A stretch of 64,000 nt of DNA. Origin: a virus. The stretch spans positions 1 through 64,000 of IMG/VR virus record IMGVR_UViG_3300046787_000327. The stretch is one strand, 5' to 3'. How positions within the stretch are numbered: the stretch's first letter is position 1; every line of letters starts with the position of its first letter. The position numbers and the translations under genes were made by a program. The notes below the pieces were generated by a model. The model was not told the origin of the DNA, did no database searches, and was given only the letters and a program-made list of their open reading frames with translations. This document shows positions 1 through 64,000 of the stretch, piece after piece.

Positions 1-64
1 GGGGGTGGGGTAGGGGGTAGCATGACCAGTCATAGGCTGGGGTACCTATGACCAGTCAAACCTA

Positions 65-262
65 CTACTCTGACTTTACTGCGATAGTACGATAGGTAGT
101 GCGGATAGAGCGAGGGTCTTTAACCTCAACTAGATAAGCCTCTGCACCTTCATAGTAGATAGGCTGAGGGTGCTTTTCTGCACTGATAATTTCACCTGTA
201 AGGGTGCGGGACTGATAAGTCTTACCTACTAGTAGGGACTCAATTGAATATAGATTAGCCAT
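65..262 (-). CDS. Small hypothetical early protein (65 aa)
   Basis: Start moved to ATG 262 (MANLYSIE), which follows AGAAAGAAGG RBS and a promoter at 294-316. Confidence 0.75.
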   Translation of the reverse strand: MANLYSIESLLVGKTYQSRTLTGEIISAEKHPQPIYYEGAEAYLVEVKDPRSIRTTYRTIAVKSE

Positions 263-293
263 AGGGACTACCTTCTTTCTGTTTATATATCTA

Positions 294-316
294 AGCCTAC
301 ACCATAAGGGCGACAA
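294..316 (-). promoter_or_regulatory. PafBC/RecA-NDp-type promoter (TTGTCGC-N10-TAGGCT)
   Basis: Motif and spacing match TGTCGG-N10-TAnnnT; lies upstream of ORF 262. Confidence 0.6.
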
Positions 317-353
317 ATACAAATCGAGAATCGGACATATAGGACATTTTGAA

Positions 354-369
354 TGTGATAAATATCATA
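354..369. promoter_or_regulatory. CRP/GlxR-like box TGTGA-N6-TCATA
   Basis: 9/10 match to TGTGA-N6-TCACA. Confidence 0.6.
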
Positions 370-428
370 GTGTGTCGACACGCCCGAGTGCGACGTGCCC
401 ACGCATATTTATGCAGAACTATAAATAA

Positions 429-611
429 TTATGCATCTTCTAATTCTGCATTGCTACGCATGTAGTCTTCAAAATCTAATAGACCTTGATCATACGCAAC
501 AGGGTCACACATCTTTAAAACTTGCGAAGGCTGAAATTTATAAATACCAATTTCAATTTCACCTTGCTCATCTAGTAAATCGTTATATAAATCTGTCCAT
601 GGATTATTCAT
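429..611 (-). CDS. Small acidic hypothetical protein
   Basis: ORF track; TAATG overlap with the upstream ORF. Confidence 0.75.
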   Translation of the reverse strand: MNNPWTDLYNDLLDEQGEIEIGIYKFQPSQVLKMCDPVAYDQGLLDFEDYMRSNAELEDA

Positions 612-784
612 TAGTTATCACTCCAATGCATTTTGATGTGTTGAATCTGTTCATATAAATCAGCGGTAGGTTCAGCCATGCCATATGGATTACCTTTATC
701 TTCAATTAAATCAAGAAGATTAGATAAAGCGGTTTCAAGAAGGACAACCTCATCAATGTTGCCTAGTAATTCAATTTTTTTCAT
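611..784 (-). CDS. Small hypothetical protein (57 aa, MKKIELLG...)
   Basis: Hand-translated; GAAAGG RBS; TAATG overlaps on both sides. Confidence 0.7.
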   Translation of the reverse strand: MKKIELLGNIDEVVLLETALSNLLDLIEDKGNPYGMAEPTADLYEQIQHIKMHWSDN

Positions 785-951
785 TAGTTGTTACCTTTCT
801 GATAAAGAAATCCCCATGCCTGTCGGCATAAATAAATGCTTTCGCAATTGTCACAACAGATAATTCCATTGTTGTTTAGTTCTAGGTCATAGATATCTAT
901 GCTAGTTGTTTTGTCTCCACATATGGAGCGGACATTTACATAGTGACTCAT
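784..951 (-). CDS. Small Cys-containing hypothetical protein (55 aa, MSHYVNVRSICG...CCDNC)
   Basis: Hand-translated; GAAAGGA RBS; TAATG overlaps. Confidence 0.7.
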   Translation of the reverse strand: MSHYVNVRSICGDKTTSIDIYDLELNNNGIICCDNCESIYLCRQAWGFLYQKGNN

Positions 952-1076
952 TATTTAAGTCCTTTCGTTCTTTTGATAATTCGCTTGTTTCCACAAGCCT
1001 TGCAAGTTAAGTGGAAAGTTTCTTTAAACCATCTTTCGCTCCACAATAGAGAGCCACAATTAGGGCAACCGTTCAT
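951..1076 (-). CDS. Small zinc-ribbon protein (41 aa, CPNC...CKAC)
   Basis: Hand-translated; AGGAGG RBS; two CxxC pairs. Confidence 0.7.
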   Translation of the reverse strand: MNGCPNCGSLLWSERWFKETFHLTCKACGNKRIIKRTKGLK

Positions 1077-1252
1077 TAGTTAGCCTCCTTTTCGTTAAGC
1101 ATTTTTTGAATATTGCGAACCTGCAATAACCAAGGGTTAGCGGCTACGATAGCCTCATGGCGCAACGCATTGCGCTTTTGTTGTTCAACGGCAAACGCCT
1201 TGAAATATTCGTGCGTGTTCTTGTCACGCATTTCTTGAGTTAAGTGAGTCAT
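1076..1252 (-). CDS. Small hypothetical protein (58 aa)
   Basis: ATG 1252 after GAAAGGGG RBS. Confidence 0.7.
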   Translation of the reverse strand: MTHLTQEMRDKNTHEYFKAFAVEQQKRNALRHEAIVAANPWLLQVRNIQKMLNEKEAN

Positions 1253-1307
1253 TTTGACCCCTTTCATTTTTAAAGATTTACTTTTTGTTCAACCTTGTAT
1301 AGATACA

Positions 1308-1329
1308 AGTCTAGCAGGGGGGTCTGACA
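1308..1329 (-). promoter_or_regulatory. PafBC-type promoter (TGTCAG-N10-TAGACT, extended TG)
   Basis: Motif and spacing; heads the 1252-429 operon. Confidence 0.6.
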
Positions 1330-1362
1330 TTTTGGAGGGTATAAATCGGACATTTTGGACTT

Positions 1363-1394
1363 TGTGAGGTAGAACACATGTGACCTACGCCACA
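1363..1394. promoter_or_regulatory. Two abutting CRP/GlxR-like boxes
   Basis: TGTGA-ggtaga-ACACA and TGTGA-cctacg-CCACA. Confidence 0.6.
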
Positions 1395-1462
1395 CGGGGG
1401 ACGTCCCGATTTAGTTGAAATTTCAAGCAGTTTTAAATCATGCTCAGGATCCCGCTGCAGGC

Positions 1463-1594
1463 CTAGTTTTGTTTTCGCAAATCGTTTTTAATTTCTTGCC
1501 AGTCTTCTTGTAGCATTGGAATCATCATTCTTACTAACTGAAACACTCCAATTGCTAAACCTAACTGCACTACTGTTGTAATTAGTCTATTCAC
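1463..1594 (-). CDS. Small membrane protein (43 aa)
   Basis: Hand-translated; GTGA overlap with the upstream ORF; hydrophobic N-terminal half. Confidence 0.55.
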   Translation of the reverse strand: MNRLITTVVQLGLAIGVFQLVRMMIPMLQEDWQEIKNDLRKQN

Positions 1595-1764
1595 TTTAAA
1601 CACTCCGCTCTAAACTTTTCGAAATCGAAACTTTGATTGTCACTAGAGAACATATCACCAAACTCATGAATTAAATCCTCGAATACATCTTTATCCATAT
1701 CCTCAACGAATCCGTTTAGAATATTTGCAACAGACACAAACGCTTTGCGTGTATAGGTAGCCAT
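1591..1764 (-). CDS. Small hypothetical protein (57 aa, MATYTRKAF...)
   Basis: Hand-translated; TAATG overlap. Confidence 0.7.
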   Translation of the reverse strand: MATYTRKAFVSVANILNGFVEDMDKDVFEDLIHEFGDMFSSDNQSFDFEKFRAECLK

Positions 1765-2021
1765 TATGCAACACCTACCAATTCTAGAAACATCTCAGTG
1801 CCACCCTCATTGATAAAGGCAACTTGCTTTTCGATTGAAGCCCATGACATATCTTCAAGGTCAGGCATGCACTCATCAATTGCACCCTTGTTCATTTCGA
1901 TGAAGCCTTCACCCATCATCATGATTTGTGGGAGGTAGCGATTTGTCTCCGCAACCTTTGAAACGAAATTGTAGCCCTTGTAAGTAAAGGGGAAGCGAGC
2001 AAACTTAATTGTTGAAGTCAT
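1764..2021 (-). CDS. Hypothetical protein (85 aa)
   Basis: ATG 2021 overlapping the upstream stop. Confidence 0.75.
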   Translation of the reverse strand: MTSTIKFARFPFTYKGYNFVSKVAETNRYLPQIMMMGEGFIEMNKGAIDECMPDLEDMSWASIEKQVAFINEGGTEMFLELVGVA

Positions 2022-2206
2022 TAGAGAACAGCCTTTCCACGAAGTGTACCTGAAATTGAGAGAGCGTCGCAAGACACTTTGAGAGCAACACCTACTGGCA
2101 GGCTATCTGCATAAGTAGAGATGAATTGAGCAACTGCACCCTTTGAAGGGAGAGCGATTGACTTTGTTGAACCGTTGAACGATTCGAGTTTTACAGTGTA
2201 GTTCAT
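2021..2206 (-). CDS. Hypothetical protein (61 aa)
   Basis: ATG 2206 after AAGAAAGGTGG RBS. Confidence 0.75.
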   Translation of the reverse strand: MNYTVKLESFNGSTKSIALPSKGAVAQFISTYADSLPVGVALKVSCDALSISGTLRGKAVL

Positions 2207-2241
2207 GAGAACCACCTTTCTTTTGTTAAGTTGATAAGACT

Positions 2242-2263
2242 ATCCTATCAGACTAGACCGACA
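2242..2263 (-). promoter_or_regulatory. PafBC-type promoter (TGTCGG-N10-TAGGAT)
   Basis: Exact consensus and spacing, extended TG. Confidence 0.7.
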
Positions 2264-2268
2264 AATTG

Positions 2269-2329
2269 GGCACTTATTCGCTTAGGCTCACTGTGATACT
2301 AGTCACATTTATTTGCTAAGGCTCATGCC
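2269..2329 (-). ncRNA. Structured leader RNA B with two UGAGC/CRAAUAA internal loops
   Basis: Stems GGCA/UGCC, CUUAG/CUAAG, UGUGA/UCACA; same loops as RNA A at 3559-3631. Confidence 0.7.
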
Positions 2330-2360
2330 TTTATTTATCTTTATTTAATTGTATAAGAGA

Positions 2361-2389
2361 ATACTACCAGAGAAATGTCAAAAAGTCAA
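2361..2389 (-). promoter_or_regulatory. Strong sigma-A-type promoter TTGACT-N17-TG-TAGTAT
   Basis: Same -35 and -10 hexamers as the promoters at 3398 and 3499. Confidence 0.8.
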
Positions 2390-2420
2390 GTTTAGACACG
2401 GACAATTCGGACATTATTTA

Positions 2421-2450
2421 TGTGTTTCGCATCACACGAACATCTGTTCG
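2421..2450. promoter_or_regulatory. CRP-like box (2421-2436) abutting a LexA SOS box CGAAC-ATCT-GTTCG (2437-2450)
   Basis: Perfect Gram-positive/actinobacterial LexA consensus. Confidence 0.7.
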
Positions 2451-2480
2451 AAAACGGGACGTCGCATTTTTGCAAGTTTT

Positions 2481-2576
2481 TTACTTGTCAAAAATTTTTA
2501 GCAACTCTTCACATTGTTCATCAGTTAGATGTGTTATGTCAATTGCTTTTTGAAATAGATCCGTGATTTCATTCAT
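2481..2576 (-). CDS. Small hypothetical peptide (31 aa)
   Basis: Hand-translated; GGAG RBS; TAATG overlap. Confidence 0.55.
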   Translation of the reverse strand: MNEITDLFQKAIDITHLTDEQCEELLKIFDK

Positions 2577-2731
2577 TAGTTTTTCTCCATTGTTTCAATA
2601 ATTTGTTTCAATTGGTTTTCGGTAAGTAGTGCAAACGCTGCACCCCACATTCCTGCATATCGGAATTGACCATATTTGTTTTCTGCAAGGTTAAGAATTT
2701 CATCTTGCATTTTTACTTTATCTTTATACAT
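2576..2731 (-). CDS. Small hypothetical protein (51 aa)
   Basis: Hand-translated; TAATG overlaps. Confidence 0.65.
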   Translation of the reverse strand: MYKDKVKMQDEILNLAENKYGQFRYAGMWGAAFALLTENQLKQIIETMEKN

Positions 2732-2907
2732 TAGTTATTCACTTTCCAATCTGACCACATAGATAAACGGTCTGAATCAAAATCCATCCAATAGGATTCG
2801 ATATTCTGCTCGCATGATTCGCAGAATGTGTATGCTACATCATTATAGAATGAGATAGCCTTTTTATTAGGGGTATGCTCAACGCATACGGTTGTTAGTG
2901 TAGTCAT
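2731..2907 (-). CDS. Small hypothetical protein (58 aa, CxxH...CxxC)
   Basis: Hand-translated; GAAAGGTGG RBS. Confidence 0.7.
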   Translation of the reverse strand: MTTLTTVCVEHTPNKKAISFYNDVAYTFCESCEQNIESYWMDFDSDRLSMWSDWKVNN

Positions 2908-3170
2908 TATTTACGACCACCTTTCTTAGTAGTACGGCAATACTTAGCGTATTTGATAAAGAGTTTTCTGTAACCACATGAATCACAGTAGCGATTTAAG
3001 TAAGGTTGTTTTACATTAGTAGCATGGGTATCTGTCCATGCTGTGTGCTTACATGTAGGGTCATTACCCGCTACATTGTAGTCATTGTAGTAGTAGGGAA
3101 CATGGCTCCATGAATTGTAGCCAGTAGGGATAACGCTATTAAGAGCGTTTATTGCGTTAGTGTTAGTCAT
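2907..3170 (-). CDS. Hypothetical protein with CxH/CxxC (87 aa)
   Basis: ORF track; GAAAGG RBS; promoter TGGACA-N17-TAGTAT at 3228-3256. Confidence 0.7.
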   Translation of the reverse strand: MTNTNAINALNSVIPTGYNSWSHVPYYYNDYNVAGNDPTCKHTAWTDTHATNVKQPYLNRYCDSCGYRKLFIKYAKYCRTTKKGGRK

Positions 3171-3326
3171 TTTGACCTAACCTTTCATTTTTCGTTAATA
3201 ACCTTTATTAACTTTCTTTATATGATAATACTAGCAGATAAAACCCATACTGTCCAGTATACCCATGAGTAGTCTCAATATATGGAGCGTGGGTATTGTG
3301 ATATAGACCACACACATAGGGGGTAG

Positions 3327-3347
3327 TTATCCACATAGTTATCCACA
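3327..3347 (+). promoter_or_regulatory. Two perfect tandem DnaA boxes (TTATCCACA)
   Basis: 3327-3335 and 3339-3347, at the divergence point of early transcription. Confidence 0.7.
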
Positions 3348-3397
3348 GGGCACGTCCCCATGTGGTACACATCACACCCGACACGCCGTGTATGGGC

Positions 3398-3426
3398 TTG
3401 ACTTTTGAGGGTATATATGTTAGTAT
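3398..3426 (+). promoter_or_regulatory. Strong promoter TTGACT-N17-TAGTAT
   Basis: Consensus spacing with extended TG; CRP-like box at 3361-3376. Confidence 0.8.
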
Positions 3427-3498
3427 TCTACTATAACAATTAAATAGAGCAATAAGGAATACCCCCTAAAATGTGATACGAAACACACCCCTAAATGC

Positions 3499-3527
3499 TT
3501 GACTTTTAGAGATATGTATGCTAGTAT
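3499..3527 (+). promoter_or_regulatory. Strong promoter TTGACT-N17-TAGTAT (tandem copy)
   Basis: Consensus spacing; CRP-like box at 3472-3487. Confidence 0.8.
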
Positions 3528-3558
3528 TATTACTATAAGAATTAAATAGCAAGGAAAT

Positions 3559-3631
3559 CCTAGTGAGCCTCTGAGCCTACCAAATAAGGTCGAAAGACAT
3601 GAGCGTAGCAAATAAGAGCAAATAACCTAGG
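3559..3631 (+). ncRNA. Structured leader RNA A with three UGAGC/CAAAUAA internal loops and a GAAA tetraloop
   Basis: Nested stems CCUAG/CUAGG, CUC/GAG, CUAC/GUAG, GUC-GAAA-GAC; non-coding and directly downstream of a promoter. Confidence 0.75.
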
Positions 3632-3683
3632 CAAGGAAAACAGTTAGCAAATTGCTAATAGTATTAAATGAAAGGAAGTTAAA

Positions 3684-3881
3684 ATGACTTCACTATATAA
3701 CCATATCGAGATTGGTGATACCATCTCATTCCCTACATCTATGAACCTTGTTAAGTCAGGTGTAGTAGAGTCACTACGAAAGTGGAATGGCACTGCTATG
3801 CAGGTGCGTTGCACTAATGGTGCTAAGTTTGAGATTAGTCGTTATGTAAATGACTATGTACTAACAGTAGAGGAGAACTAA
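3684..3881 (+). CDS. Small hypothetical protein (possibly SH3/KOW-like)
   Basis: GAAAGGAAG RBS. Confidence 0.75.
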   Translation: MTSLYNHIEIGDTISFPTSMNLVKSGVVESLRKWNGTAMQVRCTNGAKFEISRYVNDYVLTVEEN

Positions 3882-3883
3882 AC

Positions 3884-3976
3884 ATGAGTTTCCCTACTAT
3901 CCTAGTTATCTTGTCGGTACTATCTACTATACTTATCCTTATCCCTACAATGCTAGACAATTCTAGCGAATACTAA
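3884..3976 (+). CDS. Small membrane peptide (30 aa)
   Basis: Hand-translated; AGGAG RBS; single hydrophobic segment. Confidence 0.6.
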   Translation: MSFPTILVILSVLSTILILIPTMLDNSSEY

Positions 3977-4004
3977 GACCCCCTAAAGAAAAGAGAAAAT
4001 AAAT

Positions 4005-4202
4005 ATGACAACATGCAAAGTAATTAACTGTGATTCAACAGAACTAGTATATAGCGGTACTGATGCCTTTATGTTAGGCGGTATCCCTACTGAGACCTAT
4101 TGCTATAAGTGTGCTAATGCATACAATCAAATAAGCAACGGTATGGCTATCTACCTAGCAGACTATGTAGATAACACCCCTCTCTCTACTACATCTTGCT
4201 AA
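4005..4202 (+). CDS. Small Cys-rich hypothetical protein
   Basis: ORF track; CxxxxC...CxxC. Confidence 0.7.
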   Translation: MTTCKVINCDSTELVYSGTDAFMLGGIPTETYCYKCANAYNQISNGMAIYLADYVDNTPLSTTSC

Positions 4203-4211
4203 GGAGTCCTA

Positions 4212-4478
4212 TTGTTTGATTTTATTACTTCACCATTCGAGTGGTTTGCCAATATAGTACAGTACTCACTTATATTTATGGCTATTATTATAGTAGTCCT
4301 AACTATTGGTGCAGTAGTCGCTATCCCCATAGGGCTCAAGTTATTGGGGGTAGCATTCGCTAAGACTATTGTAGTAGAAACTAGTAAGATACTAAAAGAC
4401 CTACAAATAGATAAGATATCGCAAGATACAAAGCAACTTACTAACAATATACTAAGAGTAGTAGGAGATAACAGATGA
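4212..4478 (+). CDS. Small membrane protein
   Basis: AAGGAG RBS; TTG start; long hydrophobic stretch. Confidence 0.7.
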   Translation: MFDFITSPFEWFANIVQYSLIFMAIIIVVLTIGAVVAIPIGLKLLGVAFAKTIVVETSKILKDLQIDKISQDTKQLTNNILRVVGDNR

Positions 4479-4597
4479 TAGATTCAATGTATGCACACAC
4501 ATGTAGTGAATGCGGTGATACAGGGCTAGTATTTTTTAGCGATAAAAGTATCCATATTGATCCGTGTGCATGTCCTCCATCGAAGGTGGGCGTGTAG
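4475..4597 (+). CDS. Small zinc-finger-like peptide (40 aa, CSECGDTG...PCAC)
   Basis: Hand-translated; AGGAG RBS; ATGA overlap. Confidence 0.6.
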   Translation: MIDSMYAHTCSECGDTGLVFFSDKSIHIDPCACPPSKVGV

Positions 4598-4805
4598 TCA
4601 TTAGATTTTATGGGGGTGTAGTGTCTATTAGATTAGGCACTCACCACCTATAAAAGTGCACACTATATTTTTCTATTTGATTCTTTTATATCCTGTATCA
4701 TTCATCTGGTAAAAATATTCAGATTTTGGTCAAACCCAATTTTTATAATTTTTCAGATTTTGCCAGGGTATCAATCCTGATCCAACATCATGCTATAATA
4801 AATCT

Positions 4806-4898
4806 ATGACCGATAACCTATATACTGGAAACAACTGCTGTGCAGCATGCACATGCGAAGATCCACATCAATCAAAAAGACCACAGACAGAAGAATAA
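4806..4898 (+). CDS. Leaderless Cys-rich peptide (30 aa, CCAACTC)
   Basis: TGCTATAAT 4791-4799, 6 nt before the ATG. Confidence 0.55.
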   Translation: MTDNLYTGNNCCAACTCEDPHQSKRPQTEE

Positions 4899-4899
4899 C

Positions 4900-5085
4900 A
4901 TGGCTATCCTAGACAATTTTGAATCAGCCTGGGACGAAGAGTTTGTTTTTGAATCCAAGCCTATGCCTATTACTGACAATATGGGCAGAGAAGTGTTTTG
5001 GGAAGATATGGGTAGACCAGAATCCTTGGCTACAAAAATATTTTCAGAAACCATATGCGATAACTGCTCTACCAAGACATCCTAA
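4900..5085 (+). CDS. Small hypothetical protein (61 aa)
   Basis: Start reassigned to MAILDNF. Confidence 0.6.
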   Translation: MAILDNFESAWDEEFVFESKPMPITDNMGREVFWEDMGRPESLATKIFSETICDNCSTKTS

Positions 5086-5106
5086 TTTTGCGACGGTATA
5101 GAAAGC

Positions 5107-5310
5107 CTATGGCTCGATCTGATAAAGATCCCACATACGTATATCAATAAACCCTATTCGAGCAGAATCGGCTAACTCCTCATTATCTGCTTCAATGACA
5201 AGTACAACATCTGACTCAATATCAACTTTTGTTATAAAGTCAGTTTTAGCATTGGCCTGATACGCCTCTTGAACCTTTGATAGGATTGGTTTGTAATAAT
5301 ACTTAGGCAA
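5107..5310 (-). CDS. Hypothetical protein
   Basis: ORF track; operon context. Confidence 0.6.
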   Translation of the reverse strand: MPKYYYKPILSKVQEAYQANAKTDFITKVDIESDVVLVIEADNEELADSARIGFIDIRMWDLYQIEP

Positions 5311-5488
5311 TTATTCCAGCAGCCTTCATACGATCATACATGTTATCCACAATAAGGGTCAAAGTAGGTTGACTCTGAGCAATTTGAGACTCAGCGTCGG
5401 ATTCACTCATTCCTGACTTCAAACATAGATCTCTATTGTCTTCATTGATACTATTGAGCATTAATGCTAGGGCTTCTTGCTTTTCCAT
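5303..5488 (-). CDS. Hypothetical protein (61 aa)
   Basis: Start reassigned to MEKQEAL. Confidence 0.65.
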   Translation of the reverse strand: MEKQEALALMLNSINEDNRDLCLKSGMSESDAESQIAQSQPTLTLIVDNMYDRMKAAGIIA

Positions 5489-5490
5489 TT

Positions 5491-5685
5491 TTACCACTTT
5501 CCGATAGGACACTCTGCTTGTTTGAGTGTAGATTTTAACTTCATAAAACAACCACATTTTGTGCACTTCATAAGGCTTTTACGAAATGCTGGACATTCAT
5601 TGCAAATGGCGAGTCTTTTCTCAATTAGTTCTTTATCTGACCTAGGCTGGTTAGGATCAAATAAGTCACTAAACTTTACTTCCAT
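5491..5685 (-). CDS. DUF6171-like Cys-rich metal-binding protein
   Basis: RLxICxxCP...CxxCGCFM...CPxGKW; paralog at 12586. Confidence 0.7.
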   Translation of the reverse strand: MEVKFSDLFDPNQPRSDKELIEKRLAICNECPAFRKSLMKCTKCGCFMKLKSTLKQAECPIGKW

Positions 5686-6446
5686 TCAATCTCCTCATTA
5701 TACGTTACAGAGTATTCTCCTGTAAAGATCTCTGCATATGAAATTATATCAGACATGTAACGCTTCACCGTATTTACCCCGACTTTATCAGACATATACT
5801 TTTTGCCGTCGGCTAGAGGCTTGTGGATAAGTCCTTCTTTTTCAAAAGCATCATTTAGGGTTTGGATATATCTTTCCTTGCCAAATCTTTTCGATGCAAA
5901 TTCTTGTCGAAGGTATTTTCCACGGATCTCATCATCGGCTTTTTGTATTTCATCTGTATTCCAGATAACATAGGAAACAGCATCATGTTCCATCCGCTTA
6001 GACCAATTTCGCATATTGTCTCCGTACTTCTCCATGTTTCGGAGAGTAGAGTCGGAGAAAGCCATGCGTATTTTGTCATCAATGGATGTGGGCACCTCTG
6101 TTGCGAACGAAATTAAAAACGTCGTAGCGTATGGAAACTTTTCGTAATACTTGTCGACCTCATAGTGATGATTTGGATTAAATGATCTCTCTGCTGCGCC
6201 GTCGCTTAAAAGCCTCATATGATTTCCAATCGACACATAGTCCGAAGTATTCATATCTATATCGACGAAAAGACACTCTTTCGGATCGACCCCATCGGCG
6301 AGGCATAAAAGATTTTTATCATAAGTACCAACTACTGTTGAGCCATTGTAACGATTGAGTAACGCTGCCGACATAAAACCATCCATATCAGGGGAAATGA
6401 TCAATTTGTCCGAATAGGACAATGTGTCCAGTATGTCTGTTTTCAT
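5676..6446 (-). CDS. DHH-like phosphoesterase
   Basis: SPDMDG motif I, FVD motif II, GNH in place of DHH. Confidence 0.5.
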   Translation of the reverse strand: MKTDILDTLSYSDKLIISPDMDGFMSAALLNRYNGSTVVGTYDKNLLCLADGVDPKECLFVDIDMNTSDYVSIGNHMRLLSDGAAERSFNPNHHYEVDKYYEKFPYATTFLISFATEVPTSIDDKIRMAFSDSTLRNMEKYGDNMRNWSKRMEHDAVSYVIWNTDEIQKADDEIRGKYLRQEFASKRFGKERYIQTLNDAFEKEGLIHKPLADGKKYMSDKVGVNTVKRYMSDIISYAEIFTGEYSVTYNEEIEWK

Positions 6447-6476
6447 TTTTATAAAACTCCCCTTATAATGTATTTC

Positions 6477-6761
6477 ATGACTGCTCAAGAATGGCTTGGC
6501 CTTATTTTAACAACTTTGTCAATTGTAGCACTTATCGCAGGGGCTGTCAAACGATACATTGATGCAAGATTTGAGCCTATCAAGTGCGTTGTAGAAGAAA
6601 TCAGAGCAGAGACTAAGACAAACGGTGGATCTTCAATGCGTGATGAGATTAAGTTCATCAAAACCACCCAAACAGAACATATTAAGCGTCAAGAATTAAG
6701 TGACGAAAAATTAAATCACATGTACGAAGTTCTGCTAGACTATATTTCTACAAAACGATAG
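6477..6761 (+). CDS. Membrane protein (N-terminal TM plus coiled coil; holin/lysis-accessory-like)
   Basis: TM helix; NGGSSMRD motif typical of actinophage lysis-region proteins; TATAAT 7 nt upstream. Confidence 0.6.
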   Translation: MTAQEWLGLILTTLSIVALIAGAVKRYIDARFEPIKCVVEEIRAETKTNGGSSMRDEIKFIKTTQTEHIKRQELSDEKLNHMYEVLLDYISTKR

Positions 6762-6965
6762 ACTTCTGGTCTTTGATATATATAATTTATATTTAATATA
6801 AAAACCCTTTAGAGATAGTTTTCTTTTCTTTATATATTTAAAGTATACACCATCCAAACACTTGATGCTTTAGTACAAACTATAATAAATCGGACATTTA
6901 GGATTGTAACAATCTGATAACTTTTAAATATATGTCCGTTTTGTACTGATATGATATAATTTATA

Positions 6966-7014
6966 TACTACTATCAAGAACTGTTCTTCATACCCACCTT
7001 TCTTGATAGTAGTA
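6966..7014 (+). ncRNA. Candidate hairpin sRNA: 15-bp perfect stem, 19-nt loop complementary to SD+AUG
   Basis: TACTACTATCAAGAA/TTCTTGATAGTAGTA; own promoter TGATATAAT 6952-6960. Confidence 0.6.
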
Positions 7015-7041
7015 CTATTTTAGTGGTATAATCGTTCTATT

Positions 7042-7428
7042 ATGACAAGTTGCTGCAGTCCTGAAACCTTTGGTGCTGATCCTATTTCCATTAAGTGGAA
7101 TGTTGTTAGAGGAGACAAAGCATCTATCCGTATTGAGTTTTTAAATAACGATGAAGTAACTTACTTTGATATTTCTGACTGGTCATTTAAGTCACAGGCC
7201 TATGATCCTAAAACAGATATTATTGATGAATTAGAAGTTGTTGTTGGTGATGGATATGTAGATATTATTGCTCAACCTGAACTTAGTCAATACTGGGGAA
7301 CAGGCTATACATCAGTAGTTAGTGAATTAACCTTTGATTTAGAAGTTACCCTGGCTGACGAGACAGTCTGGACACCCGTTATCGGCGTTGTAAGGGTCTT
7401 AGGCGATGTTTCAGGAGGAAGTCTATAG
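7042..7428 (+). CDS. Virion Ig-like (BppU N-terminal-like) protein
   Basis: Beta-rich VRGD...FDL pattern; paralogs at 8275 and 16682. Confidence 0.55.
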   Translation: MTSCCSPETFGADPISIKWNVVRGDKASIRIEFLNNDEVTYFDISDWSFKSQAYDPKTDIIDELEVVVGDGYVDIIAQPELSQYWGTGYTSVVSELTFDLEVTLADETVWTPVIGVVRVLGDVSGGSL

Positions 7429-7430
7429 TC

Positions 7431-7517
7431 ATGGCTATCATTAAGGTCTCTAATACCCCAAAAAGCCTCCCAGCCGTTATTCGTATTAATGGAAAATCTT
7501 TTAAGGTAACAAAATAG
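7431..7517 (+). CDS. Small basic peptide (28 aa)
   Basis: Hand-translated; AGGAGG RBS. Confidence 0.5.
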   Translation: MAIIKVSNTPKSLPAVIRINGKSFKVTK

Positions 7518-7529
7518 GAAAGATAATCA

Positions 7530-8267
7530 ATGGCTATTTCAAAGAGCGTTGATTTTCCAGGTGCAAGCAAAAATAGTTATGCTGCCCAAGTACAACAAAA
7601 TAAAGAATCTACATCACAGGAAAATGCTTTGTCATTTTTACCAGTTCCTGGACCACAAGGACCACAAGGAAATCCAGGCAGAGATGGAAAAGATGGGATA
7701 CCTGGAAAAGAAGGATCTCAAGGCCCAGAAGGACCAAAGGGGGACAGGGGTGAGCGAGGGTATCCAGGTAAAGATGGAGAAAGTTCGTTATCTTCTTCTG
7801 GACAACAGGCAGGCTGGGCAAGTTACTCTAGTAATGACACCAAAGCAATTCGTCTTGGAGCAGACAAAGGTACAGATGGTTGGGTCGATGTATTTTTAGG
7901 AAAAACAGTAAAAGCAAATGAAGATTTTTTGCCAAAAGACTCAGTGAGCCTTTGGAATGAGCACAATAGGCTTCTAAACTTTAGAGGTCTGAAGATTGGT
8001 TCTCAAGTCTTTGTAACCTATAACTTTGATGTGACTACATTTTCTCCAAATACTGAAATCTGGCTAAGAACATTTTTCCCGTCAATTGACTTTGATGTGT
8101 CTCAATTCGTTGGTTCTTTTAAGTATCAGCACACATACTCTCTTTCTGTTACCCAGAAGGTTTTTGTAGAAAACAAGGAGGTCTGGGCAGCAGGTGCCAT
8201 ACCTCAGATCCGATCAGACTTTGATGCTTCAGCAATTCTTAATTCTATCTATGTCAGCGTGGTATAA
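7530..8267 (+). CDS. Collagen-like virion protein
   Basis: About 15 Gly-X-Y triplets (7650-7784) plus a C-terminal beta domain. Confidence 0.8.
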   Translation: MAISKSVDFPGASKNSYAAQVQQNKESTSQENALSFLPVPGPQGPQGNPGRDGKDGIPGKEGSQGPEGPKGDRGERGYPGKDGESSLSSSGQQAGWASYSSNDTKAIRLGADKGTDGWVDVFLGKTVKANEDFLPKDSVSLWNEHNRLLNFRGLKIGSQVFVTYNFDVTTFSPNTEIWLRTFFPSIDFDVSQFVGSFKYQHTYSLSVTQKVFVENKEVWAAGAIPQIRSDFDASAILNSIYVSVV

Positions 8268-8274
8268 TAAAACC

Positions 8275-8628
8275 ATGGCATTTCCAGGAGAACTAAACTT
8301 AACATACTACAAGGGTGATACCCAAGAATTTCGCATCTACCCAAGAAAAAATGATGGGTCTTCTTTTAACATGTCTGGATACACAGTTAAATTTTCTGTT
8401 GCAGAAAATAGAGGATCTTCCTCAGTTATTGAGTGTTATGCAGTTATTGACGGAGACAACTCAAATATAGTAAACTGTGCAATCCGTCCAGCAGATGGAG
8501 AACAACTTGTACCTGGAACCCAGTATGTTTATGATGTAGAAGTAAAGAAAACTAGCACCCCATATAATCTTGTTTACACAATTTTAACGGGCACAATCTC
8601 AGTTACTGATCAGGTTACTCAGGCATAA
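8275..8628 (+). CDS. Virion Ig-like (BppU N-terminal-like) protein
   Basis: YKGDT...YVYDVEV; leaderless start 6 nt after TGGTATAAT. Confidence 0.6.
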   Translation: MAFPGELNLTYYKGDTQEFRIYPRKNDGSSFNMSGYTVKFSVAENRGSSSVIECYAVIDGDNSNIVNCAIRPADGEQLVPGTQYVYDVEVKKTSTPYNLVYTILTGTISVTDQVTQA

Positions 8629-8630
8629 TT

Positions 8631-9209
8631 ATGACTAACCTATTGACAAATGATGATGTCACGGTTCTTGGTGGACCAGCGGAAATAACTGTCGATTTAG
8701 ATTTTGGACCAACTGGCAACAGGGGAAGTTATTGGATTGTTGGAAGTGGAAACCCTAATGACTCTGAAACTGAAATAGGTCAAACTCCACAGGTTCAAGA
8801 TATGTATCTTAACCTAAATCCAGAAGAAGGAGAGTACCTGTCTGTTTATCAATATCAAACTGGAATTGGAATTACCTCATGGGTAAAACTTGTTAATTTA
8901 ATCCCAAAAATTTCTAGTAAAAATGTATTGGCAGATTTTACAACTGGTTTAGCAACAATCAACTTACCCCTTGTTGGCATCGTTCCAGAAGCCAGCATTG
9001 GAACTCTAGTCGCAACTGACTTTAACATTCAACACTCTGTTGTAGGAACTGACTCCCCAGTGTCTTCTGGGCTATCCGTTGTTGGAATTACAACTGATAA
9101 TGGTGTTAGTGTTTTGCAGATTGAGGTCAGAGCAATCCAACAAGTAGATGGAGCCTGGGAAGAAATATCTGGACAGCAACTGATCCATTTGTTTATTTCC
9201 GTGGTATAA
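8631..9209 (+). CDS. Putative virion structural protein
   Basis: ORF; GPTGNRGS motif; context. Confidence 0.55.
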   Translation: MTNLLTNDDVTVLGGPAEITVDLDFGPTGNRGSYWIVGSGNPNDSETEIGQTPQVQDMYLNLNPEEGEYLSVYQYQTGIGITSWVKLVNLIPKISSKNVLADFTTGLATINLPLVGIVPEASIGTLVATDFNIQHSVVGTDSPVSSGLSVVGITTDNGVSVLQIEVRAIQQVDGAWEEISGQQLIHLFISVV

Positions 9210-9227
9210 TTTTGGGGGAGATGACTA

Positions 9228-9950
9228 ATGGCTGATAATATTAATTTAAATGGACCTTACAACACTAAGGTTCCTACCTATAGCCAGACTGCTGATATTC
9301 AAGAGGCATTAAAGTTATTTCTTTATGGCGAAGGAGATCTCCCAACGAATGCTTCTGAGATTGCTACCGTTTCTCTTGCTGGACATCTAAAAGCAATTGA
9401 AGACGACATTAGTGTTATCGATGCAAGAGGCGTTGGATCAGAAGTTCTTTCTACACAGCCAACTGGAGTTCCAGATGGTTTTATTTGGGTTGATTCAGTT
9501 GGTTCTGCACCAGCATTAAGTATTCCAGTATGGAAACTAAAAGGCAGTGGGTCTTTGTCTGGAGAATCATTATCAGTATCTTCACTCAATGGAGAAAAAC
9601 TATTTATTATATTAAAAGACTGGAGCCATGACAATTCTGGCTCAGTAGACTTCTCTTTAAGATTTAATTCAGATGCTGGTCCAAACTATGTTAATACTGG
9701 TGGTTTGATTTCTGCAAGCCATTTAAGTTCCCCAGAATTTCCAGCAAGCGGAACATACGATATGACAGTATCTGTTGATTTAGCAAATACAGAAGCAGCA
9801 TTAAAGCCAGTCTCTACAATTGCAGACATTGCAACAGGATCTTATTTTGGTTATTATAAGAACACAGCACCAATTACTTCTATTCAGATTATTCTTCCAT
9901 CAGGAACAGCATTTGATTCTGGATCATATGAAGTTTGGAGTTATGAATAA
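9228..9950 (+). CDS. Putative tail fibre/virion protein
   Basis: P...G.IWVD fibre motif; beta-rich C-terminus. Confidence 0.55.
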   Translation: MADNINLNGPYNTKVPTYSQTADIQEALKLFLYGEGDLPTNASEIATVSLAGHLKAIEDDISVIDARGVGSEVLSTQPTGVPDGFIWVDSVGSAPALSIPVWKLKGSGSLSGESLSVSSLNGEKLFIILKDWSHDNSGSVDFSLRFNSDAGPNYVNTGGLISASHLSSPEFPASGTYDMTVSVDLANTEAALKPVSTIADIATGSYFGYYKNTAPITSIQIILPSGTAFDSGSYEVWSYE

Positions 9951-10075
9951 TGGCTAAAGTAAAAACAACAGAAGAACAACTTCGTGAAACAGGGATTGCA
10001 AAACTTATTGCATCAACAGGAATTACAGAAGCAGAACTTAGAGCATTGGGGTTGACATCAGATGGCAACAATTAA
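9950..10075 (+). CDS. Small fibre-associated peptide (41 aa, ...GITEAELRALG)
   Basis: Hand-translated; TAATG overlap. Confidence 0.55.
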   Translation: MAKVKTTEEQLRETGIAKLIASTGITEAELRALGLTSDGNN

Positions 10076-12092
10076 TTCAGATGGAAAACTTGCCTATATT
10101 TATAATCAGGCTAACGATACTTGGTATGCAATCTCAGGTGCCGTAAATACTAATGCAGAATATACCTGGACATCTGATCAAGAGTTTGCAGCAGCAGTAA
10201 CATTTGACGCTGTAGCAATAGCAAAGGCTGGAGTAAACAATTTTCAAAACCCTACAGCAAGAGATGCAGCACTAACCTCTCCTACAAATGGAATTGTTTG
10301 TTTTGTTAGACAAAAAAATGACGGCACAGTTATAAATCAAGTTCAGTATTATTACAATGGTGAATGGAGATATATTAATGACTCTACCACTTTTGTTCCA
10401 GTAACAGCAGATTACACAGTTACAAAGGATGATACAGGAAAAACCCTTCTGGTTGATTCCTCGTCAGATATAACAATTACAATTCCATCAAATAGCACTA
10501 CAGCATTTGTTCGTGGACAAAAAATTGAAATTGTTAGAAATGGATCTGGCAAGGTTACAATTGCAAGTGCGCTGGTTAGTGGTACGCCTGTAGTAACAAT
10601 TAATAGCAAGTCATCTAATAAAGATCTTTCTTCACAATTTTCTAGTGCAACAATTACAAAAGTTGACACTAATACCTGGCTACTTACTGGAGATCTAACT
10701 GCTACAGTTACTCCAACTCCAGTTGCGCCTACCCCTACTCCTGTAGCACCAACCCCTGTAGCACCAACCCCTGTTGCACCTACACCAGTGGCTCCTACTC
10801 CTGTAGCACCAACCCCTGTTGCACCAACCCCTGTTGCACCAACCCCTGTTGCACCTACACCAGTTGCACCTACACCAGTTGCACCTACACCAGTTGCGCC
10901 AACGCCTGTAGCACCTACCTATGACATTTATGTAAGTTGCAACGGCTTTAGTGGTAACTACTCAGGTGCCTACGGCACAGCACCAGCAGATAACCCACCT
11001 TACAGTTATTTGAGCGGAACGACAACTCAACTAGGTCTTTCATCTGAACAGATTATTGCAATTGTTGGTATCCCAACCTCTTGTCAGGGAGTTAGCCCAA
11101 CACCTGTAGCACCAACTCCAACTCCTGTTTCACCAACTCCTGTTTCACCAACTCCTGTTTCACCAACGCCTGTTGCACCAACGCCTGTTGCACCAACGCC
11201 TACACCAGTGGCTACGACCTATGACATTTATGTAAGTTGCAACGGCTTTAGTGGTAACTACTCAGGTGCCTACGGTACAGCACCAGCAGATAACCCACCT
11301 TATAGTTACTTAAGTGGAACAACCACCCAGTTGGGTCTTTCATCTGCACAAATTATTGCAATTGTTGGTATCCCAACTTCTTGTCAAGGAGTTAGTCCTA
11401 CACCTGTAGCACCAACACCTACACCAGTTGCTCCTACTCCTGTAGCACCAACACCAGTGGCTCCTACACCAGTGGCTCCTACACCAGTGGCTCCAGTAGC
11501 AGTTGATCCTACACCTGTAGCACCAACACCAGTGGCTCCAGTAGCAGTTGATCCTACACCTGTTGCACCACCGTTCTTCCCGTACTTCATTCCTTGGTTC
11601 GGACCACCATGCGTTGAGGAGAACACTCTAGTGGATACTCCTAATGGACAGATTCCAGTTAAGAATCTTCAGGTAGGTGACGTAATTTGGTCAACACCAA
11701 TTGCTGAACTTGATCCTTCAGAACCAGACTGGCAGAAGTATGCTTGGAACTCTTCAAGCCTAACAACTGGCGAACTTGTTGAGACAACGATTACGGCACT
11801 TGACTCTGTAGAAGAATCAGATATTATCTGCTTCAATGGCAATGAAGACATTAGGCTAACATTTACTCAGCCAATGTTTGTTAAGACATCTGACGGTCAA
11901 TACAAGATTAAGGAAGCCTACTATGTTGAGGTTGGAGATAGCCTAATCGTTATCGACTCAGCAGGAGACACTGTTGAAGTTCCTGTCACAAGCATTGAAC
12001 ACTTCACGGACGAAGTAGTAACTGTTTATCAGTTATCTTGTGAGCCTTATGACTGGTTCTTTGTAAGCGGAATTTTAATTCACAACAAGTAG
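10062..12092 (+). CDS. Fibre-like protein with PTPVA repeats and a C-terminal Hint domain
   Basis: Three PTPVA tracts; duplicated 2-Cys domain; Hint C-V...L..GD...H-N-K-stop. Confidence 0.85.
   Translation: MATINSDGKLAYIYNQANDTWYAISGAVNTNAEYTWTSDQEFAAAVTFDAVAIAKAGVNNFQNPTARDAALTSPTNGIVCFVRQKNDGTVINQVQYYYNGEWRYINDSTTFVPVTADYTVTKDDTGKTLLVDSSSDITITIPSNSTTAFVRGQKIEIVRNGSGKVTIASALVSGTPVVTINSKSSNKDLSSQFSSATITKVDTNTWLLTGDLTATVTPTPVAPTPTPVAPTPVAPTPVAPTPVAPTPVAPTPVAPTPVAPTPVAPTPVAPTPVAPTPVAPTPVAPTYDIYVSCNGFSGNYSGAYGTAPADNPPYSYLSGTTTQLGLSSEQIIAIVGIPTSCQGVSPTPVAPTPTPVSPTPVSPTPVSPTPVAPTPVAPTPTPVATTYDIYVSCNGFSGNYSGAYGTAPADNPPYSYLSGTTTQLGLSSAQIIAIVGIPTSCQGVSPTPVAPTPTPVAPTPVAPTPVAPTPVAPTPVAPVAVDPTPVAPTPVAPVAVDPTPVAPPFFPYFIPWFGPPCVEENTLVDTPNGQIPVKNLQVGDVIWSTPIAELDPSEPDWQKYAWNSSSLTTGELVETTITALDSVEESDIICFNGNEDIRLTFTQPMFVKTSDGQYKIKEAYYVEVGDSLIVIDSAGDTVEVPVTSIEHFTDEVVTVYQLSCEPYDWFFVSGILIHNK
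10711..11570 (+). repeat. 15-nt PTPV(A/S) coding repeats with a 300-nt internal duplication
   Basis: Directly visible; duplicated unit starts at 10917 and 11217. Confidence 0.9.
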
Positions 12093-12097
12093 TCAAA

Positions 12098-12562
12098 GTG
12101 ATCATTAAGGGGTTCTTGACAGAAGAAGAGTGCAACGCATTTCTTTCAGAAGTCGAGGGAAATCCAGATTGGAAGCCTCAGAGTAAAGACACTGGAATAT
12201 ACATTCTTAAGTCAAGGAATCATAAATTGCTAGTTAATATTTATAAGCGAGTTTCCGAACTTTTTGAAAGCACTCTGCATGCTCAGATTATTAGGCTGAT
12301 ACATAAAACAGACAAGGCCTCTATTTGGGCAAGGCATTCAGACAATGCAGGCGGTAGTGAAATAAAGTACGGAGTAGTTATATATCTAAATGATAATTTT
12401 GAAGGCGGAGAACTTTATTACCCAAGCCTAGGTCTTACAATAAAGCCAGAGAAGGGAATGCTGGTTTATCATCCAGGAGATGAAGATCATGAGGTATTAA
12501 AGGTAGTGGCTGGAGAGCGGTACACCCTAACATCATTTATAAGAAGTCAAGGTAAAAAATAA
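12098..12562 (+). CDS. 2OG-Fe(II) oxygenase (prolyl 4-hydroxylase-like)
   Basis: HSD...YLNDNFEGGEL...H...R. Confidence 0.9.
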   Translation: MIIKGFLTEEECNAFLSEVEGNPDWKPQSKDTGIYILKSRNHKLLVNIYKRVSELFESTLHAQIIRLIHKTDKASIWARHSDNAGGSEIKYGVVIYLNDNFEGGELYYPSLGLTIKPEKGMLVYHPGDEDHEVLKVVAGERYTLTSFIRSQGKK

Positions 12563-12585
12563 AGTGTTTGGTGTATAATATAATT

Positions 12586-12831
12586 ATGTCAAATATAGTA
12601 AACAATATCAAGAAAATTGTTGACAACAACAAGGCCTCTGGTGTTAGCCCCATAGATATTTTTAAGCCAGAGACTGAGTGGCTAGATAGTGAGATGTCTG
12701 ATTCTCGTATTGCTATATGCAAGGCATGTCCAGAGTTGATTAAGTTGACAAAACAGTGTCGTAAATGTGGATGTTTTATGGCTATAAAAACTAAAATAGA
12801 AAAAGCATCATGTCCAATGGGGAAGTGGTAG
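12586..12831 (+). CDS. DUF6171-like Cys-rich protein
   Basis: Same motif as 5491-5685; leaderless start. Confidence 0.7.
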   Translation: MSNIVNNIKKIVDNNKASGVSPIDIFKPETEWLDSEMSDSRIAICKACPELIKLTKQCRKCGCFMAIKTKIEKASCPMGKW

Positions 12832-12832
12832 T

Positions 12833-13408
12833 ATGAAAGATCCATATTTATTAAAAAATGTTCTTCCACCAAAAGAGCATAAAGAGTTGCAAGACTTGGC
12901 TTTGCATATATGGTCAACAGACAAGAGCACATTTGATGACGGCTTTGGCAGACACCAATGGGCAATTTGGGATGGTACGCACAAAGAAAATATAGAACCA
13001 CTTAGAAAGTTCCATGAAATGCTTTTGCCTCTTGCAAGAGAAGAATTTGAGTCAGATACTCTAGTACCATCTTGGTGCCTTATAAGTATTTATGAGGGGG
13101 AAAAGGCAAGGCTCTGGAAACATAAAGATGACAATGCCTGTACATATCATATAAATTATACAATTTTTCACAAGACGCCATGGGATTTTTATGTGGAAGG
13201 AATTAAGTTTCAGCCAGAAGCCAACGATGCCGTTCTTTCATATGGGAATGACCAAGAGCATTGGAGAGAAGAGTTCCCCAATCCAGAAACAAACCTAGTT
13301 GCTAACGCTTTCTTTTTTTATACTGAGCCAGACCACTGGTTCTTTACAGAAGGCCCTCAATACTTATACACAAACATTAGAGCAAATAAAGATGAGCAGG
13401 GTATGTAG
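12833..13408 (+). CDS. 2OG-Fe(II) oxygenase (divergent, HKD...HWRE type)
   Basis: HxD and distal H; jelly-roll pattern. Confidence 0.75.
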   Translation: MKDPYLLKNVLPPKEHKELQDLALHIWSTDKSTFDDGFGRHQWAIWDGTHKENIEPLRKFHEMLLPLAREEFESDTLVPSWCLISIYEGEKARLWKHKDDNACTYHINYTIFHKTPWDFYVEGIKFQPEANDAVLSYGNDQEHWREEFPNPETNLVANAFFFYTEPDHWFFTEGPQYLYTNIRANKDEQGM

Positions 13409-13410
13409 TA

Positions 13411-14451
13411 ATGGGGAAAATTTTTTATCAACTCTACCAACCCTGCGGACTATTCAATCAAATGACAAGTTTAGAGGTTGCAGTTGGTTTAGCCAGCAGA
13501 TATAAAAAAGATTTAGTGTTTCATAATATCAGTAATCCATCAGATCGAAACTATAATAATAGGAGCGTTCCCATATACTCTGCAAACTATGCATTTAATG
13601 ATAGAAAAGGGTTAATAGATTCAGATGTATTTCCAAGAATATCAGATCTAGTTGACTGGGAAAACAAGAATTCTCAAAGCCTCATTGATACTAAGATTTC
13701 TTATTTTAAAGGCGAAGATTTTAGAGTAGATAATTTGATGGAGTATTATTCAGTTAAGCCAAAAGATAGTTTAGAAAATGAAGAGTCGTTTTCTGAGGGC
13801 AGACAAAGGATAGACCTAACTAATTATAATAACATCCATCTTAGAAAAACTCTTGGATATTACAGCAGGTTCTTTTTTAACAGAGATGCGAAACTAGATA
13901 AAAGTTTAGCATCTGTAAGATTTAAGCCAGAATATTATGAACTAGCAGAACTAGTTGCAAAATCTATTGGAGATTTTAACGGAGTTCACTTTAGGCTAAC
14001 AGACCATAAGGGTATGTTTGATCCAGATAATAATATTTTAGATTCTGGTATAAACCAAATTGATAGTGGTCTTCCCATTGTTATGTGTACTGATCAACCA
14101 GAAAGTAAACTCATTAAAGAGTCTACTTATAACTATTTATTATTAGATGACTATATTTTAAATAATTTTTATAAAGAATTTAGGCAGTTTAAGTTTAAAG
14201 AAGAAGTTTCTTTTGGAATACTAAATAACTTAGTTATGCATTACAGCAACAATTTTATTGGTAGTCCAGGAAGCACTTTTACTGGGTATATTCATAGAGG
14301 AATAAATCAAAAAAGAGATATCAGTTGGAAAGTTTTTGGAGAAACGGAGCATGTTCAAAACGGTCCATACTCCTGGAATGGCTATGATGTTAAAGATAGC
14401 CTTACAAAGCAATGGTGGAGAGAATGGAAAGAGTCGAGGCTAGCAATATGA
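13411..14451 (+). CDS. O-fucosyltransferase-like glycosyltransferase (GT-B; GT23/65/68-like)
   Basis: GLFNQ, VHFRxxD, FIGSPGSTFT motifs. Confidence 0.75.
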   Translation: MGKIFYQLYQPCGLFNQMTSLEVAVGLASRYKKDLVFHNISNPSDRNYNNRSVPIYSANYAFNDRKGLIDSDVFPRISDLVDWENKNSQSLIDTKISYFKGEDFRVDNLMEYYSVKPKDSLENEESFSEGRQRIDLTNYNNIHLRKTLGYYSRFFFNRDAKLDKSLASVRFKPEYYELAELVAKSIGDFNGVHFRLTDHKGMFDPDNNILDSGINQIDSGLPIVMCTDQPESKLIKESTYNYLLLDDYILNNFYKEFRQFKFKEEVSFGILNNLVMHYSNNFIGSPGSTFTGYIHRGINQKRDISWKVFGETEHVQNGPYSWNGYDVKDSLTKQWWREWKESRLAI

Positions 14452-15488
14452 AAACTGCACTTGTATTAGGGGCTGGAGGCTTTATAGGAAGCCATATGGT
14501 TAAGCGGTTAAAGTCTGAGGGGTACTGGGTAAGAGGAGTTGACTTGAAGCATCCAGAGTTCTCTGACACACAGGCTGATGAGTTTATTGTTCGTGATCTA
14601 TCAGACCAAGACAATATGAATAAGGCCATCTTGTTTAAGGGGTATGCAGGAAACTTTTATAAAGACATCCCATATAAACTATTAGACTCGTTTGACGAGA
14701 TCTATCAGTTTGCAGCAGATATGGGTGGAGCAGGATATATATTTACTGGAGAGAATGATTCTAAAATTATGGAAAACTCTGCATTGATTAATCTTAATTT
14801 GCTTAGAGCACAGTCTAGGTTTAATGATGAGTATGGGGTTAACAAGACAAAGATTTTTTACAGCAGTTCTGCCTGTATGTACCCTGACTATAAGCAGTTG
14901 GATGTTAATAATCCTGGACTCAAGGAGTCTGACGCATACCCTGCTGATCCTGATAGTGAGTATGGCTGGGAAAAGTTGTTTAGTGAAAGATTGTTCCTAG
15001 CCTTTCAAAAAAATAATGGTATCCCCGTAAGAATTGCTAGATACCATAATATTTTTGGACCAGAGGGAACTTGGCAGGGTGGAAAAGAGAAAGCACCAGC
15101 AGCAATATGTAGAAAAGTTATACAGGCAATAGATTCTATGGAAATTTGGGGGGATGGAGAGCAGACACGATCATTTCTATACATAGATGAATGCATAGAG
15201 GCTACAAGAAGGCTCATGTCTTCAGATTTCTCTGGACCTGTAAATATTGGATCTGAGGAAATGGTCACTATCAATCAGTTAGTTGACATTGCCTGTGAAG
15301 TTGAAGGCAAGGACTTAAAAAGGATTCACATACCTGGACCGCTAGGCGTACGTGGCAGAAACTCTAATAATGATTTGGTTAGAAAAGAGTTAGGCTGGGA
15401 CTACTCAATGTCTCTTAAAGAAGGTATAGGAAAAACTTATACCTGGATTAAGGGTCAAATAAATAGCCCCAGCCAACAAATTAGTTAG
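14448..15488 (+). CDS. NAD-dependent epimerase, GDP-mannose 3,5-epimerase-like
   Basis: GAGGFIG, AADMGG, SSAC, YGWEK, EKAPAAxCRK. Confidence 0.85.
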   Translation: MKTALVLGAGGFIGSHMVKRLKSEGYWVRGVDLKHPEFSDTQADEFIVRDLSDQDNMNKAILFKGYAGNFYKDIPYKLLDSFDEIYQFAADMGGAGYIFTGENDSKIMENSALINLNLLRAQSRFNDEYGVNKTKIFYSSSACMYPDYKQLDVNNPGLKESDAYPADPDSEYGWEKLFSERLFLAFQKNNGIPVRIARYHNIFGPEGTWQGGKEKAPAAICRKVIQAIDSMEIWGDGEQTRSFLYIDECIEATRRLMSSDFSGPVNIGSEEMVTINQLVDIACEVEGKDLKRIHIPGPLGVRGRNSNNDLVRKELGWDYSMSLKEGIGKTYTWIKGQINSPSQQIS

Positions 15489-16035
15489 GGAACTGAGCCA
15501 TCCACTGCTTAGTGCGTGGAGTCAATCCATGCCAGGCAGACCAGTCTCTGCCACCATTTGACATATGAAATGCAATCTGTGCATTAACTACTGGATTCAA
15601 AAGATCAGAGTTAGTAACAAGTTCAAACTTGTCACGACGATCTGGTCCTAGCATTCCAATCATGTTAATCTGAAATAAACCCCAAGAGTTATCCCCAGTT
15701 TTAGCATTAGGGTTAATTCTTATGGGCTGTCCGTTAGTTTCTTTCTTTGCAACTCCCCAAGCCTCAACAAGGTTAGATCCTCTGAATCCAACAAGATGAA
15801 GCAGTTCCTTTAGTTCTAAATCAGTGAGAGTTCCTTTGTTCTCAAAACTCTTTAATTTTTCCTCCTTAGAAACCAAAAAAACCTCTTGCGAGGTGGTTTT
15901 CAAGATCTGAGCCTGTTCGGGCTTGGTATTACTTTTAAGCGGAGCAGCATTAGCACTGTTAGAAAATACAGCAAATACTGCGATGATACTGAGTGTGCTA
16001 ATGATCTCTTTGTTTCTTTCGATAAATTTAATCAT
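15481..16035 (-). CDS. Secreted lytic transglycosylase (SLT/Rpf-like lysozyme fold)
   Basis: Signal peptide (ANA); catalytic E in KKET; GLFQIN; W..W; AGGAGG RBS. Confidence 0.8.
   Translation of the reverse strand: MIKFIERNKEIISTLSIIAVFAVFSNSANAAPLKSNTKPEQAQILKTTSQEVFLVSKEEKLKSFENKGTLTDLELKELLHLVGFRGSNLVEAWGVAKKETNGQPIRINPNAKTGDNSWGLFQINMIGMLGPDRRDKFELVTNSDLLNPVVNAQIAFHMSNGGRDWSAWHGLTPRTKQWMAQFPN
15869..15901. terminator. Terminator-like hairpin inside the transglycosylase gene
   Basis: Minus strand ACCUC-GCAA-GAGGU followed by a U-run. Confidence 0.5.
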
Positions 16036-16083
16036 AGTTTCCTCCTTAGAAAACAATAACACCCTGGTAGGTGTCTACTGACA

Positions 16084-16113
16084 AGTATAACATAATTTTC
16101 AACGGTATGTCAA
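16084..16113 (-). promoter_or_regulatory. Promoter TTGACA-N18-TATACT for the transglycosylase
   Basis: Consensus hexamers, extended TG. Confidence 0.7.
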
Positions 16114-16141
16114 GTTATAGGAGTGGTATAATAAATACACT

Positions 16142-16663
16142 ATGGCTACAGGAAATACAGGCGACGGACTCTATAATCTACCCTTCCCCGTTGCAGACGA
16201 CCCAGTAAATGTTCATGGTGACATAGAGTCATTAGTACAAAGATTATTACTCATATTGCCACCCCTAGGTCTTTCTCAGTTTCAACTTGCAGTTATTAAC
16301 AAGAGTGGTTCAGCAATTCCAGCGGGAACACCAGTTTATGCTTCAGGATTTGACAACACCTCATCAAAGACAACCGTATCAAAATCCCTCCCCTCAACTG
16401 AAAACCCAATCTTGGGTTTAGCAAAGACTTCAATTGCAGATGACTCTGAGGGAATTGTAGTCGTTGCAGGAGTTATGGAAAATATTAATACTTCTGGTTT
16501 TGAAAATGGAGACACCCTTTATGTTGGTTCTTCTGGTGGACTCTCTAGTACCCAGTCAGGTGGCGCAGTAGGCGTCGTAGCCCATGCAGCATCTTCAGGG
16601 GTAATTATTGTAGAGGCAAAGGGTAATGGAACATGGGGGGCACTAAAGGCTGGATTAGCCTAA
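16142..16663 (+). CDS. Putative virion protein
   Basis: LPFP..DP.N actinophage minor-tail N-terminus; G..LYV...G cement/fibre-like motif. Confidence 0.55.
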   Translation: MATGNTGDGLYNLPFPVADDPVNVHGDIESLVQRLLLILPPLGLSQFQLAVINKSGSAIPAGTPVYASGFDNTSSKTTVSKSLPSTENPILGLAKTSIADDSEGIVVVAGVMENINTSGFENGDTLYVGSSGGLSSTQSGGAVGVVAHAASSGVIIVEAKGNGTWGALKAGLA

Positions 16664-16681
16664 TAGTGATATAATAACAAC

Positions 16682-17080
16682 ATGGCAACTTTAAGAGGAT
16701 CCGCTTCATCATATGATATTGGCAATAAGCCACCAACAGTTCTTTGGACTGTGGTTCGTGGAGATACCTCTGGGTTTAGAGTTTATGCAACAGATGACGC
16801 AAAGCAACCACTAGTAATTTCTGAGTGGGATATCTCAATGAAGTTTAAGAGACCAAACTCAAACCCTGGAGTTATCTCAGATGATGCAACTCTTATCTTT
16901 ACATTAACTCCAGCACCAGATGACGATGACCAGATTGGTGAGTTCACTGTATGGTTAACATCAGCGGAATCTGTTCAACTTGAAACAGGAGACATCTTTG
17001 ACATTCAGTTGTCTGACCCAACAAGAGTTTGGACTGTTGCTCAGGGCAGCATGAAGATCCTTGAAGATGTAACTGACTAA
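16682..17080 (+). CDS. Virion Ig-like (BppU N-terminal-like) protein
   Basis: VVRGDT...FDIQL; paralog of 7042. Confidence 0.55.
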   Translation: MATLRGSASSYDIGNKPPTVLWTVVRGDTSGFRVYATDDAKQPLVISEWDISMKFKRPNSNPGVISDDATLIFTLTPAPDDDDQIGEFTVWLTSAESVQLETGDIFDIQLSDPTRVWTVAQGSMKILEDVTD

Positions 17081-17301
17081 TGGCAACATCAGTAATTATA
17101 AATGATTTAAACCATCAAACTAAAAAGATTGAAACAATTGATTACCCAATTATTCAGATCGATGACCCACTAAGATTAGTTTCCATTACTGAAATACTTC
17201 CATTTAGAGTAAAGTTTACAGCAATTCAAATCCAAAGCGCATCGTCTATGATTCCTGCAATCCCCTTACAGGTTATTGGTTATAGCAACTATATTCTTTA
17301 A
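17080..17301 (+). CDS. Hypothetical protein
   Basis: ORF; TAATG overlap. Confidence 0.6.
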   Translation: MATSVIINDLNHQTKKIETIDYPIIQIDDPLRLVSITEILPFRVKFTAIQIQSASSMIPAIPLQVIGYSNYIL

Positions 17302-17333
17302 TTATTTAATTAAAACCATGCTATAATAACGAC

Positions 17334-17780
17334 ATGGCTAAAATATCAATTCCAGGAGTTAAGGGTCTGTTCCAATCTGGAGATAGACCATCTCAAGAAA
17401 ACTACGAAGACCTCATTGACACGCTGTCAGCCCAATCAACAGATTTAGGTACAGCAGGTAACAATGAAAATACAATCACGGGTATTGAGAACGTAACTGT
17501 TATTGATAACTTTGATGCTACAGTTTGGCGTATGGTGAAGTACATTATCTCTATCGCTAAAACATCAGCAGGGGACAATAAGTTCTATGCTACAGAAATG
17601 ACAATTCTCGTTGACGGTGCAGATGTATCAGTCAGCGAATATGGAACAATCGACAATGATGGGAATATTGGCACCATTAATGTCTCTCGCACTGGAAATA
17701 CCGTGGCCTTAACAGTCACTCCAGATAATGCGATCAAGCCAGTCACTGTACGTTACGCACGTATGGGACTTAAGGCATAA
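17334..17780 (+). CDS. Putative fibre-associated virion protein
   Basis: F..GD.P..E.Y.DLID N-terminus; KY...TE...EYG domain shared with the 17800 C-terminus. Confidence 0.6.
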   Translation: MAKISIPGVKGLFQSGDRPSQENYEDLIDTLSAQSTDLGTAGNNENTITGIENVTVIDNFDATVWRMVKYIISIAKTSAGDNKFYATEMTILVDGADVSVSEYGTIDNDGNIGTINVSRTGNTVALTVTPDNAIKPVTVRYARMGLKA

Positions 17781-17799
17781 TTAAAAAGGAGATATAAAA

Positions 17800-19857
17800 A
17801 TGGCAACAGTAAATAAAGATTTTAAGATTAAGAGTGGCCTCGTAGTTGAGGGTACAACGGGTACAATCAACGGATACAACATCCTTACAGAGTCACAAGA
17901 TTCACAAGACTTCATCATTGATATTATTGGTGGAGAAACACTCATCACATCTGTTGAGTCAACACAGTTGGAAGTTATTTCTGGCGAACTCAATGTAAAG
18001 TCTGGCGTATTTGATGCAGACGGAGCAGCAGCAGCCGCCGAGACAGCAGCAAACTCATACACAGACGGTGAAATTACAACAGCACTTAACACTGCTCAAG
18101 GATATGCAGATACAGCAGAGGCTGACGCAAAGTCATATGCTGATGGTCTTGCCACCAACTATGACCCAGCAGGTTCTGCTACAACAGCAGAAAACAATGC
18201 TAAGTCATATGCCGACGGTCTTGCATCTAACTATGATCCAGCAGGCTCTGCTACAACTGCTCAGACAAACGCTGAGAACTACGCAGACAGTTTAGCATCT
18301 AACTATGATCCAGCAGGTTCAGCAACTACAGCATATAACGATGCAGTCTCAGCAGCATCAAGCGATGCTACAACAAAGGCAAATGCTGCAGAAACAAATG
18401 CTAATGAGTATACAGATGGAGAAATTTCAACTGCGCTTACAACAGCACAAGGATATGCAGATACAGCAGAGGCAAATGCTAATGCATACACAGACAACGC
18501 AGTTTCTGGCCTTAACTGGAAGCAAGCAGTAAACCTTCTTTATGATGCAGCAATTCCAGTACTATCTGGCAGCGGAGCGTCACAGTTAATTGTTGATGGT
18601 CACGACCCACTCGGAGATGCTGATAGCGGATACAGAGTTCTTATTACTCAGTCATCAGATGCTGGTATCTATGTCTTTAACAGCACAGCAGGATCTTGGA
18701 CACTTACTCGTGCAGATGATGCAGATGAGTTTGGTGAACTTATTGGTTCAGCAGTCTATGTTATGGAAGGAACTCAGTATGGTTCAACATCATGGGTTCA
18801 GTCAAATCACTACTTAACTAACTTTTCAGGTCAGTCTTGGACACAGTTCTCAGGACAAGGATCTGTAACAGCAGGTTCAGGTATCACAGTAGACGGTCTT
18901 GAAGTTTCTATCAACCGCACAACTGTTGATAACTGGTATGATGAGTCAGGCGCAGCATCAGATGCACAGGCAGCAGCAGAATCATACGCTGATGGACTAG
19001 CATCAAACTATGATCCAGCAGGATCTGCACAAGGTGCATACGATAACGCAGTTACATATGTAGATGGCGAAATCACAACAGCACTTGGAACCGCTCAGGG
19101 GTACGCAGATCAAGCAGAACTTGATGCAGTATCAACAGCAAACTCATACACTGATGGTGAGATCACAACTGCACTTTCAACTGCACAGGGCTATGCTAAC
19201 ACAGCAGAGCAAAATGCAAAGGACTATGCAGACACTGTAGCAGGCGGACTTGACACAGACGATATTGAAGAGGGTGTAAACAACCTTTACTATACAAGCA
19301 ATCGTGCAAAGTCAGAAGCAGCAACATTATTAATCAATGCTACAAAGACTAATATCACAATTACTGGAGATGTAAATAATGATCTTACAATCACAGCAGA
19401 AAACGGTGTAGCAGATTCTACAACTGATGATCTTGCTGAGGGTGAAGATAATCTTTACTTCACAAACACTCGTGTAATTGATGCGGTATCTGGAGCAAAT
19501 ATCGAGCCAAACAGAGTTATCTTCGGTGGCCTAACAAAGCAAGAGTACATGAATCAAACAGTTGCAAATGCATCAACAGTAACTCTTGGAATTCTTGGCG
19601 ATGGCTATCTGGCAGCAAAGTACGTAGTTCGTGTAGGAGCAACAGTTTCTGGAGTAGAGCACTCACAGATGACAGAGATCCTCATGACAAAGGATGGCAA
19701 TAATAATATTGCAATCTTGGAATACGGAACAATCTGTACTGATACAAATAACCTTGCTTCATTCACTGGAGATGTTTATATGGGTACCCCAGCACTAAAG
19801 GCTACTACCCTTGTAAATGATGCAAGCATTGTAGTCTCAGCAACACTAATTAAATAA
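17800..19857 (+). CDS. Tail fibre with Ala-rich coiled-coil repeats
   Basis: Repeats YADGLASNYDPAGSA and YTDGEITTAL; EGxxNLY motifs. Confidence 0.75.
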   Translation: MATVNKDFKIKSGLVVEGTTGTINGYNILTESQDSQDFIIDIIGGETLITSVESTQLEVISGELNVKSGVFDADGAAAAAETAANSYTDGEITTALNTAQGYADTAEADAKSYADGLATNYDPAGSATTAENNAKSYADGLASNYDPAGSATTAQTNAENYADSLASNYDPAGSATTAYNDAVSAASSDATTKANAAETNANEYTDGEISTALTTAQGYADTAEANANAYTDNAVSGLNWKQAVNLLYDAAIPVLSGSGASQLIVDGHDPLGDADSGYRVLITQSSDAGIYVFNSTAGSWTLTRADDADEFGELIGSAVYVMEGTQYGSTSWVQSNHYLTNFSGQSWTQFSGQGSVTAGSGITVDGLEVSINRTTVDNWYDESGAASDAQAAAESYADGLASNYDPAGSAQGAYDNAVTYVDGEITTALGTAQGYADQAELDAVSTANSYTDGEITTALSTAQGYANTAEQNAKDYADTVAGGLDTDDIEEGVNNLYYTSNRAKSEAATLLINATKTNITITGDVNNDLTITAENGVADSTTDDLAEGEDNLYFTNTRVIDAVSGANIEPNRVIFGGLTKQEYMNQTVANASTVTLGILGDGYLAAKYVVRVGATVSGVEHSQMTEILMTKDGNNNIAILEYGTICTDTNNLASFTGDVYMGTPALKATTLVNDASIVVSATLIK

Positions 19858-19871
19858 GTAACTAAAAGGTT

Positions 19872-19896
19872 TGGGGGATCCTTTCAAAATCCCCCA
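19872..19896. terminator. GC-rich hairpin after the fibre gene
   Basis: TGGGGGAT...ATCCCCCA. Confidence 0.55.
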
Positions 19897-19925
19897 TAAT
19901 AAAATGTGGTAAAGAGGAGAAATAA

Positions 19926-20378
19926 ATGGCAACAGTAGAAAAAGACTTTAAGGTCAAAAATGGCTTAATCGTCTCACTTGGGGGAACCTTTGGTGGGACT
20001 GTCACAGTTGACACTCCTACAGAAGCACAGCATGCAGCAACCAAAGATTATGTAGATCAAGCAACTGGAGTAGAAGTATCAAGTACTCCTCCAGCAATTA
20101 CAAGAGATGGCCAATTCTATCTCAATTCAGACACATTGCATTTATCTGTCGCATATGACGATGAATGGCTCGTTCTAGCGAATTTCCTAGACACATTAAA
20201 TTTACCACAGCACATCCACGATACATCTATCGATGGCAATGGACTTGTGGTGACATTATTCCAAGATGCTGGTTTTTACTATGAAGTCCCCCAATCATTT
20301 AGTGATGGTGGAACATATCAACAGACCATCTGGGATGTGCTTTTTGACGGCGGTATAGCAGTAGATAATTTCAATTAA
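19926..20378 (+). CDS. Short fibre-like virion protein
   Basis: N-terminus paralogous to 17800; AATKDYVD fibre motif. Confidence 0.65.
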   Translation: MATVEKDFKVKNGLIVSLGGTFGGTVTVDTPTEAQHAATKDYVDQATGVEVSSTPPAITRDGQFYLNSDTLHLSVAYDDEWLVLANFLDTLNLPQHIHDTSIDGNGLVVTLFQDAGFYYEVPQSFSDGGTYQQTIWDVLFDGGIAVDNFN

Positions 20379-20432
20379 ATTGATGTTATAATAAGATAAG
20401 TAATGGGCAGCACCCATAAGGAGATATAAAAT

Positions 20433-22139
20433 ATGGCAACTAGAATGCAACAACGCAGAGGAACTGCAGCGCAATGGACTAGCGCAAACCCTATCCTGGC
20501 AGCAGGAGAAATCGGTTTTGAGTCAGATACCAGCAAGTTTAAGATTGGTGATGGAGTAAATCACTGGGCAGACCTGATCTACTACGCATCTGCAGAAGAA
20601 CTCTCTTCCCTTATTGATGGTGCACCAGACCTACTTAATACATTAAATGAACTAGCAGCAGCCATTGGAGATGACCCATCATTCCTTACAACTGTCGCTG
20701 ATAACCTTTCTGCTCACTCATCAGATACAACATCTGTACACGGAATTGCAAATACAGCACTTCTTGCCACACAGTCTGCCGTAGATAGTTCTATTGCTAC
20801 TGCTCAAGCAGCAATTGAATTAGCATATGCTGCAGCAATTTCTGAGCATAGCACAGACACCACAAATGTCCATGGTATTGCAGACACGGCTGACTTGGCA
20901 ACAAGTGGAGATATCGACGCACACAATACACAGACCACAAACGTACATGGAATTGCAGACACAGCAGCACTAGCACTGACATCAGATTTATCTGATCACT
21001 CAACTGCTACAGAAAATATTCATGGTATTGCAAATACGGCAGATCTTGCAACATTCCAAGATGTTCAAGATGCAATCGCAACTGCATCGACTGACCAATC
21101 AGCCTCAGCAGGTGTCGGTATTGACTGGAACACAGTTTCACAGGCTTTTGATATTGATAGCACAGTTGCAACTAAGACATATGCAGATGATTCAGTCTCT
21201 ACACATAACTCTGAGACAACGAACGTACACGGTATTGCAGACACTGCAGAGATTGCAACTAAGACATACGCAGACAGTGCAGTATCAACTCACAACTCTG
21301 ATACCACAAGTGTGCATGGCATTGCAGACACATCAGTTTTAGCAACAGATTCTGACGTACAAGATGCTAAGGACTATGCTGATTCACAAATTGATTCACA
21401 CGTAGCAGTTACTACAAATATTCATGGAATTGCAGATACATCAAAGGTTGTACTAAAAGATGCAACAGCAACAACACTTGATGGAAGCCTTACAGTTGAT
21501 GGAGACCTAATTGTAAATGGTACAACAACAACTGTTTCAGCACAAGATCTCGTCGTATCTGACCCACTGATCTACATTGGTGAAGGAAACACAGCAAATC
21601 TTGTTGACCTTGGTCTTGTATCATCATTTAATGATGGAACATACCAGCACTCAGGTATTGCTCGTGATTCCTCTGCTGGAAAGTGGAAGATCTTCAAGGG
21701 TGTAACTGATGAACCAACTACAACAATCAATTTTGCTCAGGGATCACTTGATGACCTAGCAGTAAATAATGTTGAAGTTTCTGGAGTAGTCTTTACAGAC
21801 GGAACACAAACAAAGGAAGGCGTTCCTTCACGTACACCAATCGTAAAGAAAACAGCCTCATACACACTTTCATCACTTGGTGAGAGAGACTCAGTAATTG
21901 AAGTTGAATCTTCATCAGCAACAACAGTTACGATTCCAGCAGAATCTTCTGTGAACTACCCAGTTGGAACATCTATAGATGTACTACAAACATCAACTGG
22001 TCAAGTTACAATTGCAGGAGCAGCAGGGGTTACAGTCAACTCAACACCTGGTCTAAAGTTAAGAACACGATGGTCTTCAGCAACTCTCTTTAAGCGAGCA
22101 GCAGACACATGGGTTGTTTACGGCGACTTAACAGCATAA
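20433..22139 (+). CDS. Tail fibre (Mtd-N-like N-terminus, VHGIADT repeats)
   Basis: RRGTAAQW...GEIGFExDT; LNTLNELAAA; 8 HGIA repeats. Confidence 0.8.
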   Translation: MATRMQQRRGTAAQWTSANPILAAGEIGFESDTSKFKIGDGVNHWADLIYYASAEELSSLIDGAPDLLNTLNELAAAIGDDPSFLTTVADNLSAHSSDTTSVHGIANTALLATQSAVDSSIATAQAAIELAYAAAISEHSTDTTNVHGIADTADLATSGDIDAHNTQTTNVHGIADTAALALTSDLSDHSTATENIHGIANTADLATFQDVQDAIATASTDQSASAGVGIDWNTVSQAFDIDSTVATKTYADDSVSTHNSETTNVHGIADTAEIATKTYADSAVSTHNSDTTSVHGIADTSVLATDSDVQDAKDYADSQIDSHVAVTTNIHGIADTSKVVLKDATATTLDGSLTVDGDLIVNGTTTTVSAQDLVVSDPLIYIGEGNTANLVDLGLVSSFNDGTYQHSGIARDSSAGKWKIFKGVTDEPTTTINFAQGSLDDLAVNNVEVSGVVFTDGTQTKEGVPSRTPIVKKTASYTLSSLGERDSVIEVESSSATTVTIPAESSVNYPVGTSIDVLQTSTGQVTIAGAAGVTVNSTPGLKLRTRWSSATLFKRAADTWVVYGDLTA

Positions 22140-22169
22140 TAAAATTTAATAAGAAACTAGGAGATAAAC

Positions 22170-23438
22170 ATGGCAGCAGGTAAGAAATCAGGCAGAAAGT
22201 CCCAAGCGTCAAATGACTTCTTGGAACCATTAGCACCAACAGGTGTGACTGGAACAGATGTAGGAACAGGAAGAGCATTTGATAATGGTGCAGCAACTGT
22301 TACCTTCTCTTTACCAGCACTATCACCTGCTGCTACATCCTATACAGTAACAGCAAGCACAGGGCAAACAGCAACAGGATCATCTTCTCCTATTACAGTT
22401 ACTGGCTTGCCTTCTAACACATCTGTAACCTTTACAGTAACTGCAACTAATGCTGCAGGAACTTCTCAGGCCTCATCTGCTTCTTCAGCATTAACAGTAA
22501 CAACTGTTCCAGCAACACCTTCAGCACCAACTGCAACAGCAGGTGTTAATCAAGATACAGTTGCATGGACAGCACCATCAAATGGTGGGTCTGCTATTAC
22601 TGGATACACCTGGGCGTCATCAGACTCTAAGGGTGGATCAACTGCAGGAACTTCTGTTACAGTTTCACAGGAAGCAAATACTGCACAGACATATACAGTC
22701 TATGCAACAAATGCTAACGGAAACTCAGGAACATCGGCAGCATCTAACTCTGTTACGACAGTGCCACCGTTCTTCCCACCGTTCTTCCCACCTTACTTCC
22801 CTTACTTCCCTTACTTCCCGTTCTTCCCACCATTCTTCCCACCATCATTCCCATTCTTCCCACCGTTCTTCCCGTTCTTCCCACCATTCTTCCCACCGTT
22901 CTTCCCACCATCATTTCCGTACTTCCCGTACTTCATCCCTTGGTTTGGACCACCATGTGTAGAAGAGAACACACTGGTTGACACACCTAACGGACAGATT
23001 CCTGTAAAGAATCTTCAAGTTGGAGATGTAATTTGGTCAACACCAATCACTGAACTAGACGAGTCTGAGCCAGACTGGAACAAGTACGCTTGGTCCTCAA
23101 ACAGCCTAAATACAGGCAACTTGGTTGAGACAACTATTACAGCGATGGAGACTGTTGAGGAGTCAGATATCATCTGTTTCAATGGAAACACAGATATTCG
23201 AATTACCTTCACACAACCAATATTCGTAAAAACACTCAATAATCAGTACAAGATTAAAGAGGCCTACTACGTAGAAATTGGAGAGAGTTTGATAGTCGTA
23301 GACTCAACTGGTCAAAAGGTTGAAGTTCCTGTAACAGATATCGAACACTTCACAGACGAAGTAGTCAATGTATACCAGATTTCCTGTGAACCGTACGACT
23401 GGTTCTTTGTAAGTGGTATACTAGTACACAACAAGTAA
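22170..23438 (+). CDS. Protein with 2 FN3 domains, a Pro/Phe tract and a C-terminal Hint domain
   Basis: FN3 motifs (VTGL...FTVTATNAAG); 64-aa PPFF tract; Hint about 84% identical to that of 10062. Confidence 0.85.
   Translation: MAAGKKSGRKSQASNDFLEPLAPTGVTGTDVGTGRAFDNGAATVTFSLPALSPAATSYTVTASTGQTATGSSSPITVTGLPSNTSVTFTVTATNAAGTSQASSASSALTVTTVPATPSAPTATAGVNQDTVAWTAPSNGGSAITGYTWASSDSKGGSTAGTSVTVSQEANTAQTYTVYATNANGNSGTSAASNSVTTVPPFFPPFFPPYFPYFPYFPFFPPFFPPSFPFFPPFFPFFPPFFPPFFPPSFPYFPYFIPWFGPPCVEENTLVDTPNGQIPVKNLQVGDVIWSTPITELDESEPDWNKYAWSSNSLNTGNLVETTITAMETVEESDIICFNGNTDIRITFTQPIFVKTLNNQYKIKEAYYVEIGESLIVVDSTGQKVEVPVTDIEHFTDEVVNVYQISCEPYDWFFVSGILVHNK
22764..22955 (+). repeat. PPFF/PYF low-complexity coding repeat
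   Basis: Directly visible. Confidence 0.9.
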
Positions 23439-23460
23439 TCTAATAGAAAGCAGGGGGCAT

Positions 23461-24129
23461 ATGTCAGTCGAAACTAACGACGGTATGCTCCCTGCCTCTT
23501 CTATTGATAGGGAAATACTAATGCCAGGTTTAGTGGTATATAAAAATGTTATCCCTAATGGGCAAAAGGTTATAGATGATCTTGAGGGCGTTCTTGTCGA
23601 TGGAAGTAATTATAGATGGAGTCAGGCAACAGTTGGCAACAGGCAAAGAATGGTTGACTACAGAGATTGCCTAGATTTTAAATTTAAAAAATCCACTATT
23701 GTTGGAACAGATGAAAACTCTGAAACAGTCAAGGATTCTTGGCAATACCTATATGACAGAATGAACGCAGCAGTCGAAGATTATGTCAAACTCTATCCAA
23801 TGGAAAAGTTAGAGTATTGGGAATCTATTAATTTAATTAAGTATTATCCTGGTAATCACTTTCAGTCACATGCAGATGACGGGGCATCATATAAGTCTGT
23901 CGTGTCTTTAGTTGGATACCTAAACGATGACTATGAAGGTGGAGAACTGTCGTTTGATGCGTACAACATTAAGATAAAGCCACAGGCGGGAGATCTTGTT
24001 ATTTTCCCATCTAATTTTATGTTTATCCACAAGGCATGGCCAGTAGTTGAAGGCATTAAGTATTCTATAGTCACTATGCTAGACTACAGTGACAAGTTTC
24101 ATACACAGAGGTTTTATTATGGAAAGTAA
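23461..24129 (+). CDS. 2OG-Fe(II) oxygenase
   Basis: HAD...YLNDDYEGGEL...H...K. Confidence 0.9.
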   Translation: MSVETNDGMLPASSIDREILMPGLVVYKNVIPNGQKVIDDLEGVLVDGSNYRWSQATVGNRQRMVDYRDCLDFKFKKSTIVGTDENSETVKDSWQYLYDRMNAAVEDYVKLYPMEKLEYWESINLIKYYPGNHFQSHADDGASYKSVVSLVGYLNDDYEGGELSFDAYNIKIKPQAGDLVIFPSNFMFIHKAWPVVEGIKYSIVTMLDYSDKFHTQRFYYGK

Positions 24130-24664
24130 AGAATTAGCACTTGGAGTAAGACTATATAGCAATATAGATCTTCCATGTAAAGAAGAAGTCCTGAATTTAA
24201 ATTTTGCTGGTGCAAAAATGGAAGGGGTAATCAAGAATAACCAGTTTGAGGTAGATTATGAAAACCGTATAACATATTCTATAGATATCCCATATTTAAA
24301 TAAAGATGATAATAAGTTCACAGATATATTCAGAGAGACCTTTGATCCAGTAGAACGAGATTACATGTCTTTGATGAACATTGCCATGAGATCGCACAAT
24401 CCATACAAAATATTAAAGTATGAAGTTGGTGGAAAGTTTGAGAGCCATATAGACGATGGTGGTGGAAACTTTAGAAGAATGTCGACAGTGTATTACCTAA
24501 ATGATGACTATGAGGGCGGTGAGTTATGCTTTCCACAGTTTGGCATAGAGTTAAAGCCAAAGGCAGGAGATATGGTAATCTTCCCATCCTCATACGTTTA
24601 TTCTCATAGTGTAAATCCAGTCACATCTGGTAATAGGTTCTCAATAGCAAGTTGGCTAAAATGA
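24119..24664 (+). CDS. 2OG-Fe(II) oxygenase
   Basis: HID...YLNDDYEGGEL...H...R. Confidence 0.9.
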   Translation: MESKELALGVRLYSNIDLPCKEEVLNLNFAGAKMEGVIKNNQFEVDYENRITYSIDIPYLNKDDNKFTDIFRETFDPVERDYMSLMNIAMRSHNPYKILKYEVGGKFESHIDDGGGNFRRMSTVYYLNDDYEGGELCFPQFGIELKPKAGDMVIFPSSYVYSHSVNPVTSGNRFSIASWLK

Positions 24665-25152
24665 TTAAGGTTATAAGTACACCTGCTAACATAGAAGATC
24701 TAGTTAATATTAATGAAAAACTAGACAAAGTTCTCCCACTCAACAAGTTTGAAGATAATCCACATTGGTCAGATGATGCAATTAGCGCAGATCAGATTTA
24801 TAGAATTCAAAAATTTGTAGGTCGTGTTGTTGAGGAGACTGGTGTAATTTTGCAGGGGCAGGTAATAGATATGTTTGGTAATACAAATAAGGTGTTCCCA
24901 TATAACATACAACTTATTAAGATAGATAAGAATACATTTAGCACAGATGTCATAGTCGAAGATCAGATATGTCAAACAATTACCCCACTTAAAAATGAAT
25001 GCAAGACCTATGTTTTGATGAATGATTCAGGGTATGTAGAGGTGGAAGATCTTGTTCATGGAGATTATGCTATAGCAACATACTGGACTGAGTATAGAGA
25101 CATGAGATATAAGAATTGGTTTATTGGCAAGTATATGGTGAGATATGTATAA
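24661..25152 (+). CDS. Hypothetical protein (possibly a degenerate oxygenase fold)
   Basis: ORF in operon; no HxD. Confidence 0.6.
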   Translation: MIKVISTPANIEDLVNINEKLDKVLPLNKFEDNPHWSDDAISADQIYRIQKFVGRVVEETGVILQGQVIDMFGNTNKVFPYNIQLIKIDKNTFSTDVIVEDQICQTITPLKNECKTYVLMNDSGYVEVEDLVHGDYAIATYWTEYRDMRYKNWFIGKYMVRYV

Positions 25153-25924
25153 GAAGGACTTAGATTCTCCAAAGGTAAGGGTTGTAGAGAATTTCATCGA
25201 TGATGCTACATGTGATTATTTAATTAACTATGCACAGCAAGAGGATCTTTGGGATAACTTTAACGACACTATCAAGAGTTATGTTTTTAAAGACAAGGAA
25301 GAGTATATCTCAGCAGGTAAGCAGTGGAACAATAGAAGAATTGACATTAATGAGTTATATCTCCAGGGCATGGATAAGAGAAAGGGTTTCTTTGATGTTG
25401 TGCTACCACTACAGTACAAGATGCACGATGAGGTAGTAGATTTTCTTAAGCCAGACTTTGAACTTCACAGTGAACTGTGGGAGATTGTAAGATGGCAAAA
25501 AGGAAATCTGCAAGAGCCACACGTAGACCATATTGATCCAGACTTTGACCTTTCTTCCGTCAACCTTGACCTAGTTCCAGAAGAGTGTAAGTACTTTTTT
25601 GAAGAAAGAAATATTGAAAAATATAAAAGACTCTTTACAAACAAAGCCTTTACTTCTATTATTTATCTTAATGATGACTACGAGGGAGGCGAATTATATT
25701 TCCCACAGCATGATGGATTTAAGATAAAACCTAAAAAGGGAACGATGCTAATATTTAGCGGTACGATTGATAATATGCACGGAATCAAAGAAGTTACAGA
25801 TGGAACAAGATATACACATGTTACTTTCTGGTCCAACAACATTTCTAAATCAAGCAGAATTGCTTTTGATAAAAAGGTTAATCGTCTTGTTGTTGATGAT
25901 GAGCATAAGCCTCTTATAGATTAA
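25145..25924 (+). CDS. 2OG-Fe(II) oxygenase
   Basis: HVD...YLNDDYEGGEL...H...R. Confidence 0.9.
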   Translation: MYKKDLDSPKVRVVENFIDDATCDYLINYAQQEDLWDNFNDTIKSYVFKDKEEYISAGKQWNNRRIDINELYLQGMDKRKGFFDVVLPLQYKMHDEVVDFLKPDFELHSELWEIVRWQKGNLQEPHVDHIDPDFDLSSVNLDLVPEECKYFFEERNIEKYKRLFTNKAFTSIIYLNDDYEGGELYFPQHDGFKIKPKKGTMLIFSGTIDNMHGIKEVTDGTRYTHVTFWSNNISKSSRIAFDKKVNRLVVDDEHKPLID

Positions 25925-25958
25925 TCATTTATGATATACTTGACTAAAAGGGGAAAGT

Positions 25959-26726
25959 ATGAATAACATTATTTCATTTATGTCTAATAGGCCTTGGCTC
26001 AAAAAGGATAGCAACTCTGTCCCAACCCCAATGATTAAAACAATGCCAGACTGGTACAGAGAAGCCGATAGATTTGCAAAGATGCCAAATGGTGAATTTT
26101 ACAAAGCACCAAAAGGTATATGTCCTTATCCAAAAGAAGGAACTACAGATGACTATGGCCTAATTCCCACATGGAAAGCATGTCCCTCAGTTTTTGATAT
26201 CATGGGGACAGGTTACTCACTAAACCTACCATGCGATATAGAGTTTATACAAAAAGATGATGGCACACTGGTGGTAAATATAGAAGATAAGCAGTATAAA
26301 GATTTTTGTACTCCAAGACCACCAATGGCACAATTTCAACACCCAATGGGTTACAACGAGCATCACTTTGCTTGGTTTATAGATTGGGCAATGAAAACTC
26401 CAGAAGGATATAGCAGTTTGATTACTCAACCGTTCAACAGGTTTGAATTACCATTCTTAAACACCTCTGGTATAATTGACACAGACAAGGTTCATCTAAT
26501 GGGATCCCTACCATTCTTTATTGTGAAGGGGTGGTCAGGAACTCTAAAGGCTGGAACAACTTTTGCACAGGTCTTGCCTTTTAAGAGAGAAGACTGGTCA
26601 TCAGAAGTTTCTATAGAAAACCCAATGAACATGTACACAAAGAACAAAGAGAATTCTGAAATTTATAGAGTCCCAGATGGAGGGGTTTATAAAAATACAG
26701 TATGGAGCAGAAGGAAGTATGAATAA
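25959..26726 (+). CDS. DUF6065-related hypothetical protein
   Basis: P.W...KACP...GY...GIIDTD...LKAGT...Q.LPFKR pattern similar to 28127. Confidence 0.5.
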   Translation: MNNIISFMSNRPWLKKDSNSVPTPMIKTMPDWYREADRFAKMPNGEFYKAPKGICPYPKEGTTDDYGLIPTWKACPSVFDIMGTGYSLNLPCDIEFIQKDDGTLVVNIEDKQYKDFCTPRPPMAQFQHPMGYNEHHFAWFIDWAMKTPEGYSSLITQPFNRFELPFLNTSGIIDTDKVHLMGSLPFFIVKGWSGTLKAGTTFAQVLPFKREDWSSEVSIENPMNMYTKNKENSEIYRVPDGGVYKNTVWSRRKYE

Positions 26727-27454
26727 TGACAGAACATGATGAAAACTTAAATCACTGGTTTATCAAAGATAGATCAGAGACAGCATCAAACAGGCTAGCA
26801 CCACGACAGGTAGGCAAAGATATTGTGGTTGAAAATTTAGCCCTAGGTCTAAATGTATACCGTAATACTTTTACCTTAGATGATGCCAACAGGTATATAG
26901 ACACCCTTGAGTCAAATCTTTCTTCTGGTAAAAAGTATTCCTGGTCAGAGGCACAAGTAACCAATTCAACTACACCTATTAAAAAGGCAAGAGACTGTGT
27001 AGACTTTAGGTTTAAGCAAGAAAACCTAGGTCCAAGAGACGAAGCAAATGCCGAACTCCTTGACTTGCATGAAGAGATTTACCAAAAATTAAAGTTTTGC
27101 ATAGATGACTATGCACAATATTGGGGCATTAATGTTGTTTACTATGAAGCATTTAATTTTGTAAAGTATGAGGGCAAGGGGACACACTTTAACATCCATG
27201 CAGACCATGGCCCAGCATACAACTCTACTGTATCAGCAGTTATTTATATCAATGACGATTATGAAGGCGGGGACTTAAAATTCCCAAGACTAGATAATAT
27301 TGTGTATAAGCCAAGAGTTGGCGATATCGCTGTATTCCCATCAAACTATATCTATGAGCATGCATCTCTGCCCATGGAGTCAGGAACTAAGTATTGTGTT
27401 GTAGTAATGACAGATATTAATGAATTGAGTCATCAACAAGTTAGGGGCATCTAA
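26726..27454 (+). CDS. 2OG-Fe(II) oxygenase
   Basis: HAD...YINDDYEGG...H...K. Confidence 0.9.
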   Translation: MTEHDENLNHWFIKDRSETASNRLAPRQVGKDIVVENLALGLNVYRNTFTLDDANRYIDTLESNLSSGKKYSWSEAQVTNSTTPIKKARDCVDFRFKQENLGPRDEANAELLDLHEEIYQKLKFCIDDYAQYWGINVVYYEAFNFVKYEGKGTHFNIHADHGPAYNSTVSAVIYINDDYEGGDLKFPRLDNIVYKPRVGDIAVFPSNYIYEHASLPMESGTKYCVVVMTDINELSHQQVRGI

Positions 27455-28125
27455 TGCAAACATGGACAGATAAGGTAGATTTTGGTAGCGGAATTATTTG
27501 CTACAAAGGGGTTGTAAAAAAGGAATTTGATGTAATCAATAGACTTGAAAAGAATCTTGGATCGGTTGCTGACTATAACTCATTATCACCAGAAGGCAAT
27601 CGTTATCATTGGCACCCAGCATATGTAGGGTATCAGCAATTAATGCCAGACTACAGAGACTGCGTTGACTTTAAGTTTAAGAAGACTGATATCGAGTTAG
27701 ATAGGAGCACTGTTTCTTTAGAGTTGCAGGATTTATGGCAAGACCTATATGATGCCAAGTTGCCAGCGGTAGAAGATTATTCTAGAATGTATAATATTAA
27801 TAATCTTCAGTATTGGGAAGCAATGAATTTTATTCGTTATGGAGAAGGTCAGCACTTCAAAGAGCACCATGACCATGGATTCTCCTATAACTGTACAGTT
27901 TCACTAGTTGCATATCCAAATGATGATTATGAAGGTGGCGAACTCTTCTTTAGACTTCAGGGACTGACAGTAAAGCCTGAAGCGGGAGACCTATTCGTGT
28001 TTCCTTCTAACTATATGTACCCTCATCAGGCTATGCCAGTTACTTCTGGGGTTAAGTATTCAATTGTTACCATGCTAGATTATAATAAGAAGTTTCATAC
28101 ACCAGAAATGTATATGGCTGACTAG
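27454..28125 (+). CDS. 2OG-Fe(II) oxygenase (paralog of 23461)
   Basis: HHD...H...KYSIVTMLDY. Confidence 0.9.
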   Translation: MQTWTDKVDFGSGIICYKGVVKKEFDVINRLEKNLGSVADYNSLSPEGNRYHWHPAYVGYQQLMPDYRDCVDFKFKKTDIELDRSTVSLELQDLWQDLYDAKLPAVEDYSRMYNINNLQYWEAMNFIRYGEGQHFKEHHDHGFSYNCTVSLVAYPNDDYEGGELFFRLQGLTVKPEAGDLFVFPSNYMYPHQAMPVTSGVKYSIVTMLDYNKKFHTPEMYMAD

Positions 28126-28126
28126 T

Positions 28127-28846
28127 ATGATAAACATTAGAGTTGAAAAAACACCAGGCTCAACATTTAAGATTGAGCCAATGTCAATTAAAAGAGATTG
28201 GATGGATTTAACTCCTGAAAATCATGCATACAGATGTTTTCCAGTAACACAGTCAAATGTAATTGGCTGGAGCCTTTCTTCTACTAGCGATATTGTTTTC
28301 AGGTGGGACGGGGTAAATGATTCAAGTCCAAACCATGTTGAAATCTTTAGTCCACAAGAAGGTTCTTATAGTGGTAGAGGGCAATCATCTGTAAGCCTAG
28401 ATACTGGCCTAATTTTTAAAACAGAAAGTGATACCAGTATTTGGACTATAAACCCAGTAAATTATTTTAGCGATGATTTCGAGACAATCTCTAGTTTAAT
28501 TAGTACATCGTTTTATGGTAATCCTTTGCCACTCGCTATTAAAGCAAAAAGATCACAAGAACTTGTAACAATCAAAGCAGGAACTCCTCTTGCAACAATC
28601 ATTCCAATCTCACTAACAAATCTGAATAATAGTACTATTGAAATAGTAAGGTATCAGGACTTTGATGGGAAAAGACAAGAAGATAGCAGGGCCTATGGAG
28701 ACGCAGCACAAGCAGTAAATGCATCAGGACAGTGGACAGACTGGTATAGAAATGCTGTGAATGAAAAAAATGAGTCACTCGGCTCTCATGAAGTTAAGGC
28801 TCTTAAACTTGAAGTAAACGATACAACGAATGGTGATATAATATAA
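28127..28846 (+). CDS. DUF6065-like protein
   Basis: KRDWMD...AYRCFP...N..GW signature. Confidence 0.6.
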   Translation: MINIRVEKTPGSTFKIEPMSIKRDWMDLTPENHAYRCFPVTQSNVIGWSLSSTSDIVFRWDGVNDSSPNHVEIFSPQEGSYSGRGQSSVSLDTGLIFKTESDTSIWTINPVNYFSDDFETISSLISTSFYGNPLPLAIKAKRSQELVTIKAGTPLATIIPISLTNLNNSTIEIVRYQDFDGKRQEDSRAYGDAAQAVNASGQWTDWYRNAVNEKNESLGSHEVKALKLEVNDTTNGDII

Positions 28847-28848
28847 AT

Positions 28849-29529
28849 ATGGAACAAAATAAAGACTCATATAAAATAGTAAAGAGAACTCCTTCAATTA
28901 CTCCTTCAGGCTGGTTTGGGGATAGTAAGGATATGATCGTTGAATTAGAAAACTTTATGACTGAAGAAGAGATAGAGTTCTTAGAGAAGGCTGCAAAGTC
29001 GTTGACTATTTGGGATGTAACTGAAAGCCATGTAAATGAGAATGGAACTGTTACATATGATTCAAACTATTGGAAGGATAGAGTTGCAACAACTCCAACT
29101 TTAAATAAGAATGATCCGTCCATTGCTCCCGTTATAGAGGGTCTATTCAAGAGATTAAAGCCAATTGTAGAAGAGTTTTATAGTGTAGAGGTTGTGCCAA
29201 CAGGAACAACTATTGTTAAGTGGCTTCCAGGCCAGTTCCAACAGCCACATGCAGATAAGGAATTACATGAGGGTCCAGATGCAGGAACGCCAAACGATTT
29301 TCCAAACTATGACCTATCTAGTTTATTTTATCTAAATGATGATTATGAGGGCGGAGAATTATACTTCCCACTACAAGGGGTACAGTTTAAGCCTAAAAAG
29401 GGTGCAGCATATTTCTTTCCAGGGGACAGAAACTTTGTCCATGGTGTTACAGAGATCAAGAGCGGTCTAAGATTTACCTGCCCATTCTTTTGGGAGATCA
29501 CCAAGCATACAGGAGATAGACAGCCATGA
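28849..29529 (+). CDS. 2OG-Fe(II) oxygenase
   Basis: HAD...YLNDDYEGGEL...HGV...R. Confidence 0.9.
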   Translation: MEQNKDSYKIVKRTPSITPSGWFGDSKDMIVELENFMTEEEIEFLEKAAKSLTIWDVTESHVNENGTVTYDSNYWKDRVATTPTLNKNDPSIAPVIEGLFKRLKPIVEEFYSVEVVPTGTTIVKWLPGQFQQPHADKELHEGPDAGTPNDFPNYDLSSLFYLNDDYEGGELYFPLQGVQFKPKKGAAYFFPGDRNFVHGVTEIKSGLRFTCPFFWEITKHTGDRQP

Positions 29530-30272
29530 ATCTAAACAATAAAAAAAGAATTACAAAAGATATCGTTATATATGAAAACTTCTTGACTGAGGAAGAGTCA
29601 GCAAAGATTATCAAGGTTTTAGATGCACAGGCAGATGGCGGTCATATGACTTGGATGCCCATCTCATTCTATGAGTCATACTCTTCTGTTTTACCTCAAG
29701 ACGGAGATAAAGAGATTGAGGATTTTGGACTACCACCTACAATATTTTCAGATATTGAGAAGACAATCCCTGTAGCCGTTGCTTCTGTTCATGACCTAGA
29801 TCCAGCAACTATCCATAAGATTGGCTACCACACTCAAAAGTGGGAGCCTGGAGCATTTGCAAGACTCCACTCTGACAATACGGATGATAAGGGTAACTCT
29901 GGTGCTTTCACAAGAAGTCGTTATGCAGCGTTTGTATACCTTAACGAAGACTTTGAAGGAGGAATGCTAAGGTTCCCAACTAATGATATTGAGATCAAGC
30001 CTCAGACTGGACTGCTTGCTGTTTTTGACGGGGGATTTGAAAACATGCACGAGGTAAGTCTTATTACTAAGGGTATTAGATACACTATCGGATCCTTCTG
30101 GGATGATAGAGCGGAGTCTGACTACCCACAAGAACTCAGAGATGCTTGGGCTGAAGAAATGAAACAGACTAGAGCACAGCAAGAGATTGAAAGAGCAGAG
30201 TGGCAAAGCCTCCTTAAGGAAGGTTTTAAGTTAGATGATATGGGAAACAAGTATAAGGTAGAGGAACTTTAA
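29526..30272 (+). CDS. 2OG-Fe(II) oxygenase
   Basis: HSD...YLNEDFEGG...HEV...R. Confidence 0.9.
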   Translation: MNLNNKKRITKDIVIYENFLTEEESAKIIKVLDAQADGGHMTWMPISFYESYSSVLPQDGDKEIEDFGLPPTIFSDIEKTIPVAVASVHDLDPATIHKIGYHTQKWEPGAFARLHSDNTDDKGNSGAFTRSRYAAFVYLNEDFEGGMLRFPTNDIEIKPQTGLLAVFDGGFENMHEVSLITKGIRYTIGSFWDDRAESDYPQELRDAWAEEMKQTRAQQEIERAEWQSLLKEGFKLDDMGNKYKVEEL

Positions 30273-30273
30273 T

Positions 30274-30936
30274 ATGGATGTTTTCCTAAAGAAAGAACTT
30301 GAAGATGCTGGATTTAGTACTCAAGTGCTTTATGACCATGTTTTAGTTGTTGAAAACTTTTTGTCACAAGAAGAAGTCGAAATTGTAAATAGTATAATTA
30401 GCGAAACTAGCAATGAAGAGTGGTCAAAGGAATACAAGAAAAGTCTTGCAAATTTCTGTATGGAAAAGTTTGGTAGAGATGATGTAGAAAATCTTGTTGC
30501 TGAGGGCAAGTATGAAATTACTCAGGGGTGGGATGATAAAAATCTAGACATTAGCACAAATCCTCTAAGCAGAAAACTACAGGATAGACTTGGAGAGTTG
30601 ATTGCCATAGCAGACAACAGTTTGCAACTAGGTGGATTTGCAACAATGCAGAGAATGCAACCAGGAGTGGAATTAAAGTTGCATACCGATGAGCACACAG
30701 ATCCATCCATTAGGTACGCTGCAATTCTTTATATCAATGACGACTATGCAGACGGAACGCTATTCTTTAAGAATATAGAGGGTTCGGACTTAAAGCCAAA
30801 ACCAGGTACGTTACTTCTTTTCCCAGGAAACGCAGAGTACGAACATGGAGTTAGACATGTAGGGGAAGGTCCAATTAGATATGTTATAGTTGGATTTTTA
30901 AGAATTAAAGATTTCTATGAAAAGAATAAGTACTAA
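30274..30936 (+). CDS. 2OG-Fe(II) oxygenase
   Basis: HTD...YINDDY...HGV...R. Confidence 0.9.
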   Translation: MDVFLKKELEDAGFSTQVLYDHVLVVENFLSQEEVEIVNSIISETSNEEWSKEYKKSLANFCMEKFGRDDVENLVAEGKYEITQGWDDKNLDISTNPLSRKLQDRLGELIAIADNSLQLGGFATMQRMQPGVELKLHTDEHTDPSIRYAAILYINDDYADGTLFFKNIEGSDLKPKPGTLLLFPGNAEYEHGVRHVGEGPIRYVIVGFLRIKDFYEKNKY

Positions 30937-30945
30937 GGGGGAACT

Positions 30946-31650
30946 ATGGAAAAGCAGATTTTAGAAGAGAAGGTCTACTACTACGAAACTGGAGTGAAGG
31001 ACTTTGAGAAACTCATGGAGACTATCGATGAGTTAGATAGCCTTGAGTCAGAGACTGGAGTATCATCCTGGCATGACTGGACAGCATCAAACGATAAAGA
31101 CTTTATCTATGGCTCTACAAAGACATTTGACATTAATCATATTAATGGACTAGAAGAGCCTTACAAGTCAAAGATGGCATTTGTATATAAAACCATTATG
31201 GACTCCTTCTATGATGTGTCTAAGGACTATGCTCTTGCATTAGGTGATACAGATGAGCCAAGACTATTTCCAACCTTTAATATCAAGAAGTACAAAGAAG
31301 GAACAAGTATGGGGGCTCACTTTGATCAACTTGATGGAGATGAAACTCTTAGATATTCACTAGTCATGTATCTAAATGACGATTTTGATGGTGGAGAGAT
31401 CTCTTTCTCAATGTCTGACTACTCAGGTGTTTTAAAGAAGCAAACGCCTCATCCAGATTATGACCATCCAGACAATGCCAAGTTAATGGATTTTTCAATT
31501 AAGCCAAAGGCTGGAAGCATCATTATCTTCCCATCTTCAGCACCATATCATCACACTGCCCACCTTGTTAAAAGCAAGTTTAAGTATATGGTCCCAGGAC
31601 ACTGGATTCATAACAACATGGACTTTTATCGCTCTTCTGGCAGTATGTAG
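30946..31650 (+). CDS. 2OG-Fe(II) oxygenase
   Basis: HFD...YLNDDFDGGE...H...K. Confidence 0.9.
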   Translation: MEKQILEEKVYYYETGVKDFEKLMETIDELDSLESETGVSSWHDWTASNDKDFIYGSTKTFDINHINGLEEPYKSKMAFVYKTIMDSFYDVSKDYALALGDTDEPRLFPTFNIKKYKEGTSMGAHFDQLDGDETLRYSLVMYLNDDFDGGEISFSMSDYSGVLKKQTPHPDYDHPDNAKLMDFSIKPKAGSIIIFPSSAPYHHTAHLVKSKFKYMVPGHWIHNNMDFYRSSGSM

Positions 31651-32312
31651 TGAAAACTGCAATAGTAACTGGTGCCAGCAAGGGCGTAGGGTATGCAACA
31701 GTTAAGTTGCTATCTGAGTCTGGGTATCGTGTTATTGCAGTCTCTAGGGACCTATCAAAGGTCTCAGAACTAGTCTCTGATAATGTTGAGGTCTATCAAA
31801 TGGATATAACCGTAGCAGAAGAACTCAAAAAGTTTCATCAAAAGTATCAGGGTATAACTTTAGATCTTTTAGTTAATAATGCAGGTGGTGGCTCAAGCCC
31901 AACCAATATTGCAAGAGAGACAATGGATAACTTTAGGCACTCGTACGATATTAATGTTTCAGGCCCAATGTACCTATCTCAACTATTTATACCAGAGATG
32001 CAGAAGTCAAACTCTGCAACTATTATTTTTATTAGTTCTCTTGGTGGTAAGTATGCTTATCGTGGTGGAGGAAATTATACAAATGCCAAGCGTGGCCAGA
32101 TGGCTCTTGTTGACACTATGAGGCTAGAGTTTCCAGAGTATGGAATTAAAGTAACAGAGATATGTCCAGGTACGATAGATACACAAAAAGAAAAGAAACC
32201 TGCTGCTCTTACAGCAGAAGATTTAGCGGAATCTATTCGTTGGGTAGCAGAAATGCCAAGCCATGTCAATATAAACCACATAGAATTAAATCATATTCTT
32301 AGTGGTAAATGA
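31650..32312 (+). CDS. Short-chain dehydrogenase/reductase (YdfG-like)
   Basis: TGASKGVG, NNAG, YxxxK. Confidence 0.85.
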   Translation: MKTAIVTGASKGVGYATVKLLSESGYRVIAVSRDLSKVSELVSDNVEVYQMDITVAEELKKFHQKYQGITLDLLVNNAGGGSSPTNIARETMDNFRHSYDINVSGPMYLSQLFIPEMQKSNSATIIFISSLGGKYAYRGGGNYTNAKRGQMALVDTMRLEFPEYGIKVTEICPGTIDTQKEKKPAALTAEDLAESIRWVAEMPSHVNINHIELNHILSGK

Positions 32313-32411
32313 GTTTTTCGATAACTATCAACCATTGATTTAGGGAGAGTTTTGCTTTTTAGAAAACTCTGCTATAATTAACTCTATTCCGTTTTTGAAA
32401 GGACGAAACAC

Positions 32412-34451
32412 ATGTCAGATTTTTTTAGTTTTAGATTAACAGATGACTTTGTAGAGAAGTTTGTATCAGCACCAAATCCTTTTGGATTTAAAGATGCAGC
32501 AGAAAACTCTCTTGGAGAAATTACATTTATCCGCACATATTCCCGTGTGAAGGAGGATGGAACTAAGGAACGCTGGCATGAAGTTTGTCGTCGTGTAATC
32601 GAGGGTATGTACTCAGTACAGAAGAACCATGCTAAGGAGAACCGTCTCCCATGGAATGATTACAAGGCTCAGAAGTCAGCACAAGAAGCATTCCAGCGAA
32701 TGTTTGAATTGAAGTGGACACCACCAGGGCGAGGTATGTGGACATTCGGAACTGCTATGACTATGGAGAAGCGTAACTCAGCAGCACTTCAAAACTGTGC
32801 AATGGTTTCAACAAAAGATCTTGATAAGAACGATCCAGGAGCCTTGTTTGCATGGGTAATGGATGCTTTGATGCTTGGCATTGGTGTTGGCTTTGATACA
32901 GTAGGACAGGAAAAGGGTTTCCAGATCTATGCTCCATCAGAACCAGCAGCGATCTTTGATATTCCAGACACTCGTGAAGGATGGGTAGAGTCGGTTCGTC
33001 TTTTGCTAAACTCTTACCTTCGTTCGAATCAGCCAGTTCAGAAGTTTAACTATGACCTTATCCGTCCTCTAGGAGCACCGATTAAGGGCTTTGGAGGGGT
33101 CGCTAGCGGTCCAGCACCACTGATTCAACTACACACACAGATCGACAAGGTAATCGGCGGTAGAGCAGGAGAAACCCTTGACAGCCGTGCTATTACAGAT
33201 ATCATTAACCTTATTGGAACATGTGTTGTTTCAGGAAATGTTCGTCGTTCTGCAACCCTTGCTTTAGGTGCAGCAGGAGATGAAGACTTTATTAATCTTA
33301 AGAATGCAGAAGTCTTCCCAGATAGAAACTCATTTGACCCAGAAAACCCAGGTTGGGCATGGATGTCAAATAACTCAATTTCTGCAACAGTCGGAATGGA
33401 CTATGAAAAGTACACCGATCTGATTGTTAATAACGGAGAGCCAGGGTTTATCTGGCTTGATGTTGCTCGTAACTATGGTCGTCTAGCAGATCCTGCAGAT
33501 GGAAAAGACTATCGTGTTATGGGCTTCAATCCTTGTGCGGAGCAGCCATTGGAGTCGTATGAACTTTGTACTCTTGTAGAGGTTCACCTAAACCGACATG
33601 AATCCAAGGAGGACTTCCTCAAGACATTGAAGTTTGCTTACCTTTACGGTAAGACTGTTACATTGCTTCCAACGCACTGGCAGCAAACAAACGGTATCAT
33701 GCAGCGTAACCGTCGCATTGGTACATCCCTTACAGGTATTGCTTCGTTTGCTGATCAAAAGGGTCTTCCTGTTGTTCGTGAATGGATGGATGAGGGCTAC
33801 AACACAATTCGCAAGTATGATCGTCAATACTCAGAATGGCTTTGTGTTCGTGAATCAATTCGTGTAACAACTGTCAAGCCATCAGGATCTGTTTCAATTC
33901 TTTCTGGTGCAACTCCTGGAGTTCACTGGGGACCTGGAGGAAACTTCTTCCTTCGTGCAATTCGCTTTGGTGATACTGATCCAATGCTTCACCTATTCAA
34001 GGCAGCAGGGTACAAGATTGAAAAGGATGTTGTCTCAGCAAACACCTCAGTAGTATACTTCCCAGTAAAGTCAGGGCACCCCCGTTCTGAAAAGGATGTA
34101 ACGCTATTTGAAAAGATTGCTCTCGCAGCAACTGCTCAGAAGTACTGGTCTGATAATGGTGTCTCTGTAACACTCTCATTTGATAAGGAAACGGAGTCAA
34201 AGCATGTTGCTCCAGCACTTCATATGTACGAGGGACAGTTGAAGGCAGTTTCATTCCTTCCAATGGGAAACACTGTTTATCCACAGCAGCCATATACTCA
34301 GATTACTGAAGATGAGTATGAGTCTTATATCGGAGTCCTAAAGCATATTGACTTCTCTGCTATTTATGATGGAAATGATAATCTTGAAGCACAAGGTGAG
34401 GCATATTGCACCACCGACTACTGTGAGATTAAAGTCGAAACTAAAAAGTAG
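32412..34451 (+). CDS. nrdJ: Class II (adenosylcobalamin-dependent) ribonucleotide reductase, monomeric RTPR type
   Basis: RTYSR, PPGRG, NPCAE, TTVKPSGS, C-terminal Cys pair. Confidence 0.93.
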   Translation: MSDFFSFRLTDDFVEKFVSAPNPFGFKDAAENSLGEITFIRTYSRVKEDGTKERWHEVCRRVIEGMYSVQKNHAKENRLPWNDYKAQKSAQEAFQRMFELKWTPPGRGMWTFGTAMTMEKRNSAALQNCAMVSTKDLDKNDPGALFAWVMDALMLGIGVGFDTVGQEKGFQIYAPSEPAAIFDIPDTREGWVESVRLLLNSYLRSNQPVQKFNYDLIRPLGAPIKGFGGVASGPAPLIQLHTQIDKVIGGRAGETLDSRAITDIINLIGTCVVSGNVRRSATLALGAAGDEDFINLKNAEVFPDRNSFDPENPGWAWMSNNSISATVGMDYEKYTDLIVNNGEPGFIWLDVARNYGRLADPADGKDYRVMGFNPCAEQPLESYELCTLVEVHLNRHESKEDFLKTLKFAYLYGKTVTLLPTHWQQTNGIMQRNRRIGTSLTGIASFADQKGLPVVREWMDEGYNTIRKYDRQYSEWLCVRESIRVTTVKPSGSVSILSGATPGVHWGPGGNFFLRAIRFGDTDPMLHLFKAAGYKIEKDVVSANTSVVYFPVKSGHPRSEKDVTLFEKIALAATAQKYWSDNGVSVTLSFDKETESKHVAPALHMYEGQLKAVSFLPMGNTVYPQQPYTQITEDEYESYIGVLKHIDFSAIYDGNDNLEAQGEAYCTTDYCEIKVETKK

Positions 34452-34474
34452 TTGTATGGTAAAATAGACTTATA

Positions 34475-37400
34475 ATGTCTACTGCCTCAAACCTCTATGC
34501 CGAGAAGGTGTTCTCTGAACACCCTATCGCATTGTGGGCTTTAGATGACAAGGCAGACTATATTTCTGTAATTACTGAAGAGCAAAGAAGACTAGCAAAC
34601 TGGCAAGTAACTGGTGCTACGGTATCTCAGGCTATATCAGACGAAAGTCCTTTTCAGGACAGTGTTACCAATAGGCTTTCTGTAACTGTAGACGAAACAG
34701 GTCTAGGACAAATAGTTTGCATTAGTGAAGATATTGTTAATTTTTCAGATCTCAATGGATCTTTAAAAACATTTGCTATTGGTGGATACTTTTATTCTTT
34801 TACTCCTGCCATCTCTAGTTTTGAATTAGGGTATGAATACTATGATGTAACGAATGGTTCTACTGTCCAGCATTTGAAGTCATTTGATGCGCCTATTAAT
34901 AATAATTGGATATTTTTATCAGAGACTTTTGATATCCCCGATGACAATACAACTCTCAGAGTTGTTGTAAAAATCAACTACTTTTCATCAGTTATGATAG
35001 AAGATGTTTATAAGTTTTTGGTTCATGGTATAAGCGTTGGACAATGGTCTGAAGAGTTTAACTCAACATCTCTAGGTGTACATGAGTTAGAATTACCAGC
35101 AGGTATTTTTAGTAGCGGAACTCATTATGGAGTAAAGGCTGTTGCTTATGGGCTAGAAGAAAATCCTGGATATTATCTATCAAGTGGCAAGTCTCTGGTT
35201 GCAAAAAATACAGGAATTCCAATGGTTTATGGTGCAACTGGAATCACTAAACTATTGCCAAATGGAGACTCGCCATCACTAGTTTTGCCAGGCAAGGGAT
35301 TCCTCCATGAGGAAGGTAAATACAACAACTACACCTTTGAGGGGTGGGTAAGAATTGTCAATGACTCTACAACTCATAAGAAAATTTTTGGTCCACTAGG
35401 TGGACTAGATGGTCTATGGGTAGATGGACCATTCATGACACTAAGAATCAGTAACCACTTTGCAACAGCATATGTTGGTGAGTGGGGAAAGCCAATGCTT
35501 TTAAACATTGTTTATGGAGCAACAGGAGCAAACTTACTTATTAATGGAGAGCAGGTAGCATCTTTATCTTTTAATAGCGATGATCTATTCTTTGCTGAAA
35601 ATGAATCGGACTGGCTTGGTTTCTGGTGCAATGAGGATGTTTCTGCTATCGAGTTAGATGCGGTAGCCATATATTCATATCAGGTTCCATCAATTCTTGC
35701 AAAAAGAAGATTCGTATATGGGCAGGGCGTAGACTTTCCAGAAAACATAAATACTTCCTATAGTGGATCGTCCGTCTTTATTGACTATCAGTATGCAGAC
35801 TATACAAATAATTATGTTTATCCAGACCTAGGCAATTGGAATCAAGGATCTAGGAACAACCTAGCAATTAACGAAAATATGTTGTCTGCTCCAGACTATC
35901 AGTTACCAACTCTGGTTCTTGAGTCTGGTGACTCTTCAGAACTATCAAGTGTTGTGTTTACAGATGCAACTCAGTCAGAAGACAGTACATTCTTTACCTT
36001 TAAACCAAACTCTTCACTAGTTAAGAATGGCTATTTGTTATTTGATAACCTTAACTTTTTACAGGAAGAGGTTAAAGCATTTTACTCTTTAATTAAAATA
36101 AATGAGGCTCCAGTAGAAGAGCAGGTAATACTTCACATAGAGTCAGAAAGTACAAATAGTTATTTATCGATTGTTGTTAATGGAAGAACGATAGATTATA
36201 AGTTTTTTCACAATGGGATCTTATCAACAATATATTCAACCACAGACTATGCTTTGGGAGAAAAGTTTCCAGTAGGAATAAATATAGATGACTTCTCTTC
36301 ATATTTTGGTGGAGACCTTCTTTCATTTTTTGGAAATAGAACTGGACTAAAGTTTTATGTAGCAGGAACAAAAGAGTTTGCCTCAAGTTTTAAGGGGAAC
36401 ATCTACAATGTTGGATTTTCTAATGCTGCCAACTTAAATGAAATAAAAGAACTTTTTAATGCAAGAGGGTGCGTACTTGAGTATGAGGATGTATTTAATG
36501 CTTATACTTCTCAAATAGACTATGATGCTGGAGAATACACTGGTAGCGATTTAAGTTTTTGGCAGTTCTTTTTAGATGGCGGATCTCCAACAGAGTACTC
36601 ATCATACAGACTATCAGACCATACTGCTAGTTATACTCTTATTGTTAAAAACTACTTTAACAACTATTATTTTGATATTGGCGTAAAGTCTTCATGGAAA
36701 GACTACCTTCCACTAACGTACTTTGCAGAGTCCGTACAGGATACAAGTGGAAACAGTTACTATGATCTAGACTTTATCCAATTTAATATTGACTATCCAG
36801 CACCATCAGCGTATGCTGAAGTGCCATCGGACCCAGTTTCCTGGAAGTATGGAATCGATACTGTTCTTGAAAGTGGTGAGATTATTCCATCATTAAGCGA
36901 TCAGTTCTCGGACCCAGTAAAAAGAACTTATGCTTCTTTAGATAATCAATTATTTACTGGGTATAACAATTACGATGATTTAAAGAATCGATCCTCTAAG
37001 AATTATATTTATGATACATCAAACTCTTATGTCAGATCGTATGTAACTTTTGAATATACTGAGTCTGGACTAAATTCCTCTGACTTGTATTTTTCATCTT
37101 CTGTGGGGGCATCAAGAGATGGAGTAGTAACTCCAGGGGCCGAGTGGATGACTACAAAGTATGAAGTAGTTGACGGTATGATTATATATCCACCAGCAGA
37201 AGACCTGTCTTCCTTATCTTTGGTAACAAGACTTGATTTTAAGATTGATGGAATCATTACACATAGTATAAAGTTAAAAACACTAGAGTACTCTTCAGAA
37301 TCATTTAATGACTCTATTCCAAATCCAGTTGGAACTAAGTTTGGTACTCCAATATATCCCTATAGAAAGTCTGGATACTACTATAACTATAAAAATAAAA

Positions 37401-38188
37401 ACCCATTTAGCATTTACAAGAAGAGCACACCCTATCTCTATCTGACTAGAAACAGTGGTATCACCCTAAAGGGTGCATATGATCCAACAGTTGATCGTGG
37501 TTTGGCAATTCCTATCAATCCAACATTAGCAAAGAACTACAGAGTCATGGCAATGCAGGCAGCACTAAGATTTGATCAAGACTTTTTCCCATACGCTCCA
37601 ACGCAAATTTTTGAGATTGAGTCACCAGAACAACATATCAAGTTCTTCATGGTTGCAAACAGTTCTGATGGCAATAGAGCAAGAATATATGCAGTCAATG
37701 CTAAGACTGGTCAACTTGACAGTGGTATTAGTTTTTATTGGAATGGAAAGTTGGTAAGAGAGCCAGTCATGACTATTAGAGAGTGGGGCTTCCTAGGAAT
37801 TTCCTTCTCAAATATCTTAGACTTTACAAGTTCTCAGGGGTTAATCAAGATTACTGGACCACTAACCTTTAACACTATCTCGTATTATCAGACAACAACC
37901 CTACAAGAGGTTCAGCAGATAACAAATAGGCCCTGGTTCAAGGTTCTGTATGCTGGTACATCCGAACTTGATTGGCAATTTTGGAATATTCCACAGTATG
38001 ACTGGGGTAATATTATGGTTATTTCTACAAAAAGTTACTATGGAGTAGATCCTGAAACAATTTATAAGAGTTATACGGGCACAAACAAGATTATTGTAGG
38101 GAGTGACAACACCTTTAGTCTTGGAAACTACGAATATAACTTCTATCAGGACGCCACATGGCAACAAAGTACCACATATGCTGTTTGA
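34475..38188 (+). CDS. Large virion protein with LamG/ConA-like domains
   Basis: HPIALWALD N-terminus; YTFEGW...LLING...DAVAIY. Confidence 0.6.
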   Translation: MSTASNLYAEKVFSEHPIALWALDDKADYISVITEEQRRLANWQVTGATVSQAISDESPFQDSVTNRLSVTVDETGLGQIVCISEDIVNFSDLNGSLKTFAIGGYFYSFTPAISSFELGYEYYDVTNGSTVQHLKSFDAPINNNWIFLSETFDIPDDNTTLRVVVKINYFSSVMIEDVYKFLVHGISVGQWSEEFNSTSLGVHELELPAGIFSSGTHYGVKAVAYGLEENPGYYLSSGKSLVAKNTGIPMVYGATGITKLLPNGDSPSLVLPGKGFLHEEGKYNNYTFEGWVRIVNDSTTHKKIFGPLGGLDGLWVDGPFMTLRISNHFATAYVGEWGKPMLLNIVYGATGANLLINGEQVASLSFNSDDLFFAENESDWLGFWCNEDVSAIELDAVAIYSYQVPSILAKRRFVYGQGVDFPENINTSYSGSSVFIDYQYADYTNNYVYPDLGNWNQGSRNNLAINENMLSAPDYQLPTLVLESGDSSELSSVVFTDATQSEDSTFFTFKPNSSLVKNGYLLFDNLNFLQEEVKAFYSLIKINEAPVEEQVILHIESESTNSYLSIVVNGRTIDYKFFHNGILSTIYSTTDYALGEKFPVGINIDDFSSYFGGDLLSFFGNRTGLKFYVAGTKEFASSFKGNIYNVGFSNAANLNEIKELFNARGCVLEYEDVFNAYTSQIDYDAGEYTGSDLSFWQFFLDGGSPTEYSSYRLSDHTASYTLIVKNYFNNYYFDIGVKSSWKDYLPLTYFAESVQDTSGNSYYDLDFIQFNIDYPAPSAYAEVPSDPVSWKYGIDTVLESGEIIPSLSDQFSDPVKRTYASLDNQLFTGYNNYDDLKNRSSKNYIYDTSNSYVRSYVTFEYTESGLNSSDLYFSSSVGASRDGVVTPGAEWMTTKYEVVDGMIIYPPAEDLSSLSLVTRLDFKIDGIITHSIKLKTLEYSSESFNDSIPNPVGTKFGTPIYPYRKSGYYYNYKNKNPFSIYKKSTPYLYLTRNSGITLKGAYDPTVDRGLAIPINPTLAKNYRVMAMQAALRFDQDFFPYAPTQIFEIESPEQHIKFFMVANSSDGNRARIYAVNAKTGQLDSGISFYWNGKLVREPVMTIREWGFLGISFSNILDFTSSQGLIKITGPLTFNTISYYQTTTLQEVQQITNRPWFKVLYAGTSELDWQFWNIPQYDWGNIMVISTKSYYGVDPETIYKSYTGTNKIIVGSDNTFSLGNYEYNFYQDATWQQSTTYAV

Positions 38189-38206
38189 TATGGTATACTT
38201 ATAGTT

Positions 38207-38611
38207 ATGAATCTAGAGAATCCAAACAAAAAGCGTAAGAACCTGCCCAAGATGAAGGGGCAAGTCGGTGAATCCCGTGTTAAGGTTATTGAAAAGCACT
38301 ATGACTGGGGACTATATGTATACAAGAAGGCCAACGGCAAGTGGTTTACAGACGGAACTGGATCAGTCCTAAACATTGAATCAATGAAGGGCGACATCTC
38401 TGCTATCTCTAAGTTGAAGGATGCAGCAAAATATTACGGGGATCCAGGAGACGGAACATGTGTATTCGTACCAGGATTAACAAGAATTACAGAAGAGGAA
38501 TACTCAGAGCAAAAAGAACGCCTAGCAGAAGGACTCATTCCATCTATGAATGACCTTGGTGCATGGAAGGCTGCTCAGGACACATTCAACAAGTATGGAA
38601 GTGACGAGTAG
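38207..38611 (+). CDS. Hypothetical protein
   Basis: Leaderless start after TGGTATACT. Confidence 0.75.
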   Translation: MNLENPNKKRKNLPKMKGQVGESRVKVIEKHYDWGLYVYKKANGKWFTDGTGSVLNIESMKGDISAISKLKDAAKYYGDPGDGTCVFVPGLTRITEEEYSEQKERLAEGLIPSMNDLGAWKAAQDTFNKYGSDE

Positions 38612-40221
38612 TGTCTGAAGATATTGAGTATAGAATCCCAGCAAGAATTGATGATCTTCCTGAGATTGATGACACATTTCAGAAGCAAGATCCTTTTAAT
38701 AAAACATGGGATGAACTCAAGTCTTTAGAAGGTTTAGAGAATAACTTTAAGCGTCGTGCTACTCGTATGTCTAAAGTAGATGCACCACAGTCTTACATTG
38801 ATTCTGCAAGAGCAGAGAGCACTGGTATCGGCGGGGCAAAGTCAAAGGAAATTAATCCAGGACTTATTTACCGTAATGGCTATGGACTCTTTGATGTAAT
38901 TACACCACCATGGAATCTATATGAACTAGCAAACTACTACGACACATCTTTTGCCAACCACGCATCTATTGATGCTAAGGTAGAAAACATCGTTGGCCTT
39001 GGCTATGACTTTGAGGTGTCAGCACGGACAATGCTAAAGTTAGAATCCTCTACAGATCCTGATGCAGTTGGCAGAGCAAGAAAAAGAATTGAAAGAGCAA
39101 AGATTGAAGTTCGTGATTGGCTAGAGTCTCTCAATGATGAGGATTCTTTTACTGCTTCCATGGAAAAGGTTTTTACAGACCTTCAGGCAACTGGAAATGG
39201 ATACCTTGAAATTGGTAGAACAATTAAGGGCGAGATTGGATATGTTGGTCATATTCCAGCAACTACAATTCGTGTTCGTCGTTTGCGTGATGGCTTTGTT
39301 CAGGTCATTGGAAACAAGGTTGTTTACTTCCGTAATTTTGGGGGAAAGAATCAGAATCCACTTGGAACAGATCCAAGACCAAATGAGATCATCCACTTTA
39401 AGTCATACTCACCACTAAACACATTCTACGGTGTACCTGACATTATTTCAGCAATTAACTCACTATACGGTGATGCACTTGCTTCACAATACAACATTGA
39501 TTATTTTAGCAACAAGGCTGTCCCAAGATATGTTGTAACTCTTAAGGGTGCAAAGTTATCACCAGAGGCAGAAGACAAGATGTTTAGATTTTTGCAGACA
39601 GGTCTTAAGGGGCAGAATCACAGAACACTTTACATCCCACTCCCTGGAGATTCTGATACCAACAAAGTAGACTTTAATATGCAACCTGTTGAAAACGGAA
39701 TCCAGGAAGGCTCATTCAAGGAGTACCGTAAGCAGAACCGTGATGACATTCTTGTTGCACATCAGGTTCCACTTTCAAAACTTGGTGGAGGAGATTCGTC
39801 TGCAATCGCTGCAGCACTTGCACAGGATCGTACTTTTAAGGAGCAGGTTGCAAGACCAGCACAAGACAAACTTAACAAGATGATCAATAAGATCATTCGT
39901 GAAAAGACAGACATCTTAGATTTTAAGTTTAACGAACTCACCCTAACAGATGAGATTGCACAGTCTCAAATTCTTGAGCGTTATGTTAAGAATCAGATCA
40001 TGGTTCCTAATGAAGCAAGAGTTATTCTTGGAATGCCACAGCGTGACGGTGGAGATAAGCCAGTCGAAGCAAAGCCAGCAGGAGAAAATAATCCTGCAGA
40101 CCGTGCAAGAGATGGCGAAAGAGTAAATAATAATTCAGATAGTTCATCAACAGTTGCAGGTCGTAACCCAAAGGGTGAAGGCCGTAAGTTTGACGACTTG
40201 TCTGAAATGTCCGAATTGTAA
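38611..40221 (+). CDS. Portal protein
   Basis: TGNGYLE, EIIHF, YGVP, F.N.A.P, NEAR motifs. Confidence 0.92.
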   Translation: MSEDIEYRIPARIDDLPEIDDTFQKQDPFNKTWDELKSLEGLENNFKRRATRMSKVDAPQSYIDSARAESTGIGGAKSKEINPGLIYRNGYGLFDVITPPWNLYELANYYDTSFANHASIDAKVENIVGLGYDFEVSARTMLKLESSTDPDAVGRARKRIERAKIEVRDWLESLNDEDSFTASMEKVFTDLQATGNGYLEIGRTIKGEIGYVGHIPATTIRVRRLRDGFVQVIGNKVVYFRNFGGKNQNPLGTDPRPNEIIHFKSYSPLNTFYGVPDIISAINSLYGDALASQYNIDYFSNKAVPRYVVTLKGAKLSPEAEDKMFRFLQTGLKGQNHRTLYIPLPGDSDTNKVDFNMQPVENGIQEGSFKEYRKQNRDDILVAHQVPLSKLGGGDSSAIAAALAQDRTFKEQVARPAQDKLNKMINKIIREKTDILDFKFNELTLTDEIAQSQILERYVKNQIMVPNEARVILGMPQRDGGDKPVEAKPAGENNPADRARDGERVNNNSDSSSTVAGRNPKGEGRKFDDLSEMSEL

Positions 40222-40255
40222 CATATATTAAAAAAGGGTATATAATAGACTAACC

Positions 40256-41608
40256 ATGACAATATCTAAAGCACATTGGAATGCTGAGGGTGAGAATCTT
40301 CGCCTTTCAATGCCATTCAGTAAAGTCGATAAAGAGAGACGTACAGTCTCTGGTTTCGCATCTCTAGATAATCTAGACAAGCAGATGGACATTGTTACAG
40401 CAGAAGCGTCAATGGCTGCATTTGCAAAGTTCCGTGGTAACATTCGTGAAATGCATCAGCCTTCAGCAGTTGGCAAGATGGTAAACTTTAAAGAAGATAA
40501 GTATTTTGATCCAGAGACAAAGAAGTTTTACAAGGGCGTTTATGTCTCCGCCTATATTTCCAAGGGTGCACAAGATGCATGGGAGAAAGTCCTAGATGGA
40601 ACCTATACAGGTTTTTCTATTGGGGGACGAATGAACAAGTGGGATGACGCTTATGATGAGAAGTCAGATTCACAGATTAGAATTATTAAGGAGTACGACC
40701 TAGTTGAGTTATCACTAGTTGACTCACCAGCAAATCAGTTTGCAAATATTGTTTCAGTAGAAAAGGTTGATGGCGTTGATATGATCAAGGGCGATGAGAC
40801 TGTAGTAGAGAATGTTTTTTGGGATAAGGAATCTGGAATTGTTACTGTTTCAGAGAATGAGTCAGAAGTTAGCCCCGTCTCTGGCGAACCAATGAAGAAT
40901 ATAGGATTCGTTGAAAAAACGGATAACGAAAAAGTAAATATGATAAAGTTCTTAGTTGATAGTGCTAAAGGCATTAATACTTCTAAGATTACCAAGGAGG
41001 TAAATCCTATGACAGAAGAAACAACAGCAGTTGTCGAAGCACCAGTTGCAGAAGCAACAGATGCTCCTGCAGCAGAAGCAGTAGTTGAATCAGTTGAGGT
41101 TGCTCCAGAGGCGGATGCAAAGGCAGACACCGTAGAGGCAGAAGACGAAACAACAGAAAAGGCTGCAAAGCCACATGCTGATGAAGAAACTCCTGCAGAA
41201 GACGCTGGCGAAAAGCCAGGGGATGAAGAAGCGGAAGACAAGAAGCCAATGGCACCAAAGTCAGATGAAGTAATTGCAGAGTCAATTGCAGAAATCAAGA
41301 ATACTCTAACATCAGCCTTTAGCGACCTAGTATCAACAGTCAAATCATTACAAGCCGAAGTGGAATCACTTAAGGTTTCAAAGGTTGATGTTGAAGTAGT
41401 AAAGGAATCATTTGATTCAGTAGCAAAAGATATTGCTGCAGTATCAACTGGTTTTAATGAGTTTGGTAAGCGTGTAGATGCTGTAGAAGCAGACACCGCT
41501 TTCCGAAAGTCTGGCGATCTCGGCGAGATTGTACAGGATCAACCTGAAATGGTTGAAAAATCCCTATGGGGCGGTAGTTTCCTCAAAACAGCCGATCTAT
41601 TAAGTTAG
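40256..41608 (+). CDS. Prohead protease with C-terminal scaffold
   Basis: EMH, GFSIGG, ELSLVDSPAN; acidic/coiled-coil C-terminus. Confidence 0.88.
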   Translation: MTISKAHWNAEGENLRLSMPFSKVDKERRTVSGFASLDNLDKQMDIVTAEASMAAFAKFRGNIREMHQPSAVGKMVNFKEDKYFDPETKKFYKGVYVSAYISKGAQDAWEKVLDGTYTGFSIGGRMNKWDDAYDEKSDSQIRIIKEYDLVELSLVDSPANQFANIVSVEKVDGVDMIKGDETVVENVFWDKESGIVTVSENESEVSPVSGEPMKNIGFVEKTDNEKVNMIKFLVDSAKGINTSKITKEVNPMTEETTAVVEAPVAEATDAPAAEAVVESVEVAPEADAKADTVEAEDETTEKAAKPHADEETPAEDAGEKPGDEEAEDKKPMAPKSDEVIAESIAEIKNTLTSAFSDLVSTVKSLQAEVESLKVSKVDVEVVKESFDSVAKDIAAVSTGFNEFGKRVDAVEADTAFRKSGDLGEIVQDQPEMVEKSLWGGSFLKTADLLS

Positions 41609-41629
41609 AAAATCACAGGAGGTGACAAT

Positions 41630-42781
41630 ATGTCGGAACAAAATCTAGAAAAGAACCAGCCTGGAACATCAGGACAACTTGGTGGCACAGCCCCAGGATT
41701 GTATCAGGGACAAGGTGCATTCGCATCAGGCTCAGACGCAGGTTCAAACGTACCAGGTAACTACACAGATGGTGGCGCATTGGGGAATATCCCAAACGCA
41801 CTCACTGGAGTTACATCAGGTCCAAACGCAGTAAATCCTTCAGGTGAGGCTGCAAGCGGTATCCTACGCCCAGAGCAAGCACGTCGTTTTATTGACTACG
41901 TGTGGGATGCAACAATCCTCGCCCAAGATGGCCGTCGTGTTACTATGAGAGCCAATACAATGGAACTCGAAAAGGTAAACGTCGGAGAGCGTGTAATCCG
42001 TGCTGCTGCACAGGCAGTCGGAGACTACACAAACGCAGGTGCAACATTCTCAAAGGTTGAATTGACTACAAAGAAGATTCGTCTTGACTGGGAAGTATCT
42101 GCAGAAGCACTAGAAGATAACATCGAAGGTGCAGCACTTGAAGACCACATCGTTCGTCTTATGACAAACGCATTTGGTAATGACATTGAGGACCTTGCCA
42201 TTAATGGTACAGGTGACTCAGCAGATGGAGCATTCCTCGGAATCATGAACGGTTTCGTAAACCGTGTCAAGGAAGACGGAGATGCACATGAAGCAGTCGT
42301 AACAGTATCTAACGATAACTGGACAACTGATGCAATGCAGAAGATCATCCTCGCAATGCCACGTAAGTATCGTGCTATCAAGTCTAACTTGAAGTTCTAT
42401 GCTGGTACAGACGCATTCCAGGGAATCATCAAGAACAACGGTACACTTGCAGACGCAATCGCTGAAGCATTCGCTGGTACACCAGCAGGTACCCCTGCAA
42501 ACCGTCAGGCATACCTTGATGGCGCAGCACAGACATTCGGTGGAGCACGTACAACTCGTGTTCTCGGAATCGATGTGCAGGAAGTTCCTTACTACCCTGC
42601 AGGATATGTAGATCTTACATTCCCACAGAACCGTGTATGGGGATTCCAGCGTGACATCACTGTAAACCGTGAATACAAGCCAAAGAAGGACACTGTAGAA
42701 TATACAGTCTTCGTTCGCTTCGGTATTCAATGGGAAGAGCAGGATGCAATTGCATTCGCTGATGCTGCTTCAGATTCATAA
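41630..42781 (+). CDS. Major capsid protein (HK97 fold)
   Basis: Position; GIL.PEQA.RFID, EDNIE, DL..NG; strong RBS and codon bias. Confidence 0.92.
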   Translation: MSEQNLEKNQPGTSGQLGGTAPGLYQGQGAFASGSDAGSNVPGNYTDGGALGNIPNALTGVTSGPNAVNPSGEAASGILRPEQARRFIDYVWDATILAQDGRRVTMRANTMELEKVNVGERVIRAAAQAVGDYTNAGATFSKVELTTKKIRLDWEVSAEALEDNIEGAALEDHIVRLMTNAFGNDIEDLAINGTGDSADGAFLGIMNGFVNRVKEDGDAHEAVVTVSNDNWTTDAMQKIILAMPRKYRAIKSNLKFYAGTDAFQGIIKNNGTLADAIAEAFAGTPAGTPANRQAYLDGAAQTFGGARTTRVLGIDVQEVPYYPAGYVDLTFPQNRVWGFQRDITVNREYKPKKDTVEYTVFVRFGIQWEEQDAIAFADAASDS

Positions 42782-42802
42782 TCTGTAACAGTACACTTTT
42801 AG

Positions 42803-42832
42803 GGGGAGTAGGAGTTAACGCTCCTGCTCCCC
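42803..42832 (+). terminator. Hairpin terminator after the capsid gene
   Basis: GGGGAGTAGGAG/CTCCTGCTCCCC. Confidence 0.75.
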
Positions 42833-42872
42833 TTATCACTTATAATGATATAATACTATTCAGGAGGAAATC

Positions 42873-43349
42873 ATGGAAAATGTAAATGAAAATCCAATTG
42901 CAGAAGAAGCAGTTGTAGAAGATGCACCCGTTGTAGAATCAACAGAATTAATTTCTGAAGAGCCAAAGATCGAGGAAGCACCAGTCGAGCATGTAGAGGT
43001 AGAAGTAGTTGAAGAGGCTAAGGTTGAAGAACCAACAGCAGTTCGCACTAACGACTTTGGTCGTTCAACTTCAGAGCCACAGGCTCTCTCATCTGTTGTC
43101 AATGGTGTTATGGGCGTAAGCACAGCACCAAAGCCAGAGCCAAAGGCTCCAAAGAAGTCAGCAAAGAAGACTGAAGATCAGCCTGAGAAGGTTGCTATTC
43201 ACTCAACTAGAAATGTTACCTGGGAAGGTGTAGGCAAGGTTTACCGTGGCTATAACATCGTTTCTCAAGAAGCAGCAGACAAGTGGGTTACTCGCTCACA
43301 CATCCGCATCGCAACACCAGAAGAAGTTGCAAAGGAATTTGGTAAGTAA
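42873..43349 (+). CDS. Hypothetical head-associated protein
   Basis: Acidic N-terminus; AGGAGG RBS. Confidence 0.7.
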   Translation: MENVNENPIAEEAVVEDAPVVESTELISEEPKIEEAPVEHVEVEVVEEAKVEEPTAVRTNDFGRSTSEPQALSSVVNGVMGVSTAPKPEPKAPKKSAKKTEDQPEKVAIHSTRNVTWEGVGKVYRGYNIVSQEAADKWVTRSHIRIATPEEVAKEFGK

Positions 43350-43352
43350 GCA

Positions 43353-44261
43353 ATGGAAGTTATGAGAGTTCCACCCTATCCTTTAACGACTAAATGGACA
43401 CTACCCATACCAGATTATGAGTATGTTGTCTACGTTGAGGATTTGGTGGATCACTCATTTACAGAGACCAATATATCTTCTGATGAAAATGGTGTATTGA
43501 TCTATGAGTTACCTTTGTCACAAGTTCAATATGACCGTAAGTTCTTTATTAAATTCTACGATACAGAAAAAGAACACACATTATATGAAAGCAACCTAGA
43601 CATTATTCGTCCCTATGTCAATCCAGAAACATTAGGAACAACAGCAAGTGAGATCGCAGAATACAAAATGCTTGAACTCATTGCTCGCTCTATTGTCGAT
43701 ACTATTATTAATGATGGTTTTTATAACCACAAACAAGTTATCCAGTGCGTAGGCCAGGGTAGCGATTACTTACCACTATGGGTAGATTCATACAAAGTAC
43801 TAAAGGTATACGAGAACAATGTTTTAGTATTTGATGTTGATACACCAGAGTCAAATATTTATGATTATAAGATTACTTTAGACAATACTGCAGTTCAACG
43901 AGTTGTGACTGGTGCATACAATAACAATGAAATCGCACCACCAAATATGCCAGTTGCTCGTGGAGACTTAGGGTACTATGGATACCAAACAGTTTCTTTT
44001 CCACAGGGTTATGATTACACACTGATTGTTGATACAGGATATAAGGCTATCCCATCAGATGTTGAAGCAGCAGTTACAATGCTTATTGAAGATATTAAGT
44101 GTGGCAAGTTAGACTACTATAAGCGTTATGTAACAGCATACAATACAGATCAGTTTAGAATTCAATTTGATAAGTCCCTTCTTGAGGGTACTGGCAATAT
44201 GATCGTCGATAAGATTTTGGATAAGTATTCTAATACAATTACTAAACCTGGGTTGTTATAA
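43353..44261 (+). CDS. Head-tail adaptor
   Basis: GY..IP.DV..A...L; position. Confidence 0.65.
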   Translation: MEVMRVPPYPLTTKWTLPIPDYEYVVYVEDLVDHSFTETNISSDENGVLIYELPLSQVQYDRKFFIKFYDTEKEHTLYESNLDIIRPYVNPETLGTTASEIAEYKMLELIARSIVDTIINDGFYNHKQVIQCVGQGSDYLPLWVDSYKVLKVYENNVLVFDVDTPESNIYDYKITLDNTAVQRVVTGAYNNNEIAPPNMPVARGDLGYYGYQTVSFPQGYDYTLIVDTGYKAIPSDVEAAVTMLIEDIKCGKLDYYKRYVTAYNTDQFRIQFDKSLLEGTGNMIVDKILDKYSNTITKPGLL

Positions 44262-44707
44262 TGATTTGCGAAACACCAGATTTCATGTTTCCAATGCAAG
44301 CAGATATCTTTTATCCAATTGTGTCCCAAGGTCTTTACGGAGATCTTAATAAGCAGTGGATCATAGATAAAACAATCATTGGTAATTTTATTCCACTTAG
44401 CAAGTCTGGCAAAGAAGAAATTACACCCAATGTAAATATCACCAAGGAGTCAATTTTGGTGGGTAGAGTCAAGCATGACATTCGTATCTCAACCAAAGAA
44501 GATGGTAACTCTGTAACTAACATTATTGTCACAAACATTAAAGATAGAAATGGCAACGCCGTATACACAGAGACTTCTGGCCCACGTAAGGGCAAGTCTA
44601 CGATATACGAAATAGCCACCCAGGAGCCTTATCTAGGCCCTTTTGGAAGCGTGGAGTACTACAATGTGGTATTGCGTAGATCTGAGAACCAGGCGAGTGA
44701 CGCATGA
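44261..44707 (+). CDS. Head closure/stopper-like protein
   Basis: Position and size. Confidence 0.5.
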   Translation: MICETPDFMFPMQADIFYPIVSQGLYGDLNKQWIIDKTIIGNFIPLSKSGKEEITPNVNITKESILVGRVKHDIRISTKEDGNSVTNIIVTNIKDRNGNAVYTETSGPRKGKSTIYEIATQEPYLGPFGSVEYYNVVLRRSENQASDA

Positions 44708-45378
44708 TTAAAGTTAAAATGAATAGTGCAGCATTTCGCAAAGACATGGAAAATATCATAGACTACTCAACTGGATTCCTTGAGGGTGTTCAACTTGGCA
44801 AAACACAGTTTTTAAAAAATCTAGGTCCAGCGATTACAGAGCAAGCCTCACAGTTCATTGATGCGAATGCTAGAGTAGATTATCAATCATTGCACCATGT
44901 TTACGAATGGTCTCAGACTGGTAGTCCAGATGGCAGACTCTTTGATATCAACTTTACAGTAAGCAATCTTGGCTTATCATTTACTTCAAATATGAAGCAG
45001 TCTCAGTCTATAAAAGAAGGCTCTAGAGTTCCATTTGCAAACAAGGCAAATGTTATGGAAAAGGGAACGGCAGTAACTATTGCTCCAGTAAATGGAGAGG
45101 CGTTAAGATTTGAAGTAGGCGGAGAAGTTGTCTACACAAAGAAGCCAGTCATTGTACAAAATCCTGGAGGAAATACTCAGGGTCAGTTTGAGAATGTTTG
45201 GGATATGTTCTTTGGAAAATACTTTACGCAGGCATTCCTAAGATCAAGTGGTATTGCTCAGTACTTCTCTAAGCCAACAGTATACAAGCAAAACCTATCT
45301 GCTGGTAAAAAAGGCGGAAGACAAACTGGATTATCCATTGGATCTAAGTGGGTAGCAAACGCAGGGAAGGTATCATAA
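44704..45378 (+). CDS. Neck/tail completion-like protein
   Basis: Position. Confidence 0.45.
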   Translation: MIKVKMNSAAFRKDMENIIDYSTGFLEGVQLGKTQFLKNLGPAITEQASQFIDANARVDYQSLHHVYEWSQTGSPDGRLFDINFTVSNLGLSFTSNMKQSQSIKEGSRVPFANKANVMEKGTAVTIAPVNGEALRFEVGGEVVYTKKPVIVQNPGGNTQGQFENVWDMFFGKYFTQAFLRSSGIAQYFSKPTVYKQNLSAGKKGGRQTGLSIGSKWVANAGKVS

Positions 45379-45914
45379 TGGCAGAGTCAACACTAAACAC
45401 ACCAGGGCTGTGGGTAAACAAGTACCTACAAGAAAAGATATTTAATAACACAGACATTGCTATTCCATTTTTCCCACCAAGACCAACCACTATTGATGAC
45501 CTAACTGAGCAGTGGATTGTTATTAATGATGAAAGAATATCCTACCAAGGCGTTGTAGCCACGTATGACAGACTTATCAGAATGAGAAGGTCTCCATTCC
45601 CACATATCAAGTGTGAGCAGTTATTATACTATTTTTATGCAACCCAAGAAAATGTTACAGAAAGCATGGTCAGAATTCAAGAGGCAGTCCTAAGACTTAT
45701 GGACCGTGGGGACGAAACAGCCGAAGAGATCAACAACTGGGCTAAAGGAAAGACCATCGGAGGTCTTGAGCCAAAATTCTACTTCCACAACTTCAAGGTC
45801 TATCAACTAGAAGAGGTTAGAGATATCATTGATTTCGGAACAGCCAGAACATATGGCGGAAATAAGATTATTATTGATTTTGATTATCACCAGCATAACG
45901 ACATAACCAAGTAG
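45378..45914 (+). CDS. Tail terminator-like protein
   Basis: Position just before the tail tube gene. Confidence 0.45.
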   Translation: MAESTLNTPGLWVNKYLQEKIFNNTDIAIPFFPPRPTTIDDLTEQWIVINDERISYQGVVATYDRLIRMRRSPFPHIKCEQLLYYFYATQENVTESMVRIQEAVLRLMDRGDETAEEINNWAKGKTIGGLEPKFYFHNFKVYQLEEVRDIIDFGTARTYGGNKIIIDFDYHQHNDITK

Positions 45915-45997
45915 GTTATTTTACCATAAAAGGGATGTTATAATTGTAACGAGGAAACAAGCCCTTTATTCTATAAGAAAAAAAGAGGTGAAACACT

Positions 45998-46624
45998 ATG
46001 GCAGAATATACAAGAGGTACTAGCAACAACATCATCGTTGGTGCTGCAGCACTTTTTACATACGAAGCAGGCGTTTTAACAGACGCCGACCTTCCAGCAT
46101 ACGTAGATGGCGATTCATTCCGTAAGACACTTACAAATGACGCTGACTTCCGTAACGTTGGATACACAATGAACGGCCTTGAGATCCAGTTCCAACCTGA
46201 CTTCGGTGAAGTTAAGGTTGACCAGGTTCTTGACGTTGCTAAGTTGTACAAGCAGGGAATGCAGGTCTCATTGAAGACAACATTCGCTGAATCAACTCTT
46301 GAGAACCTTTTGTTCTCATTAGCAGGTAAGGATTCAGACCTCGCATCAGCAGGTGGAAATCCAACACTCAACCTTACTGCAGGAGACATCGGCGAATGCC
46401 CTGTTGAGCGTGGTTTGGTTGCAGTAGGTCCAGGTACAGGTGACTGTGCTGTTGGATCAGAACTCGAAAGAGTCTATGTTGCATACCGTGCACTCTCAAT
46501 TGAGAATGTTACAGTATCTGCAAAGCGTGACGAGGCGACAATGTTCGAAGTATCATTCCGCCTACTTCCAAATGACAATGCGTCATATGGTAAGATCGTT
46601 GACCGCACAGTACCAGCATCATAA
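45998..46624 (+). CDS. Major tail (tube) protein
   Basis: IIVGAA, VGYT..G, VDQ; high-expression codon bias; followed by a terminator. Confidence 0.85.
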   Translation: MAEYTRGTSNNIIVGAAALFTYEAGVLTDADLPAYVDGDSFRKTLTNDADFRNVGYTMNGLEIQFQPDFGEVKVDQVLDVAKLYKQGMQVSLKTTFAESTLENLLFSLAGKDSDLASAGGNPTLNLTAGDIGECPVERGLVAVGPGTGDCAVGSELERVYVAYRALSIENVTVSAKRDEATMFEVSFRLLPNDNASYGKIVDRTVPAS

Positions 46625-46640
46625 TACAACTAAATATGAG

Positions 46641-46673
46641 AGGCTCAATCCTTCGGGGTTGGGCCTTTCTTTT
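46641..46673 (+). terminator. Intrinsic terminator with a cUUCGg tetraloop
   Basis: AGGCTCAATCC-TTCG-GGGTTGGGCCT then TTCTTTT. Confidence 0.85.
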
Positions 46674-46688
46674 TGGTATACTTATATA

Positions 46689-47372
46689 ATGGCTACAGAA
46701 GTTTATAAAACAGGAACGGTATACCTTGTCGACGGGACAGAGTTAGAGATCTCACCCCTTAAGATTAAGTATTTACGTAAATTCATGGAAGACTTTGAAA
46801 ATGTCAGAAAAGCCAATGGCGAAATTGAGGCAATATCTGAGTTGGCTAAATGTGGGATGCTTTGCATGAAACAGTTTAAGCCAGAACTTTCTAGATCAAT
46901 TGAAGACTTTGAGGATGCATTTGACCTAAAGACTGTTTACAAGATTTTAGAGTATGCAGCAGGAATCAAGATTGATTCAGATTCAGACGAATCAGTAAAG
47001 AAGCAGGCGGTAGACTCTGGATCTTCTTGGGAAGACCTTGACCTTGCCAAGTTAGAGTCGGAGGTATTTTTGCTGGGGATCTGGAAAGATTATGACGAAT
47101 TAGAAAGATCTCTGTCTATGCAAGAGATAACAGCCATACTTAACATAAAGAGAGAAGAAGACTATTCTCACAAAAAATTCCTTGCTGCAATGCAAGGTGT
47201 AGATTTAGACAAGGGTAAAGATAACTCTAACGCCTGGGAAGAGATGAAGGCTAGAGTCTTTAGTGGTGGCAATGCAGCAAACTCTAAGGACATCGTTGCA
47301 CTACAAGGAGTCAATGCACAGAAGGCTGGATTTGGAATTGGCATGGGGCTAGAGTATGAAAGAATTGGCTAA
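46689..47372 (+). CDS. Tail assembly chaperone, long (GT-like) form
   Basis: Leaderless start; N-terminal half paralogous to 47424; W.....L...LS..E T-like C-terminal half. Confidence 0.65.
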   Translation: MATEVYKTGTVYLVDGTELEISPLKIKYLRKFMEDFENVRKANGEIEAISELAKCGMLCMKQFKPELSRSIEDFEDAFDLKTVYKILEYAAGIKIDSDSDESVKKQAVDSGSSWEDLDLAKLESEVFLLGIWKDYDELERSLSMQEITAILNIKREEDYSHKKFLAAMQGVDLDKGKDNSNAWEEMKARVFSGGNAANSKDIVALQGVNAQKAGFGIGMGLEYERIG

Positions 47373-47423
47373 AATTAAGCATGCGCTATGGTATAATTAA
47401 CTAACAAACCTATTGGAGGAATA

Positions 47424-47735
47424 ATGTCAGAAAACACACCAAAGAAGATCACCCTTATTGATGGAACAACCGTCGAGGTTCGTCCACTTAAGATTTCTTT
47501 GCTAAAGCCATTTATGAAGCGATTCGCAGATCTCGCTGAGGTTTCAGAAGACAATGATGAGTCAATGAATGTACTCCTAGATTGCGTAGAGATTGCATTT
47601 AAGCAATATATGAAGGAAGCCGTAACCCGTGAAGAACTCGAAGAAAATATCGATCTCCCAACGGTGTATGAAGTAATTGATGCAGCATCTGGTATTCAAC
47701 TAACAGATCCATCAGCACTTCTTGCAGGAAGATAA
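47424..47735 (+). CDS. Tail assembly chaperone, short (G-like) form
   Basis: Position before the tape measure; GGAGG RBS. Confidence 0.65.
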   Translation: MSENTPKKITLIDGTTVEVRPLKISLLKPFMKRFADLAEVSEDNDESMNVLLDCVEIAFKQYMKEAVTREELEENIDLPTVYEVIDAASGIQLTDPSALLAGR

Positions 47736-47764
47736 TTAAATAAAAGAATGGGGTGTTATGAAAA

Positions 47765-50700
47765 GTGTCAGATGTAAATGCTAATATCGGTATTGAGTTT
47801 GACACCTCCAACGCCCTCGCACAGTTAAGACAGTTACAGGCTGGTCTAAGTAGATTCAACCAGTCCCTTACAGAGGGAAATGTCGCTGCTGCAAATGCAC
47901 AAAAGGGATTAAATGCACAACTTGTCCAGTCTATTAATGCGACTGGCAAGTTTGTTGCATCCCAGAAAAACATAACTTCAAGCACTGCTTCTTTTACTGA
48001 GGCACTTGAAAAGAACAAACTTAGCATGGGGCAGTACTTTAGGTACACCGCTGCTGCTGCCACACAAAATAGCAAGGTGTTCTCTAATGCTTTCAAGCAG
48101 GAGAAGGATACCCTTAATCGGGCAATGAAGGATAGAGTTAAATCTCTGCAAACCCAGTATGTGCAGTTGACAAATGCTAATGGCGATCTTATCAAAGTTT
48201 TGCAGGTAGTTCCAAAGCACCTTAGAATGGTCAATGGCCAGTATGCTGACTATGCAACAAGAACTCAGATGGCTGCTCAAAGACAGCAGTTCCTTAATCA
48301 ATTAATTAAGCAAGGTTCTACACAACTTCTAAACTTTGGTAAGAATACACAGTGGGCTGGCCGTCAGTTGATGGTTGGTCTTACAATTCCATTAACAATG
48401 CTCGGCACCGCAGCAGCAAAATCTTTTAGAGAGATGGAACAGGCAACCATAAAGTTTACAAGAGTCTACGGAGATATGGCTACAAGTCTTGGAGACACTG
48501 ACAAGGCTGTCAAAGAAATTCAGTTGCTTGCTAAAGAATTCACAAAGTTTGGTATTGCAGCAACAGAAACAATGACAATGGCTGCAGATGCTGCAGCAAT
48601 GGGTCTAACAGGTGCAGCACTTCAAGCACAGGTTATCAATGCAACAAAACTTGCAGTACTTGGTCAAGTTGAACAGCAACAGGCTTTAGAGACAACAATC
48701 TCATTGACTAACGCATTTGGAATTGCTTCTACAGATTTAGCAAATAAGATTAACTTTCTTAACGCAGTAGAGAACCAAACCGTATTATCTATTGAGGACC
48801 TAACAGTTGCTATTCCAAAGGCTGGTCCAGTAGTTAAGCAACTTGGTGGATCCGTAGAAGATCTTGCATTCTTTATGACTGCCATGAAGGAAGGTGGAAT
48901 CAACGCATCAGAAGGTGCTAACGCACTAAAGTCTGGTCTTGCCTCTATGATTAACCCTTCAAAGAAGGCTAGCGAATTTCTTGCTGGTCTTGGAATTAAT
49001 ATTAAGGGGCTCGTTGAAGCAAACAAGGGAGACCTTAAAGGAACAGTTGTTGGATTTGCTAGAGCATTAGACACACTTGATCCACTTAACCGTGCTCGTG
49101 CAATCGAACAGTTGTTTGGTAAGTTCCAGTTTGCTCGTCTTTCAACTTTGTTTAAGAACGTAACATCAGATTCATCTCAGGCAGCCCGTGCACTTGGTCT
49201 TGCAGGAGCGTCAGTTGAAGAGTTGGCAATCCTGTCTGAGCGAGAATTGGGCAAGGTTGAAAATGCTGTAGGAGTAAAGTTCCAGAAGCAACTAGAAAAC
49301 ATTAAGTTACAACTTGTTCCAATTGGTAAAGCATTCTTAGAAGCAGTTACACCAGTTGTTCAGTTCGCTGGCAAGATTCTTGAAAAGTTTAACAATCTAT
49401 CAGATGGTACAAAAAAGTTTGTTGTAGGCTTTATTGCAATACTCGGCGGTATAGCACCAGTAGCACTCATGACTGTTGGTCTTGTTGCTAATGGTGTTGC
49501 TAACCTAATTAAGTTCTTTGGTATGCTTCGTGGAGGAATGGCAAAACTTAATGGCCAAAACAATGTACTTGGTGGTGGGTTTGATTATCTGACACAAGCA
49601 GAGATTGACAATCTAGCACAAACAGAAGCACTCCATGTTTCTCACTCAGAACTTATTTCTACATTTAATGTTGAAAAGACATCAGTTGATCTTCTTGCAC
49701 AAGCATATGCAAATGCTGCATCACAAGCCAGAGCACTTGCTTCTGGATCACCAGGACTATTTAATGCAACCCCAGGTGCAGTAGGAGCAGTTTCAGGACT
49801 TCCTAAATTTGCTAATGGAAAGGTTCCAGGTAACGAATCTGAAGGAGATAGCGTTCTTGCACTAGTTGCACCAGGTGAAACTATTGTTCCAACAGATAAG
49901 TCAAAGAAGTATGGTCCACTGCTCAAGGCTATTATGGGCGATAAACTTCCAGGATACATTAAGGGCAAGAGAGCAATAACATCTGATCAAGAATCTTTTA
50001 TTTCTCAAACAGCAAGCATCGCTCCATCACAAGCAGGTGTTGCAGATGAGATGGCAAAGCAATTAGAGTTTATTAATAAGGCATCTGCTGAAAAACTTAT
50101 TGCGTATGCCAGAGCAACTGGTAGAAATGTAACAGATGCAAGCGAAGAGACTCTAGAAGAATTGAGAAAATCTCTTGTTACAGATGTAGAAAAAATCTTT
50201 ACCAGTGTTGCAGAGACAGCAAGAGAAAAAGGAAAAGAAGTAACAGTAAGTGCACTCAAGTCAGCAACAAAGAAAAAGGGCACTGCAGGAGATTCCAGCA
50301 TTCATGAATTTTATAACCCAAGAGCAAACCAGCAGCAGTCAACACAGTTTGGGCATGCAGAAACATCAAAAACTTACAAGGTAGATCAGTTATCACAGGT
50401 TGCAAAAATTACAGACGCCAAGGCAAATGCCGAAGCAGATGCAATTATAAATGCAATTAACAACTACAATAAGAAGAATGGCACAAGCGTTGAAATGCCA
50501 AAAGCAACACCAGTAAGTGGTTTTGGATTTGACATGAGAGGTGAAATTAACAAGGCCATGAATGATGGTGCTATGCAACTTAAAGATGGCACAGATACAA
50601 TCGATGCTTTTATGAAAGATTTCAAAGAGCGTGGGATTGAAAAATGGAGAAAGTCTGTTGAAATTGGTGGGGGTAACTTTGAACAGTTATCTTCATCTTT

Positions 50701-53700
50701 AAAGATTTATGATGATAAGATATTAGAGTCAGTCCAAGCATGGAAGACTGCAAACCCAGGTAAGGCATTTACTGATACAGAGTTTATGAAGATTGAGCAG
50801 AGTGTTCGCTCACAAGTAACTAATGTTGGTGAAGGCCTAGGGGCAGTGTTTGAAGAAGCAAGAAATACTGTTACAGCAATCAGACTTAAGTTAACTAAGG
50901 TTCAAAGAGACATCCTAAATGATGATGCTGTTGCAAGAGGAGATGTTGCACCAGGAGAAAAGAAGTATGCTGATGATAGAACAACCTATCAAATGGGCGG
51001 AACTGAAAGAAGAAACTCTACTGGCTATGGAAAGTTTATTGATGATGAACTAACAGATGCAGAAAATGCTGCAGAAACAAAATCTCCTTCAGAGAGAACA
51101 AGAAGACTTGGTGTCAATATTGGTGAAGGTTTAAGAATAGGCCTTGAGCAAAAAACTAATGAAGTAAGATCTCAAGCAGACCAACTTGCCGATGCAGCAA
51201 TTCCAAAAGTAGATACTGCAAACCAAGCAAAGTATAACAATCTCAAGAGTGATCCATATGAAAGACAAGTTCAAAAGTCTATTGATAGACAAAATAGAAA
51301 ACTTTATGGACCAGCAACTCCTGTAGTTGCACAGCCGTCTTCATCTACTGAGACATCAATGACCGTAGATATTGATCCTCAAGCACTCATGGCTGATATG
51401 GCTGCAGCAAAGGCTGCTCGAAAGAGAGCAAAAGAATTAGATAGACAAGCATCAGAAGCAGAAGCAGCAGCAGCCAAGATGAGGGCTGAAGCAGCAAAGT
51501 GGGAAGAGATTGCTGCTAGAGAAAATAACCAAAACATTTATACCAATGAAAATGTTCGTGTTTTACAAAAGCAAGCAGATGCAGTAGAACTTAAAGCAGC
51601 ACAGTTAAGAATTCAGGCTGCAGAAGAAAGATCAAAGGCTGTAACAAAGTCTAAGAAATCTGGAACAGTTGCAGATGGAGCCAAGAATGTTAAGGCTGCA
51701 GCAAAAGAAGCGGGTAAAACTAGAGGTGCTCAAGAGCAGGTAACCGATGCTACAGAAAACGTTGCACAAGAGCAGGTTAAGTATGGTAATGAGGTAAAGA
51801 AGTCTAAGAAGAGAGCAAAGCAAAATGCAGATGCTTCTGGAGATGTCTTAATAGCAGAAGAAGATATTGCAAGAAATGCTAACCTTACCGCAACTGCGAC
51901 TAATACACAAGCACAGAATACTCTTACAACAGCAGAGTTAACTCAGGCAACAGAGAATGTTTTACAGGATTCTCTAGATAATAATGAGCAGATTGCTAGA
52001 GCAGAAGACGATAGAGCGAAGTCTGCAGAAGAAATTGCTAAACTTGAAAATGATATTGAAGCACAAAAGAGAAAAGAAAAAGAGGCTGGGCAAGCAGCAC
52101 TTGCTGCACGTATGGCAGGACCAGTCATCCCTGAAGGGTCTCAAACAGATCAAAAAAATGTTAACCCATTAACAGCAATGGGGTATGAAGATGCATATGA
52201 TGAGGCTTCAACTTACACAAGAGACAAGGATGGTCAAATCTTATTTGATCCAGAACTTGGTCCAAATGGTGAGAAGAATCCAACAACAATGACTCAAAAG
52301 CAAATCACAAAGAAGAAGCGTGGCATGCGTAGAGAAAAGGTTGGCAAGTATTCTGGTAAGGCTTCTGGTGCTTTAGGTATGGCAACTATGGCAGCAGGCA
52401 TGATGGGTGCACCACCACAGGTAACAGCAGCACTTGGTGCGGCTTCAACCGTTGCACAGTTTGCTCCTATGCTCGCAGGTATGGGGCCAGTTGGTTGGGC
52501 AGCAGCAGGAATCATGGCAGTAGGTGCAGGAGCCTATATGCTAAATAAGCACTTCAATAAGATGGCTGCCGAGGCAGCAAAGTTTGCAACATCAACTTCA
52601 GCAACTCGTGAGAGTATGAAGAAGATGGGTGAGATGACTGGCAGGGTCGGGGCATCTGAAATTATGGATCGTCGTAGAACTACAACTAGATACAATAAGT
52701 ACAGCGACTCCGTTAAGATGAATACAACCTTTGGAAATAAGTTCCTAGGGTCAGACCTTGGAAAAGACACAAAGAAGGTTTTCCAAGAAAATGTTAAGAA
52801 GATGGGACTTGAGCAGGCAACTAGTGACTTGTCTCTTAAACTTGCTGCCCAGATTGCAGATGGCGTACTCGATAAAGACCAGGCAGAATCAATCGCTGCA
52901 TCTCTTGCACTCTCATTAAAAGATAAAAGCATTGAAATGCAGGTTACTGGAAAACTAAGAACTCTTATTGGTCCAGATGGAGAAAACTTAAAAGATAAGC
53001 CATTAAAGACAAGACTTTTGCTTGTTGCTACAGCAAGACAGAGAAGCGAAAAACAACTTAAGACTATTGATGAAAAGAAGGCTAAGGGTGAATCTGTAAG
53101 AAAAGATATTGCTATGCTTGCTGCATACAATATGAACAACCTAGAACTTGCCACGATGGTTGCTGATCAAGTTGAAAATGAGTTTGAGATTCAAAAGAAG
53201 AAACTAGAAACTGAAATTGCTTCAACAACAAATCTACAGAAAAAATTAGAACTAGAAAAGCAACTGAAGACACTTACTGCAAACAATGTTGCAGATCAAC
53301 AAAGAACAAGCCAAGAAATATTGATGAATATTGCTCAGGCAGAAATTGACTTCCAGAAAGTATTTAGTGATACTGGAATCGGTGGCCAGGCAATGCGAGA
53401 GGATGCATACTTTGATGCGTCTAGATCAACTGTCGAATCAGCCTATAAGGGCACATCAGAAGAGGCTGCTGCTAAGAAATTCTTAGATAGAACAAAGGGC
53501 CTACAGGATGGAGCAGAGACTGGAAAGTACAATGCAAACACTGGAACATATCAAAAGAACGGTCTAGGAACAGAGAAAGCAGCGCAAACATTCCAAGCAA
53601 AAATGGAAATGATGGTAGGAAGCAAAGCAATCAGCCCTACAGAGGCAAATGCCTGGATGAGTCTTTTTAGTGGAAGACTGAATGAATTAGATCTAGCAAT

Positions 53701-56700
53701 CAACACAAGCATTAAGCAAAATGGACTTGGTAAGACCAAAGAACTTTTTGGAATGTTTGAAGGTTTTACAAAGAAAAAAGTAGCAACGCAAATGATCCAG
53801 GAGATCTTGTTAACTAAAAAAGATCCTGCAGAGTTCGATGCAATTATGGAGACTCTTGCCAACCTTAAATCTCTAGATGGAACTGCAATTGACATGGAGG
53901 TGCTTGTTAGTGCAATCGGTCTTCCTGGTATTCAAAAGTTACAGGAAGAGTTTGATGCTATTGAAAAAAGAAAAGATGAATTAAAAAAGAAGGACAAGAA
54001 GTTTACTTTAGAAGATGAAGTAAAGAGTGCTGGCACATCTGCTCCTGCAGTTCAAGCACTTATTGGTGATGAAGAAAAAAGAAAAAAGTTTGATGCTTTA
54101 TCAAGAGAAGCACAGGCAGACTTTTTACAGAAACTAGCAGGAGCCTATGCATCTCAGTCGCAAGTTGATGATGCAACGCTTGCCCTTGAAGCAGAGAAGC
54201 AAGCAAAAACTCTCTTATGGATGGAGGGAGTAAAAGATAGTGACAAGGACTATCAAACAAAACTAAAGGCATATGTTGATACGTATCTTTCAAAAACTGA
54301 TTCTGAAAGAGCAGTAGACTCTCTAGATATGTACCTAGATCCAACAATTGATACAAAGTCTGCTCCTGGTGGTGGCATTGAGGATGGAAAGAAAGAAAGA
54401 GATACCACCTATGATGAACTGAATAAGAGGCTCAGAAATGTACGCCTTGCATCAATCAATGCTGCTGGTGGTATAGGTGAACTTACAAAAGCACTTGCAA
54501 AGACTGGTATAAAAGCAATCAATGATCAGTTCAGAGGACTTGAGCAACAACTAATTAAAACAGGTAAGGCTGGTCAGTTTGTAGACTATCTTGCTGGACT
54601 AGATCAGGATCAACTTAATAAGTTTGGTAAGGCAGCAACCAAAAAGGGTATTGACCCAAACACGGGCAAGAAGAAGTCTGGAGTTAAGGTTGGAGACTTT
54701 ATTCTTAATGCCACAGGGCAAAAGATGGAGAAAGGCTTTAATAAGGCCATCATCGGTGACTATAATAATGCTCAGGTTCGTTCTGTTGAATTAAATAAGC
54801 AAGAGATTGCAGCACGAACTAAACTTCTTGCACTAGGGTTCCAAGAGTCAGATATCCGAACTATGCTCGCTGATGAAAATTATAGAACACTGATCGCAAC
54901 AGGTAAGGTAACACAAAAAGAATTAGAAACAAATGCTGCACTTACAAAGCAAGCAAGAATTAGAGCATCTATTAGTGGTGCAGTTGCAGGGTTTAAAGAT
55001 AAGCAACAGACCGCAGACAGCCAAAAGCGTATTCCAGAAGTTGTTCAGATGCTACAGATGGCCAACATTAGTGCTGAAGGAATTAGTTCTGTTATATCAG
55101 ACCCAGCAATGCTTGATACCCTAATTGATGGTATGGACAACTTTGCAGGTCTTGGACAAGATGCACAAGATGAATTTAGAACACTGCTAGATCAGATTAA
55201 TGAGATACCAGCACAAAAGATTATCGAGTTAGTATTTACTCAAACTACAGAGCAGAAGGCAATCGCAGGAGCCGAAGCAGCAGTACAAATGTTTGATGCA
55301 TACAAGCAAATAGATGAAAACACTATCAAGAACAGTAAGGGTAACACATTTGCTGGACTTCAAGCAATGATGGAAGATTTAAACAATCAGGCAAAGATTG
55401 TTCAGAATGGTATCAATCTAACTCAATCTAGAATTGATGACCTGCAAAAAGAGGTAGATGCGGATCAAAGAAATATTGAAACTAAATTTACTCGACCAAT
55501 AGAAGCCAAGCAAAAAGCGATTGATAAGTTAAATAGATCAGCAGAGATTAACTTTGTTAGACCAATCCAGGCACTTCAAGAAAGATCTAACGTACTTTCA
55601 CATGACCTAGATGTTATGAACCATGCTGCAGAAGAAATTAATAAGAAGTATGATAAGCAGCAAGAAGCATTACAAGAAGTTGCTAAGGTTAATCAGCAAA
55701 TCATTGCTCAACAACAACAACAACTTGGTCTTGCAGATGCATTGTCTAAGGGTGACATCTCAGCAGCAGCAAAGGCTGTTCAAGATATGCGAGCAACCAA
55801 TGCTAGCAACTATGCTCAGAACTCTCAAGAAGCATTGCAAAAGGCAAGAGAGAATGAAGTCAAGGGTCTTAAGGGTGGCGTCAGTGGATTAACCCAAGAT
55901 CAAATTCAAGAAGAGCAGTATCAAATTGGCCAACAGACATATGCCTTAGAACAGCAGAAGGCGTTAGTTGATAAGCAAATTCTTGCTATCCAAGATGAAA
56001 TCTATACACTTGAGCAATCAAGACTTGTAGCACTTGATGCAATTCAGGTTAAGACAGACAAGATTGCTAGTATTGTTAATGGTGAACTGCTAGACCAGCA
56101 GACTAAGTTAAAGAAGATTACTGATCAAAACCTTGAGTACCAATCACAAAGCGATCTTCTTGCAGCAATCATTACTGCAAACGACAAGGCTCGTGTCATA
56201 TCTGATAAAACAAGAGCAGCATGGGATGCAACCCTTATTGCTGCTAAGGCATCAGAAACATTACTCAAGGGCGAATTGGCTACTGCACTTGGTATTGCAG
56301 CAGCAGAATCTGGAAAGATTCAAACTTCCTGGGAAGCAATTAAAAAATCCTACGATGCAATTCAGGGTAAGTCACTTGAGGTTAAGAATACAGTTGTAGA
56401 TGAGTACATGCCAGACACTAAGGATAAGAATACTACAACTCCACCTGTTACAACACCTACTGTGAGTGCAGCAGACAAGGCAGCATCTGTAGCATACACA
56501 AATCCAAATCTTACAGCAGCAGAGCAAGCAGCAGCGATCAATTACAAAACTGCTACCCCATCTGCTTCTGATATTATTGCAGCAAGAAAAGCGAAGTACG
56601 GATACCTGTCTTCTGGTGGTCTGGTTCCTAAGTACTTTGCAGCAGGAGGGTATGCAAGGGGTACCGATACAATTCCAGCAATGCTCACACCAGGAGAATT

Positions 56701-56911
56701 CGTGATGAGTAGATATGCTGTTAATAGCCATGGGGTAGACACTCTTAAGGCTATGAACTCAGGCTCACAAACATCAACTGGAGATTCAGTGTATAATTAT
56801 AACCTTAGCGTTAATGTGAAATCTGATGCAAACCCAGACGATATTGCAAGAACAGTTATGACTCAGATTAGACAGATTGATTCACAAAGAATTAGGGGGA
56901 ATAGGTTCTAA
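47765..56911 (+). CDS. Tape measure protein (3048 aa)
   Basis: TP901-like core, Ala/Lys/Gln-rich helices, TM-like segments, GTDTIPAMLTPGEFV C-terminal motif. Confidence 0.93.
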   Translation: MSDVNANIGIEFDTSNALAQLRQLQAGLSRFNQSLTEGNVAAANAQKGLNAQLVQSINATGKFVASQKNITSSTASFTEALEKNKLSMGQYFRYTAAAATQNSKVFSNAFKQEKDTLNRAMKDRVKSLQTQYVQLTNANGDLIKVLQVVPKHLRMVNGQYADYATRTQMAAQRQQFLNQLIKQGSTQLLNFGKNTQWAGRQLMVGLTIPLTMLGTAAAKSFREMEQATIKFTRVYGDMATSLGDTDKAVKEIQLLAKEFTKFGIAATETMTMAADAAAMGLTGAALQAQVINATKLAVLGQVEQQQALETTISLTNAFGIASTDLANKINFLNAVENQTVLSIEDLTVAIPKAGPVVKQLGGSVEDLAFFMTAMKEGGINASEGANALKSGLASMINPSKKASEFLAGLGINIKGLVEANKGDLKGTVVGFARALDTLDPLNRARAIEQLFGKFQFARLSTLFKNVTSDSSQAARALGLAGASVEELAILSERELGKVENAVGVKFQKQLENIKLQLVPIGKAFLEAVTPVVQFAGKILEKFNNLSDGTKKFVVGFIAILGGIAPVALMTVGLVANGVANLIKFFGMLRGGMAKLNGQNNVLGGGFDYLTQAEIDNLAQTEALHVSHSELISTFNVEKTSVDLLAQAYANAASQARALASGSPGLFNATPGAVGAVSGLPKFANGKVPGNESEGDSVLALVAPGETIVPTDKSKKYGPLLKAIMGDKLPGYIKGKRAITSDQESFISQTASIAPSQAGVADEMAKQLEFINKASAEKLIAYARATGRNVTDASEETLEELRKSLVTDVEKIFTSVAETAREKGKEVTVSALKSATKKKGTAGDSSIHEFYNPRANQQQSTQFGHAETSKTYKVDQLSQVAKITDAKANAEADAIINAINNYNKKNGTSVEMPKATPVSGFGFDMRGEINKAMNDGAMQLKDGTDTIDAFMKDFKERGIEKWRKSVEIGGGNFEQLSSSLKIYDDKILESVQAWKTANPGKAFTDTEFMKIEQSVRSQVTNVGEGLGAVFEEARNTVTAIRLKLTKVQRDILNDDAVARGDVAPGEKKYADDRTTYQMGGTERRNSTGYGKFIDDELTDAENAAETKSPSERTRRLGVNIGEGLRIGLEQKTNEVRSQADQLADAAIPKVDTANQAKYNNLKSDPYERQVQKSIDRQNRKLYGPATPVVAQPSSSTETSMTVDIDPQALMADMAAAKAARKRAKELDRQASEAEAAAAKMRAEAAKWEEIAARENNQNIYTNENVRVLQKQADAVELKAAQLRIQAAEERSKAVTKSKKSGTVADGAKNVKAAAKEAGKTRGAQEQVTDATENVAQEQVKYGNEVKKSKKRAKQNADASGDVLIAEEDIARNANLTATATNTQAQNTLTTAELTQATENVLQDSLDNNEQIARAEDDRAKSAEEIAKLENDIEAQKRKEKEAGQAALAARMAGPVIPEGSQTDQKNVNPLTAMGYEDAYDEASTYTRDKDGQILFDPELGPNGEKNPTTMTQKQITKKKRGMRREKVGKYSGKASGALGMATMAAGMMGAPPQVTAALGAASTVAQFAPMLAGMGPVGWAAAGIMAVGAGAYMLNKHFNKMAAEAAKFATSTSATRESMKKMGEMTGRVGASEIMDRRRTTTRYNKYSDSVKMNTTFGNKFLGSDLGKDTKKVFQENVKKMGLEQATSDLSLKLAAQIADGVLDKDQAESIAASLALSLKDKSIEMQVTGKLRTLIGPDGENLKDKPLKTRLLLVATARQRSEKQLKTIDEKKAKGESVRKDIAMLAAYNMNNLELATMVADQVENEFEIQKKKLETEIASTTNLQKKLELEKQLKTLTANNVADQQRTSQEILMNIAQAEIDFQKVFSDTGIGGQAMREDAYFDASRSTVESAYKGTSEEAAAKKFLDRTKGLQDGAETGKYNANTGTYQKNGLGTEKAAQTFQAKMEMMVGSKAISPTEANAWMSLFSGRLNELDLAINTSIKQNGLGKTKELFGMFEGFTKKKVATQMIQEILLTKKDPAEFDAIMETLANLKSLDGTAIDMEVLVSAIGLPGIQKLQEEFDAIEKRKDELKKKDKKFTLEDEVKSAGTSAPAVQALIGDEEKRKKFDALSREAQADFLQKLAGAYASQSQVDDATLALEAEKQAKTLLWMEGVKDSDKDYQTKLKAYVDTYLSKTDSERAVDSLDMYLDPTIDTKSAPGGGIEDGKKERDTTYDELNKRLRNVRLASINAAGGIGELTKALAKTGIKAINDQFRGLEQQLIKTGKAGQFVDYLAGLDQDQLNKFGKAATKKGIDPNTGKKKSGVKVGDFILNATGQKMEKGFNKAIIGDYNNAQVRSVELNKQEIAARTKLLALGFQESDIRTMLADENYRTLIATGKVTQKELETNAALTKQARIRASISGAVAGFKDKQQTADSQKRIPEVVQMLQMANISAEGISSVISDPAMLDTLIDGMDNFAGLGQDAQDEFRTLLDQINEIPAQKIIELVFTQTTEQKAIAGAEAAVQMFDAYKQIDENTIKNSKGNTFAGLQAMMEDLNNQAKIVQNGINLTQSRIDDLQKEVDADQRNIETKFTRPIEAKQKAIDKLNRSAEINFVRPIQALQERSNVLSHDLDVMNHAAEEINKKYDKQQEALQEVAKVNQQIIAQQQQQLGLADALSKGDISAAAKAVQDMRATNASNYAQNSQEALQKARENEVKGLKGGVSGLTQDQIQEEQYQIGQQTYALEQQKALVDKQILAIQDEIYTLEQSRLVALDAIQVKTDKIASIVNGELLDQQTKLKKITDQNLEYQSQSDLLAAIITANDKARVISDKTRAAWDATLIAAKASETLLKGELATALGIAAAESGKIQTSWEAIKKSYDAIQGKSLEVKNTVVDEYMPDTKDKNTTTPPVTTPTVSAADKAASVAYTNPNLTAAEQAAAINYKTATPSASDIIAARKAKYGYLSSGGLVPKYFAAGGYARGTDTIPAMLTPGEFVMSRYAVNSHGVDTLKAMNSGSQTSTGDSVYNYNLSVNVKSDANPDDIARTVMTQIRQIDSQRIRGNRF

Positions 56912-57570
56912 TGGCTACATCATCATACATGACAGGCAGAAGATCATATGCAAGACCACAGGCAGCCCTATGGTCTAATAATCCTGGCACTCTTGTAGGT
57001 GGCCTATATATCCCAACAGGCTTAGAAGTTGGACAAGATCCAGGGCTAGAAACAAACTCGTCTGTCCTGGATCAGTTCCTTATCCTATCTGACCATAATC
57101 GAGGAGAAATAAAAGTAACTCCTAACCGCATTGAAAAGCGTGAAAGAATGATTAATGGCCATATGAGATCCTACCATATTGCTGATAAGTTAAACTTTGA
57201 TATTTCTTGGAATATGCTTCCATCAAGGTCTTTCAGAACAAGGCCAGACTTTAACCCTACTACAGGCAAGAGCACCTCTACAGGGGTCTCTGGAAGGCCT
57301 ACAGGGGCAGATGAGCAGTACACTGTAGATGGCGGAGCAGGAGCAGGAGAACTACTTGAGTGGTACGAAAATCACAAAGGATCATTCTGGATGTTCTTGG
57401 CTTACGATAAGTATAATAATTTTGGCAATGATGATGCAGCATATGGACACTTAGCCCAGTATAACCAAATCGTAGAGGTTTATATTTCTAAGTTTGATTA
57501 CAGCGTTGTCTCCAGAGGTGCATCAAATCATGATTTATGGAATGTCTCAGTATCCCTGGAAGAAGTCTAA
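56911..57570 (+). CDS. Distal tail (Dit-like) protein
   Basis: Position after the tape measure; RM.NG.MR...W.VS.SLEE. Confidence 0.55.
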   Translation: MATSSYMTGRRSYARPQAALWSNNPGTLVGGLYIPTGLEVGQDPGLETNSSVLDQFLILSDHNRGEIKVTPNRIEKRERMINGHMRSYHIADKLNFDISWNMLPSRSFRTRPDFNPTTGKSTSTGVSGRPTGADEQYTVDGGAGAGELLEWYENHKGSFWMFLAYDKYNNFGNDDAAYGHLAQYNQIVEVYISKFDYSVVSRGASNHDLWNVSVSLEEV

Positions 57571-60500
57571 TGTTTGAGAATAAAGAGTTACAGTCACACC
57601 TAGAAGAGTCACAGACGGTAAAAAGTCAGTCTGCTATTATTGCAGAGTGGAATATGAATATTGCATCAAATATTCAGATGATCGGAAACTACAGATATAG
57701 GTCTACAGACCCTACCTCTAGTTTTTATTTATTACCAAACTCGTTTGATGTAAATGATTCAGCGGGGTATTATACTGGTGCTACGGATGCAGATATTACA
57801 ATCGATGGCGGGATGGATGATTTAGATGTTCCAACGCTATTGGTATCTAAAAAAGATAAACTAAAAACATTATACTCTCTAGAAGATTGCTTTAAGCAGT
57901 TTAGACCTAGATCTGGAATTAACAAAGCAAGGTATATATCTGGTTCATACTTACACCATGCTAATACATCAATGGCAAATAGACCAAGGTACTATATGCC
58001 AGACAAGGATGACCTATTTAAGTATTGGACATCCTATAGAACTGAAGGCTCTTCAGAATATGGAATTGCTAATAAAAATGTAAATAACCAAAAGGTGATT
58101 GACGATGCTGTTCCATTTGTTGTCTATAAGGAAAATGTACCAGCCAATAGACTTGTTGTAAAAATGCAAACACATATAGGCACTGTTGATCTAGGCTCTA
58201 TGTCAAATGGCTCAACCAGCATTCCAGATCCACTTTATGGTAATTCAAATAAGGCTACTCCACTTAAGTGGAAGATCCAACATTTAAAAGGAAACAACTG
58301 GGTAGACACGTACCTCTTTGACTACAACACAACAAGAGATAATGGATCCCCAGTCATTGGACCTGATGGATACGTTGAGTTAGAGTATGGACTCAAGGTA
58401 CCAGCAAGATATAAGGACAGATTTATTTTTGCAGCAAGTGTTGCATCTGAAACAGTGCTACCAGATAACAACACTGAGGGGTATGCCTATCTGGTTAAAG
58501 AAAATGATTTAGATATTGGAACATTCTATATTTGGCAGGGTGAGGCCTATGAAACCTTTGCTCCAGAGTATGGTTGGCAATTAGCAAGTCCAGACACAGA
58601 TAGACTTACTAACTTTGTTACAGACTTGACAGATCCAGATAGATATACTTCTAACGTAGATGGAACTTCTAAGTACCGTGAGTTTGAGTACATTCGTGGT
58701 GTAAGAATTGTTGTAAACTCTATGACAAAAACAAACAGTACATTCGACTTGATTGAAATTTCTCCAAGACTATCTGTAAATATTACAGACAAGGTAACAG
58801 ATTTTTCAATTAATAAGAGCGCATCAGATCTTGGACTCAGCGGTATGCCAGTAGGACAGTTGTTAGCATCTACAGGAAAGTTGGGCTTATTTGATTATGA
58901 TGATGCTTTTAATGATGAGAATGATAGTAGTATTATTAAGGATTATATTGCACGGAATATTCAGTTTAAGTTTTACGAGGTTATTGTAGATGTTGATGGC
59001 TTTGATTACTTTGTGCCACTTAAGACTCTATACTCAGACTCATTTCCAAGTATTTCAAATGCAGACAAGAAGGTATCAATTAGCCTAAGAGATATGTTCT
59101 TTTATTTAGAATCAACCACGGCTCCACAAATTTTATCTACAGAGACATCCCTAAGTTCTGCTGTATGCTTATTGCTAGATTATTTAGGTTTTTCAAACTA
59201 TACATTTAAGCGTTTGCCAAACGAAAAAGAAGTTATAATTCCATACTTTTTTATTGCACCAGATACATCTATTGCACAGGTGTTGCAGGATCTAGCAGTG
59301 TCAACGCAAACAGCAATGTTCTTTGATGAGTACAATAACTTTGTTGCTATGAGCAAAAACTATATGTTGCCTGCACCTGGTGACAGAGCAACGAGCACGA
59401 CCCTGTTTGGAACAAACGATCAGCAAGATTCAGGTGTAATTGAAAATGAGCACACAAATATCAAACTTGCAAATATTATCGAATACACAGATCAAGACTC
59501 TAAGATTTATAATGATGGAAGCATAACTTATAATGCAAGACATATTCAAAAATCAATTGGCTCATTGAAGCAGGCAAGCCTTATCGACAATGAAAAAACC
59601 TGGATCTATAAGCCAGTACTATTGTGGGAAGTTGCTGGAACTCAAAATACAAAGTCAGTAAATGGTGAGGTGGGAAACCAGTCATCATATGTTCTTTCTG
59701 CTATTCCTCTCAATTCAGACTTGACTGCAGATGTCCCTGTTGTTGTTAATAATAAACTAATTAATAATACTATGAACTTTGGCGAAGCAGTTTATTGGAT
59801 CACACGATACAACGGATACTTCTATGCCAATGGCGAGGTTATCAAGTTTGATGCCGTAGAATACAATGTTGCTGGAATTGGAAATGTTTGGATTACAGAT
59901 GTCCAAGAGTATCAGGACTACGCATCCAAGGTTCCATTTAATGGAAAGATTTATCCTACAGGTTCAGTGCGAATCTACAGCGAGCCAAACTATCAAGAAA
60001 TCGCTGGCGTATTAAAATTAAAAAATGGCCCAGTTGCAAAGCATGGCCGTGGGCAATTTGGTACAAGCGTTGTTTCACACAAGGCAGGTCTAGATAACTA
60101 CTGGTCAAATAATGACAATGTTCGTGGAGTAACTATGAAGATTGACTCTTTGTTTAATTCAGTTGCAACCGAATTGCCAACCACCTCTACTGGACTTACA
60201 GTTGGAGCAGCAGGAAAATCTTCGTTCATTAATCTTGGAACCAATCCAGTTGGAACACCACCAACAAGTAATGAGATTGCACAGAAGACTGCAAGAAATG
60301 GAATCATTAAAAACTTTTTATCTTCTACTAATCTAGATCAGTCTGTTACAAACTCATTATCAAGTACACAAACTGGCACTGTCCAGTCATCAGCCCTTGT
60401 ACTGAGTGGACCTGCTATGACAACTTACCCAAAGCCAACAGAGTTCATCTCTTATGTATACAAGCCACTTACAGATAAATTTAAACATTTTGGCACAAGA

Positions 60501-61901
60501 ATGAGAATTGTTGGAAAGATTGAGAACAATTTAGATCGTGGACAGAGTGCGGTAGGAAGTTCCACATACTATGTTGTTCCAGGAACCACACCAGACAAGA
60601 ACATAAATATTTCTGGAGGATCTGGCGGTATGGCAGTAATGCTAAACCCAGAGACAAACAACGGTTACTACTTTGAGATTGTAGCAATTGGATCAGTAGG
60701 CGTAACTAATACTGCAACAAGTAATGTTAATAACGTATTTTTCTATAAGTTGCTGAAGGATGAGTTAGGAAATGCAGTGCCAGTTAAACTGTGGGAAGGA
60801 CTATCAAACATCATCGTTGATGATGGAAATTTTGTTGGTCAGTACAGAGTTGCAGCAGAAGAAAACCCTACGGTCTACGACCTTTCTGTTGAATATGAAG
60901 ATGTCGGATCTTTGAGAAGATTCTATCTATACATCAACAACACATTGGTAAAGATTGTAGACGACACAGCACCTCTTCCAGCATACAAAAATATGGCACT
61001 CTTTACAAGAGGTGCTTCTAGAGTTATGTTTGAAAACATCTTTGCAATCGCAAATAACTATTCTCAGAATACTTCTTTTGCACTAGACACACCAGTGCAG
61101 TCCATCTTTGATGGAGATGAGTTAAACGTAAATGAATCGTTTAGAAAATATGCTATGAGTGGAATTGTACAGGGAACACACCTATCTGGGATATCTGCAA
61201 ATGAGCCACCTAAGTACAACATATACTTTGAGGAGTTTGGAACCATTATGCGTGAAGCCTCTGTATTTAATATTAAGTATGATAAGGCCTACCCAGCATT
61301 ATACGCAAAGTTGTCACCAACATTTAATAGATTAAAGGGATATACAGTATCTGGATTTAGAGCGGGATCGTATGGAGCAGACTTTATTATTTTCAATGCA
61401 ACAGATACAGCCTTAAGCCTAGATGAGACAACTGGAAACTACCTTAGAATTCAGGGTATAACATTTACTCAGCAGTCTCAGAATGTGCTAAAGGTCGATG
61501 ACTATTTCTCTAAAACCTCAAGTATGTCAGACCCTCTGATAAGTAATGGGGTAGTAATTGAGTCACCAATCAAGGCTAAAAAAGACTATGAAGATATTAA
61601 GATTAGCAGACTTACTTATGGCAAGAAGGACTTTAGTTTAAATGTTCCATACATTCAGACACAAGATGATGCTACTGATTTGATGAAGTGGACAATCTCA
61701 AAGATCATGAAGCCTCGTAAGTCTATTGGTTTAAAGATTTTTGCAATGCCTACGCTGCAACTGGGAGATTTAGTTAAGATCAACTATGTGAACAATGGTA
61801 TTGATAAGGCTGGAACGAAAGACTATGTTATTTATAATATTGAGTACTCTAAGAACTCTAGTGGACCATCAATGAGCGTGTTTGTTAGTGAGGTATCATA
61901 A
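57570..61901 (+). CDS. Large tail tip/baseplate hub protein
   Basis: Position; L.DLA......FFDE and P.LQLGD.V hub motifs. Confidence 0.65.
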   Translation: MFENKELQSHLEESQTVKSQSAIIAEWNMNIASNIQMIGNYRYRSTDPTSSFYLLPNSFDVNDSAGYYTGATDADITIDGGMDDLDVPTLLVSKKDKLKTLYSLEDCFKQFRPRSGINKARYISGSYLHHANTSMANRPRYYMPDKDDLFKYWTSYRTEGSSEYGIANKNVNNQKVIDDAVPFVVYKENVPANRLVVKMQTHIGTVDLGSMSNGSTSIPDPLYGNSNKATPLKWKIQHLKGNNWVDTYLFDYNTTRDNGSPVIGPDGYVELEYGLKVPARYKDRFIFAASVASETVLPDNNTEGYAYLVKENDLDIGTFYIWQGEAYETFAPEYGWQLASPDTDRLTNFVTDLTDPDRYTSNVDGTSKYREFEYIRGVRIVVNSMTKTNSTFDLIEISPRLSVNITDKVTDFSINKSASDLGLSGMPVGQLLASTGKLGLFDYDDAFNDENDSSIIKDYIARNIQFKFYEVIVDVDGFDYFVPLKTLYSDSFPSISNADKKVSISLRDMFFYLESTTAPQILSTETSLSSAVCLLLDYLGFSNYTFKRLPNEKEVIIPYFFIAPDTSIAQVLQDLAVSTQTAMFFDEYNNFVAMSKNYMLPAPGDRATSTTLFGTNDQQDSGVIENEHTNIKLANIIEYTDQDSKIYNDGSITYNARHIQKSIGSLKQASLIDNEKTWIYKPVLLWEVAGTQNTKSVNGEVGNQSSYVLSAIPLNSDLTADVPVVVNNKLINNTMNFGEAVYWITRYNGYFYANGEVIKFDAVEYNVAGIGNVWITDVQEYQDYASKVPFNGKIYPTGSVRIYSEPNYQEIAGVLKLKNGPVAKHGRGQFGTSVVSHKAGLDNYWSNNDNVRGVTMKIDSLFNSVATELPTTSTGLTVGAAGKSSFINLGTNPVGTPPTSNEIAQKTARNGIIKNFLSSTNLDQSVTNSLSSTQTGTVQSSALVLSGPAMTTYPKPTEFISYVYKPLTDKFKHFGTRMRIVGKIENNLDRGQSAVGSSTYYVVPGTTPDKNINISGGSGGMAVMLNPETNNGYYFEIVAIGSVGVTNTATSNVNNVFFYKLLKDELGNAVPVKLWEGLSNIIVDDGNFVGQYRVAAEENPTVYDLSVEYEDVGSLRRFYLYINNTLVKIVDDTAPLPAYKNMALFTRGASRVMFENIFAIANNYSQNTSFALDTPVQSIFDGDELNVNESFRKYAMSGIVQGTHLSGISANEPPKYNIYFEEFGTIMREASVFNIKYDKAYPALYAKLSPTFNRLKGYTVSGFRAGSYGADFIIFNATDTALSLDETTGNYLRIQGITFTQQSQNVLKVDDYFSKTSSMSDPLISNGVVIESPIKAKKDYEDIKISRLTYGKKDFSLNVPYIQTQDDATDLMKWTISKIMKPRKSIGLKIFAMPTLQLGDLVKINYVNNGIDKAGTKDYVIYNIEYSKNSSGPSMSVFVSEVS

Positions 61902-62398
61902 TGGCAATTGATGCAACAGCAAACCAACCAACGACTACTACTAGTTCTGCTGCTAACCCACCAGTAAAGGTGGCAACCCCAGACCTTTTTGTGTTCAAGG
62001 ATGAAGTTGTTCCAATTGAGGTAATGACTGACCTTATCTTTGAAAATATCGGGGGACAAGAACTAATCAATATATCTAGACATGACATCATCTCTGGACA
62101 GAGTATTATGTACAGCCCTATTAAGAACATGAGCAGGTTGTATTTGCAGTATAATCCTCAAAACATTCTTAATATTCAGGATACATCTGCTACATATTTT
62201 AGAAATTATCCAATCAAACTAGAGGCGTCAATCCCTTCGCCAGGATCAGGACCAGATGGAGAGACTGTCTTTATTGATCCAGACACTGGAGACCTTGTGA
62301 TTGAGGTTGTAAACCTTGAACCAGATGAGCAAATTGACGTACAGGTCTTGATTTCTGGAACGCTACTTGATGGTACAATATATACTGGGGGAATTTAA
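61901..62398 (+). CDS. Putative tail protein
   Basis: ORF; context. Confidence 0.6.
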   Translation: MAIDATANQPTTTTSSAANPPVKVATPDLFVFKDEVVPIEVMTDLIFENIGGQELINISRHDIISGQSIMYSPIKNMSRLYLQYNPQNILNIQDTSATYFRNYPIKLEASIPSPGSGPDGETVFIDPDTGDLVIEVVNLEPDEQIDVQVLISGTLLDGTIYTGGI

Positions 62399-63558
62399 TG
62401 ATTACAAATACTGGAAAAAGCATTATCACAAAATACTTGATTGGTCAAGCACCAGCATATGCTTCTTATATTGCTGTTGGATGTGGCACAAATGCAATAG
62501 ATCCCTCTGATTCATTTGGAGATTACTCTGACAAGACTACGCTAGATTTTGAAATGTTTCGTGTTCCAATCACATCTCGTGGATTTGTTACTGAAGATGG
62601 CCAGGACAAAATTGTTCTAACTGCTGAATTACCAACAGAAGAAAGATATGAGATCACAGAGGTGGGAGTTTATTCTGCTGGCTCTAACCCTTCAGTAGGT
62701 GCTTACGATAGCAGAACCCTTTATGCTTTTACAGAAAATGAAAACTGGGAGTACCACTCTGCAAATTCTGCTGCTGCAATTCCAGTAATCTATGAACCTC
62801 TTGATAGTGAAGAAGATGGGGTAATGTCATTTACCCAAAAGGTTATCCAAACAAATGCAGACAATAGAACTTTTACTAGCAGTGAAAGATTAGACAGAAA
62901 TGAAAGATGTCGCTTTTTAAATAATACCATCATGATGGCTGGAGATACCTCAAAGATATCTGTTAGCAACACTGGAAAACTTAGCGTAGTTCCAACATGG
63001 ACCGTTGGTGGGCAATCCTTTACATCTACTCACGTACACCTTAATGGAATTGCTCCAGACTTTAACAGACAGTCTCCGCTAGATGAGATTAGAATGGCAT
63101 TTTCTGTTGCTAATAAGGATGGATCATCTACACAGCGTCCATCAAAGATTTTGATCCTTGCAGAGTTCTCTTCTGATGATGCTCATGATACGGGTCAGTA
63201 TGCAAGATTTGAGGTAAACATTGAGCACAATGCATCAAGTGAGACTAACAATCTTTTAACCAATAGATACTTTGTTGTAAACAAGCAGTTACAGGAACTA
63301 ACAAAGAGTCAGGACTTCTCTTGGAGTTCAGTTGACATCTTTAAGATTTATGTTTGTGTATTAGATACAGATGGAAATCCATCAGACGATTATTATGTTT
63401 GTTTGGATGCTTTGCGACTTGAAAGTTTAAGTGCTCAGAACCCACTGTACGGATTATCTGGGTACACAGTTGTTAAGAATACATACTCTAGACCAATTGT
63501 CAAGTCTGCCAATACAACTAACTTCATTGAGTTTAGATTTAATGTTGGTGTAGCCTGA
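62398..63558 (+). CDS. Putative baseplate/fibre-attachment protein
   Basis: MITN.G...YIAVG.G...L..E.FR...ITEVG motif. Confidence 0.6.
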   Translation: MITNTGKSIITKYLIGQAPAYASYIAVGCGTNAIDPSDSFGDYSDKTTLDFEMFRVPITSRGFVTEDGQDKIVLTAELPTEERYEITEVGVYSAGSNPSVGAYDSRTLYAFTENENWEYHSANSAAAIPVIYEPLDSEEDGVMSFTQKVIQTNADNRTFTSSERLDRNERCRFLNNTIMMAGDTSKISVSNTGKLSVVPTWTVGGQSFTSTHVHLNGIAPDFNRQSPLDEIRMAFSVANKDGSSTQRPSKILILAEFSSDDAHDTGQYARFEVNIEHNASSETNNLLTNRYFVVNKQLQELTKSQDFSWSSVDIFKIYVCVLDTDGNPSDDYYVCLDALRLESLSAQNPLYGLSGYTVVKNTYSRPIVKSANTTNFIEFRFNVGVA

Positions 63559-63992
63559 TGGCAACAAGTAAGGTTAAGCGGGTAGTAATTAAAAAAGAAG
63601 ATCTTCCTGCCTATAGTGGAGACAACCAGTCATATATATTAAGGTACAGAGTAATATCTGAAGACCGAAATAGATCTTCTCAGTGGTCTCCTCAATATAG
63701 ACTTCCCATCCCATCACAAACACAGATTGAATATGCAATTACAGCCAACCCAACAACTAAAATGATCAATCTAGTGTGGGGAACATCTGAAGCATCTAAG
63801 TTCGATGTATACATTAAATGGGATAGTAGTCCTTATATCTATGCAGGATCTGTGAATACATCAATGTATGCTTGTTTAATTAAGAATGGTGCATCATCTG
63901 TAAAGATTGCTGTACAGGTTCCAACATTTCCAAAGCAGAGATTCACCAGTGCAACACTTTTTGAAACCACTGAAACCAGTGTAGTGGTATAA
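63558..63992 (+). CDS. Putative tail protein (FN3-like)
   Basis: YRVISED.NR.S.WS. Confidence 0.55.
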   Translation: MATSKVKRVVIKKEDLPAYSGDNQSYILRYRVISEDRNRSSQWSPQYRLPIPSQTQIEYAITANPTTKMINLVWGTSEASKFDVYIKWDSSPYIYAGSVNTSMYACLIKNGASSVKIAVQVPTFPKQRFTSATLFETTETSVVV

Positions 63993-64000
63993 TAGTAGTA

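Follow-up and report, generated by a model that had tools for sequence, protein, structure and literature searches.

Why would a phage pack into four short spacers words that resemble the binding sites of several different regulators of its host? The question is raised by positions 290-3530 of the viral record IMGVR_UViG_3300046787_000327, whose first 64,000 nucleotides are referred to here as the window. The genome (113 kb) is that of an uncultured lake phage, presumably of actinobacteria. The four spacers belong to an arm of small genes, about 12 kb long and oriented leftward, which runs from 3170 to 1 and, beyond the end of the record, as far as about 104.3 kb. This arm contains 15 boxes of CRP type and 7 promoters that match the PafBC pattern strictly; it has about 14 modules, to which two rightward promoters at 3398 and 3499 are added. 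The original prediction described a recurring order of GC motif, CRP box, GGACA repeat and promoter; this order is present in spacers 1-3, read on the transcribed minus strand, and also in two modules past the record junction, but not in spacer 4, a divergent region with a different word order. A published description of the architecture was not found in literature searches. The features of the spacers are listed below, with box centres calculated under an assumed transcription start site:

294-315, minus strand: promoter of spacer 1, a loose PafBC match (TGTCGC-N10-TAGGCT) situated about 30 nt upstream of the ATG at 262
333-345, minus strand: BldC-like 9-bp direct repeat (plus strand GAATCGGAC, ATATAGGAC)
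354-369: CRP-type box with 1 mismatch, centre -74.5 relative to the promoter of spacer 1 (a value worked out manually from the coordinates)
371-383: GTGTCGACAC palindrome with CGACACGC, a clade-enriched word
1308-1329, minus strand: spacer 2 promoter, strict PafBC type (TGTCAGACCCCCCTGCTAGACT), nearly unchanged across 7 orthologues
1348-1360, minus strand: BldC-like 9-bp direct repeat (plus strand AAATCGGAC, ATTTTGGAC)
1363-1394: two abutting CRP-type boxes, centres -69.5 and -85.5
1397-1406: GC palindrome GGGACGTCCC
2242-2263, minus strand: downstream promoter of spacer 3, a strict PafBC match (TGTCGG-N10-TAGGAT)
2292-2307: perfect CRP-type box, centre -64.5, with direct repeats TGAGCCTWAGCRAATAAGT on its flanks
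2361-2389, minus strand: spacer 3 upstream canonical promoter (TTGACT-N17-TAGTAT with TGn)
2399-2413, minus strand: TGTCCGAATTGTCCG, matching 15 contiguous bases of the 20-base optimised BldC whiI site
2421-2436: CRP-type box, centre -74.5 from the canonical promoter 2361-2389
2437-2450: perfect Cheo/LexA-type box, abutting the CRP box, centre about -89.5 from the 2361-2389 promoter
2455-2464: GC motif variant GGGACGTCGC
3228-3256, minus strand: spacer 4 leftward canonical promoter (TGGACA-N17-TAGTAT)
3297-3312: CRP-type box, centre -83.5 from the leftward promoter 3228-3256
3327-3347, plus strand: two perfect DnaA-type boxes in direct repeat (TAGTTATCCACA)
3348-3359: GC motif variant GGGCACGTCCCC
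3361-3376: CRP-type box, centre -64.5 from the first rightward promoter
3398-3426, plus strand: rightward canonical promoter 1 (TTGACT-N17-TAGTAT)
3472-3487: CRP-type box, centre -54.5 from the second rightward promoter
3499-3527, plus strand: rightward canonical promoter 2 (TTGACT-N17-TAGTAT)

Expected counts were taken from 2000 dinucleotide-preserving shuffles of the spacers, and also from how densely the words occur elsewhere in the genome. Against the shuffles the CRP-type, PafBC-type, DnaA and LexA words are enriched, and several word classes are kept in related phages (CRP/GlxR palindrome, PafBC promoter, BldC-type repeats, DnaA boxes). The same grammar is common to five full-length relatives, all of which carry 8-14 CRP-type boxes and 6-10 PafBC-type promoters clustered in one arm, and to 80 further IMG/VR loci that were fetched by the promoter core. 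In these loci the enrichment over permuted words is 25- to 200-fold, although the counts do not represent independent events, as many modules are paralogues or orthologues. Within IMG/VR, the promoter core is present in more than 120 contigs, and a related portal protein is encoded by several hundred. Neither CRP-type boxes nor PafBC-type promoters were found in the cultured Streptomyces phage relatives (portal 47% identical).

CRP-type boxes and their spacing

Defined as a 16-bp palindrome with at most one mismatch to TGTGA-N6-TCACA, CRP-type boxes start at 354, 1363, 1379, 2292, 2421, 3297, 3361 and 3472, exactly the eight that had been predicted, compared to 0.03 expected from the shuffles and 0.04 from the rest-of-genome density. 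They are confined to promoter-proximal spacers, and 15 of the 19 boxes in the whole genome lie inside the arm. Under the assumed start sites the centres in the window fall at -54.5, -64.5 (twice), -74.5 (twice), -83.5 and -85.5, with one at -69.5. A CRP-type box accompanies 290 of 502 promoters in the 80 loci, with peaks of the box centre at -64.5 (60), -74.5 (71) and -84.5/-85.5 (62), which correspond to whole helical turns, and perfect boxes number 238 against a median of 1 for permuted half-sites. Among orthologues the half-sites are kept and the central six bases vary.

A matrix of 378 unique clade sites reads TGTGAt.ta.aTCACA, and just 4% of them have A at position 6. Rex sites carry A6 and T11, and the disfavoured A at position 6 argues against Rex as the reader of the palindrome. 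The inner positions T6, T8 A9 and A11, which played no part in site selection, agree with the CRP/GlxR consensus (GlxR, TGTGANNTANNTCACA; PMC4254451). The phage boxes resemble those of class I CRP-dependent promoters and of the GlxR/CRP regulons of Actinobacteria in the 16-bp palindrome, in the same inner preferences and in the 10-bp steps upstream on one helical face. Class I CRP positions in E. coli are -61.5, -71.5 and -82.5, and the phage centres at about -54.5, -64.5, -74.5 and -84.5 lie about 3 bp off these. Unlike class I promoters, the partner promoter in the phage is often a hybrid without a -35, and tandem abutting boxes occur.

Core promoters with and without a -35 element

Three PafBC-type promoters had been claimed for the spacers. 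Two of these (1308-1329, 2242-2263) match the strict pattern TGTCRG-N10-TANNNT, while the third (294-315) is only a loose match, found when TGTCGC is admitted; on the minus strand the counts are 2 against 0.03 expected for the strict and 3 against 0.22 for the loose pattern. Seven of nine strict matches in the genome fall in the arm, all of them oriented with transcription and 30-45 nt upstream of start codons that have a ribosome-binding site. The words at -26 are strand-specific, each being paired with a -10 and a downstream gene. In the consensus of 497 unique clade promoters (aAATGTCAGtCCCctcTGcTAtAAT) nothing is conserved upstream of -31, including the -35, and the -10 is TAtAAT with TGn.

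The published ChIP motif of PafBC, tGTCgg(N10)tA(N3)T, likewise has no -35, and promoters of this kind are read in mycobacteria and other Actinobacteria by 'sigma adaptation' (PMC8635444). The phage promoters share with these PafBC-dependent (RecA-NDp) promoters (PMC8635444) the 22-nt form TGTC(A/G)G-N10-TAnnnT, the missing -35, the SigA-type -10 and the location just upstream of genes. They differ in that a lytic phage carries at least 7 copies within 12 kb, many of them coupled to an upstream CRP-type box, that A is nearly invariant at position 5 of the -26 element, in place of the weakly conserved g of the mycobacterial motif, and that the PafBC form is supplemented by the prefix AAA, an extended -10 (TGn) and a spacer rich in C.

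BldC-type repeats, DnaA and LexA boxes, and minor words

The three predicted BldC-like repeats were recovered as GTCC-N5-GTCC with a 9-bp period, at 333-345, 1348-1360 and 2400-2412. This word occurs seven times in the genome, and not once with a gap of N4 or N6; in the 80 loci there are 51 copies, compared to 2-8 at other gaps. CGGACA is found four times in the spacers (0.28 expected). BldC operators of Streptomyces consist of head-to-tail 9-bp repeats AATTxxxx(C), with the whiI-opt site TGTCCGAATTGTCCGAATTG (PMC5859096), and the repeats in the three spacers are similar, each having two 9-bp units arranged head to tail and made up of an AT-rich tetrad and NGGAC. Unlike the Streptomyces operators there are two units per site only, and the host is no known BldC-bearing organism. 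Since the BldC-like word resembles the -26 element (ATGTCCG and ATGTCAG), a single reader could serve both. The GC motifs include GACGTC, which was found only in early spacers.

Both predicted DnaA boxes are perfect copies of TTATCCACA (at 3327 and 3339; 0.01 expected). The genome contains 13 copies, compared to about 1.3 by a rough composition estimate, and the 80 loci contain 176 against 7. As in bacterial and phage or plasmid origins, the 9-mers are perfect, clustered and biased in orientation, and a second cluster adjoins an AT-rich stretch at about 103.4 kb. Unlike origin boxes, the pair at 3327-3347 lies between divergent promoters, and in the relatives TTATCCACA abuts a CRP-type box.

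The predicted LexA box is present as one perfect Cheo box, CGAACATCTGTTCG (CGAAC-N4-GTTCG, 2437-2450; 0.0005 expected), the sole one in the genome. LexA represses via sites overlapping the core promoter or start site, and the box at 2437-2450 does not overlap a core promoter. In relatives, 710 kb of sequence contain 10 perfect sites, where permuted half-sites have a median of 1, although one control reaches 8; two copies sit in the CRP slot of a module, and some relatives have a LexA-type box instead of the CRP box at -64.5. LexA binding is weakly suggested by one putative site in the spacers, and WhiA binding, proposed from the 5-mer GACAC, more weakly still: GACAC is found 4 times against 1.7 expected, a count reached by 171 of 2000 shuffles (p about 0.09). 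In the clade, enrichment was seen for a longer word only, GCGTGTCG (291 copies compared to 5). The proposed TAC-N6-GTA dyads are also within chance (162 of 2000 shuffles reach the count), and neither the dyad TTGAAATTTCAA nor the imperfect TCTCA-N5-TGGAG recurs in relatives.

Candidate readers of the promoters

Homologues of WYL/PafBC, the Crp HTH, the DnaA C-terminal domain and sigma70 region 2 were not found in the phage, and the best match for a BldC-like HTH_17 reached 15 bits, below the Pfam cut-off; a WhiB is encoded. An integrase, which the original prediction did not see in the window, was not found in the whole record either. As CRP, PafBC (WYL) and DnaA homologues were not detected in the phage, host factors would be the simplest readers of the words. 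On the basis of the sequence comparisons we assign a probability of roughly 0.55 to the reading that the spacers are composite early promoters served by host RNA polymerase, a host CRP-family activator and an adaptor, most likely host PafBC.

Each module has a core promoter, probably served by the housekeeping RNA polymerase of the host. This core is either canonical (-35 TTGACT, TGn, -10 TAGTAT) or of the PafBC-dependent form, with no -35, AAATGTCAG at -31 to -23 and a TAnnnT -10. Upstream, a TGTGAT-N4-ATCACA palindrome of CRP/GlxR type lies on one helix face near -54.5 minus multiples of 10, with 9-bp-phased (A/T)4NGGAC BldC-type repeats, CGGCGTGTCG and GGGACGTCCC in between or around, and TTATCCACA boxes in the divergent region. 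A host CRP-family dimer would activate from the upstream position. PafBC is switched on by single-stranded DNA, and the promoters without a -35 would need an adaptor for sigma region 4, for which the ssDNA-activated host PafBC is the most likely candidate. Transcription of the putative early arm would then depend on the cAMP state of the host and on a DNA-damage or ssDNA signal, so that expression of the first phage genes is probably coupled to the state of the host. The phage may in this way read cAMP, DNA damage and the cell cycle, as originally proposed; of that proposal, the LexA part is weak, the WhiA part weaker, and the extra dyads found no support. More tentatively, this abundant clade of freshwater phages of actinobacteria may possess no early specificity factor of its own and borrow PafBC as an obligatory sigma adaptor, with ssDNA arising during infection firing the arm through a phased CRP-family gate and an interchangeable palindrome slot, an extension that we consider possible but doubtful. 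If host PafBC and CRP drive these promoters, the early switch of the phage would consist of the actinobacterial DNA-damage alarm and the cAMP regulator, 'sigma adaptation' would be extended from stress response to viral takeover, and a large group of uncultured lake phages would gain a concrete, testable promoter grammar. The consensus is near enough to the mycobacterial motif for existing M. smegmatis or C. glutamicum reagents, so that culture of the natural host is unneeded.

A different, unlikely reading is that the words are recognized by phage proteins, namely an immediate-early sigma adaptor at -26 and a small dimeric palindrome binder, the adaptor possibly being made from the canonical promoters 3228-3527 and acting like MotA and AsiA of T4. 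Middle promoters of T4 carry a MotA box at -30 and are read with AsiA by 'sigma appropriation'; they too form a class of phage promoters that combine a normal -10 with the lack of a -35 and with a specific word near -26 to -30, and they need an adaptor on sigma region 4, as the promoters described here would by analogy. Canonical promoters coexist with those of the -26 type and stand at the head of the arm, a layout that fits a cascade, and those in the divergent region could express a phage-encoded adaptor first, a point that counts against host readers. So do about 40 small early proteins without known fold, most of them without any family match, although the small early proteins gave no Pfam DNA-binding match, which favours host readers. 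Of the early products, the one made first on the leftward side (2907-3170) is basic and has a CxxC pair, and gene 951-1076 encodes a basic zinc ribbon. With the grammar missing from the Streptomyces relatives, it could be a clade-specific invention. However, T4 encodes its own adaptor, a homologue of which was not found here, and the -26 word, its spacing and the absent -35 match the host PafBC motif exactly, just as the palindrome matches CRP/GlxR even at positions unused for selection. A WYL, Crp HTH or sigma domain was not found in the phage, nor any HTH_17 above the cut-off, and phage readers would require four or five independent resemblances to host sites all to be coincidental.

That the words act in RNA, as leader structures or processing sites, or are duplicated spacer DNA without regulatory meaning, is improbable: the repeated modules are clearly paralogous, and the leader downstream of the 2361-2389 promoter includes the box at 2292-2307, flanked by a conserved direct repeat, but positions 1-6000 gave no Rfam match at E up to 0.1, half-sites are kept while their centres vary, and the boxes are phased on DNA to the downstream -10 and far exceed permuted words. 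Least probable of all is the proposed decoy, in which the sites soak up host CRP, PafBC, DnaA and LexA during phage replication and reprogram the host, since although 15 strong CRP-type sites and 13 TTATCCACA boxes multiplied by copy number could titrate regulators, a sponge needs neither strand-specific -26 words with a -10 and a downstream gene nor boxes at fixed whole-turn distances from the -10 in promoter-proximal spacers, a spacing that fits direct control of transcription better.

For promoters read by host PafBC, the distribution of PafBC in candidate hosts is relevant. We surveyed a sample of 20 genomes, eight of which have a recA locus at 41% G+C or lower. PafBC is patchy among low-G+C actinobacteria: six of the eight have no WYL proteins, so a host without PafBC is possible, and two have WYL genes, as two unlinked genes in one (G182) and as a tandem pafB-pafC pair in the other (G027). 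In favour of host PafBC, the recA gene of the latter, an actinobacterium of 39% GC, is preceded by TTGTCGCAG-N8-TATTAT at a distance of about 45 nt from its start codon.

The leftward arm and its spacers

The full record (G000) is 112,951 bp long with a G+C content of ~39%, and the window makes up its first 64 kb. End comparison revealed a shared stretch of exactly 127 bp; the record thus represents a circle of 112,824 bp, and the junction (window 1-127 and the record end) falls inside a spacer of a leftward arm of small genes. These minus-strand genes are arranged in tight operons from 3170 down to 65, the arm runs on past the junction as far as ~104.3 kb, and the first rightward gene starts at 3684. 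Gene size, position and divergent promoters suggest that the arm is early. Stanwilliamsviridae have long terminal repeats of similar size to the ~12-kb arm, which might therefore represent such a repeat in collapsed form. An array of 11 tRNA genes lies on the minus strand at G000 96,010-97,100 (11-1101 of locus L008), and a lone tRNA-Asp is located within the arm at G000 107,768-107,842 (L008 11769-11843).

The four spacers studied are part of a total of ~14 in the arm. Two promoter classes were noted in this region. Canonical promoters carry TTGACT or TGGACA, 17 nt, and TAGTAT with TGn before it; the second class lacks a -35 and consists of TGTC(A/G)G, ten bases and TAnnnT, with a start codon and its ribosome-binding site 30-45 nt further on.

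Spacers and promoters of the arm region
263-428, spacer 1
1256-1462, spacer 2
2207-2480, spacer 3
3171-3683, spacer 4
2361-2389, minus strand, canonical promoter (TTGACT/TGGACA-N17-TAGTAT)
3228-3256, minus strand, canonical promoter (same pattern)
3398-3426, plus strand, canonical promoter (same pattern)
3499-3527, plus strand, canonical promoter (same pattern)
112,783, CRP-type box, with a loose -26 promoter at 112,723, serving gene 65-262 across the junction

The original prediction described the four spacers as a mosaic of host regulator operators, and this observation is largely real. Word counts were set against those in 2000 dinucleotide-preserving shuffles of these spacers, and also against how densely each motif occurs elsewhere in the genome.

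Words in the four spacers against shuffled spacers
CRP-type box (TGTGA-N6-TCACA, ≤1 mismatch): observed 8, shuffle mean 0.03, reached in 0/2000 shuffles
Strict TGTCRG-N10-TANNNT (-26/-10): observed 2, mean 0.03, 1/2000
Perfect Cheo box: observed 1, mean 0.0005, 1/2000
TTATCCACA (DnaA-type box): observed 2, mean 0.01, 0/2000
CGGACA: observed 4, mean 0.28, 1/2000
GACAC: observed 4, mean 1.7, 171/2000
TAC-N6-GTA: observed 2, mean 0.48, 162/2000

All eight predicted CRP-like boxes and both DnaA boxes were recovered, and the first five words of the list are enriched. The GACAC motifs, originally read as WhiA-like, stay within chance, and the additional dyads (TTGAAATTTCAA, the paired TAC-N6-GTA and TCTCA-N5-TGGAG) show neither enrichment nor a recurrence in relatives beyond that of controls. 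The proposed order of GC motif, CRP box, GGACA repeat and promoter is correct for spacers 1-3 on the minus strand, and is also found in modules at 109.0 and 110.7 kb.

Promoters and CRP-type boxes in the clade

The -35-less promoters have precisely the form of the PafBC motif known in vivo, tGTCgg(N10)tA(N3)T; there, a -26 element takes the place of the -35, with PafBC acting as a bridge from DNA to sigma region 4 (PMC8635444). Strict -26/-10 matches are concentrated in the arm (7 of 9 genome-wide, all 7 on the transcribed strand). A set of 497 unique -26/-10 promoters taken from related contigs has the consensus aAATGTCAGtCCCctcTGcTAtAAT and carries no information at -35; the -26 word as a displaced -35 was ruled out, as this would put 11 nt between it and the -10. 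Two further arm promoters (G000 111,715-111,744 and ~107,640-107,670) have a -10 (TAGTAT, TACAAT) only ~7 nt ahead of the ATG, so their transcripts would be leaderless, as is common in actinobacteria.

Conservation in related phages was likewise borne out. In each of five full-length relatives (portal 78-89% identical) we found 8-14 CRP-type boxes and 6-10 -26/-10 promoters clustered within one ~10-kb arm. Among orthologous promoters, half-sites and the -26/-10 core are retained, and variation falls on the six bases at the centre of the box. Screening IMG/VR for the extended promoter core yielded >120 contigs, compared with a chance estimate of a few, and 80 of these core-bearing loci (~710 kb) were analysed. 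They contain 238 perfect palindromes, whereas permuted half-sites gave a median of 1 and never more than 6.

CRP-type boxes of this phage are also concentrated in the arm, with 15 of 19 inside it. The matrix of 378 unique sites reads TGTGAt.ta.aTCACA. A is present at position 6 in only 4% of the sites, which is evidence against Rex, whose operator has A there, and Rex was rejected as reader of the palindrome on the preferences at positions 6 and 11. The inner positions, which played no part in site selection, reproduce the E. coli CRP core. They also reproduce the GlxR consensus TGTGANNTANNTCACA (PMC4254451). A perfect box at 2292-2307 lies between direct repeats TGAGCCTWAGCRAATAAGT (window 2269-2340), which are conserved in four relatives; in another locus (L213) the slot of the box is occupied by CGAACATCTGTTCG.

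Across the 80 loci a CRP-type box lies within -140 to -30 of 290 of 502 unique promoters, with centres peaking at -64.5 (60), -74.5 (71) and -84.5/-85.5 (62) and minor classes at -69.5 and -54.5. The eight boxes of the window are centred at -54.5, -64.5 (twice), -74.5 (twice), -83.5, -85.5 and -69.5, the spacer 1 box having been placed by hand from coordinates. Assuming a transcription start 7 nt past the -10, the positions are whole turns apart, yet displaced by ~3 bp from the E. coli class I CRP positions.

BldC-, DnaA- and LexA-type words

GTCC-N5-GTCC occurs seven times in the genome, five times in arm spacers, and never with N4 or N6; the clade count is 51 versus 2-8 at other gaps. On the opposite strand its units read (A/T)4NGGAC, which equals the BldC unit AATTxxxx(C), and positions 2399-2413 match 15 contiguous bases of an optimised BldC site (PMC5859096). 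Outside the arm, ATGTCCG(A/T)(A/T)TT is present at 6897 (minus), 6932 (plus) and 40,207 (plus) (window 6890-6945 and 40,200-40,220).

TTATCCACA was counted 13 times in the genome versus ~1.3 by a rough composition estimate, and 176 times versus 7 in the clade. One pair sits between divergent promoters, and further copies are located at 5343 and 5822. A cluster at 103.4 kb, next to an AT-rich stretch of ~100 bp, belongs to an origin-like region at the arm's distal end (G000 103,380-104,310, L008 7380-8310, outside the window), which comprises three boxes, a PafBC-type promoter (103,889-103,910) and, by eye, four GGGGAA(A/G)A...CTTCGTAAT repeats. A fifth variant of this repeat at ~107,660 overlaps a leaderless promoter. 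Three relatives carry comparable box clusters at the same arm end.

GCGTGTCG includes the reverse complement of GACAC and is over-represented in the clade (291 versus 5); since the published WhiA motif is only GACAC in variable placement (PMC10243135), its assignment to WhiA is not justified. Apart from this phage, GGGACGTCCC was found only in two full-length relatives out of five (G001, G002). All eight genome copies of GACGTC are in arm spacers, though ACGT is six-fold depleted overall, which suggests constraint. The GC palindrome was discarded as an intrinsic terminator: the scan flagged 1395-1408 on the plus strand only, not on the transcribed strand.

The predicted LexA box exists as one perfect Cheo site abutting a CRP box; centred at ~-89.5 it is in no repressing position, and the LexA reading is weak. 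Across the clade, perfect Cheo boxes show a mild enrichment (10 versus a control median of 1, though a single control reaches 8), and in two relatives one lies in the usual CRP-box slot, once centred at -64.5 by our own count.

Candidate readers and host

No WYL domain, Crp HTH, DnaA C-terminal domain or sigma region 2 was found in the phage, nor a match to HTH_17 above threshold, and among 29 early products a weak zinc ribbon was the sole match to a DNA-binding family. Host proteins would therefore be the simplest readers of the spacer words. As predicted sites, those for CRP are well grounded and those for PafBC, DnaA and BldC plausible; WhiA and the extra dyads are unsupported. A less likely reader is a phage-encoded adaptor that the canonical promoters would express, on the model of T4 MotA/AsiA; ~40 small early proteins are uncharacterised. 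Far less probable is a decoy array of host-regulator sites, which leaves strand specificity, the pairing with -10 and gene, and whole-turn phasing unexplained; direct transcriptional control is favoured over it. RNA-level roles of the repeats are not supported, with no match to known RNA families in 1-6000 at E up to 0.1. PafBC promoters, CRP activation, BldC repeats and DnaA boxes are of known kinds; the literature searched holds no description of their combination as promoter grammar of a lytic phage arm.

No integrase was found in the whole record; the original prediction saw none in the window. A search of 50,697 phage records by megablast and by short-word blastn gave no match and thus no close cultured relative, and related portals are encoded on several hundred IMG/VR contigs. 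Among isolates, Streptomyces Stanwilliamsviridae come nearest (portal 47%, capsid protease ~54% identical), in which neither the CRP-box cluster nor -26 promoters were found. Together with the ~39% G+C and a phage WhiB-like protein (90,100-90,381), WhiB serving in the literature as a marker for actinobacterial phages in lakes (PMC10914622), this points to a host that is probably a low-GC freshwater actinobacterium. WhiB itself was uninformative for host assignment, its five closest cellular matches (L096-L100) being short contigs in unrelated MAGs (Acidimicrobiaceae, Polynucleobacter, Saccharibacteria, Bifidobacterium, Arenimonas) and most likely mis-binned phage contigs.

We sampled 20 small actinobacterial genomes, with recA-locus G+C as proxy for genome G+C; nothing stated here depends on genomes flagged as unpublished. 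Eight had ≤41%, two of these with WYL genes and six without; PafBC is thus not universal in candidate hosts. In one of these two, G027, the genes form a tandem pair with HTH_PafC, WYL and WCX domains; the other, G182, has two unlinked WYL genes. TGTCRG-N10-TANNNT is barely above control in small low-GC genomes, with or without WYL genes. Among the 20 genomes, Cheo boxes or PafBC-type motifs occur upstream of recA in different lineages: TTGTCGCAG-N8-TATTAT ~45 nt upstream of recA in G027 shows the same promoter grammar at low G+C, and elsewhere among the small low-GC genomes a Cheo box takes its place.

Palindromes are avoided throughout the record, probably reflecting restriction avoidance: AGCT (402 expected), CCGG and CGCG (178 each) do not occur, ACGT is found 68 times (402 expected) and GCGC 29 times (178), and 19 of 64 six-base palindromes are absent, while CTGCAG and TGCA are over-represented. 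CCGG and CGCG are rare across the 80 related loci as well, but AGCT is not.

Follow-up and report, generated by a model that had tools for sequence, protein, structure and literature searches.

A conserved RNA built from a repeated internal loop on early transcripts of uncultivated phages, probably actinophages

Introduction

Is the sequence that recurs at the head of two divergent early operons of an uncultivated phage a structured RNA, and if so, what is likely to read it? The question is raised by a short region of IMG/VR record IMGVR_UViG_3300046787_000327, of which positions 1 to 64,000 are the window analysed here (the whole stretch of 64,000 nucleotides); the genome has 112,951 bp. A preliminary description of this DNA, made from its letters, had reported two divergent leader RNAs assembled from copies of one internal loop. 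We know of no RNA-level control of early transcription that has been described for phages of actinobacteria, including the abundant freshwater lineages. We show here that the observation of the two loop-repeat leader RNAs is real, that both RNAs belong to a conserved, strand-specific, structured RNA family and that this family is absent from Rfam 15. It is carried on the early transcripts of an uncultivated lineage of ~100-kb phages, which are probably actinophages.

Results

RNA A (plus strand, 3559..3631) is a three-loop rod for which sequence and fold give four nested helices and three asymmetric internal loops of UGAGC opposite CAAAUAA; two of the loops are co-oriented, the apical one is inverted and a GAAA tetraloop caps the rod. 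RNA B, on the minus strand, has a two-loop core (2269-2329) with three nested helices, again from sequence and fold, and the last 3' strand of its loops reads CGAAUAA. The inversion of the apical copy in both RNAs, which had been pointed out before, is plain in the sequence, and the letters and coordinates first given for RNA A (+3559-3631) and RNA B (-2329-2269) match it exactly. The extent of RNA B had been given as that core, which stands, but the full element is longer: an outer 7-bp helix, P0, pairs 2333-2339 with 2260-2266, so that the element spans 2260..2339, and the 80-nt form has a z-score of -2.93. Minimum free energy folds (ViennaRNA) of RNA A and RNA B return the same nested helices, bearing out the fold that had been proposed, while the antisense strand does not form the rod on folding. 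Throughout the 112,951-bp genome, UGAGC and CAAAUAA-type strands cluster at the RNA A and RNA B loci only, and a covariance model scores RNA B with 74.8 bits and RNA A with 58.4 bits, the next match in this genome reaching 15 bits.

Energy calculations contribute little. The fold z-scores were -0.3, -1.7, -0.7, -0.5 and 0.05, those of RNA A and three relatives being -0.3, -0.7, -0.5 and 0.05, and RNAalifold returned no consensus structure from a MAFFT alignment of 81 sequences. This program penalises short helices and large loops, and the stems were partly out of register in the alignment; hence, register-aware pair counts were used instead. Thermodynamics alone gives the fold no support. Since, in addition, the helices are short (3-6 bp) and the loops large, we interpret this as a sign that non-canonical pairs close the loops or that a partner holds them.

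The evidence for the fold comes from comparison. IMG/VR was scanned with three patterns, specifying a partial core, the 3' strands only or the 5' strands only. The first scan matched at least 119 contigs, about 85 of which have the full core, the remainder being chance matches that have no complementarity. Pooled, the scans yielded at least 155 distinct two-loop cores in at least 128 contigs. Among the matches listed, the central helix is exactly complementary in 154 of 155 cores, although it occurs as eight pair types: CTAG (100 copies), CTAC/GTAG (19), CTAAG/CTTAG (14), CTTAG/CTAAG (13) and four rarer ones. Thus, the claim that the helices differ and still pair extends well beyond the two RNAs for which it was made. 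The first 86 distinct copies among the matches listed have 37 different outer stem and 23 different apical stem sequences, with 41 G-U pairs in these stems; on the opposite strand the same positions would be A-C mismatches, and the G-U pairs thus identify the promoter-sense strand as the one that folds. The MAFFT alignment gives a covariation score of 0.275, as compared with 0.090 after shuffling (none of 500 shuffles reaches the real value), and the score collapses when pairing partners are slid by one to three columns; on a model-fitted alignment it is 0.426 versus 0.133. Covariation as reverse complements, together with the G-U pairs in the helices, shows that the element is a structured RNA and not a DNA repeat, and the built-in covariation that the preliminary description read from two copies is a property of the family.

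Loop conservation can be measured free of circularity by specifying one loop strand and reading the other. Anchoring on the 3' strand, UGAGC lies opposite in 98 of 103 outer and 99 of 103 inner loops among the matches listed. Anchoring on the 5' strand, C-R-A-R-U-A-A lies opposite in 103/124 and 104/124 of the matches listed, and those that have another sequence there are an unrelated repeat. One strand thus predicts the other in about 95% and 83% of the anchored matches listed, in agreement with the near invariance that had been claimed for the loop. With tolerated variants, the consensus 3' strand is C-R-A-N-U-A-A.

The family is consequently built from one unit, an asymmetric internal loop in which 5'-UGAGC-3' faces 5'-C-R-A-N-U-A-A-3'; on the side distal to the central helix, two purines (A/G or G/A) are usually juxtaposed next to the loop. 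Two such loops, inverted relative to each other around a helix of 4-5 bp, form the core, which is closed by a variable hairpin and stands on an outer stem. Each half of the core is the same strand (5' loop, helix, 3' loop), and the two identical strands make a two-fold pseudo-symmetric duplex. Among the matches listed, 16 of 154 copies have, as RNA A does, a third loop outside the core, and one copy has a single loop together with a heptaloop that resembles the 3' strand. The modularity speaks for a reader that recognises every loop as a separate unit, and the symmetry of the core speaks for a dimer.

Read antiparallel, the loop could hold a U-A pair, G/A, A/U, a bulged N and G/A. In the sarcin-ricin motif, a 5x4 loop, a bulged G forms a triple with a U-A pair, flanked by sheared pairs (PMC8450098). 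Compared by sequence, A-N-U-A opposite G-A-G could give the sheared A-G pair, the trans Watson-Crick/Hoogsteen U-A pair and the bulge of a sarcin-ricin or loop E S-turn. Unlike there, the bulge is mostly A (also G or U) and not a conserved G, and the loop is 7x5, or 6x4 if the U-A pair closes. Other known motifs were considered and rejected. A kink-turn consists of a three-nucleotide bulge followed by tandem sheared G-A and A-G pairs; in the L7Ae-type, position 1b must be G and is here an invariant U, and the phage encodes no L7Ae homologue. The UAA/GAN motif would need a pairing for the N of GAN that is absent, and reading the loop as a GNRA receptor fails on the type-B copies, which do not have a GNRA loop.

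Searches for a described relative were negative. Rfam 15 gave no match at the gathering threshold over the whole window, and at E<=10 the interval 2150-3750 gave two chance-level matches, neither of them on the elements; the preliminary description, which could assign the RNAs to no known family, is thus borne out against this collection. A limited full-text literature search found no description of the element, and both loop strands together retrieved unrelated papers only.

The promoters that had been named for the two RNAs, TTGACT and TAGTAT, are separated by N17; one, with TG before its -10 element, precedes RNA A (plus strand, 3499..3527) and one precedes RNA B (minus strand, 2361..2389). 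The RNAs begin ~31 nt past the -10 element and ~24 nt past the likely start site. A third such promoter lies further upstream on the plus strand (3398..3426), and its transcript runs through the next promoter into RNA A. In this exact form TTGACT-N17-TAGTAT occurs at these three places only in the 112,951-bp genome, and the same A/U-rich initial transcribed stretch follows all three; before RNA A this stretch (3533..3558, plus strand) is C-poor, and it is conserved after both promoter classes in the relatives. A lone sequence resembling a 3' strand, GAGCAAUAAGG, follows the first promoter (3447..3457, plus strand) and is probably a decayed element, because relatives show a tandem promoter-element-promoter-element layout. 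Direct repeats of GCAAGGAAA do flank RNA A (3549-3557 and 3631-3639), as had been reported, but they are not a conserved feature: the 5' copy is not retained in the relatives, and the repeats are thus probably incidental. Between RNA A and the ribosome-binding site lies a second, A/U-rich hairpin (3643..3659, plus strand), the stem of which covaries in relatives and which has no U-tract on its 3' side.

A recognisable promoter precedes 136 of the 154 copies listed, its -10 element ending 16-47 nt (mode 34-40) before the first UGAGC; the other 18 copies mostly have a variant -35 element or are the second rod of a tandem pair. Among these 136 copies, 79 follow class 1 promoters (TTGACT) and 57 follow class 2 promoters (TGTCRG-N8-11-TAnnnT). 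The hexamer YATAAN is found 5-6 nt past the -10 element in 97 of the 136 copies listed; a sigma-dependent pause was considered and rejected, as the hexamer does not have the final T of a -10 element. The element is almost always within the first 30-200 nt of the transcript, and at least three of those 18 copies (L174, L179, L189) have a small first ORF upstream. Which gene lies downstream varies with element type and genome, and the distance from element to start codon varies from 12 to over 200 nt, being 12-50 nt in some copies. It is thus to the transcript start that the element keeps a constant relation, rather than to any gene or ribosome-binding site. A single copy, at the head of one operon, is present in each of five related genomes (88-108 kb; at least 90% complete in four cases), while the present genome has two copies that head its two divergent early operons.

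The rightward early operon begins with a gene for 65 amino acids (3684..3881, plus strand) that matches no known family, and the leftward operon with a gene for 61 amino acids (2021..2206, minus strand) that follows type-B elements in at least 34 contigs. Pfam and PHROGs searches with ten small early proteins matched no family. The 61-aa protein is confidently modelled (pLDDT 82) as beta-beta-alpha-beta-beta; Foldseek gave nothing at E<=0.001, the best VIA Z of 5.7 lying under the level that the tool regards as meaningful, and in the Atlas the protein falls into unnamed viral clusters only. None of this is informative about the element.

The region also contains likely DNA signals. Directly after RNA B, a promoter of the second type, TGTCGG-N10-TAGGAT (2242..2263, minus strand), overlaps the 3' strand of P0 with its upstream hexamer. 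The apical hairpin of RNA B coincides with a CRP/GlxR-like palindrome, TGTGA-N6-TCACA (2292..2307), which is conserved in all type-B copies; its arms never covary there, while the six central bases drift, and the same palindrome is found upstream of class 1 promoters in these phages. Since the palindrome does not covary and a class 2 promoter follows RNA B immediately, we regard it as a putative DNA operator placed in the sequence-tolerant tip of RNA B, ~28 bp upstream of the promoter that it probably serves.

Capsid and portal of the phage share 40-47% identity with their counterparts in Streptomyces phages of the family Stanwilliamsviridae (the portal 47% to cultured Streptomyces relatives), the genome has a WhiB gene, and the class 2 promoter resembles what we take to be the actinobacterial RecA-NDp/PafBC motif. 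These features make an actinobacterial host likely. The G+C content of 40% and lake-MAG contigs that carry the motif suggest freshwater actinobacteria. In five genomes of cultured Streptomyces-phage relatives the covariance model found chance-level matches inside structural genes only, and blastn with the region or the element as query gave no relevant match among 50,697 cultured phage records. The exact CTAG-type core occurs in GTDB genomes in four short MAG contigs only, which are probably mis-binned phage; cultured bacterial genomes do not have the element.

Discussion

Watson-Crick pairing is insufficient to hold the rod, stem sequences drift around unchanging loops, and the core has symmetry; this leads us to think that a protein from host or phage docks on each loop pair, most likely as a homodimer. 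The position near the transcript start, behind two types of promoter and at both divergent early operons of this genome, would fit a complex that forms on the nascent RNA and alters transcription elongation. The outcome could be processive antitermination or Rho resistance in the style of lambda nut or HK022 put, which is a guess. Two promoter types have the element close behind them at the head of the transcript, there is one copy per early operon, and both divergent operons are equipped. For these reasons we tentatively favour a leader akin to nut or put, which would alter early elongation once bound by a protein (probably a dimer); to this reading by analogy we give the best prospects while rating it below an even chance.

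The analogy has clear limits. HK022 putL and putR, like lambda nutL and nutR, are structured sites at two divergent early operons (PMC9378689). The put sites resemble the present element in being cis-acting structured RNAs of ~70 nt just downstream of each divergent early promoter, with copies that differ in stem sequence and keep the fold (PMC9378689). They have no sequence likeness to it, and a put site consists of two stem-loops, whereas fold and covariation give one nested rod here. Moreover, put binds the zinc-binding domain of the RNA polymerase beta' subunit with no need for protein factors in E. coli, while our element is known from sequence and its host is likely an actinobacterium. 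Put overcomes terminators that precede early genes, and a search for intrinsic-type terminators detected none here: terminator-like hairpins are no commoner than in shuffled sequence, and none lies on the plus strand between RNA A and 8 kb. Lambda nut combines boxA and boxB, bound by N and Nus factors (PMC2724277). Similar to nut, the early transcripts studied here have a conserved single-stranded stretch followed by structured RNA, located in the leader or after the first small gene, as nutR is located after cro. In contrast, a boxA consensus was not seen by eye in the transcribed leader, boxB is a simple pentaloop hairpin, and a search among the phage proteins gave no credible early candidate for a small arginine-rich, N-like protein, though the phage may have a divergent factor. 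A single interrupted rod that resembles neither the two stem-loops of put nor boxB counts against antitermination, as do the copies that lie a short 12-50 nt from the start codon, which leave room for a role in translation or stability. Another comparable system is the RAT hairpin, which is bound by dimers of the LicT/SacY/BglG proteins. It likewise has two quasi-symmetric asymmetric internal loops in a 5' leader, which a homodimer reads, as may happen here; but the sequence is different, RAT overlaps a terminator while no terminator overlaps here, and the copy number of the present element is variable.

Nearly as likely as the nut/put-like role, though again somewhat improbable in itself, is a signal for processing or stability, the rod being cut by, or blocking, RNase III, RNase E or RNase J and thereby setting the 5' end and lifetime of the early mRNA. 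Precedents are the sites at which RNase III processes T7 early mRNA and Bs-RNase III that of SP82. They are repeated, conserved, interrupted hairpins of early transcripts in leader and intergenic positions, and the distribution here is T7-like: a copy lies in the leader behind the early promoters, and a small number are intergenic or follow a short first ORF. A dimeric enzyme would suit the two-fold symmetric core, the rod would offer ~25-30 stacked pairs if the loop pairs are non-canonical (RNase III cleaves a quasi-continuous duplex of about two turns, a length with which the rod is compatible only if the loops stack), and a structured obstacle near the 5' end could impede 5'-end-dependent decay. 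The cleavage is putative here, however, and the T7 and SP82 signals have no invariant modular loop repeated within one hairpin; indeed, RNase III and RNase E sites are not known to require an invariant 5+7-nt loop. The phage encodes no RNase III, and 15-25 unpaired nucleotides precede the element, so that it is no 5'-terminal protective hairpin. The RN|CNU preference of mycobacterial RNase E (PMC10641625) is matched by an AG|CNU that is present in all modules, but this match is worth only ~5 bits and is expected by chance at some place in a conserved 20-nt module. Unlikely, in our estimate, is that the loops are a decoy or sponge that ties up an RNA-binding host protein or a defence nuclease in the early phase of infection, with the downstream genes incidental. 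Such a role would explain multivalency (one to three loops per rod, tandem rods in some contigs), the use of the strongest consensus promoters and the presence of some upstream copies that are followed by another promoter and not by a gene. It accords poorly with the single two- or three-loop copy of the five related genomes, which offers few sites for a sponge, with the presence of the element nearly always in cis to a gene and with the fact that, to our knowledge, Actinobacteria do not have Hfq, CsrA or ProQ, the usual targets of sponges.

Slightly less likely still is an operator for a phage post-transcriptional regulator that autoregulates or shuts off early genes through translation or decay, for which T4 RegA and the hairpin-dimer pairs of the RAT/BglG type are precedents. 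The tight linkage of type-B copies to one small gene family (34 distinct sequences) and the fact that some copies finish 12-50 nt before a start codon would fit such an operator, and a dimer on a quasi-symmetric pair of internal loops is the RAT/LicT design; on the other side, the downstream gene changes with element type and genome, the ribosome-binding site lies at a variable distance (12 to over 200 nt), and the linked 61-aa protein shows no RNA-binding fold or family. That the conserved thing is DNA, namely an operator array, a cruciform or an origin, is very improbable. The region is dense with DNA signals, including the CRP-like apical hairpin of RNA B and the promoter hexamer overlapped by the 3' strand of P0, but copies of the helix segments are reverse complements (CTAC with GTAG) and not identical repeats, G-U pairs of the stems would be A-C on the other strand, and the orientation of the element always follows the promoter. 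The boldest view is that UGAGC/CRANUAA is a new RNA-protein recognition module, and that the phage wields it as a weapon on a multivalent early RNA: instead of regulating its own operon in cis, this RNA would capture an enzyme that serves the host in RNA metabolism or defence, such as NusA, actinobacterial RNase E or a defence nuclease, and disable it, or else turn it against another target; we consider this as unlikely as the decoy.

Covariation supports the element very well, it is widespread and its small size makes it amenable to study. Its design is unusual, with one invariant loop as the building block, one to three loops per rod and a symmetric core. If it is an antiterminator, it would be, as far as we know, the first analogue of nut and put described outside the enterobacterial lambdoid phages. 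Should a host enzyme dock on it instead, the element would hint at both a new RNA-protein recognition module and a new route of host takeover. Under either reading the family deserves an Rfam entry.

A minor observation concerns the 3' loop strand. The KH domains of M. tuberculosis NusA bind boxC, in which AUA is critical (PMC2724277). The 3' loop strand contains AAUAA, a likeness in sequence that may serve as a lead.

Promoters of the early region and a degenerate element copy

Upstream of the class-1 promoters (TTGACT-N17-TAGTAT) lies a TGTGA-N6-TCACA-like box and, after it, a CGGCGTGTCG-like block that is conserved. Such boxes are found at window positions 3460-3475 and 2405-2420, and also in the relatives, the IMG/VR contigs that carry the same leader RNA with its UGAGC/CRANUAA internal loops. 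Box, block and promoter together are a modular promoter cassette that is common to the whole phage group. A second promoter type, TGTCRG-N8-11-TAnnnT, has no -35 element and is located on the minus strand, at window positions 2242-2263 and 1308-1329 and at genome positions 103910, 108966, 109648, 110530 and 111603; it resembles the actinobacterial RecA-NDp/PafBC motif. Among the IMG/VR matches listed, a TGTCRG-type promoter precedes 57 of the 136 promoter-associated element copies in the relatives.

All that remains after the first plus strand class-1 promoter is a fragment (window 3447-3457) similar to the 3' strand of a loop module. Because the relatives have a complete element at the matching position, this fragment, as judged from sequence, looks like a decayed copy.

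Other repeated elements

Another element that recurs in the genome consists of a short hairpin with the loop CUGRGCAW, then an A-rich linker, and lastly GCUCA or GCCUA, which can pair with the loop to give an H-type pseudoknot. One copy lies on the minus strand at window position 1447; copies beyond the window lie at genome positions 84866 and 92566 (plus strand) and 107870, 109114, 109711 and 110231 (minus strand). Stem sequences vary from copy to copy, and the pentamer UGAGC is common to this hairpin and the leader RNA. Directly 3' of one copy is what looks, by eye, like a tRNA gene.

The scan anchored on the UGAGC strands also returned, among the matches listed, at least about 20 IMG/VR loci in which UGAGC-CUAG is followed by AAGYGAG in place of the 3' loop strand; these are a repeat family unrelated to the leader RNA.

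Genome ends and genes outside the window

The genome has a direct terminal repeat, roughly 128 bp long and G-rich at its start, at window 1-128 and at genome 112824-112951. The early control region is 2-3.6 kb away from the end at window 1-128. On the plus strand outside the window lies a WhiB-family gene, a hallmark of actinophages, at genome positions 90112-90285 (44 bits, exceeding the Pfam cut-off). The plus strand gene at 74944-75228, outside the window and not in the early region, encodes a protein of 94 aa that is rich in cysteine, zinc-ribbon-like, and has a strongly basic R/K patch; it is a possible nucleic-acid binder.

Follow-up and report, generated by a model that had tools for sequence, protein, structure and literature searches.

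A hairpin with a 15-bp stem and a C- and U-rich loop, preceded by its own predicted promoter and followed by a U-rich tract, was identified at the head of the structural gene block of an uncultured phage. Comparison with related phages makes a strong case that the element is a real small RNA gene of ~55 nt, conserved in uncultured freshwater phages of actinobacteria. The hairpin is probably a new phage regulatory RNA that acts on a 68-aa gene of the replication module, as suggested by the agreement between its loop and the start region of that gene. We give a slightly better than even chance to the best explanation of the whole, namely a small RNA that pairs with the start of the 68-aa gene and represses it.

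The window, i.e., the whole stretch of DNA that was analysed, comprises bases 1–64,000 of a 112,951-bp IMG/VR phage record with a G+C content of 40%. A repeat of exactly 127 bp is found at both ends of the genome (1–127 and 112,825–112,951); it looks like the assembly overlap of a circular or terminally redundant genome, and k-mer overlaps left by an assembler typically have such a length. Genes for a DnaE-type polymerase, a DnaB helicase, a WhiB-like protein and a class II ribonucleotide reductase were identified in the phage. The polymerase (55% identity) and the capsid protein (39%) are closest to those of Streptomyces cluster BE phages, and the phage is therefore assigned to the actinophages; the presence of the WhiB-like protein supports an actinobacterial host. 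Cluster BE phages, the nearest cultured relatives, have long terminal repeats, which assembly would collapse. A fragment of one relative is binned in a 1.5-Mb Actinomycetota MAG, and genomes of the order of this MAG measure 1.2–1.9 Mb. The hosts are thus probably streamlined actinobacteria of 1.2–1.9 Mb, an assignment that rests on one binned contig and is a weak pointer. The first 3 kb of the genome contain small leftward genes with GAAAGG(T/A)GG ribosome-binding sites, and from 7042 on nearly all genes run rightward, tail-fibre-like genes coming first. The structural block that follows the hairpin spans more than 57 kb. The features of the region, together with the WhiB-like gene located beyond the window, are as follows.

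5491–5685, minus strand: gene of a Cys-rich 64-aa protein, DUF6171 (E = 2e-9), the most conserved neighbour (48–81% identity in relatives)
6468–6761, plus strand: syntenic gene on the upstream side, 97 aa, with a single hydrophobic helix at the N-terminus
6892–6943, plus strand: dyad CGGACAT...ATGTCCG followed by TTTT, enclosing TTGTAACAA/GATAAC motifs
6952–6960, plus strand: P1, extended -10 promoter TGATATAAT of the putative small RNA
6966–6980, plus strand: hairpin 5′ arm TACTACTATCAAGAA
6981–6999, plus strand: loop CTGTTCTTCATACCCACCT, 19 nt, single-stranded; as RNA CUGUUCUUCAUACCCACCU, with one G
6987–6995, plus strand: predicted seed UUCAUACCC, complementary to GGGUAUGAA directly 5′ of the AUG of the 68-aa gene
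6991–6997, plus strand: invariant loop core UACCCAC, the same in every canonical element found
7000–7014, plus strand: hairpin 3′ arm TTCTTGATAGTAGTA, which also holds the -35-like TTGATA (7003–7008) of P2
7015–7022, plus strand: U-rich tail CUAUUUUA, presumed 3′ end of the RNA
7024–7032, plus strand: P2, extended -10 promoter TGGTATAAT of the next gene, whose ATG is at 7042
7042–7428, plus strand: 128-aa gene, head of the tail-fibre/structural block, which marks the conserved position of the element
Genome 90,100–90,381 (L026:6100–6381): gene of the WhiB-like protein (4 Cys, GIWGG motif); four complete relatives conserve it

The hairpin stands out in the window by its structure. The 15-bp stem is the longest perfect spaced inverted repeat within the 64 kb, and the RNA folds at -18.3 kcal/mol, compared with -6.3 ± 2.4 kcal/mol for shuffled sequences (z = -5.0; 0 of 200 shuffles equal it). 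The loop-derived sequence CATACCCACC has a single occurrence in the 112,951-bp genome, and the element contains no conserved ORF on either strand. The window contains 18 copies of the promoter core TGNTATAAT, where 4.1 would be expected, and 17 of these copies are on the plus strand; transcription from P1 is predicted to start at ~6966–6968. The promoter, the perfect stem and the loop lie exactly where the first-pass annotation had placed them. Its proposal of a separate promoter for the next gene is borne out as well, in the form of P2, which has a TTGATA-18-TGGTATAAT arrangement at 7003–7032 and serves a near-leaderless gene from 7042.

The syntenic position of the element was used to retrieve its relatives. 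A search with the 128-aa protein yielded 21 homologous loci at 52–68% identity, and pattern scans added many more. A canonical-loop element lies upstream at 18 of the loci and a hairpin with a different loop at four (L017–L019, L021). More than 30 distinct contigs of related phages carry the element, as a single copy per genome and in the same place; the relatives that bear it have genomes of ~110 kb and carry WhiB. The order of the region is kept in nearly all of them: the 97-aa membrane-protein gene, ATGTCC(G) with a T-run, TATGATATAAT, 5–8 nt, the hairpin, a T-run, TGGTATAAT, 6–9 nt and ATG. In nearly all relatives P1 is maintained in the form TATGATATAAT or TGNTATA(A/C)T at 5–8 nt before the stem, in most of them TTTTT(T) directly follows the stem, and P2 is kept 6–9 nt before the ATG, so that the mRNA has no leader or almost none. 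By this arrangement of promoter, hairpin, U-run and separate P2, the element would be a standalone, non-coding transcription unit. The earlier proposal of a standalone plus-strand RNA gene with its own promoter is in line with this architecture, kept in more than 30 relatives.

Two further features recur upstream of P1. The ATGTCC(G) with its T-run and (T/G)ATAAC repeats are found there in relatives, and the dyad at 6892–6943 is likely to set P1 apart from the upstream gene, as a terminator or a regulatory site. A promoter-like TATATATAAT (6776–6786) is followed by a non-coding block of ~55 nt, AAACCCTTTAGAGATAGTTTTCTTTTCTTTATATATTTAAAGTATACACCATC (6776–6860 in all). Most relatives share this block, located after the 97-aa gene and before P1, and it may represent another small RNA or else a regulatory site.

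The stem has been under selection for pairing. When each relative is folded independently, the stems comprise more than 12 unrelated sequences of 10–21 bp that always pair, with loops of 14–27 nt that are unpaired in every fold. The stem needs only to pair, and its sequence therefore drifts with compensating changes. In an alignment of 32 relatives fitted to a covariance model (R1), compensatory, two-sided changes are seen at all 15 stem pairs, and 97.1% of the paired cells are complementary, against 76% in shuffles and 31–46% when the 3′ partners are slid. An alignment fitted to R1 leans toward structure; the independent single-sequence folds agree with it.

The composition of the pairs identifies the strand on which selection acts. 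Over 33 distinct elements, 460 Watson-Crick, 46 G-U and 2 A-C pairs were counted, and the RNA of the plus strand is therefore the selected form rather than a DNA cruciform or operator or an RNA of the minus strand. In a DNA palindrome complementarity would be kept equally on both strands, which is not what the 46 G-U and 2 A-C pairs show. On the minus strand the loop reads AAGAAAGGTGGGTATGAAG, which is the 11-mer of two genuine early ribosome-binding sites, followed by ATG, so that the hairpin could represent a Shine-Dalgarno (SD) sequence, an AUG and a mini-ORF (in the window, MKNSS-stop) that would specify a leader peptide or the toxin of a type I toxin-antitoxin pair. We consider this very improbable: the mini-ORF varies between 3 and 12 codons with no conserved sequence, the spacing between the SD and the AUG is just 2 nt, the stem would hold 46 A-C mismatches, there is no conserved promoter on that strand, and all the downstream neighbour genes lie on the plus strand.

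An ordinary terminator or insulator, possibly bidirectional, whose loop is conserved incidentally, or else a DNA operator or cruciform, would account for the U-run after the stem, as well as for the overlap of the right arm with the -35 region of P2. The hairpins of L017–L019 resemble a plain terminator, as they have another loop and no P1 before them. However, a separate terminator-like dyad with a T-run already precedes P1, P1 is conserved directly before the stem, and the loops of terminators are not conserved, whereas the core is invariant here. A large loop on an AT-rich stem is, moreover, atypical for an efficient intrinsic terminator: a consensus terminator scan made no call at the hairpin, with its AT-rich stem of 15 bp and its loop of 19 nt, and the U-tract after the stem is poor in the window (CUAUUUUA), while most relatives have a clean run of U4–7. 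The hairpin and U-run are common to the phage element and to Rho-independent terminators; the AT-rich 15-bp stem, the 15–27-nt loop of invariant sequence and the promoter 5–8 nt upstream set it apart from them. The 46:2 asymmetry between G-U and A-C pairs excludes a DNA operator or cruciform as the selected form, and we regard this group of explanations as quite improbable.

In contrast to the drifting stem, the loop keeps the sequence (G)UCUCUCAUACCCACC, and its core UACCCAC is invariant while the flanking proteins are only 24–68% identical. The conservation of the loop in relatives, which the first-pass annotation had named as a check, is thereby established. The loop is rich in C and U, free of G in most relatives and with one G in the window. 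No family of Rfam 15 matched the interval 6500–7300, where the best scores are 15–22 bits against gathering scores of 39–134; the matches that overlap the hairpin are to miRNA models with E-values of 3.7–5.3. The 6C RNA model (RF01066) gave no match in the whole phage genome or in 41 genomes of the candidate host order. The loop also bears some resemblance to the 1180 region of 16S rRNA, 5S rRNA, the anticodon loop of the initiator tRNA, the rrn boxA and the CCA end of tRNAs; it has only 7–12 nt in common with each of these, and the invariant positions support none of them.

Part of what had been proposed for the loop concerned its action as an anti-SD and anti-AUG sequence that would silence SD-led early or host mRNAs generally, with the leaderless late mRNAs escaping. 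According to such an explanation, the loop would soak up early phage and host ribosome-binding sites, and it could do so alongside a specific target. The sequence CCACCUUUCUU exactly complements the ribosome-binding sites of two early genes (2206 and 2907), and AAGAAAGGTGG, the complement of 6994–7004, has three exact copies in the phage, all on the minus strand: 2212–2222, 2917–2927 and the loop/stem itself, the two outside copies being located just upstream of minus-strand ORF starts. The early genes carry sites of the GAAAGG(T/A)GG type, GGUGG matches the loop perfectly and CCUCC imperfectly, and in every relative the gene served by P2 has little or no leader. The 11-nt match noticed in the first-pass annotation is thus real, but six of its bases are buried in the stem, and three complete genomes of relatives contain nothing equivalent. 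The idea that the 3′ arm co-varies with the ribosome-binding sites of early genes was rejected, since no such co-variation is seen in these three genomes.

The remaining evidence argues against a general action. The loop reads CCCACC in all relatives, a poor mimic of the CCUCC of the 16S anti-SD, which was never seen among them; the CAU taken as an anti-AUG is UAU in many relatives and missing in L038, and is consequently not invariant. Internal late genes still have SD sites, and a sponge of this kind would have to exceed all mRNAs stoichiometrically. The 16-nt and 11-nt complements are not enriched in 101 genomes of the candidate host order (that of the Actinomycetota MAG bearing the phage fragment). 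A perfect target starting with M-K-N, supposed to lie outside the window, is absent from the phage. Because no perfect target exists in the phage, the complements are not enriched, the CAU varies, CCUCC does not occur and the 11-nt match is unparalleled, a general anti-SD sponge is unsupported, and we hold it to be unlikely; a single phage gene of the replication module is better supported than the silencing of SD-led early or host mRNAs. The proposal that the loop pairs with the SD and start of an mRNA outside the window survives in this narrower form, with one phage gene as the likely partner.

Searches for other partners covered the phage and a large set of bacterial genomes. In the phage genome, where the window's own 22-nt variant of the target was sought, no perfect target of the GAAAGGTGGGTATGAAGAACAG type is present, a duplex scan of both strands gave nothing that beats shuffled loops, and CATACCCACC and GGTGGGTATG occur once or not at all. 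The 185,579 reference genomes of GTDB, one per species, were searched for the 17-nt complement of the consensus loop of the relatives; the 15 matches consist of two phage copies binned into MAGs and 13 chance matches. A match in Caulobacteraceae was tempting, but its site is internal to a gene. As for a conserved host target, a 16-nt wobble pattern gave 31 matches in the 101 genomes of the candidate host order against ~45 for the control, and the 11-mer gave 47 against ~41, the controls being the reversed patterns. No copy of the element was found in these 101 genomes, where the only match of R1, sought in view of possible mimicry of a host RNA, is an unrelated terminator. The leader of the WhiB gene was discarded as well, since GGTGGGAGA falls at the end of the coding sequence of the gene before it and lacks conservation. 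Eight near-copies of AAGAACGGTGG on the minus strand (22764–22903) are the source of the 1-mismatch matches in the 11-mer search; they correspond to a repeated CCACCGTTCTT coding motif of the Pro-Pro-Phe-Phe type in the ORF 22170–23438 and are unrelated to the RNA.

The candidate that emerged from the comparison of genomes is the start region of a 68-aa gene, situated outside the window and 58 kb from the hairpin in this genome.

Genome 65,127–65,138 (L025:1127–1138): candidate site GGGUAUGAA-AUG (GGGTATGAA-ATG)
Genome 65,136 (L025:1136–1345): start of the 68-aa gene, phrog_5189, in the replication module

The 68-aa gene is followed by a 102-aa gene and a DnaB-like helicase gene, with overlapping stop and start codons. 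Its product is widespread, being found in more than 590 IMG/VR contigs with ~78–90% identity among the best 80. Across the start windows of 78 ortholog groups from four complete genomes, 76 distinct 8-mers are conserved, and GGGTATGA, the complement of UCAUACCC in the loop, is among them; the chance that one of four loop-complement 8-mers is found among the 76 has a nominal p of ~0.005, an optimistic value because the target emerged after several other target hypotheses had failed. Depending on the relative, the pairing site is located at -9 to -1 or across the AUG. The predicted duplex has -14.6 kcal/mol in the window lineage and comprises 7–9 bp with -11 to -19 kcal/mol across genomes. In a scan of the single genome the site (-14.6) is not the best, with values of up to -24.9 elsewhere and of -21 to -26 for shuffled loops genome-wide. 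In the window lineage, the true start of the 68-aa gene is overlapped by an ORF of 13 codons (65,127–65,170; L025:1127–1170), which begins at an AUG in another frame (GGGU-AUG-AAA-UGG...). In other lineages the AUG is fused directly to GGGU, and the 5-nt difference leaves GGGUAUG intact.

The evidence for the 68-aa gene comes mainly from the comparison of loops and start regions in the 25 genomes that hold both. The genomes fall into the following groups.

Class A, 15 genomes: loop CAUACCC, start region GG(G)TATG; GGGTATGAA-ATG in eight (AGGTATGAA in G132) and GGGT-ATG-GAA in seven
Class A′, 5 genomes: loop UAUACCC, start region GGGTATA
Class B, 3 genomes: loop UACCC(C)ACCCC, start region ATGGGTGGGTA-ATG (GGGTGGGTA); loop segment CCCACCCC pairs with start-region segment GGGUGGGUA
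G115: canonical loop, start region GGAGAGAC-ATG, which pairs with the 5′ half of the loop, GUCUCUC
G111: canonical loop with the RNA present; a weak match, with only 6 bp of complementarity

Four start-region classes thus match four loop states. In a cross matrix, the loops of classes A and A′ each pair better with start regions of their own class than with those of the other, and good pairing of the class B loops is confined to start regions of class B. Against background windows, the start region of the same genome falls within the best 0–14% in 22 of 22 genomes, and mostly within the best 0.2–5%. The start regions have drifted in two lineages without the RNA, G107 and G175, the latter a complete genome; the absence from G175 was judged from the syntenic site and a pattern search, as R1 misses the class B elements.

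The independence of these observations is limited. The tally of 20 of 20 does not correspond to 20 independent observations, because the genomes are related and the switch between A and A′ needs only 1–2 events on the tree of the replication-module proteins. The 128-aa gene yields a conflicting tree, with full support in both, in which G117 is placed with G130 and G132 with G137. This conflict points to a recent exchange of the tail-fibre-proximal module among these phages, and the agreement between RNA and start region may consequently reflect linkage in part. After a change from C to U, the loop could still pair with the old target by way of G-U. Only part of the core is used by the 68-aa site in classes A and A′, which leaves the invariant CCACC unexplained; its conservation also fits the general anti-SD explanation and suggests further targets or a role in the kinetics of pairing. 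All considered, we judge it reasonably likely that the start region of the 68-aa gene is the true target. If the pairing is true, GGGTGGATA start regions are expected to occur with a UAUCCACCC loop or with loss of the RNA, and loops of the UAUACCC type found in L009 and L512 with GGGTATA (or G) start regions, while the combination of a CAUACCC loop with GGGTATA is not expected. L009 and L512, independent lineages with a U in the loop, stand outside the pairing set, as their contigs are too short to include the start regions.

A different function has to be weighed for an element with this location. A hairpin near its promoter, with covariation in the stem and conservation of the loop, is reminiscent of boxB-type sites; the element is placed exactly before the structural block of more than 57 kb, and no strong, extended RNA target was found. 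The RNA could accordingly act in cis where the late block begins, its nascent loop being bound by a phage or host factor that modifies or releases RNA polymerase, as with lambda nut/boxB or PR'-tR', or it could serve as a protein decoy. Against this, P2 follows at once and yields a proper leaderless mRNA, so that read-through from P1 is not needed, and many more TGNTATAAT promoters lie within the structural block. The spacing between the loop and P2 varies by 28–36 nt, a variation that also led us to reject a site for a DNA-binding activator of P2. The loop co-varies with a distant start region, which is unexpected for a protein site, and no partner protein was identified. We find this function unlikely, on a par with the general anti-SD action. 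The resemblance extends to the lambda PR'-tR' 6S RNA, a short promoter-proximal transcript that ends at a terminator just before the late genes, and to nut/boxB, in which a covarying stem carries a conserved loop. Unlike these, the phage element has a second promoter after the terminator and no Q- or N-like partner was identified; it further differs from boxB in its 15-bp stem, its loop of 15–20 nt and the co-variation of this loop with a distant mRNA site.

Returning to the small RNA that would repress the 68-aa gene, the arrangement of the element and its conservation suggest the following course of events. The host RNA polymerase would start at P1, copy the 15-bp hairpin and stop at the U-rich tract, to give a trans-acting phage RNA of ~50–58 nt whose stem displays the conserved C/U-rich loop. 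The loop would pair with the G-rich region that comprises the SD, the spacer and the start codon of the 68-aa gene, as its complementarity and co-variation with this region suggest. Pairing within the footprint of the ribosome would block initiation on the 68-aa gene, and translational coupling would spread the repression to the helicase cistrons. The RNA may in this way aid the switch from replication to virion production, a role proposed because P1 resembles the promoters of the structural genes and heads that block. Additional targets are possible, for instance host mRNAs with ribosome-binding sites of the GGUGG type.

The predicted mode of action has parallels among known RNAs. C-rich loops are found in the sRNAs 6C/B11 of Mycobacterium, Corynebacterium and Streptomyces, in RsaE/RoxS, in RNAIII and the Rsa RNAs of S. 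aureus with their UCCC motifs, and in LhrC of Listeria. As in these, an unstructured C-rich hairpin loop, here that of a putative terminator hairpin, would pair with a G-rich SD or start region. By contrast, the phage element is a single hairpin where 6C has two, shows no sequence or model similarity to these RNAs, is encoded by a lytic-type phage and has a phage gene as its predicted target. To our knowledge, no Hfq-type chaperone is to be expected in actinobacteria. The c4 RNA of phages P1 and P7 and the CI RNA of P4 are small hairpin RNAs whose loops pair in trans near the ribosome-binding site of a phage operon, and the predicted pairing of the phage RNA near such a site, with control of translationally coupled downstream genes, is alike. 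However, c4 and CI arise by processing of longer transcripts, those of the operon under their control, and serve the immunity of temperate elements, whereas the RNA described here has its own predicted promoter and terminator, is encoded 45–58 kb from its predicted target and belongs to a lytic-type phage in which no lysogeny genes were noticed.

The element is a new RNA family, and its proposed action would be a new arrangement within a known regulatory principle. We know of few trans-acting regulatory RNAs of virulent phages with known targets and of none characterised in actinophages, and a literature search found no characterised trans-acting regulatory RNA of actinophages. Comparison of sequences by itself provides a covarying RNA family at a fixed position, a testable target and lineages with natural loss of the RNA. 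At its fullest, the proposal is that a lytic actinophage uses a dedicated 55-nt hairpin RNA, transcribed from a promoter of the structural-gene type, to shut down translation of its own replication operon, with a loop and a ribosome-binding site that co-evolve throughout a large clade of these freshwater phages, as a timer of the passage from replication to assembly that may act on host GGUGG sites too; we put this forward tentatively, at somewhat less than an even chance. If confirmed, a compact module of promoter, hairpin and terminator would join the known designs of bacterial sRNAs, and the timing of phage replication genes would be RNA-based in very abundant freshwater phage-host systems.

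Follow-up and report, generated by a model that had tools for sequence, protein, structure and literature searches.

Two genes in the fibre region of a 113-kb siphovirus-like phage with actinophage affinities code for proteins (HintA and HintB) that carry an aromatic/proline tract and a C-terminal Hint domain. The window analysed is the first 64,000 nucleotides of IMG/VR record IMGVR_UViG_3300046787_000327. Among related phages, the arrangement of a tract gene followed by an oxygenase array is far from chance. We lean towards the reading that the downstream genes are a modification set for the tract proteins, with the Hint domain as an optional, self-removing cap. Comparative genomics, on which this reading is built, partly supports the original prediction of a twice-repeated protein modification cassette. 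The two-cassette layout is confirmed: both proteins read as claimed and share the same end (FPYFIPWFGPP, then a domain running from Cys to His-Asn-Lys and stop), and tailoring-type genes lie directly 3' of each. HintA is followed by 1+1 P4H-type 2OG oxygenases and HintB by nine. The features are as follows (genes are referred to by their first position).

7530-8267, +, collagen-like fibre protein (Gly-X-Y, about 15 triplets, X-Pro-Gly sites), given as context
10062-12092, +, HintA, fibre-type, 676 aa (sequence reading and self-alignment; Pfam Hint_2 5e-4, below cut-off)
12098-12562, +, P4H-type 2OG-Fe(II) oxygenase (PF13640 2.5e-10; Bacillus anthracis P4H 2.3e-8; HxD...H triad)
12568-12831, +, DUF6171, small Cys-rich protein, CxxC...CxxCxC...C (PF19668 4e-8)
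12833-13408, +, divergent 2OG-oxygenase-like protein (PHROG 2954 1e-11; below every Pfam threshold)
13411-14451, +, GT-B fucosyltransferase-like (POFUT-like) glycosyltransferase (AF2 model, pLDDT 80; Foldseek)
14412-15488, +, NDP-sugar epimerase/dehydratase (PF01370 9e-35; PF16363 5e-25)
22170-23438, +, HintB, 422 aa (conserved N-terminus, two FN3-type domains, tract, Hint)
23461-24129, +, P4H-type oxygenase (PF13640 5.5e-13)
24089-24664, +, P4H-type oxygenase (PF13640 3.2e-19), overlapping the preceding gene by 41 nt
24652-25152, +, 166-aa protein without Pfam family, with orthologues at the same array place in relatives
25145-25924, +, P4H-type oxygenase (PF13640 4.4e-10)
25959-26726, +, dUTPase-fold protein, distant and weak DUF6065 relative (AF2, pLDDT 93)
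26726-27454 and 27454-28125, +, two P4H-type oxygenases (PF13640 3.6e-11 and 1.2e-14; P4H 3itq 2e-5)
28127-28846, +, DUF6065 protein (PF19541 2.3e-26)
28849-29529, 29526-30272, 30274-30936 and 30946-31650, +, four P4H-type oxygenases (PF13640 5e-9, 1e-8, 1e-10 and 2e-10)
31650-32312, +, SDR (PF00106 3e-41), last gene of the array here and in relatives

The cassettes are not contiguous: between them lie about 6 kb (15481-22139) with genes for fibre, lysozyme-like and cement proteins. The cassette 2 array abuts a ribonucleotide reductase (RNR) gene in the window. For cassette 2, nine oxygenases, two DUF6065-like proteins (28127 and the weak relative 25959) and an SDR had been listed and were recovered, but gene 24652, for which Pfam and Atlas searches gave no family or lead, was missing from that list. 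The arrangement of tract protein, Hint domain and oxygenase array was not found described in the literature searched.

HintA begins with a domain that resembles the C-terminus of the Mtd-type fibre encoded at 20433 (38% identity over 105 aa). Its middle part has PTPVA repeats (15-nt period) and two Cys modules (about 10704-11567). The aromatic/Pro junction tract PPFFPYFIPWFGPP (11568-11609) is followed by the Hint domain, from Cys517 to Lys676 (11610-12089). In HintB, the FN3 domains (Pfam 3e-6) precede a (PPFF)n tract of 64 residues, PPFF/PYF (22764-22955), and the same junction leads into the Hint domain from Cys263 to Lys422 (22956-23435). The two Hint domains are 84% identical over 167 aa, and their DNA is 77% identical over 300 nt. 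Both proteins follow one plan: variable N-terminal fibre or FN3 domains, a low-complexity aromatic/Pro tract and a C-terminal Hint domain. Gene neighbourhood and domain types suggest that they are virion proteins.

Gene order was compared in about 200 related phage contigs. The Hint-side set has 112 loci from four Hint subfamilies, and the oxygenase-side set has 80 loci fetched through an oxygenase. Around the Hint genes, enzyme genes occupy 206 of 443 positions at +1 to +3 and 0 of 332 at -1 to -3. When Hint genes are clustered at 70% identity, 26 of 36 clusters have an enzyme within the next three genes, and none of the 29 clusters with upstream genes has one within the preceding three. The original prediction was that arrays do not occur apart from Pro-tract genes, and this agrees with the oxygenase side: a (PPFF)n tract protein is encoded at most three genes upstream in 44 of 50 arrays with upstream DNA, and four to eight genes upstream in the other six. 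In the comparison with chance, an upstream tract was found in 43/49 cases (17% expected) and a downstream tract in 3/23. Most loci stem from a single broad group of related phages, and the counts therefore do not represent independent events. Since arrays nearly always lie just 3' of a tract gene, phage proteins rather than host metabolism are their probable target.

The Hint domain did not hold up as the defining partner. It is carried by only 8 of the 44 tract proteins upstream of arrays, the other 36 being Hint-less (PPFF)n proteins, and near-isogenic genomes without Hint retain the downstream genes. The constant partner is therefore the tract protein. The idea of a protein modification set thus stands in so far as the enzymes are of protein-modifying families and their genes accompany those of tract proteins, but not with Hint as a necessary partner. 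Gene order is conserved across many lineages and in differing settings: the cassette may lie 5' of a lysozyme-like gene, of RNR or of the portal gene, so that adjacency to RNR is not constant. The number of oxygenases correlates with the Pro content of the tract (Spearman rho 0.64 for 40 dereplicated loci, confounded by phylogeny). Loci with PP-rich tracts have 6-10 oxygenases, and those with single-Pro FGFTPF tracts have 0-4. FG-type tract proteins without enzyme genes 3' also occur (loci L090 and L103), which counts against our model.

Ten oxygenases (12098, 23461, 24089, 25145, 26726, 27454, 28849, 29526, 30274 and 30946) pass the PF13640 gathering score, and all ten keep HxD...H plus R/K. 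The window was said to encode eleven, and 12833 is the divergent eleventh; in the alignment, its H-K-D and a distal His line up with the HxD...H triad. Cyanophage members of PHROG 2954 have records labelled either "ferrochelatase" or 2OG oxygenase. The top matches of the paralogue profile are peptidyl prolyl hydroxylases (B. anthracis P4H 1.8e-14, human P3H1 7e-14, PHD2, the PBCV-1 P4H and LH3). Tet and AlkB match at no better than about 2e-3. For every oxygenase paralogue there is a separate orthologue, at 47-91% identity and in the closest relatives mostly at about 70-90%, a sign that each is under selection.

In cassette 1, the model of 13411 has as best Foldseek matches POFUT2 (4ap6, 4.7e-6), POFUT1 (3zy3), FUT8 and NodZ. 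PF10250 is found in three members of its family, and its sequence has the motifs HFRLTDH and GSPGSTFTGY. The enzyme thus appears closest to protein O-fucosyltransferases. The best named match of 14412 is GDP-L-fucose synthase (NCBIfam NF047922, 1e-20, under the cut-off of that model). Gene 12098 is the oxygenase partner of this glycosyltransferase slot. In relatives, the slot holds a PF11397 glycosyltransferase (up to 2e-41), adjoining a P4H-like gene. PF11397 is the Skp1 hydroxyproline GlcNAc-transferase family (hydroxyproline/Thr polypeptide). DUF6171 is, in relatives, either fused to a PF11397 glycosyltransferase (L028:3588-4772, PF11397 2e-41) or encoded directly 5' of one. One relative with PF11397 in the slot (5e-37) has a HintA-type Hint domain 92% identical to that of the window (L013). 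Other relatives have a GT2, an epimerase, a radical SAM/SPASM enzyme, a sulfotransferase, an Asp/Asn beta-hydroxylase or a methyltransferase. Glycosylation, as originally claimed, gains from the POFUT-like fold and from PF11397 in relatives, but the genes for it are confined to cassette 1.

The Hint domain resembles a solved intein (6rpq, 0.003) and a BIL domain (2lwy, 0.0098). Among the matches listed, position 1 of the junction is always Cys or Ser, and many end in His-Asn. The profile collects 399 clusters (50% identity); of the 150 listed, nearly all match it right up to the C-terminal end of the protein. In the window, Gln invariably replaces the block B His of TxxH, which makes cleavage competence uncertain, and the block F Asp is also Gln. 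Some relatives have HD followed by Ser and a tail of 35-45 aa; these may splice. Hint-less homologues terminate just past the tract. The Hint domain is thus most likely a removable cap, and of the roles originally offered for it we favour release. The label "RiPP-like" is an analogy, as the substrates would be proteins of 420-680 aa.

Our preferred model is as follows. The genes directly 3' of the tract genes most likely encode late-expressed enzymes that modify the tract proteins post-translationally. Tract hydroxylation would be carried out by as many as eleven different prolyl-hydroxylase-type 2OG oxygenases, with Pro of the PP(F/Y)F and PTPVA repeats as the main targets. Ten different hydroxylases exceed the need for one repetitive tract, which speaks against the model. 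In cassette 1, the POFUT-like glycosyltransferase would add a sugar, fed by the NDP-sugar epimerase, with DUF6171 as a putative zinc-ribbon-like partner. Cys1 of the Hint domain would form a thioester at the bond between FGPP and Cys, and its resolution would leave a mature protein that ends in the tract.

Three other explanations were weighed. It is unlikely that the enzymes are auxiliary genes for host molecules, nucleotides, DNA or small metabolites, placed where they are only because related phages inherited a tolerated insertion site at the fibre module's end. The oxygenase family is widespread among phages with no Hint protein detected (cyanophages, pelagiphages and Methylophilales phages), and the cyanophage literature treats it as metabolic (AMG) or DNA-repair genes (PMC3037559). 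Copies apart from tract genes, also a point against our model, lie among replication and DNA-repair genes in cyanophage S-MbCM7 and, in the present genome, in the replication region outside the window (84887-85465, -), with no Hint gene adjoining. Four paralogues have sub-threshold Tet_JBP matches (Pfam), but the profile favours prolyl hydroxylases over Tet or AlkB by about 10 orders of magnitude. The dUTPase-fold proteins, which no array lacks, are suggestive of nucleotide chemistry and are not accounted for by our model. The model of 25959 matches dUTPase 3h6x (VIA-align, Z 9.4), with only dUTPases and dCTP deaminases down to rank 13. Its subfamily retains the motifs G(I/V)ID(T/S)D and GTPxxQ, and the dUTPase-fold proteins of the arrays have a dUTPase-like motif III; 28127, grouped with it in one family HMM, is without the IDTD motif. 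The window array abuts RNR, but the tract link is strictly directional and persists before a lysozyme-like or portal gene. Moreover, oxygenase number follows tract composition, and the neighbours are of protein-modifying types (POFUT-like, PF11397, Asp/Asn hydroxylase, rSAM-SPASM).

The other two explanations concern the Hint domain. We regard it as improbable that its thioester ligates the tract C-terminus in Hedgehog fashion (to a virion protein, an envelope component or a small nucleophile, the last made by neighbouring enzymes) or that it is an enzyme-docking handle before it leaves. The two Hints of one genome are 46-98% identical (one outlier 25%), compared with about 28-30% from lineage to lineage, and the A/B pairs group as sisters with strong support. 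This concerted evolution fits a shared partner, but two repeats that are 77% identical may simply have undergone gene conversion. The position-1 nucleophile is retained even where His-Asn has been lost, and dereplicated FN3-type genes have downstream enzymes in 32/33 cases with Hint versus 3/7 without. Against this stand the arrays behind Hint-less tract proteins (36 of 44) and the downstream genes kept in Hint-less near-isogenic genomes, and after the Hint domain there is only Lys and stop, with no sterol-recognition-like or other adaptor region. Also improbable, in our view, is an inactive structural knob or decaying mini-intein remnant, with tracts that are unmodified linkers or adhesins and an association without functional meaning. 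The two Gln replacements, the sub-threshold Hint_2 match and the widely varying C-terminal motifs in relatives (HNK, HD followed by Ser plus tail, FD forms) would fit decay. However, relatives of 57-91% identity invariably keep Cys1, the junction and His-Asn, and both the breadth of the profile with its C-terminal placement and the selection on each oxygenase paralogue argue otherwise.

Several known systems are related to our preferred reading. The PBCV-1 prolyl 4-hydroxylase reportedly acts on (PAPK)n-type repeats, and the mimivirus lysyl hydroxylase/glycosyltransferase L230 is said to act on viral collagen. Among PDB entries, the paralogue profile matches LH3 (5e-6, an LH3/L230-type structure) and 5c5t (3.9e-6), listed only as "Prolyl 4-hydroxylase", which we take to be the PBCV-1 enzyme. 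As there, a virus has P4H/LH-type 2OG oxygenases and its own repetitive Pro-rich structural proteins, with hydroxylation and then glycosylation (predicted here). In contrast, this is a bacteriophage with a single array of as many as 11 diverged paralogues, an aromatic/Pro (PPFF)n tract instead of PAPK or Gly-X-Y, a candidate substrate gene fixed directly upstream, an optional Hint cap, dUTPase-fold proteins and an SDR. The Skp1 pathway of Dictyostelium and Toxoplasma, a documented prolyl-hydroxylation/glycosylation pathway (PMC3515798, PMC11570480), uses the PhyA P4H and the Gnt1 GlcNAc-transferase. It also pairs a cytoplasmic PF13640-type P4H with PF11397, and phage relatives adjoin both genes after HintA-type genes. 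The window, however, has a POFUT-like glycosyltransferase, the candidate substrate is a repetitive tract rather than a single Pro, and the phage genes form a viral cluster with a link to DUF6171.

BIL and C-terminal autoprocessing Hint domains (Amitai 2003, Dassa 2004, reviewed in PMC7765530) likewise have the Hint fold without homing endonuclease in variable, non-conserved surface-type proteins. They share Cys1, a C-terminal His-Asn and the absence of a +1 nucleophile, so that autocleavage at the N- or C-terminal side is to be expected, not splicing. The phage Hint differs in its position at the extreme C-terminus, in Gln for the TxxH His, in always following an aromatic/Pro tract, and in two concertedly evolving copies per genome. 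Peptidase_S74 chaperone domains of tailspikes and fibres are also C-terminal and expected to self-remove after their job; fold and chemistry are unrelated (Hint thioester versus Ser-Lys dyad), and Pfam scans of the window gave no S74 match. Mycobacteriophage virions are glycosylated by phage-encoded glycosyltransferases, with capsid and tail-tube subunits as targets. This glycosylation is mentioned in PMC11256854. Common to both are an actinophage type, glycosyltransferase genes beside structural genes and low-complexity C-terminal virion regions (predicted targets here), while mycobacteriophage glycosylation involves neither oxygenases nor Hint, and the chemistry here is only predicted. The collagen-like protein 7530 is a possible further candidate substrate.

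HintA (10062-12092, + strand; 676 residues) and HintB (22170-23438, + strand; 422 residues) differ in everything except their last ~175 residues. The shared end consists of a short aromatic/proline stretch, the junction IPWFGPP|C and a 160-residue Hint domain that terminates in VHNK-stop. Between the two Hint domains (11610-12089 compared with 22956-23435), identity is 84% at the protein level and 77% at the DNA level. The N-terminal domain of HintA resembles the C-terminus of the adjoining Mtd-type fibre, while HintB contains FN3 domains. Peptidase_S74 was not matched in Pfam scans of either protein. The paired Hint proteins and their downstream enzymes are as originally described, which is confirmed by this shared end, by the PF13640 scores and by the HxD...H triad of the oxygenases.

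The domain is attributed to the Hint superfamily by its position-1 cysteine, its C-terminal His-Asn and its likeness to solved domains. The position-1 nucleophile (Cys517 in HintA, Cys263 in HintB) is invariant in the alignment of close relatives. With phmmer, the intein 6rpq (0.003) and the BIL 2lwy (0.0098) are found and align up to the terminal HN, and Pfam Hint_2 matches at only 5e-4, under its cut-off. Block B deviates from TxxH. It reads TFTQP in the window and in close relatives, so that the Thr is kept but the His is an invariant Gln, and self-cleavage by this domain is only putative. The His is present in the aligned solved domains (TPTHP in 6rpq, TFDHP in 2lwy) and retained in other Hint subfamilies. 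The domain is not a canonical intein, as its +1 residue is a Lys followed by the stop codon and an endonuclease domain is lacking. It is also not of the Hog type, as this Lys and the stop codon leave no adaptor (sterol-recognition) region.

Ten of the downstream genes score 36-70 bits against PF13640 (gathering cut-off 27). The gene starting at 12833 fails this cut-off and is a divergent eleventh relative of these paralogues. The iron triad HxD...H is invariant in all 11 sequences. The basic 2OG-binding residue in the G-x-(R/K)-(Y/F) strand is found in the ten PF13640 paralogues and is not evident in 12833. The paralogues are mutually 23-50% identical, and related contigs contain a separate orthologue for every one of them, at 47-91% identity (mostly about 70-90% where the relatives are closest). 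Thus, the oxygenases are old, individually maintained genes. When a profile of the eleven paralogues was compared with solved structures, B. anthracis P4H (1.8e-14) and human P3H1 (7e-14) were in the lead, followed by PHD2 (1.5e-7), entry 5c5t (3.9e-6), which we take to be the PBCV-1 P4H, and LH3 (5e-6). For Tet-like and AlkB proteins, the values are no better than about 2e-3. By this comparison, the nearest solved relatives are peptidyl prolyl hydroxylases, and a peptidyl-proline substrate is predicted. Ten hydroxylases seem to exceed what one repeat tract requires. For the gene starting at 24652, Pfam gave no family and an Atlas search only sub-threshold leads. Three genes of ~215-236 codons that follow HintB-type genes in the FG-tract lineage had no Pfam match.

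In cassette 1, the protein encoded at 13411 was modelled from 18 homologues (pLDDT 80). The top Foldseek matches are POFUT2 and POFUT1 (probability 1.0, TM about 0.42), and FUT8 and NodZ also match. HxRxxD and S-T-F are the defining motifs of the POFUT family; the 13411 sequence has HFRLTDH and GSPGSTFTGY. By modelled fold and motifs, this protein is assigned as a protein O-fucosyltransferase-like GT-B enzyme. Its match to PF10250 (E 0.021, 14.8 bits) is under the cut-off of 31.5; precomputed tables list PF10250 for three homologues that are 54-57% identical. The product of the gene starting at 14412 is an NDP-sugar epimerase/dehydratase, the best named match being GDP-fucose synthase, below the cut-off of that model.

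Relatives fill the glycosyltransferase slot that follows the oxygenase of cassette 1 with PF11397, the hydroxyproline/Thr polypeptide GlcNAc-transferase family. PF11397 occurs in five related loci (L013, L016, L028, L115 and L135) and was not matched among the window proteins scanned against Pfam. It scores 5e-37 in L013, where the HintA-type Hint is 92% identical to that of the window. In L028, it is fused to DUF6171 (2e-41), which ties the small Cys-rich protein of the window to the glycosyltransferase step. The neighbourhood of PF11397 and a P4H gene corresponds to the Skp1-type pair (P4H and PF11397/GT60); it is absent from the window but present in relatives. The occupancy of this slot favours protein modification, as far as domain assignments can tell. 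Cassette slots of other relatives hold GT2, an epimerase, radical SAM/SPASM, a sulfotransferase (PF03567), an Asp/Asn beta-hydroxylase (PF05118) or a methyltransferase. Examples for the last four kinds are:

L012, 7151-8155: cassette slot with a further enzyme of this kind
L126, 10509-12433: cassette slot with a further enzyme of this kind

The gene neighbourhood was analyzed from two sides. From the Hint side, 144 IMG/VR loci from four Hint subfamilies were sampled, of which 112 have a detectable Hint gene. Many gene orders follow the Hint gene (among them H-OOxODOODOOOOO-S, H-ODxOOODDOOOO, H-O-Z-GT, H-Z(GT fusion), H-D, H..D.D...OOS and H-O-o-D-Z-GT, with S for SDR and x for the orthologue of 24652). 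In each of them, the enzymes come after the Hint gene: enzyme genes occupy 206 of the 443 positions from +1 to +3 and 0 of the 332 from -1 to -3. An enzyme is found within three genes in 26 of 36 Hint clusters (70% identity). The cassette order is constant before a lysozyme-like gene, an RNR gene or a portal gene.

From the enzyme side, 80 loci were fetched with the oxygenase alignment, which provided 50 arrays with upstream DNA. Arrays that occur independently of Pro-tract genes had been named as evidence against the original prediction. However, an aromatic/Pro-tract protein is encoded at most three genes upstream in 44 of the 50 arrays, and four to eight genes upstream in the remaining 6. 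A tract protein is upstream of the array in 43/49 cases, with 17% expected by chance, and downstream in 3/23; all synteny counts come from related phage loci and do not represent independent events. Only 8 of the 44 tract proteins that precede arrays have a Hint domain. The remaining ones are of the FN3-(PPFF)n type and have a Cys-rich tail (~25 residues) or another short tail at the end. Near-isogenic genomes with and without Hint have downstream genes that are identical in kind, and Hint-less homologues end just past the tract. Thus, the tract protein is the constant partner of the arrays. The Hint is an optional cap, and what remains after its loss is roughly the product expected of cleavage at FGPP|C. 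A strict coupling between Hint and enzymes, which was indicated at first (32/33 versus 3/7), was dropped in view of the near-isogenic Hint-less genomes and the oxygenase-anchored loci.

Most of the FN3-(PPFF)n proteins encoded before oxygenase arrays (loci L150-L229) carry the ~25-residue tail instead of the Hint. In 18 tract proteins, this tail is Cys-rich, with at least 5 and up to about 10 Cys (e.g. ...SGCSGCIRSYCWQACPSCCGSCGC-stop). We interpret it as an alternative C-terminal cap. Examples are:

L153, 645-1583: tract protein without Hint, before an oxygenase array
L157, 609-1613: tract protein without Hint, before an oxygenase array

The number of oxygenases tracks the composition of the tract, with 6-10 for PP-rich and 0-4 for single-Pro FG-like tracts (rho 0.64; 40 dereplicated loci, kinship ignored). 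This relation is a suggestive point for protein modification. Members of the oxygenase family are also encoded at a distance from tract genes, and in phages without a detected Hint protein. A twelfth oxygenase of the same family is encoded on the full contig at 84887-85465 (- strand), outside the window in the replication-side half of the genome, and is near neither a tract gene nor a Hint gene.

Among the "auxiliary metabolic genes" that have been reported for aquatic phages, those for 2OG-Fe(II) oxygenases rank with the most frequent. They are usually attributed to nitrogen-stress metabolism or to DNA repair (PMC3037559). For the arrays described here, the fixed upstream partner with its aromatic/Pro tract and the protein-type glycosyltransferases make the substrate question directly testable on defined peptides. 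The core of the original prediction, a set of enzymes that specifically serve the Pro-rich tracts of fibre-region proteins, has the best support of all readings, and we consider it somewhat more likely than not. The role of the Hint has to be corrected: rather than being the organiser of the system, it is facultative and probably a self-removing end piece. Further enzyme substrates may be the PTPVA repeats and the collagen-like fibre (7530-8267), which carries X-Pro-Gly sites. The designation as RiPP-like did not hold up, because the candidate substrates are multidomain proteins of 422 and 676 residues and not a short precursor peptide. An rSAM/SPASM gene was found in only one relative, and the resemblance to a RiPP cluster is in logic only.

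It is tempting to extend the dedication to Pro-rich tracts to a more general scheme, which we regard as rather unlikely as a whole. In a widespread phage group, fibre or decoration proteins would be built with an aromatic/proline tail of the (PPFF)n type. A dedicated set of up to eleven distinct hydroxylases, together with glycosyl- and other transferases, would turn this tail into a heavily modified polymer, comparable to extensin or mussel-adhesive polymer. At the C-terminus, the Hint would act as a follower that removes itself. It would either offer the tract to the enzymes or, through its thioester, attach the completed tail by a covalent bond. Of the "2OG-Fe(II) oxygenase AMGs" known from aquatic phages, many would then be virion-maturing enzymes.

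The literature found on phage hydroxyproline, phage Hint fibres and actinophage oxygenase arrays did not describe the arrangement of tract genes and enzyme arrays. If a modification of the tracts by these enzymes is confirmed, no earlier phage system that combines protein hydroxylation and glycosylation would be on record, as far as the literature found is concerned. Hint domains would also gain a new role, that of caps which are taken off fibre proteins, within a family that numbers at least 399 sequence clusters (50% identity). The system would in addition be a source of orthogonal peptide hydroxylases and of a compact self-cleaving module.

One part of the array, the dUTPase-fold proteins, fits no reading. 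The model of the protein encoded at 25959 (from 44 homologues, pLDDT 93) has a dUTPase/dCTP-deaminase fold. VIA-align of this model (Z 9.4 over 120 residues) returned solely dUTPases and dCTP deaminases through rank 13. Since the fold is dUTPase-like, we discarded the idea that the DUF6065-like proteins have a cupin or 2OG fold. A motif III-like GIIDTD and a motif IV-like GTPxxQ are confined to the 25959 subfamily and are lacking in the true DUF6065 protein encoded at 28127. On inspection of the sequences for these motifs, a stretch resembling motif V was not conspicuous.

The window makes up the first 64 kb of one contig of 112,951 bp. The contig has siphovirus-type head and tail genes (portal, protease, major head protein, minor tail proteins), and a 3048-aa ORF, which we take to be the tape measure, is judged by size and position only. 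Genes that surround the array are:

17800-19857: fibre gene with internal repeats of 72-87 nt
20433-22139: fibre gene with internal repeats of 72-87 nt, an Mtd_N domain and His-containing ...T.N.HGIADT... repeats
32412-34451: class II (B12-dependent) ribonucleotide reductase, which separates the enzyme array from the head module
34475-38188: conserved protein of 1237 residues with no assigned function, directly after the ribonucleotide reductase gene

The portal is ~47% identical to portals of large Streptomyces phages, and the ribonucleotide reductase is 62% identical to that of DSL-LC01, a freshwater phage of Actinomycetia. These two matches led us to drop an identity as T4-like cyanophage. 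Together with PASTA-type domains in relatives, they let us infer an actinobacterial host. Megablast of the array against isolated phages gave no match, no isolated phage being close in DNA, and DSL-LC01 has no such oxygenase array. There are no tRNA genes. Promoter and terminator scans returned sites no more frequently than in shuffled sequence, and for this reason no operon is claimed beyond tight spacing on one strand.

In Synechococcus phage S-SCSM1, three 2OG oxygenase genes, one of double length, are found four genes after the tail-fibre genes. A long low-complexity tract of Arg/Pro/Phe is present in its "short tail fiber protein". Thus, the association between tract and oxygenases may reach further. 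The loci are:

L148, 1084-2349: S-SCSM1 locus
L148, 4113-6907: S-SCSM1 locus

A profile built from nine Hint domains was searched among 1.84 billion representatives and matched 399 clusters at 50% identity. Of the 150 clusters listed, nearly all are matched right up to the C-terminus of the protein. A low-complexity tract rich in Phe/Tyr/Trp and Pro (such as PPFF, PPGFF, FGFTPF or PPVI) precedes the Hint in the 26 sequences fetched, and position 1 is Cys or Ser at every junction listed. The C-terminal ends vary (HNK-stop; HN and 14 residues; HD|Ser and a tail of 35-45 residues; FD forms). The His-Asp|Ser variant with its conserved tail (...LYQQWRDSQ...) is found in one HintB-type subfamily (L047, L052, L063, L070 and others). 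This is the layout of a true mini-intein, which could splice the tract to the tail. An example is:

L070, 10001-11308: HintB-type gene with the HD|Ser tail

Two Hint genes are found in 28 loci. Although the paired proteins are unrelated outside the Hint domain, the two Hints of one genome are mutual closest relatives, lineage after lineage, and form strongly supported A/B sister groups in the tree. Their identity is 46-98% within a genome (with one outlier at 25%) and about 28-30% between lineages. We consider this to be concerted evolution of the paired domains.

Outside this setting, a C-terminal Hint (GGGG|C...IHN and 7 residues) is found on tail/virion proteins of jumbo phages that contain a collagen-like Gly-X-Y region:

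L034 (Phage NCTB), 6969-8489: Gly-X-Y and Hint protein
L035 (Erwinia phage pEa_SNUABM_30), 5014-6456: Gly-X-Y and Hint protein

No oxygenase is annotated in the 6-8 kb that flank the Hint loci of NCTB and of Erwinia Alexandravirus. In phage NCTB, three consecutive genes encode "intein domain" proteins.
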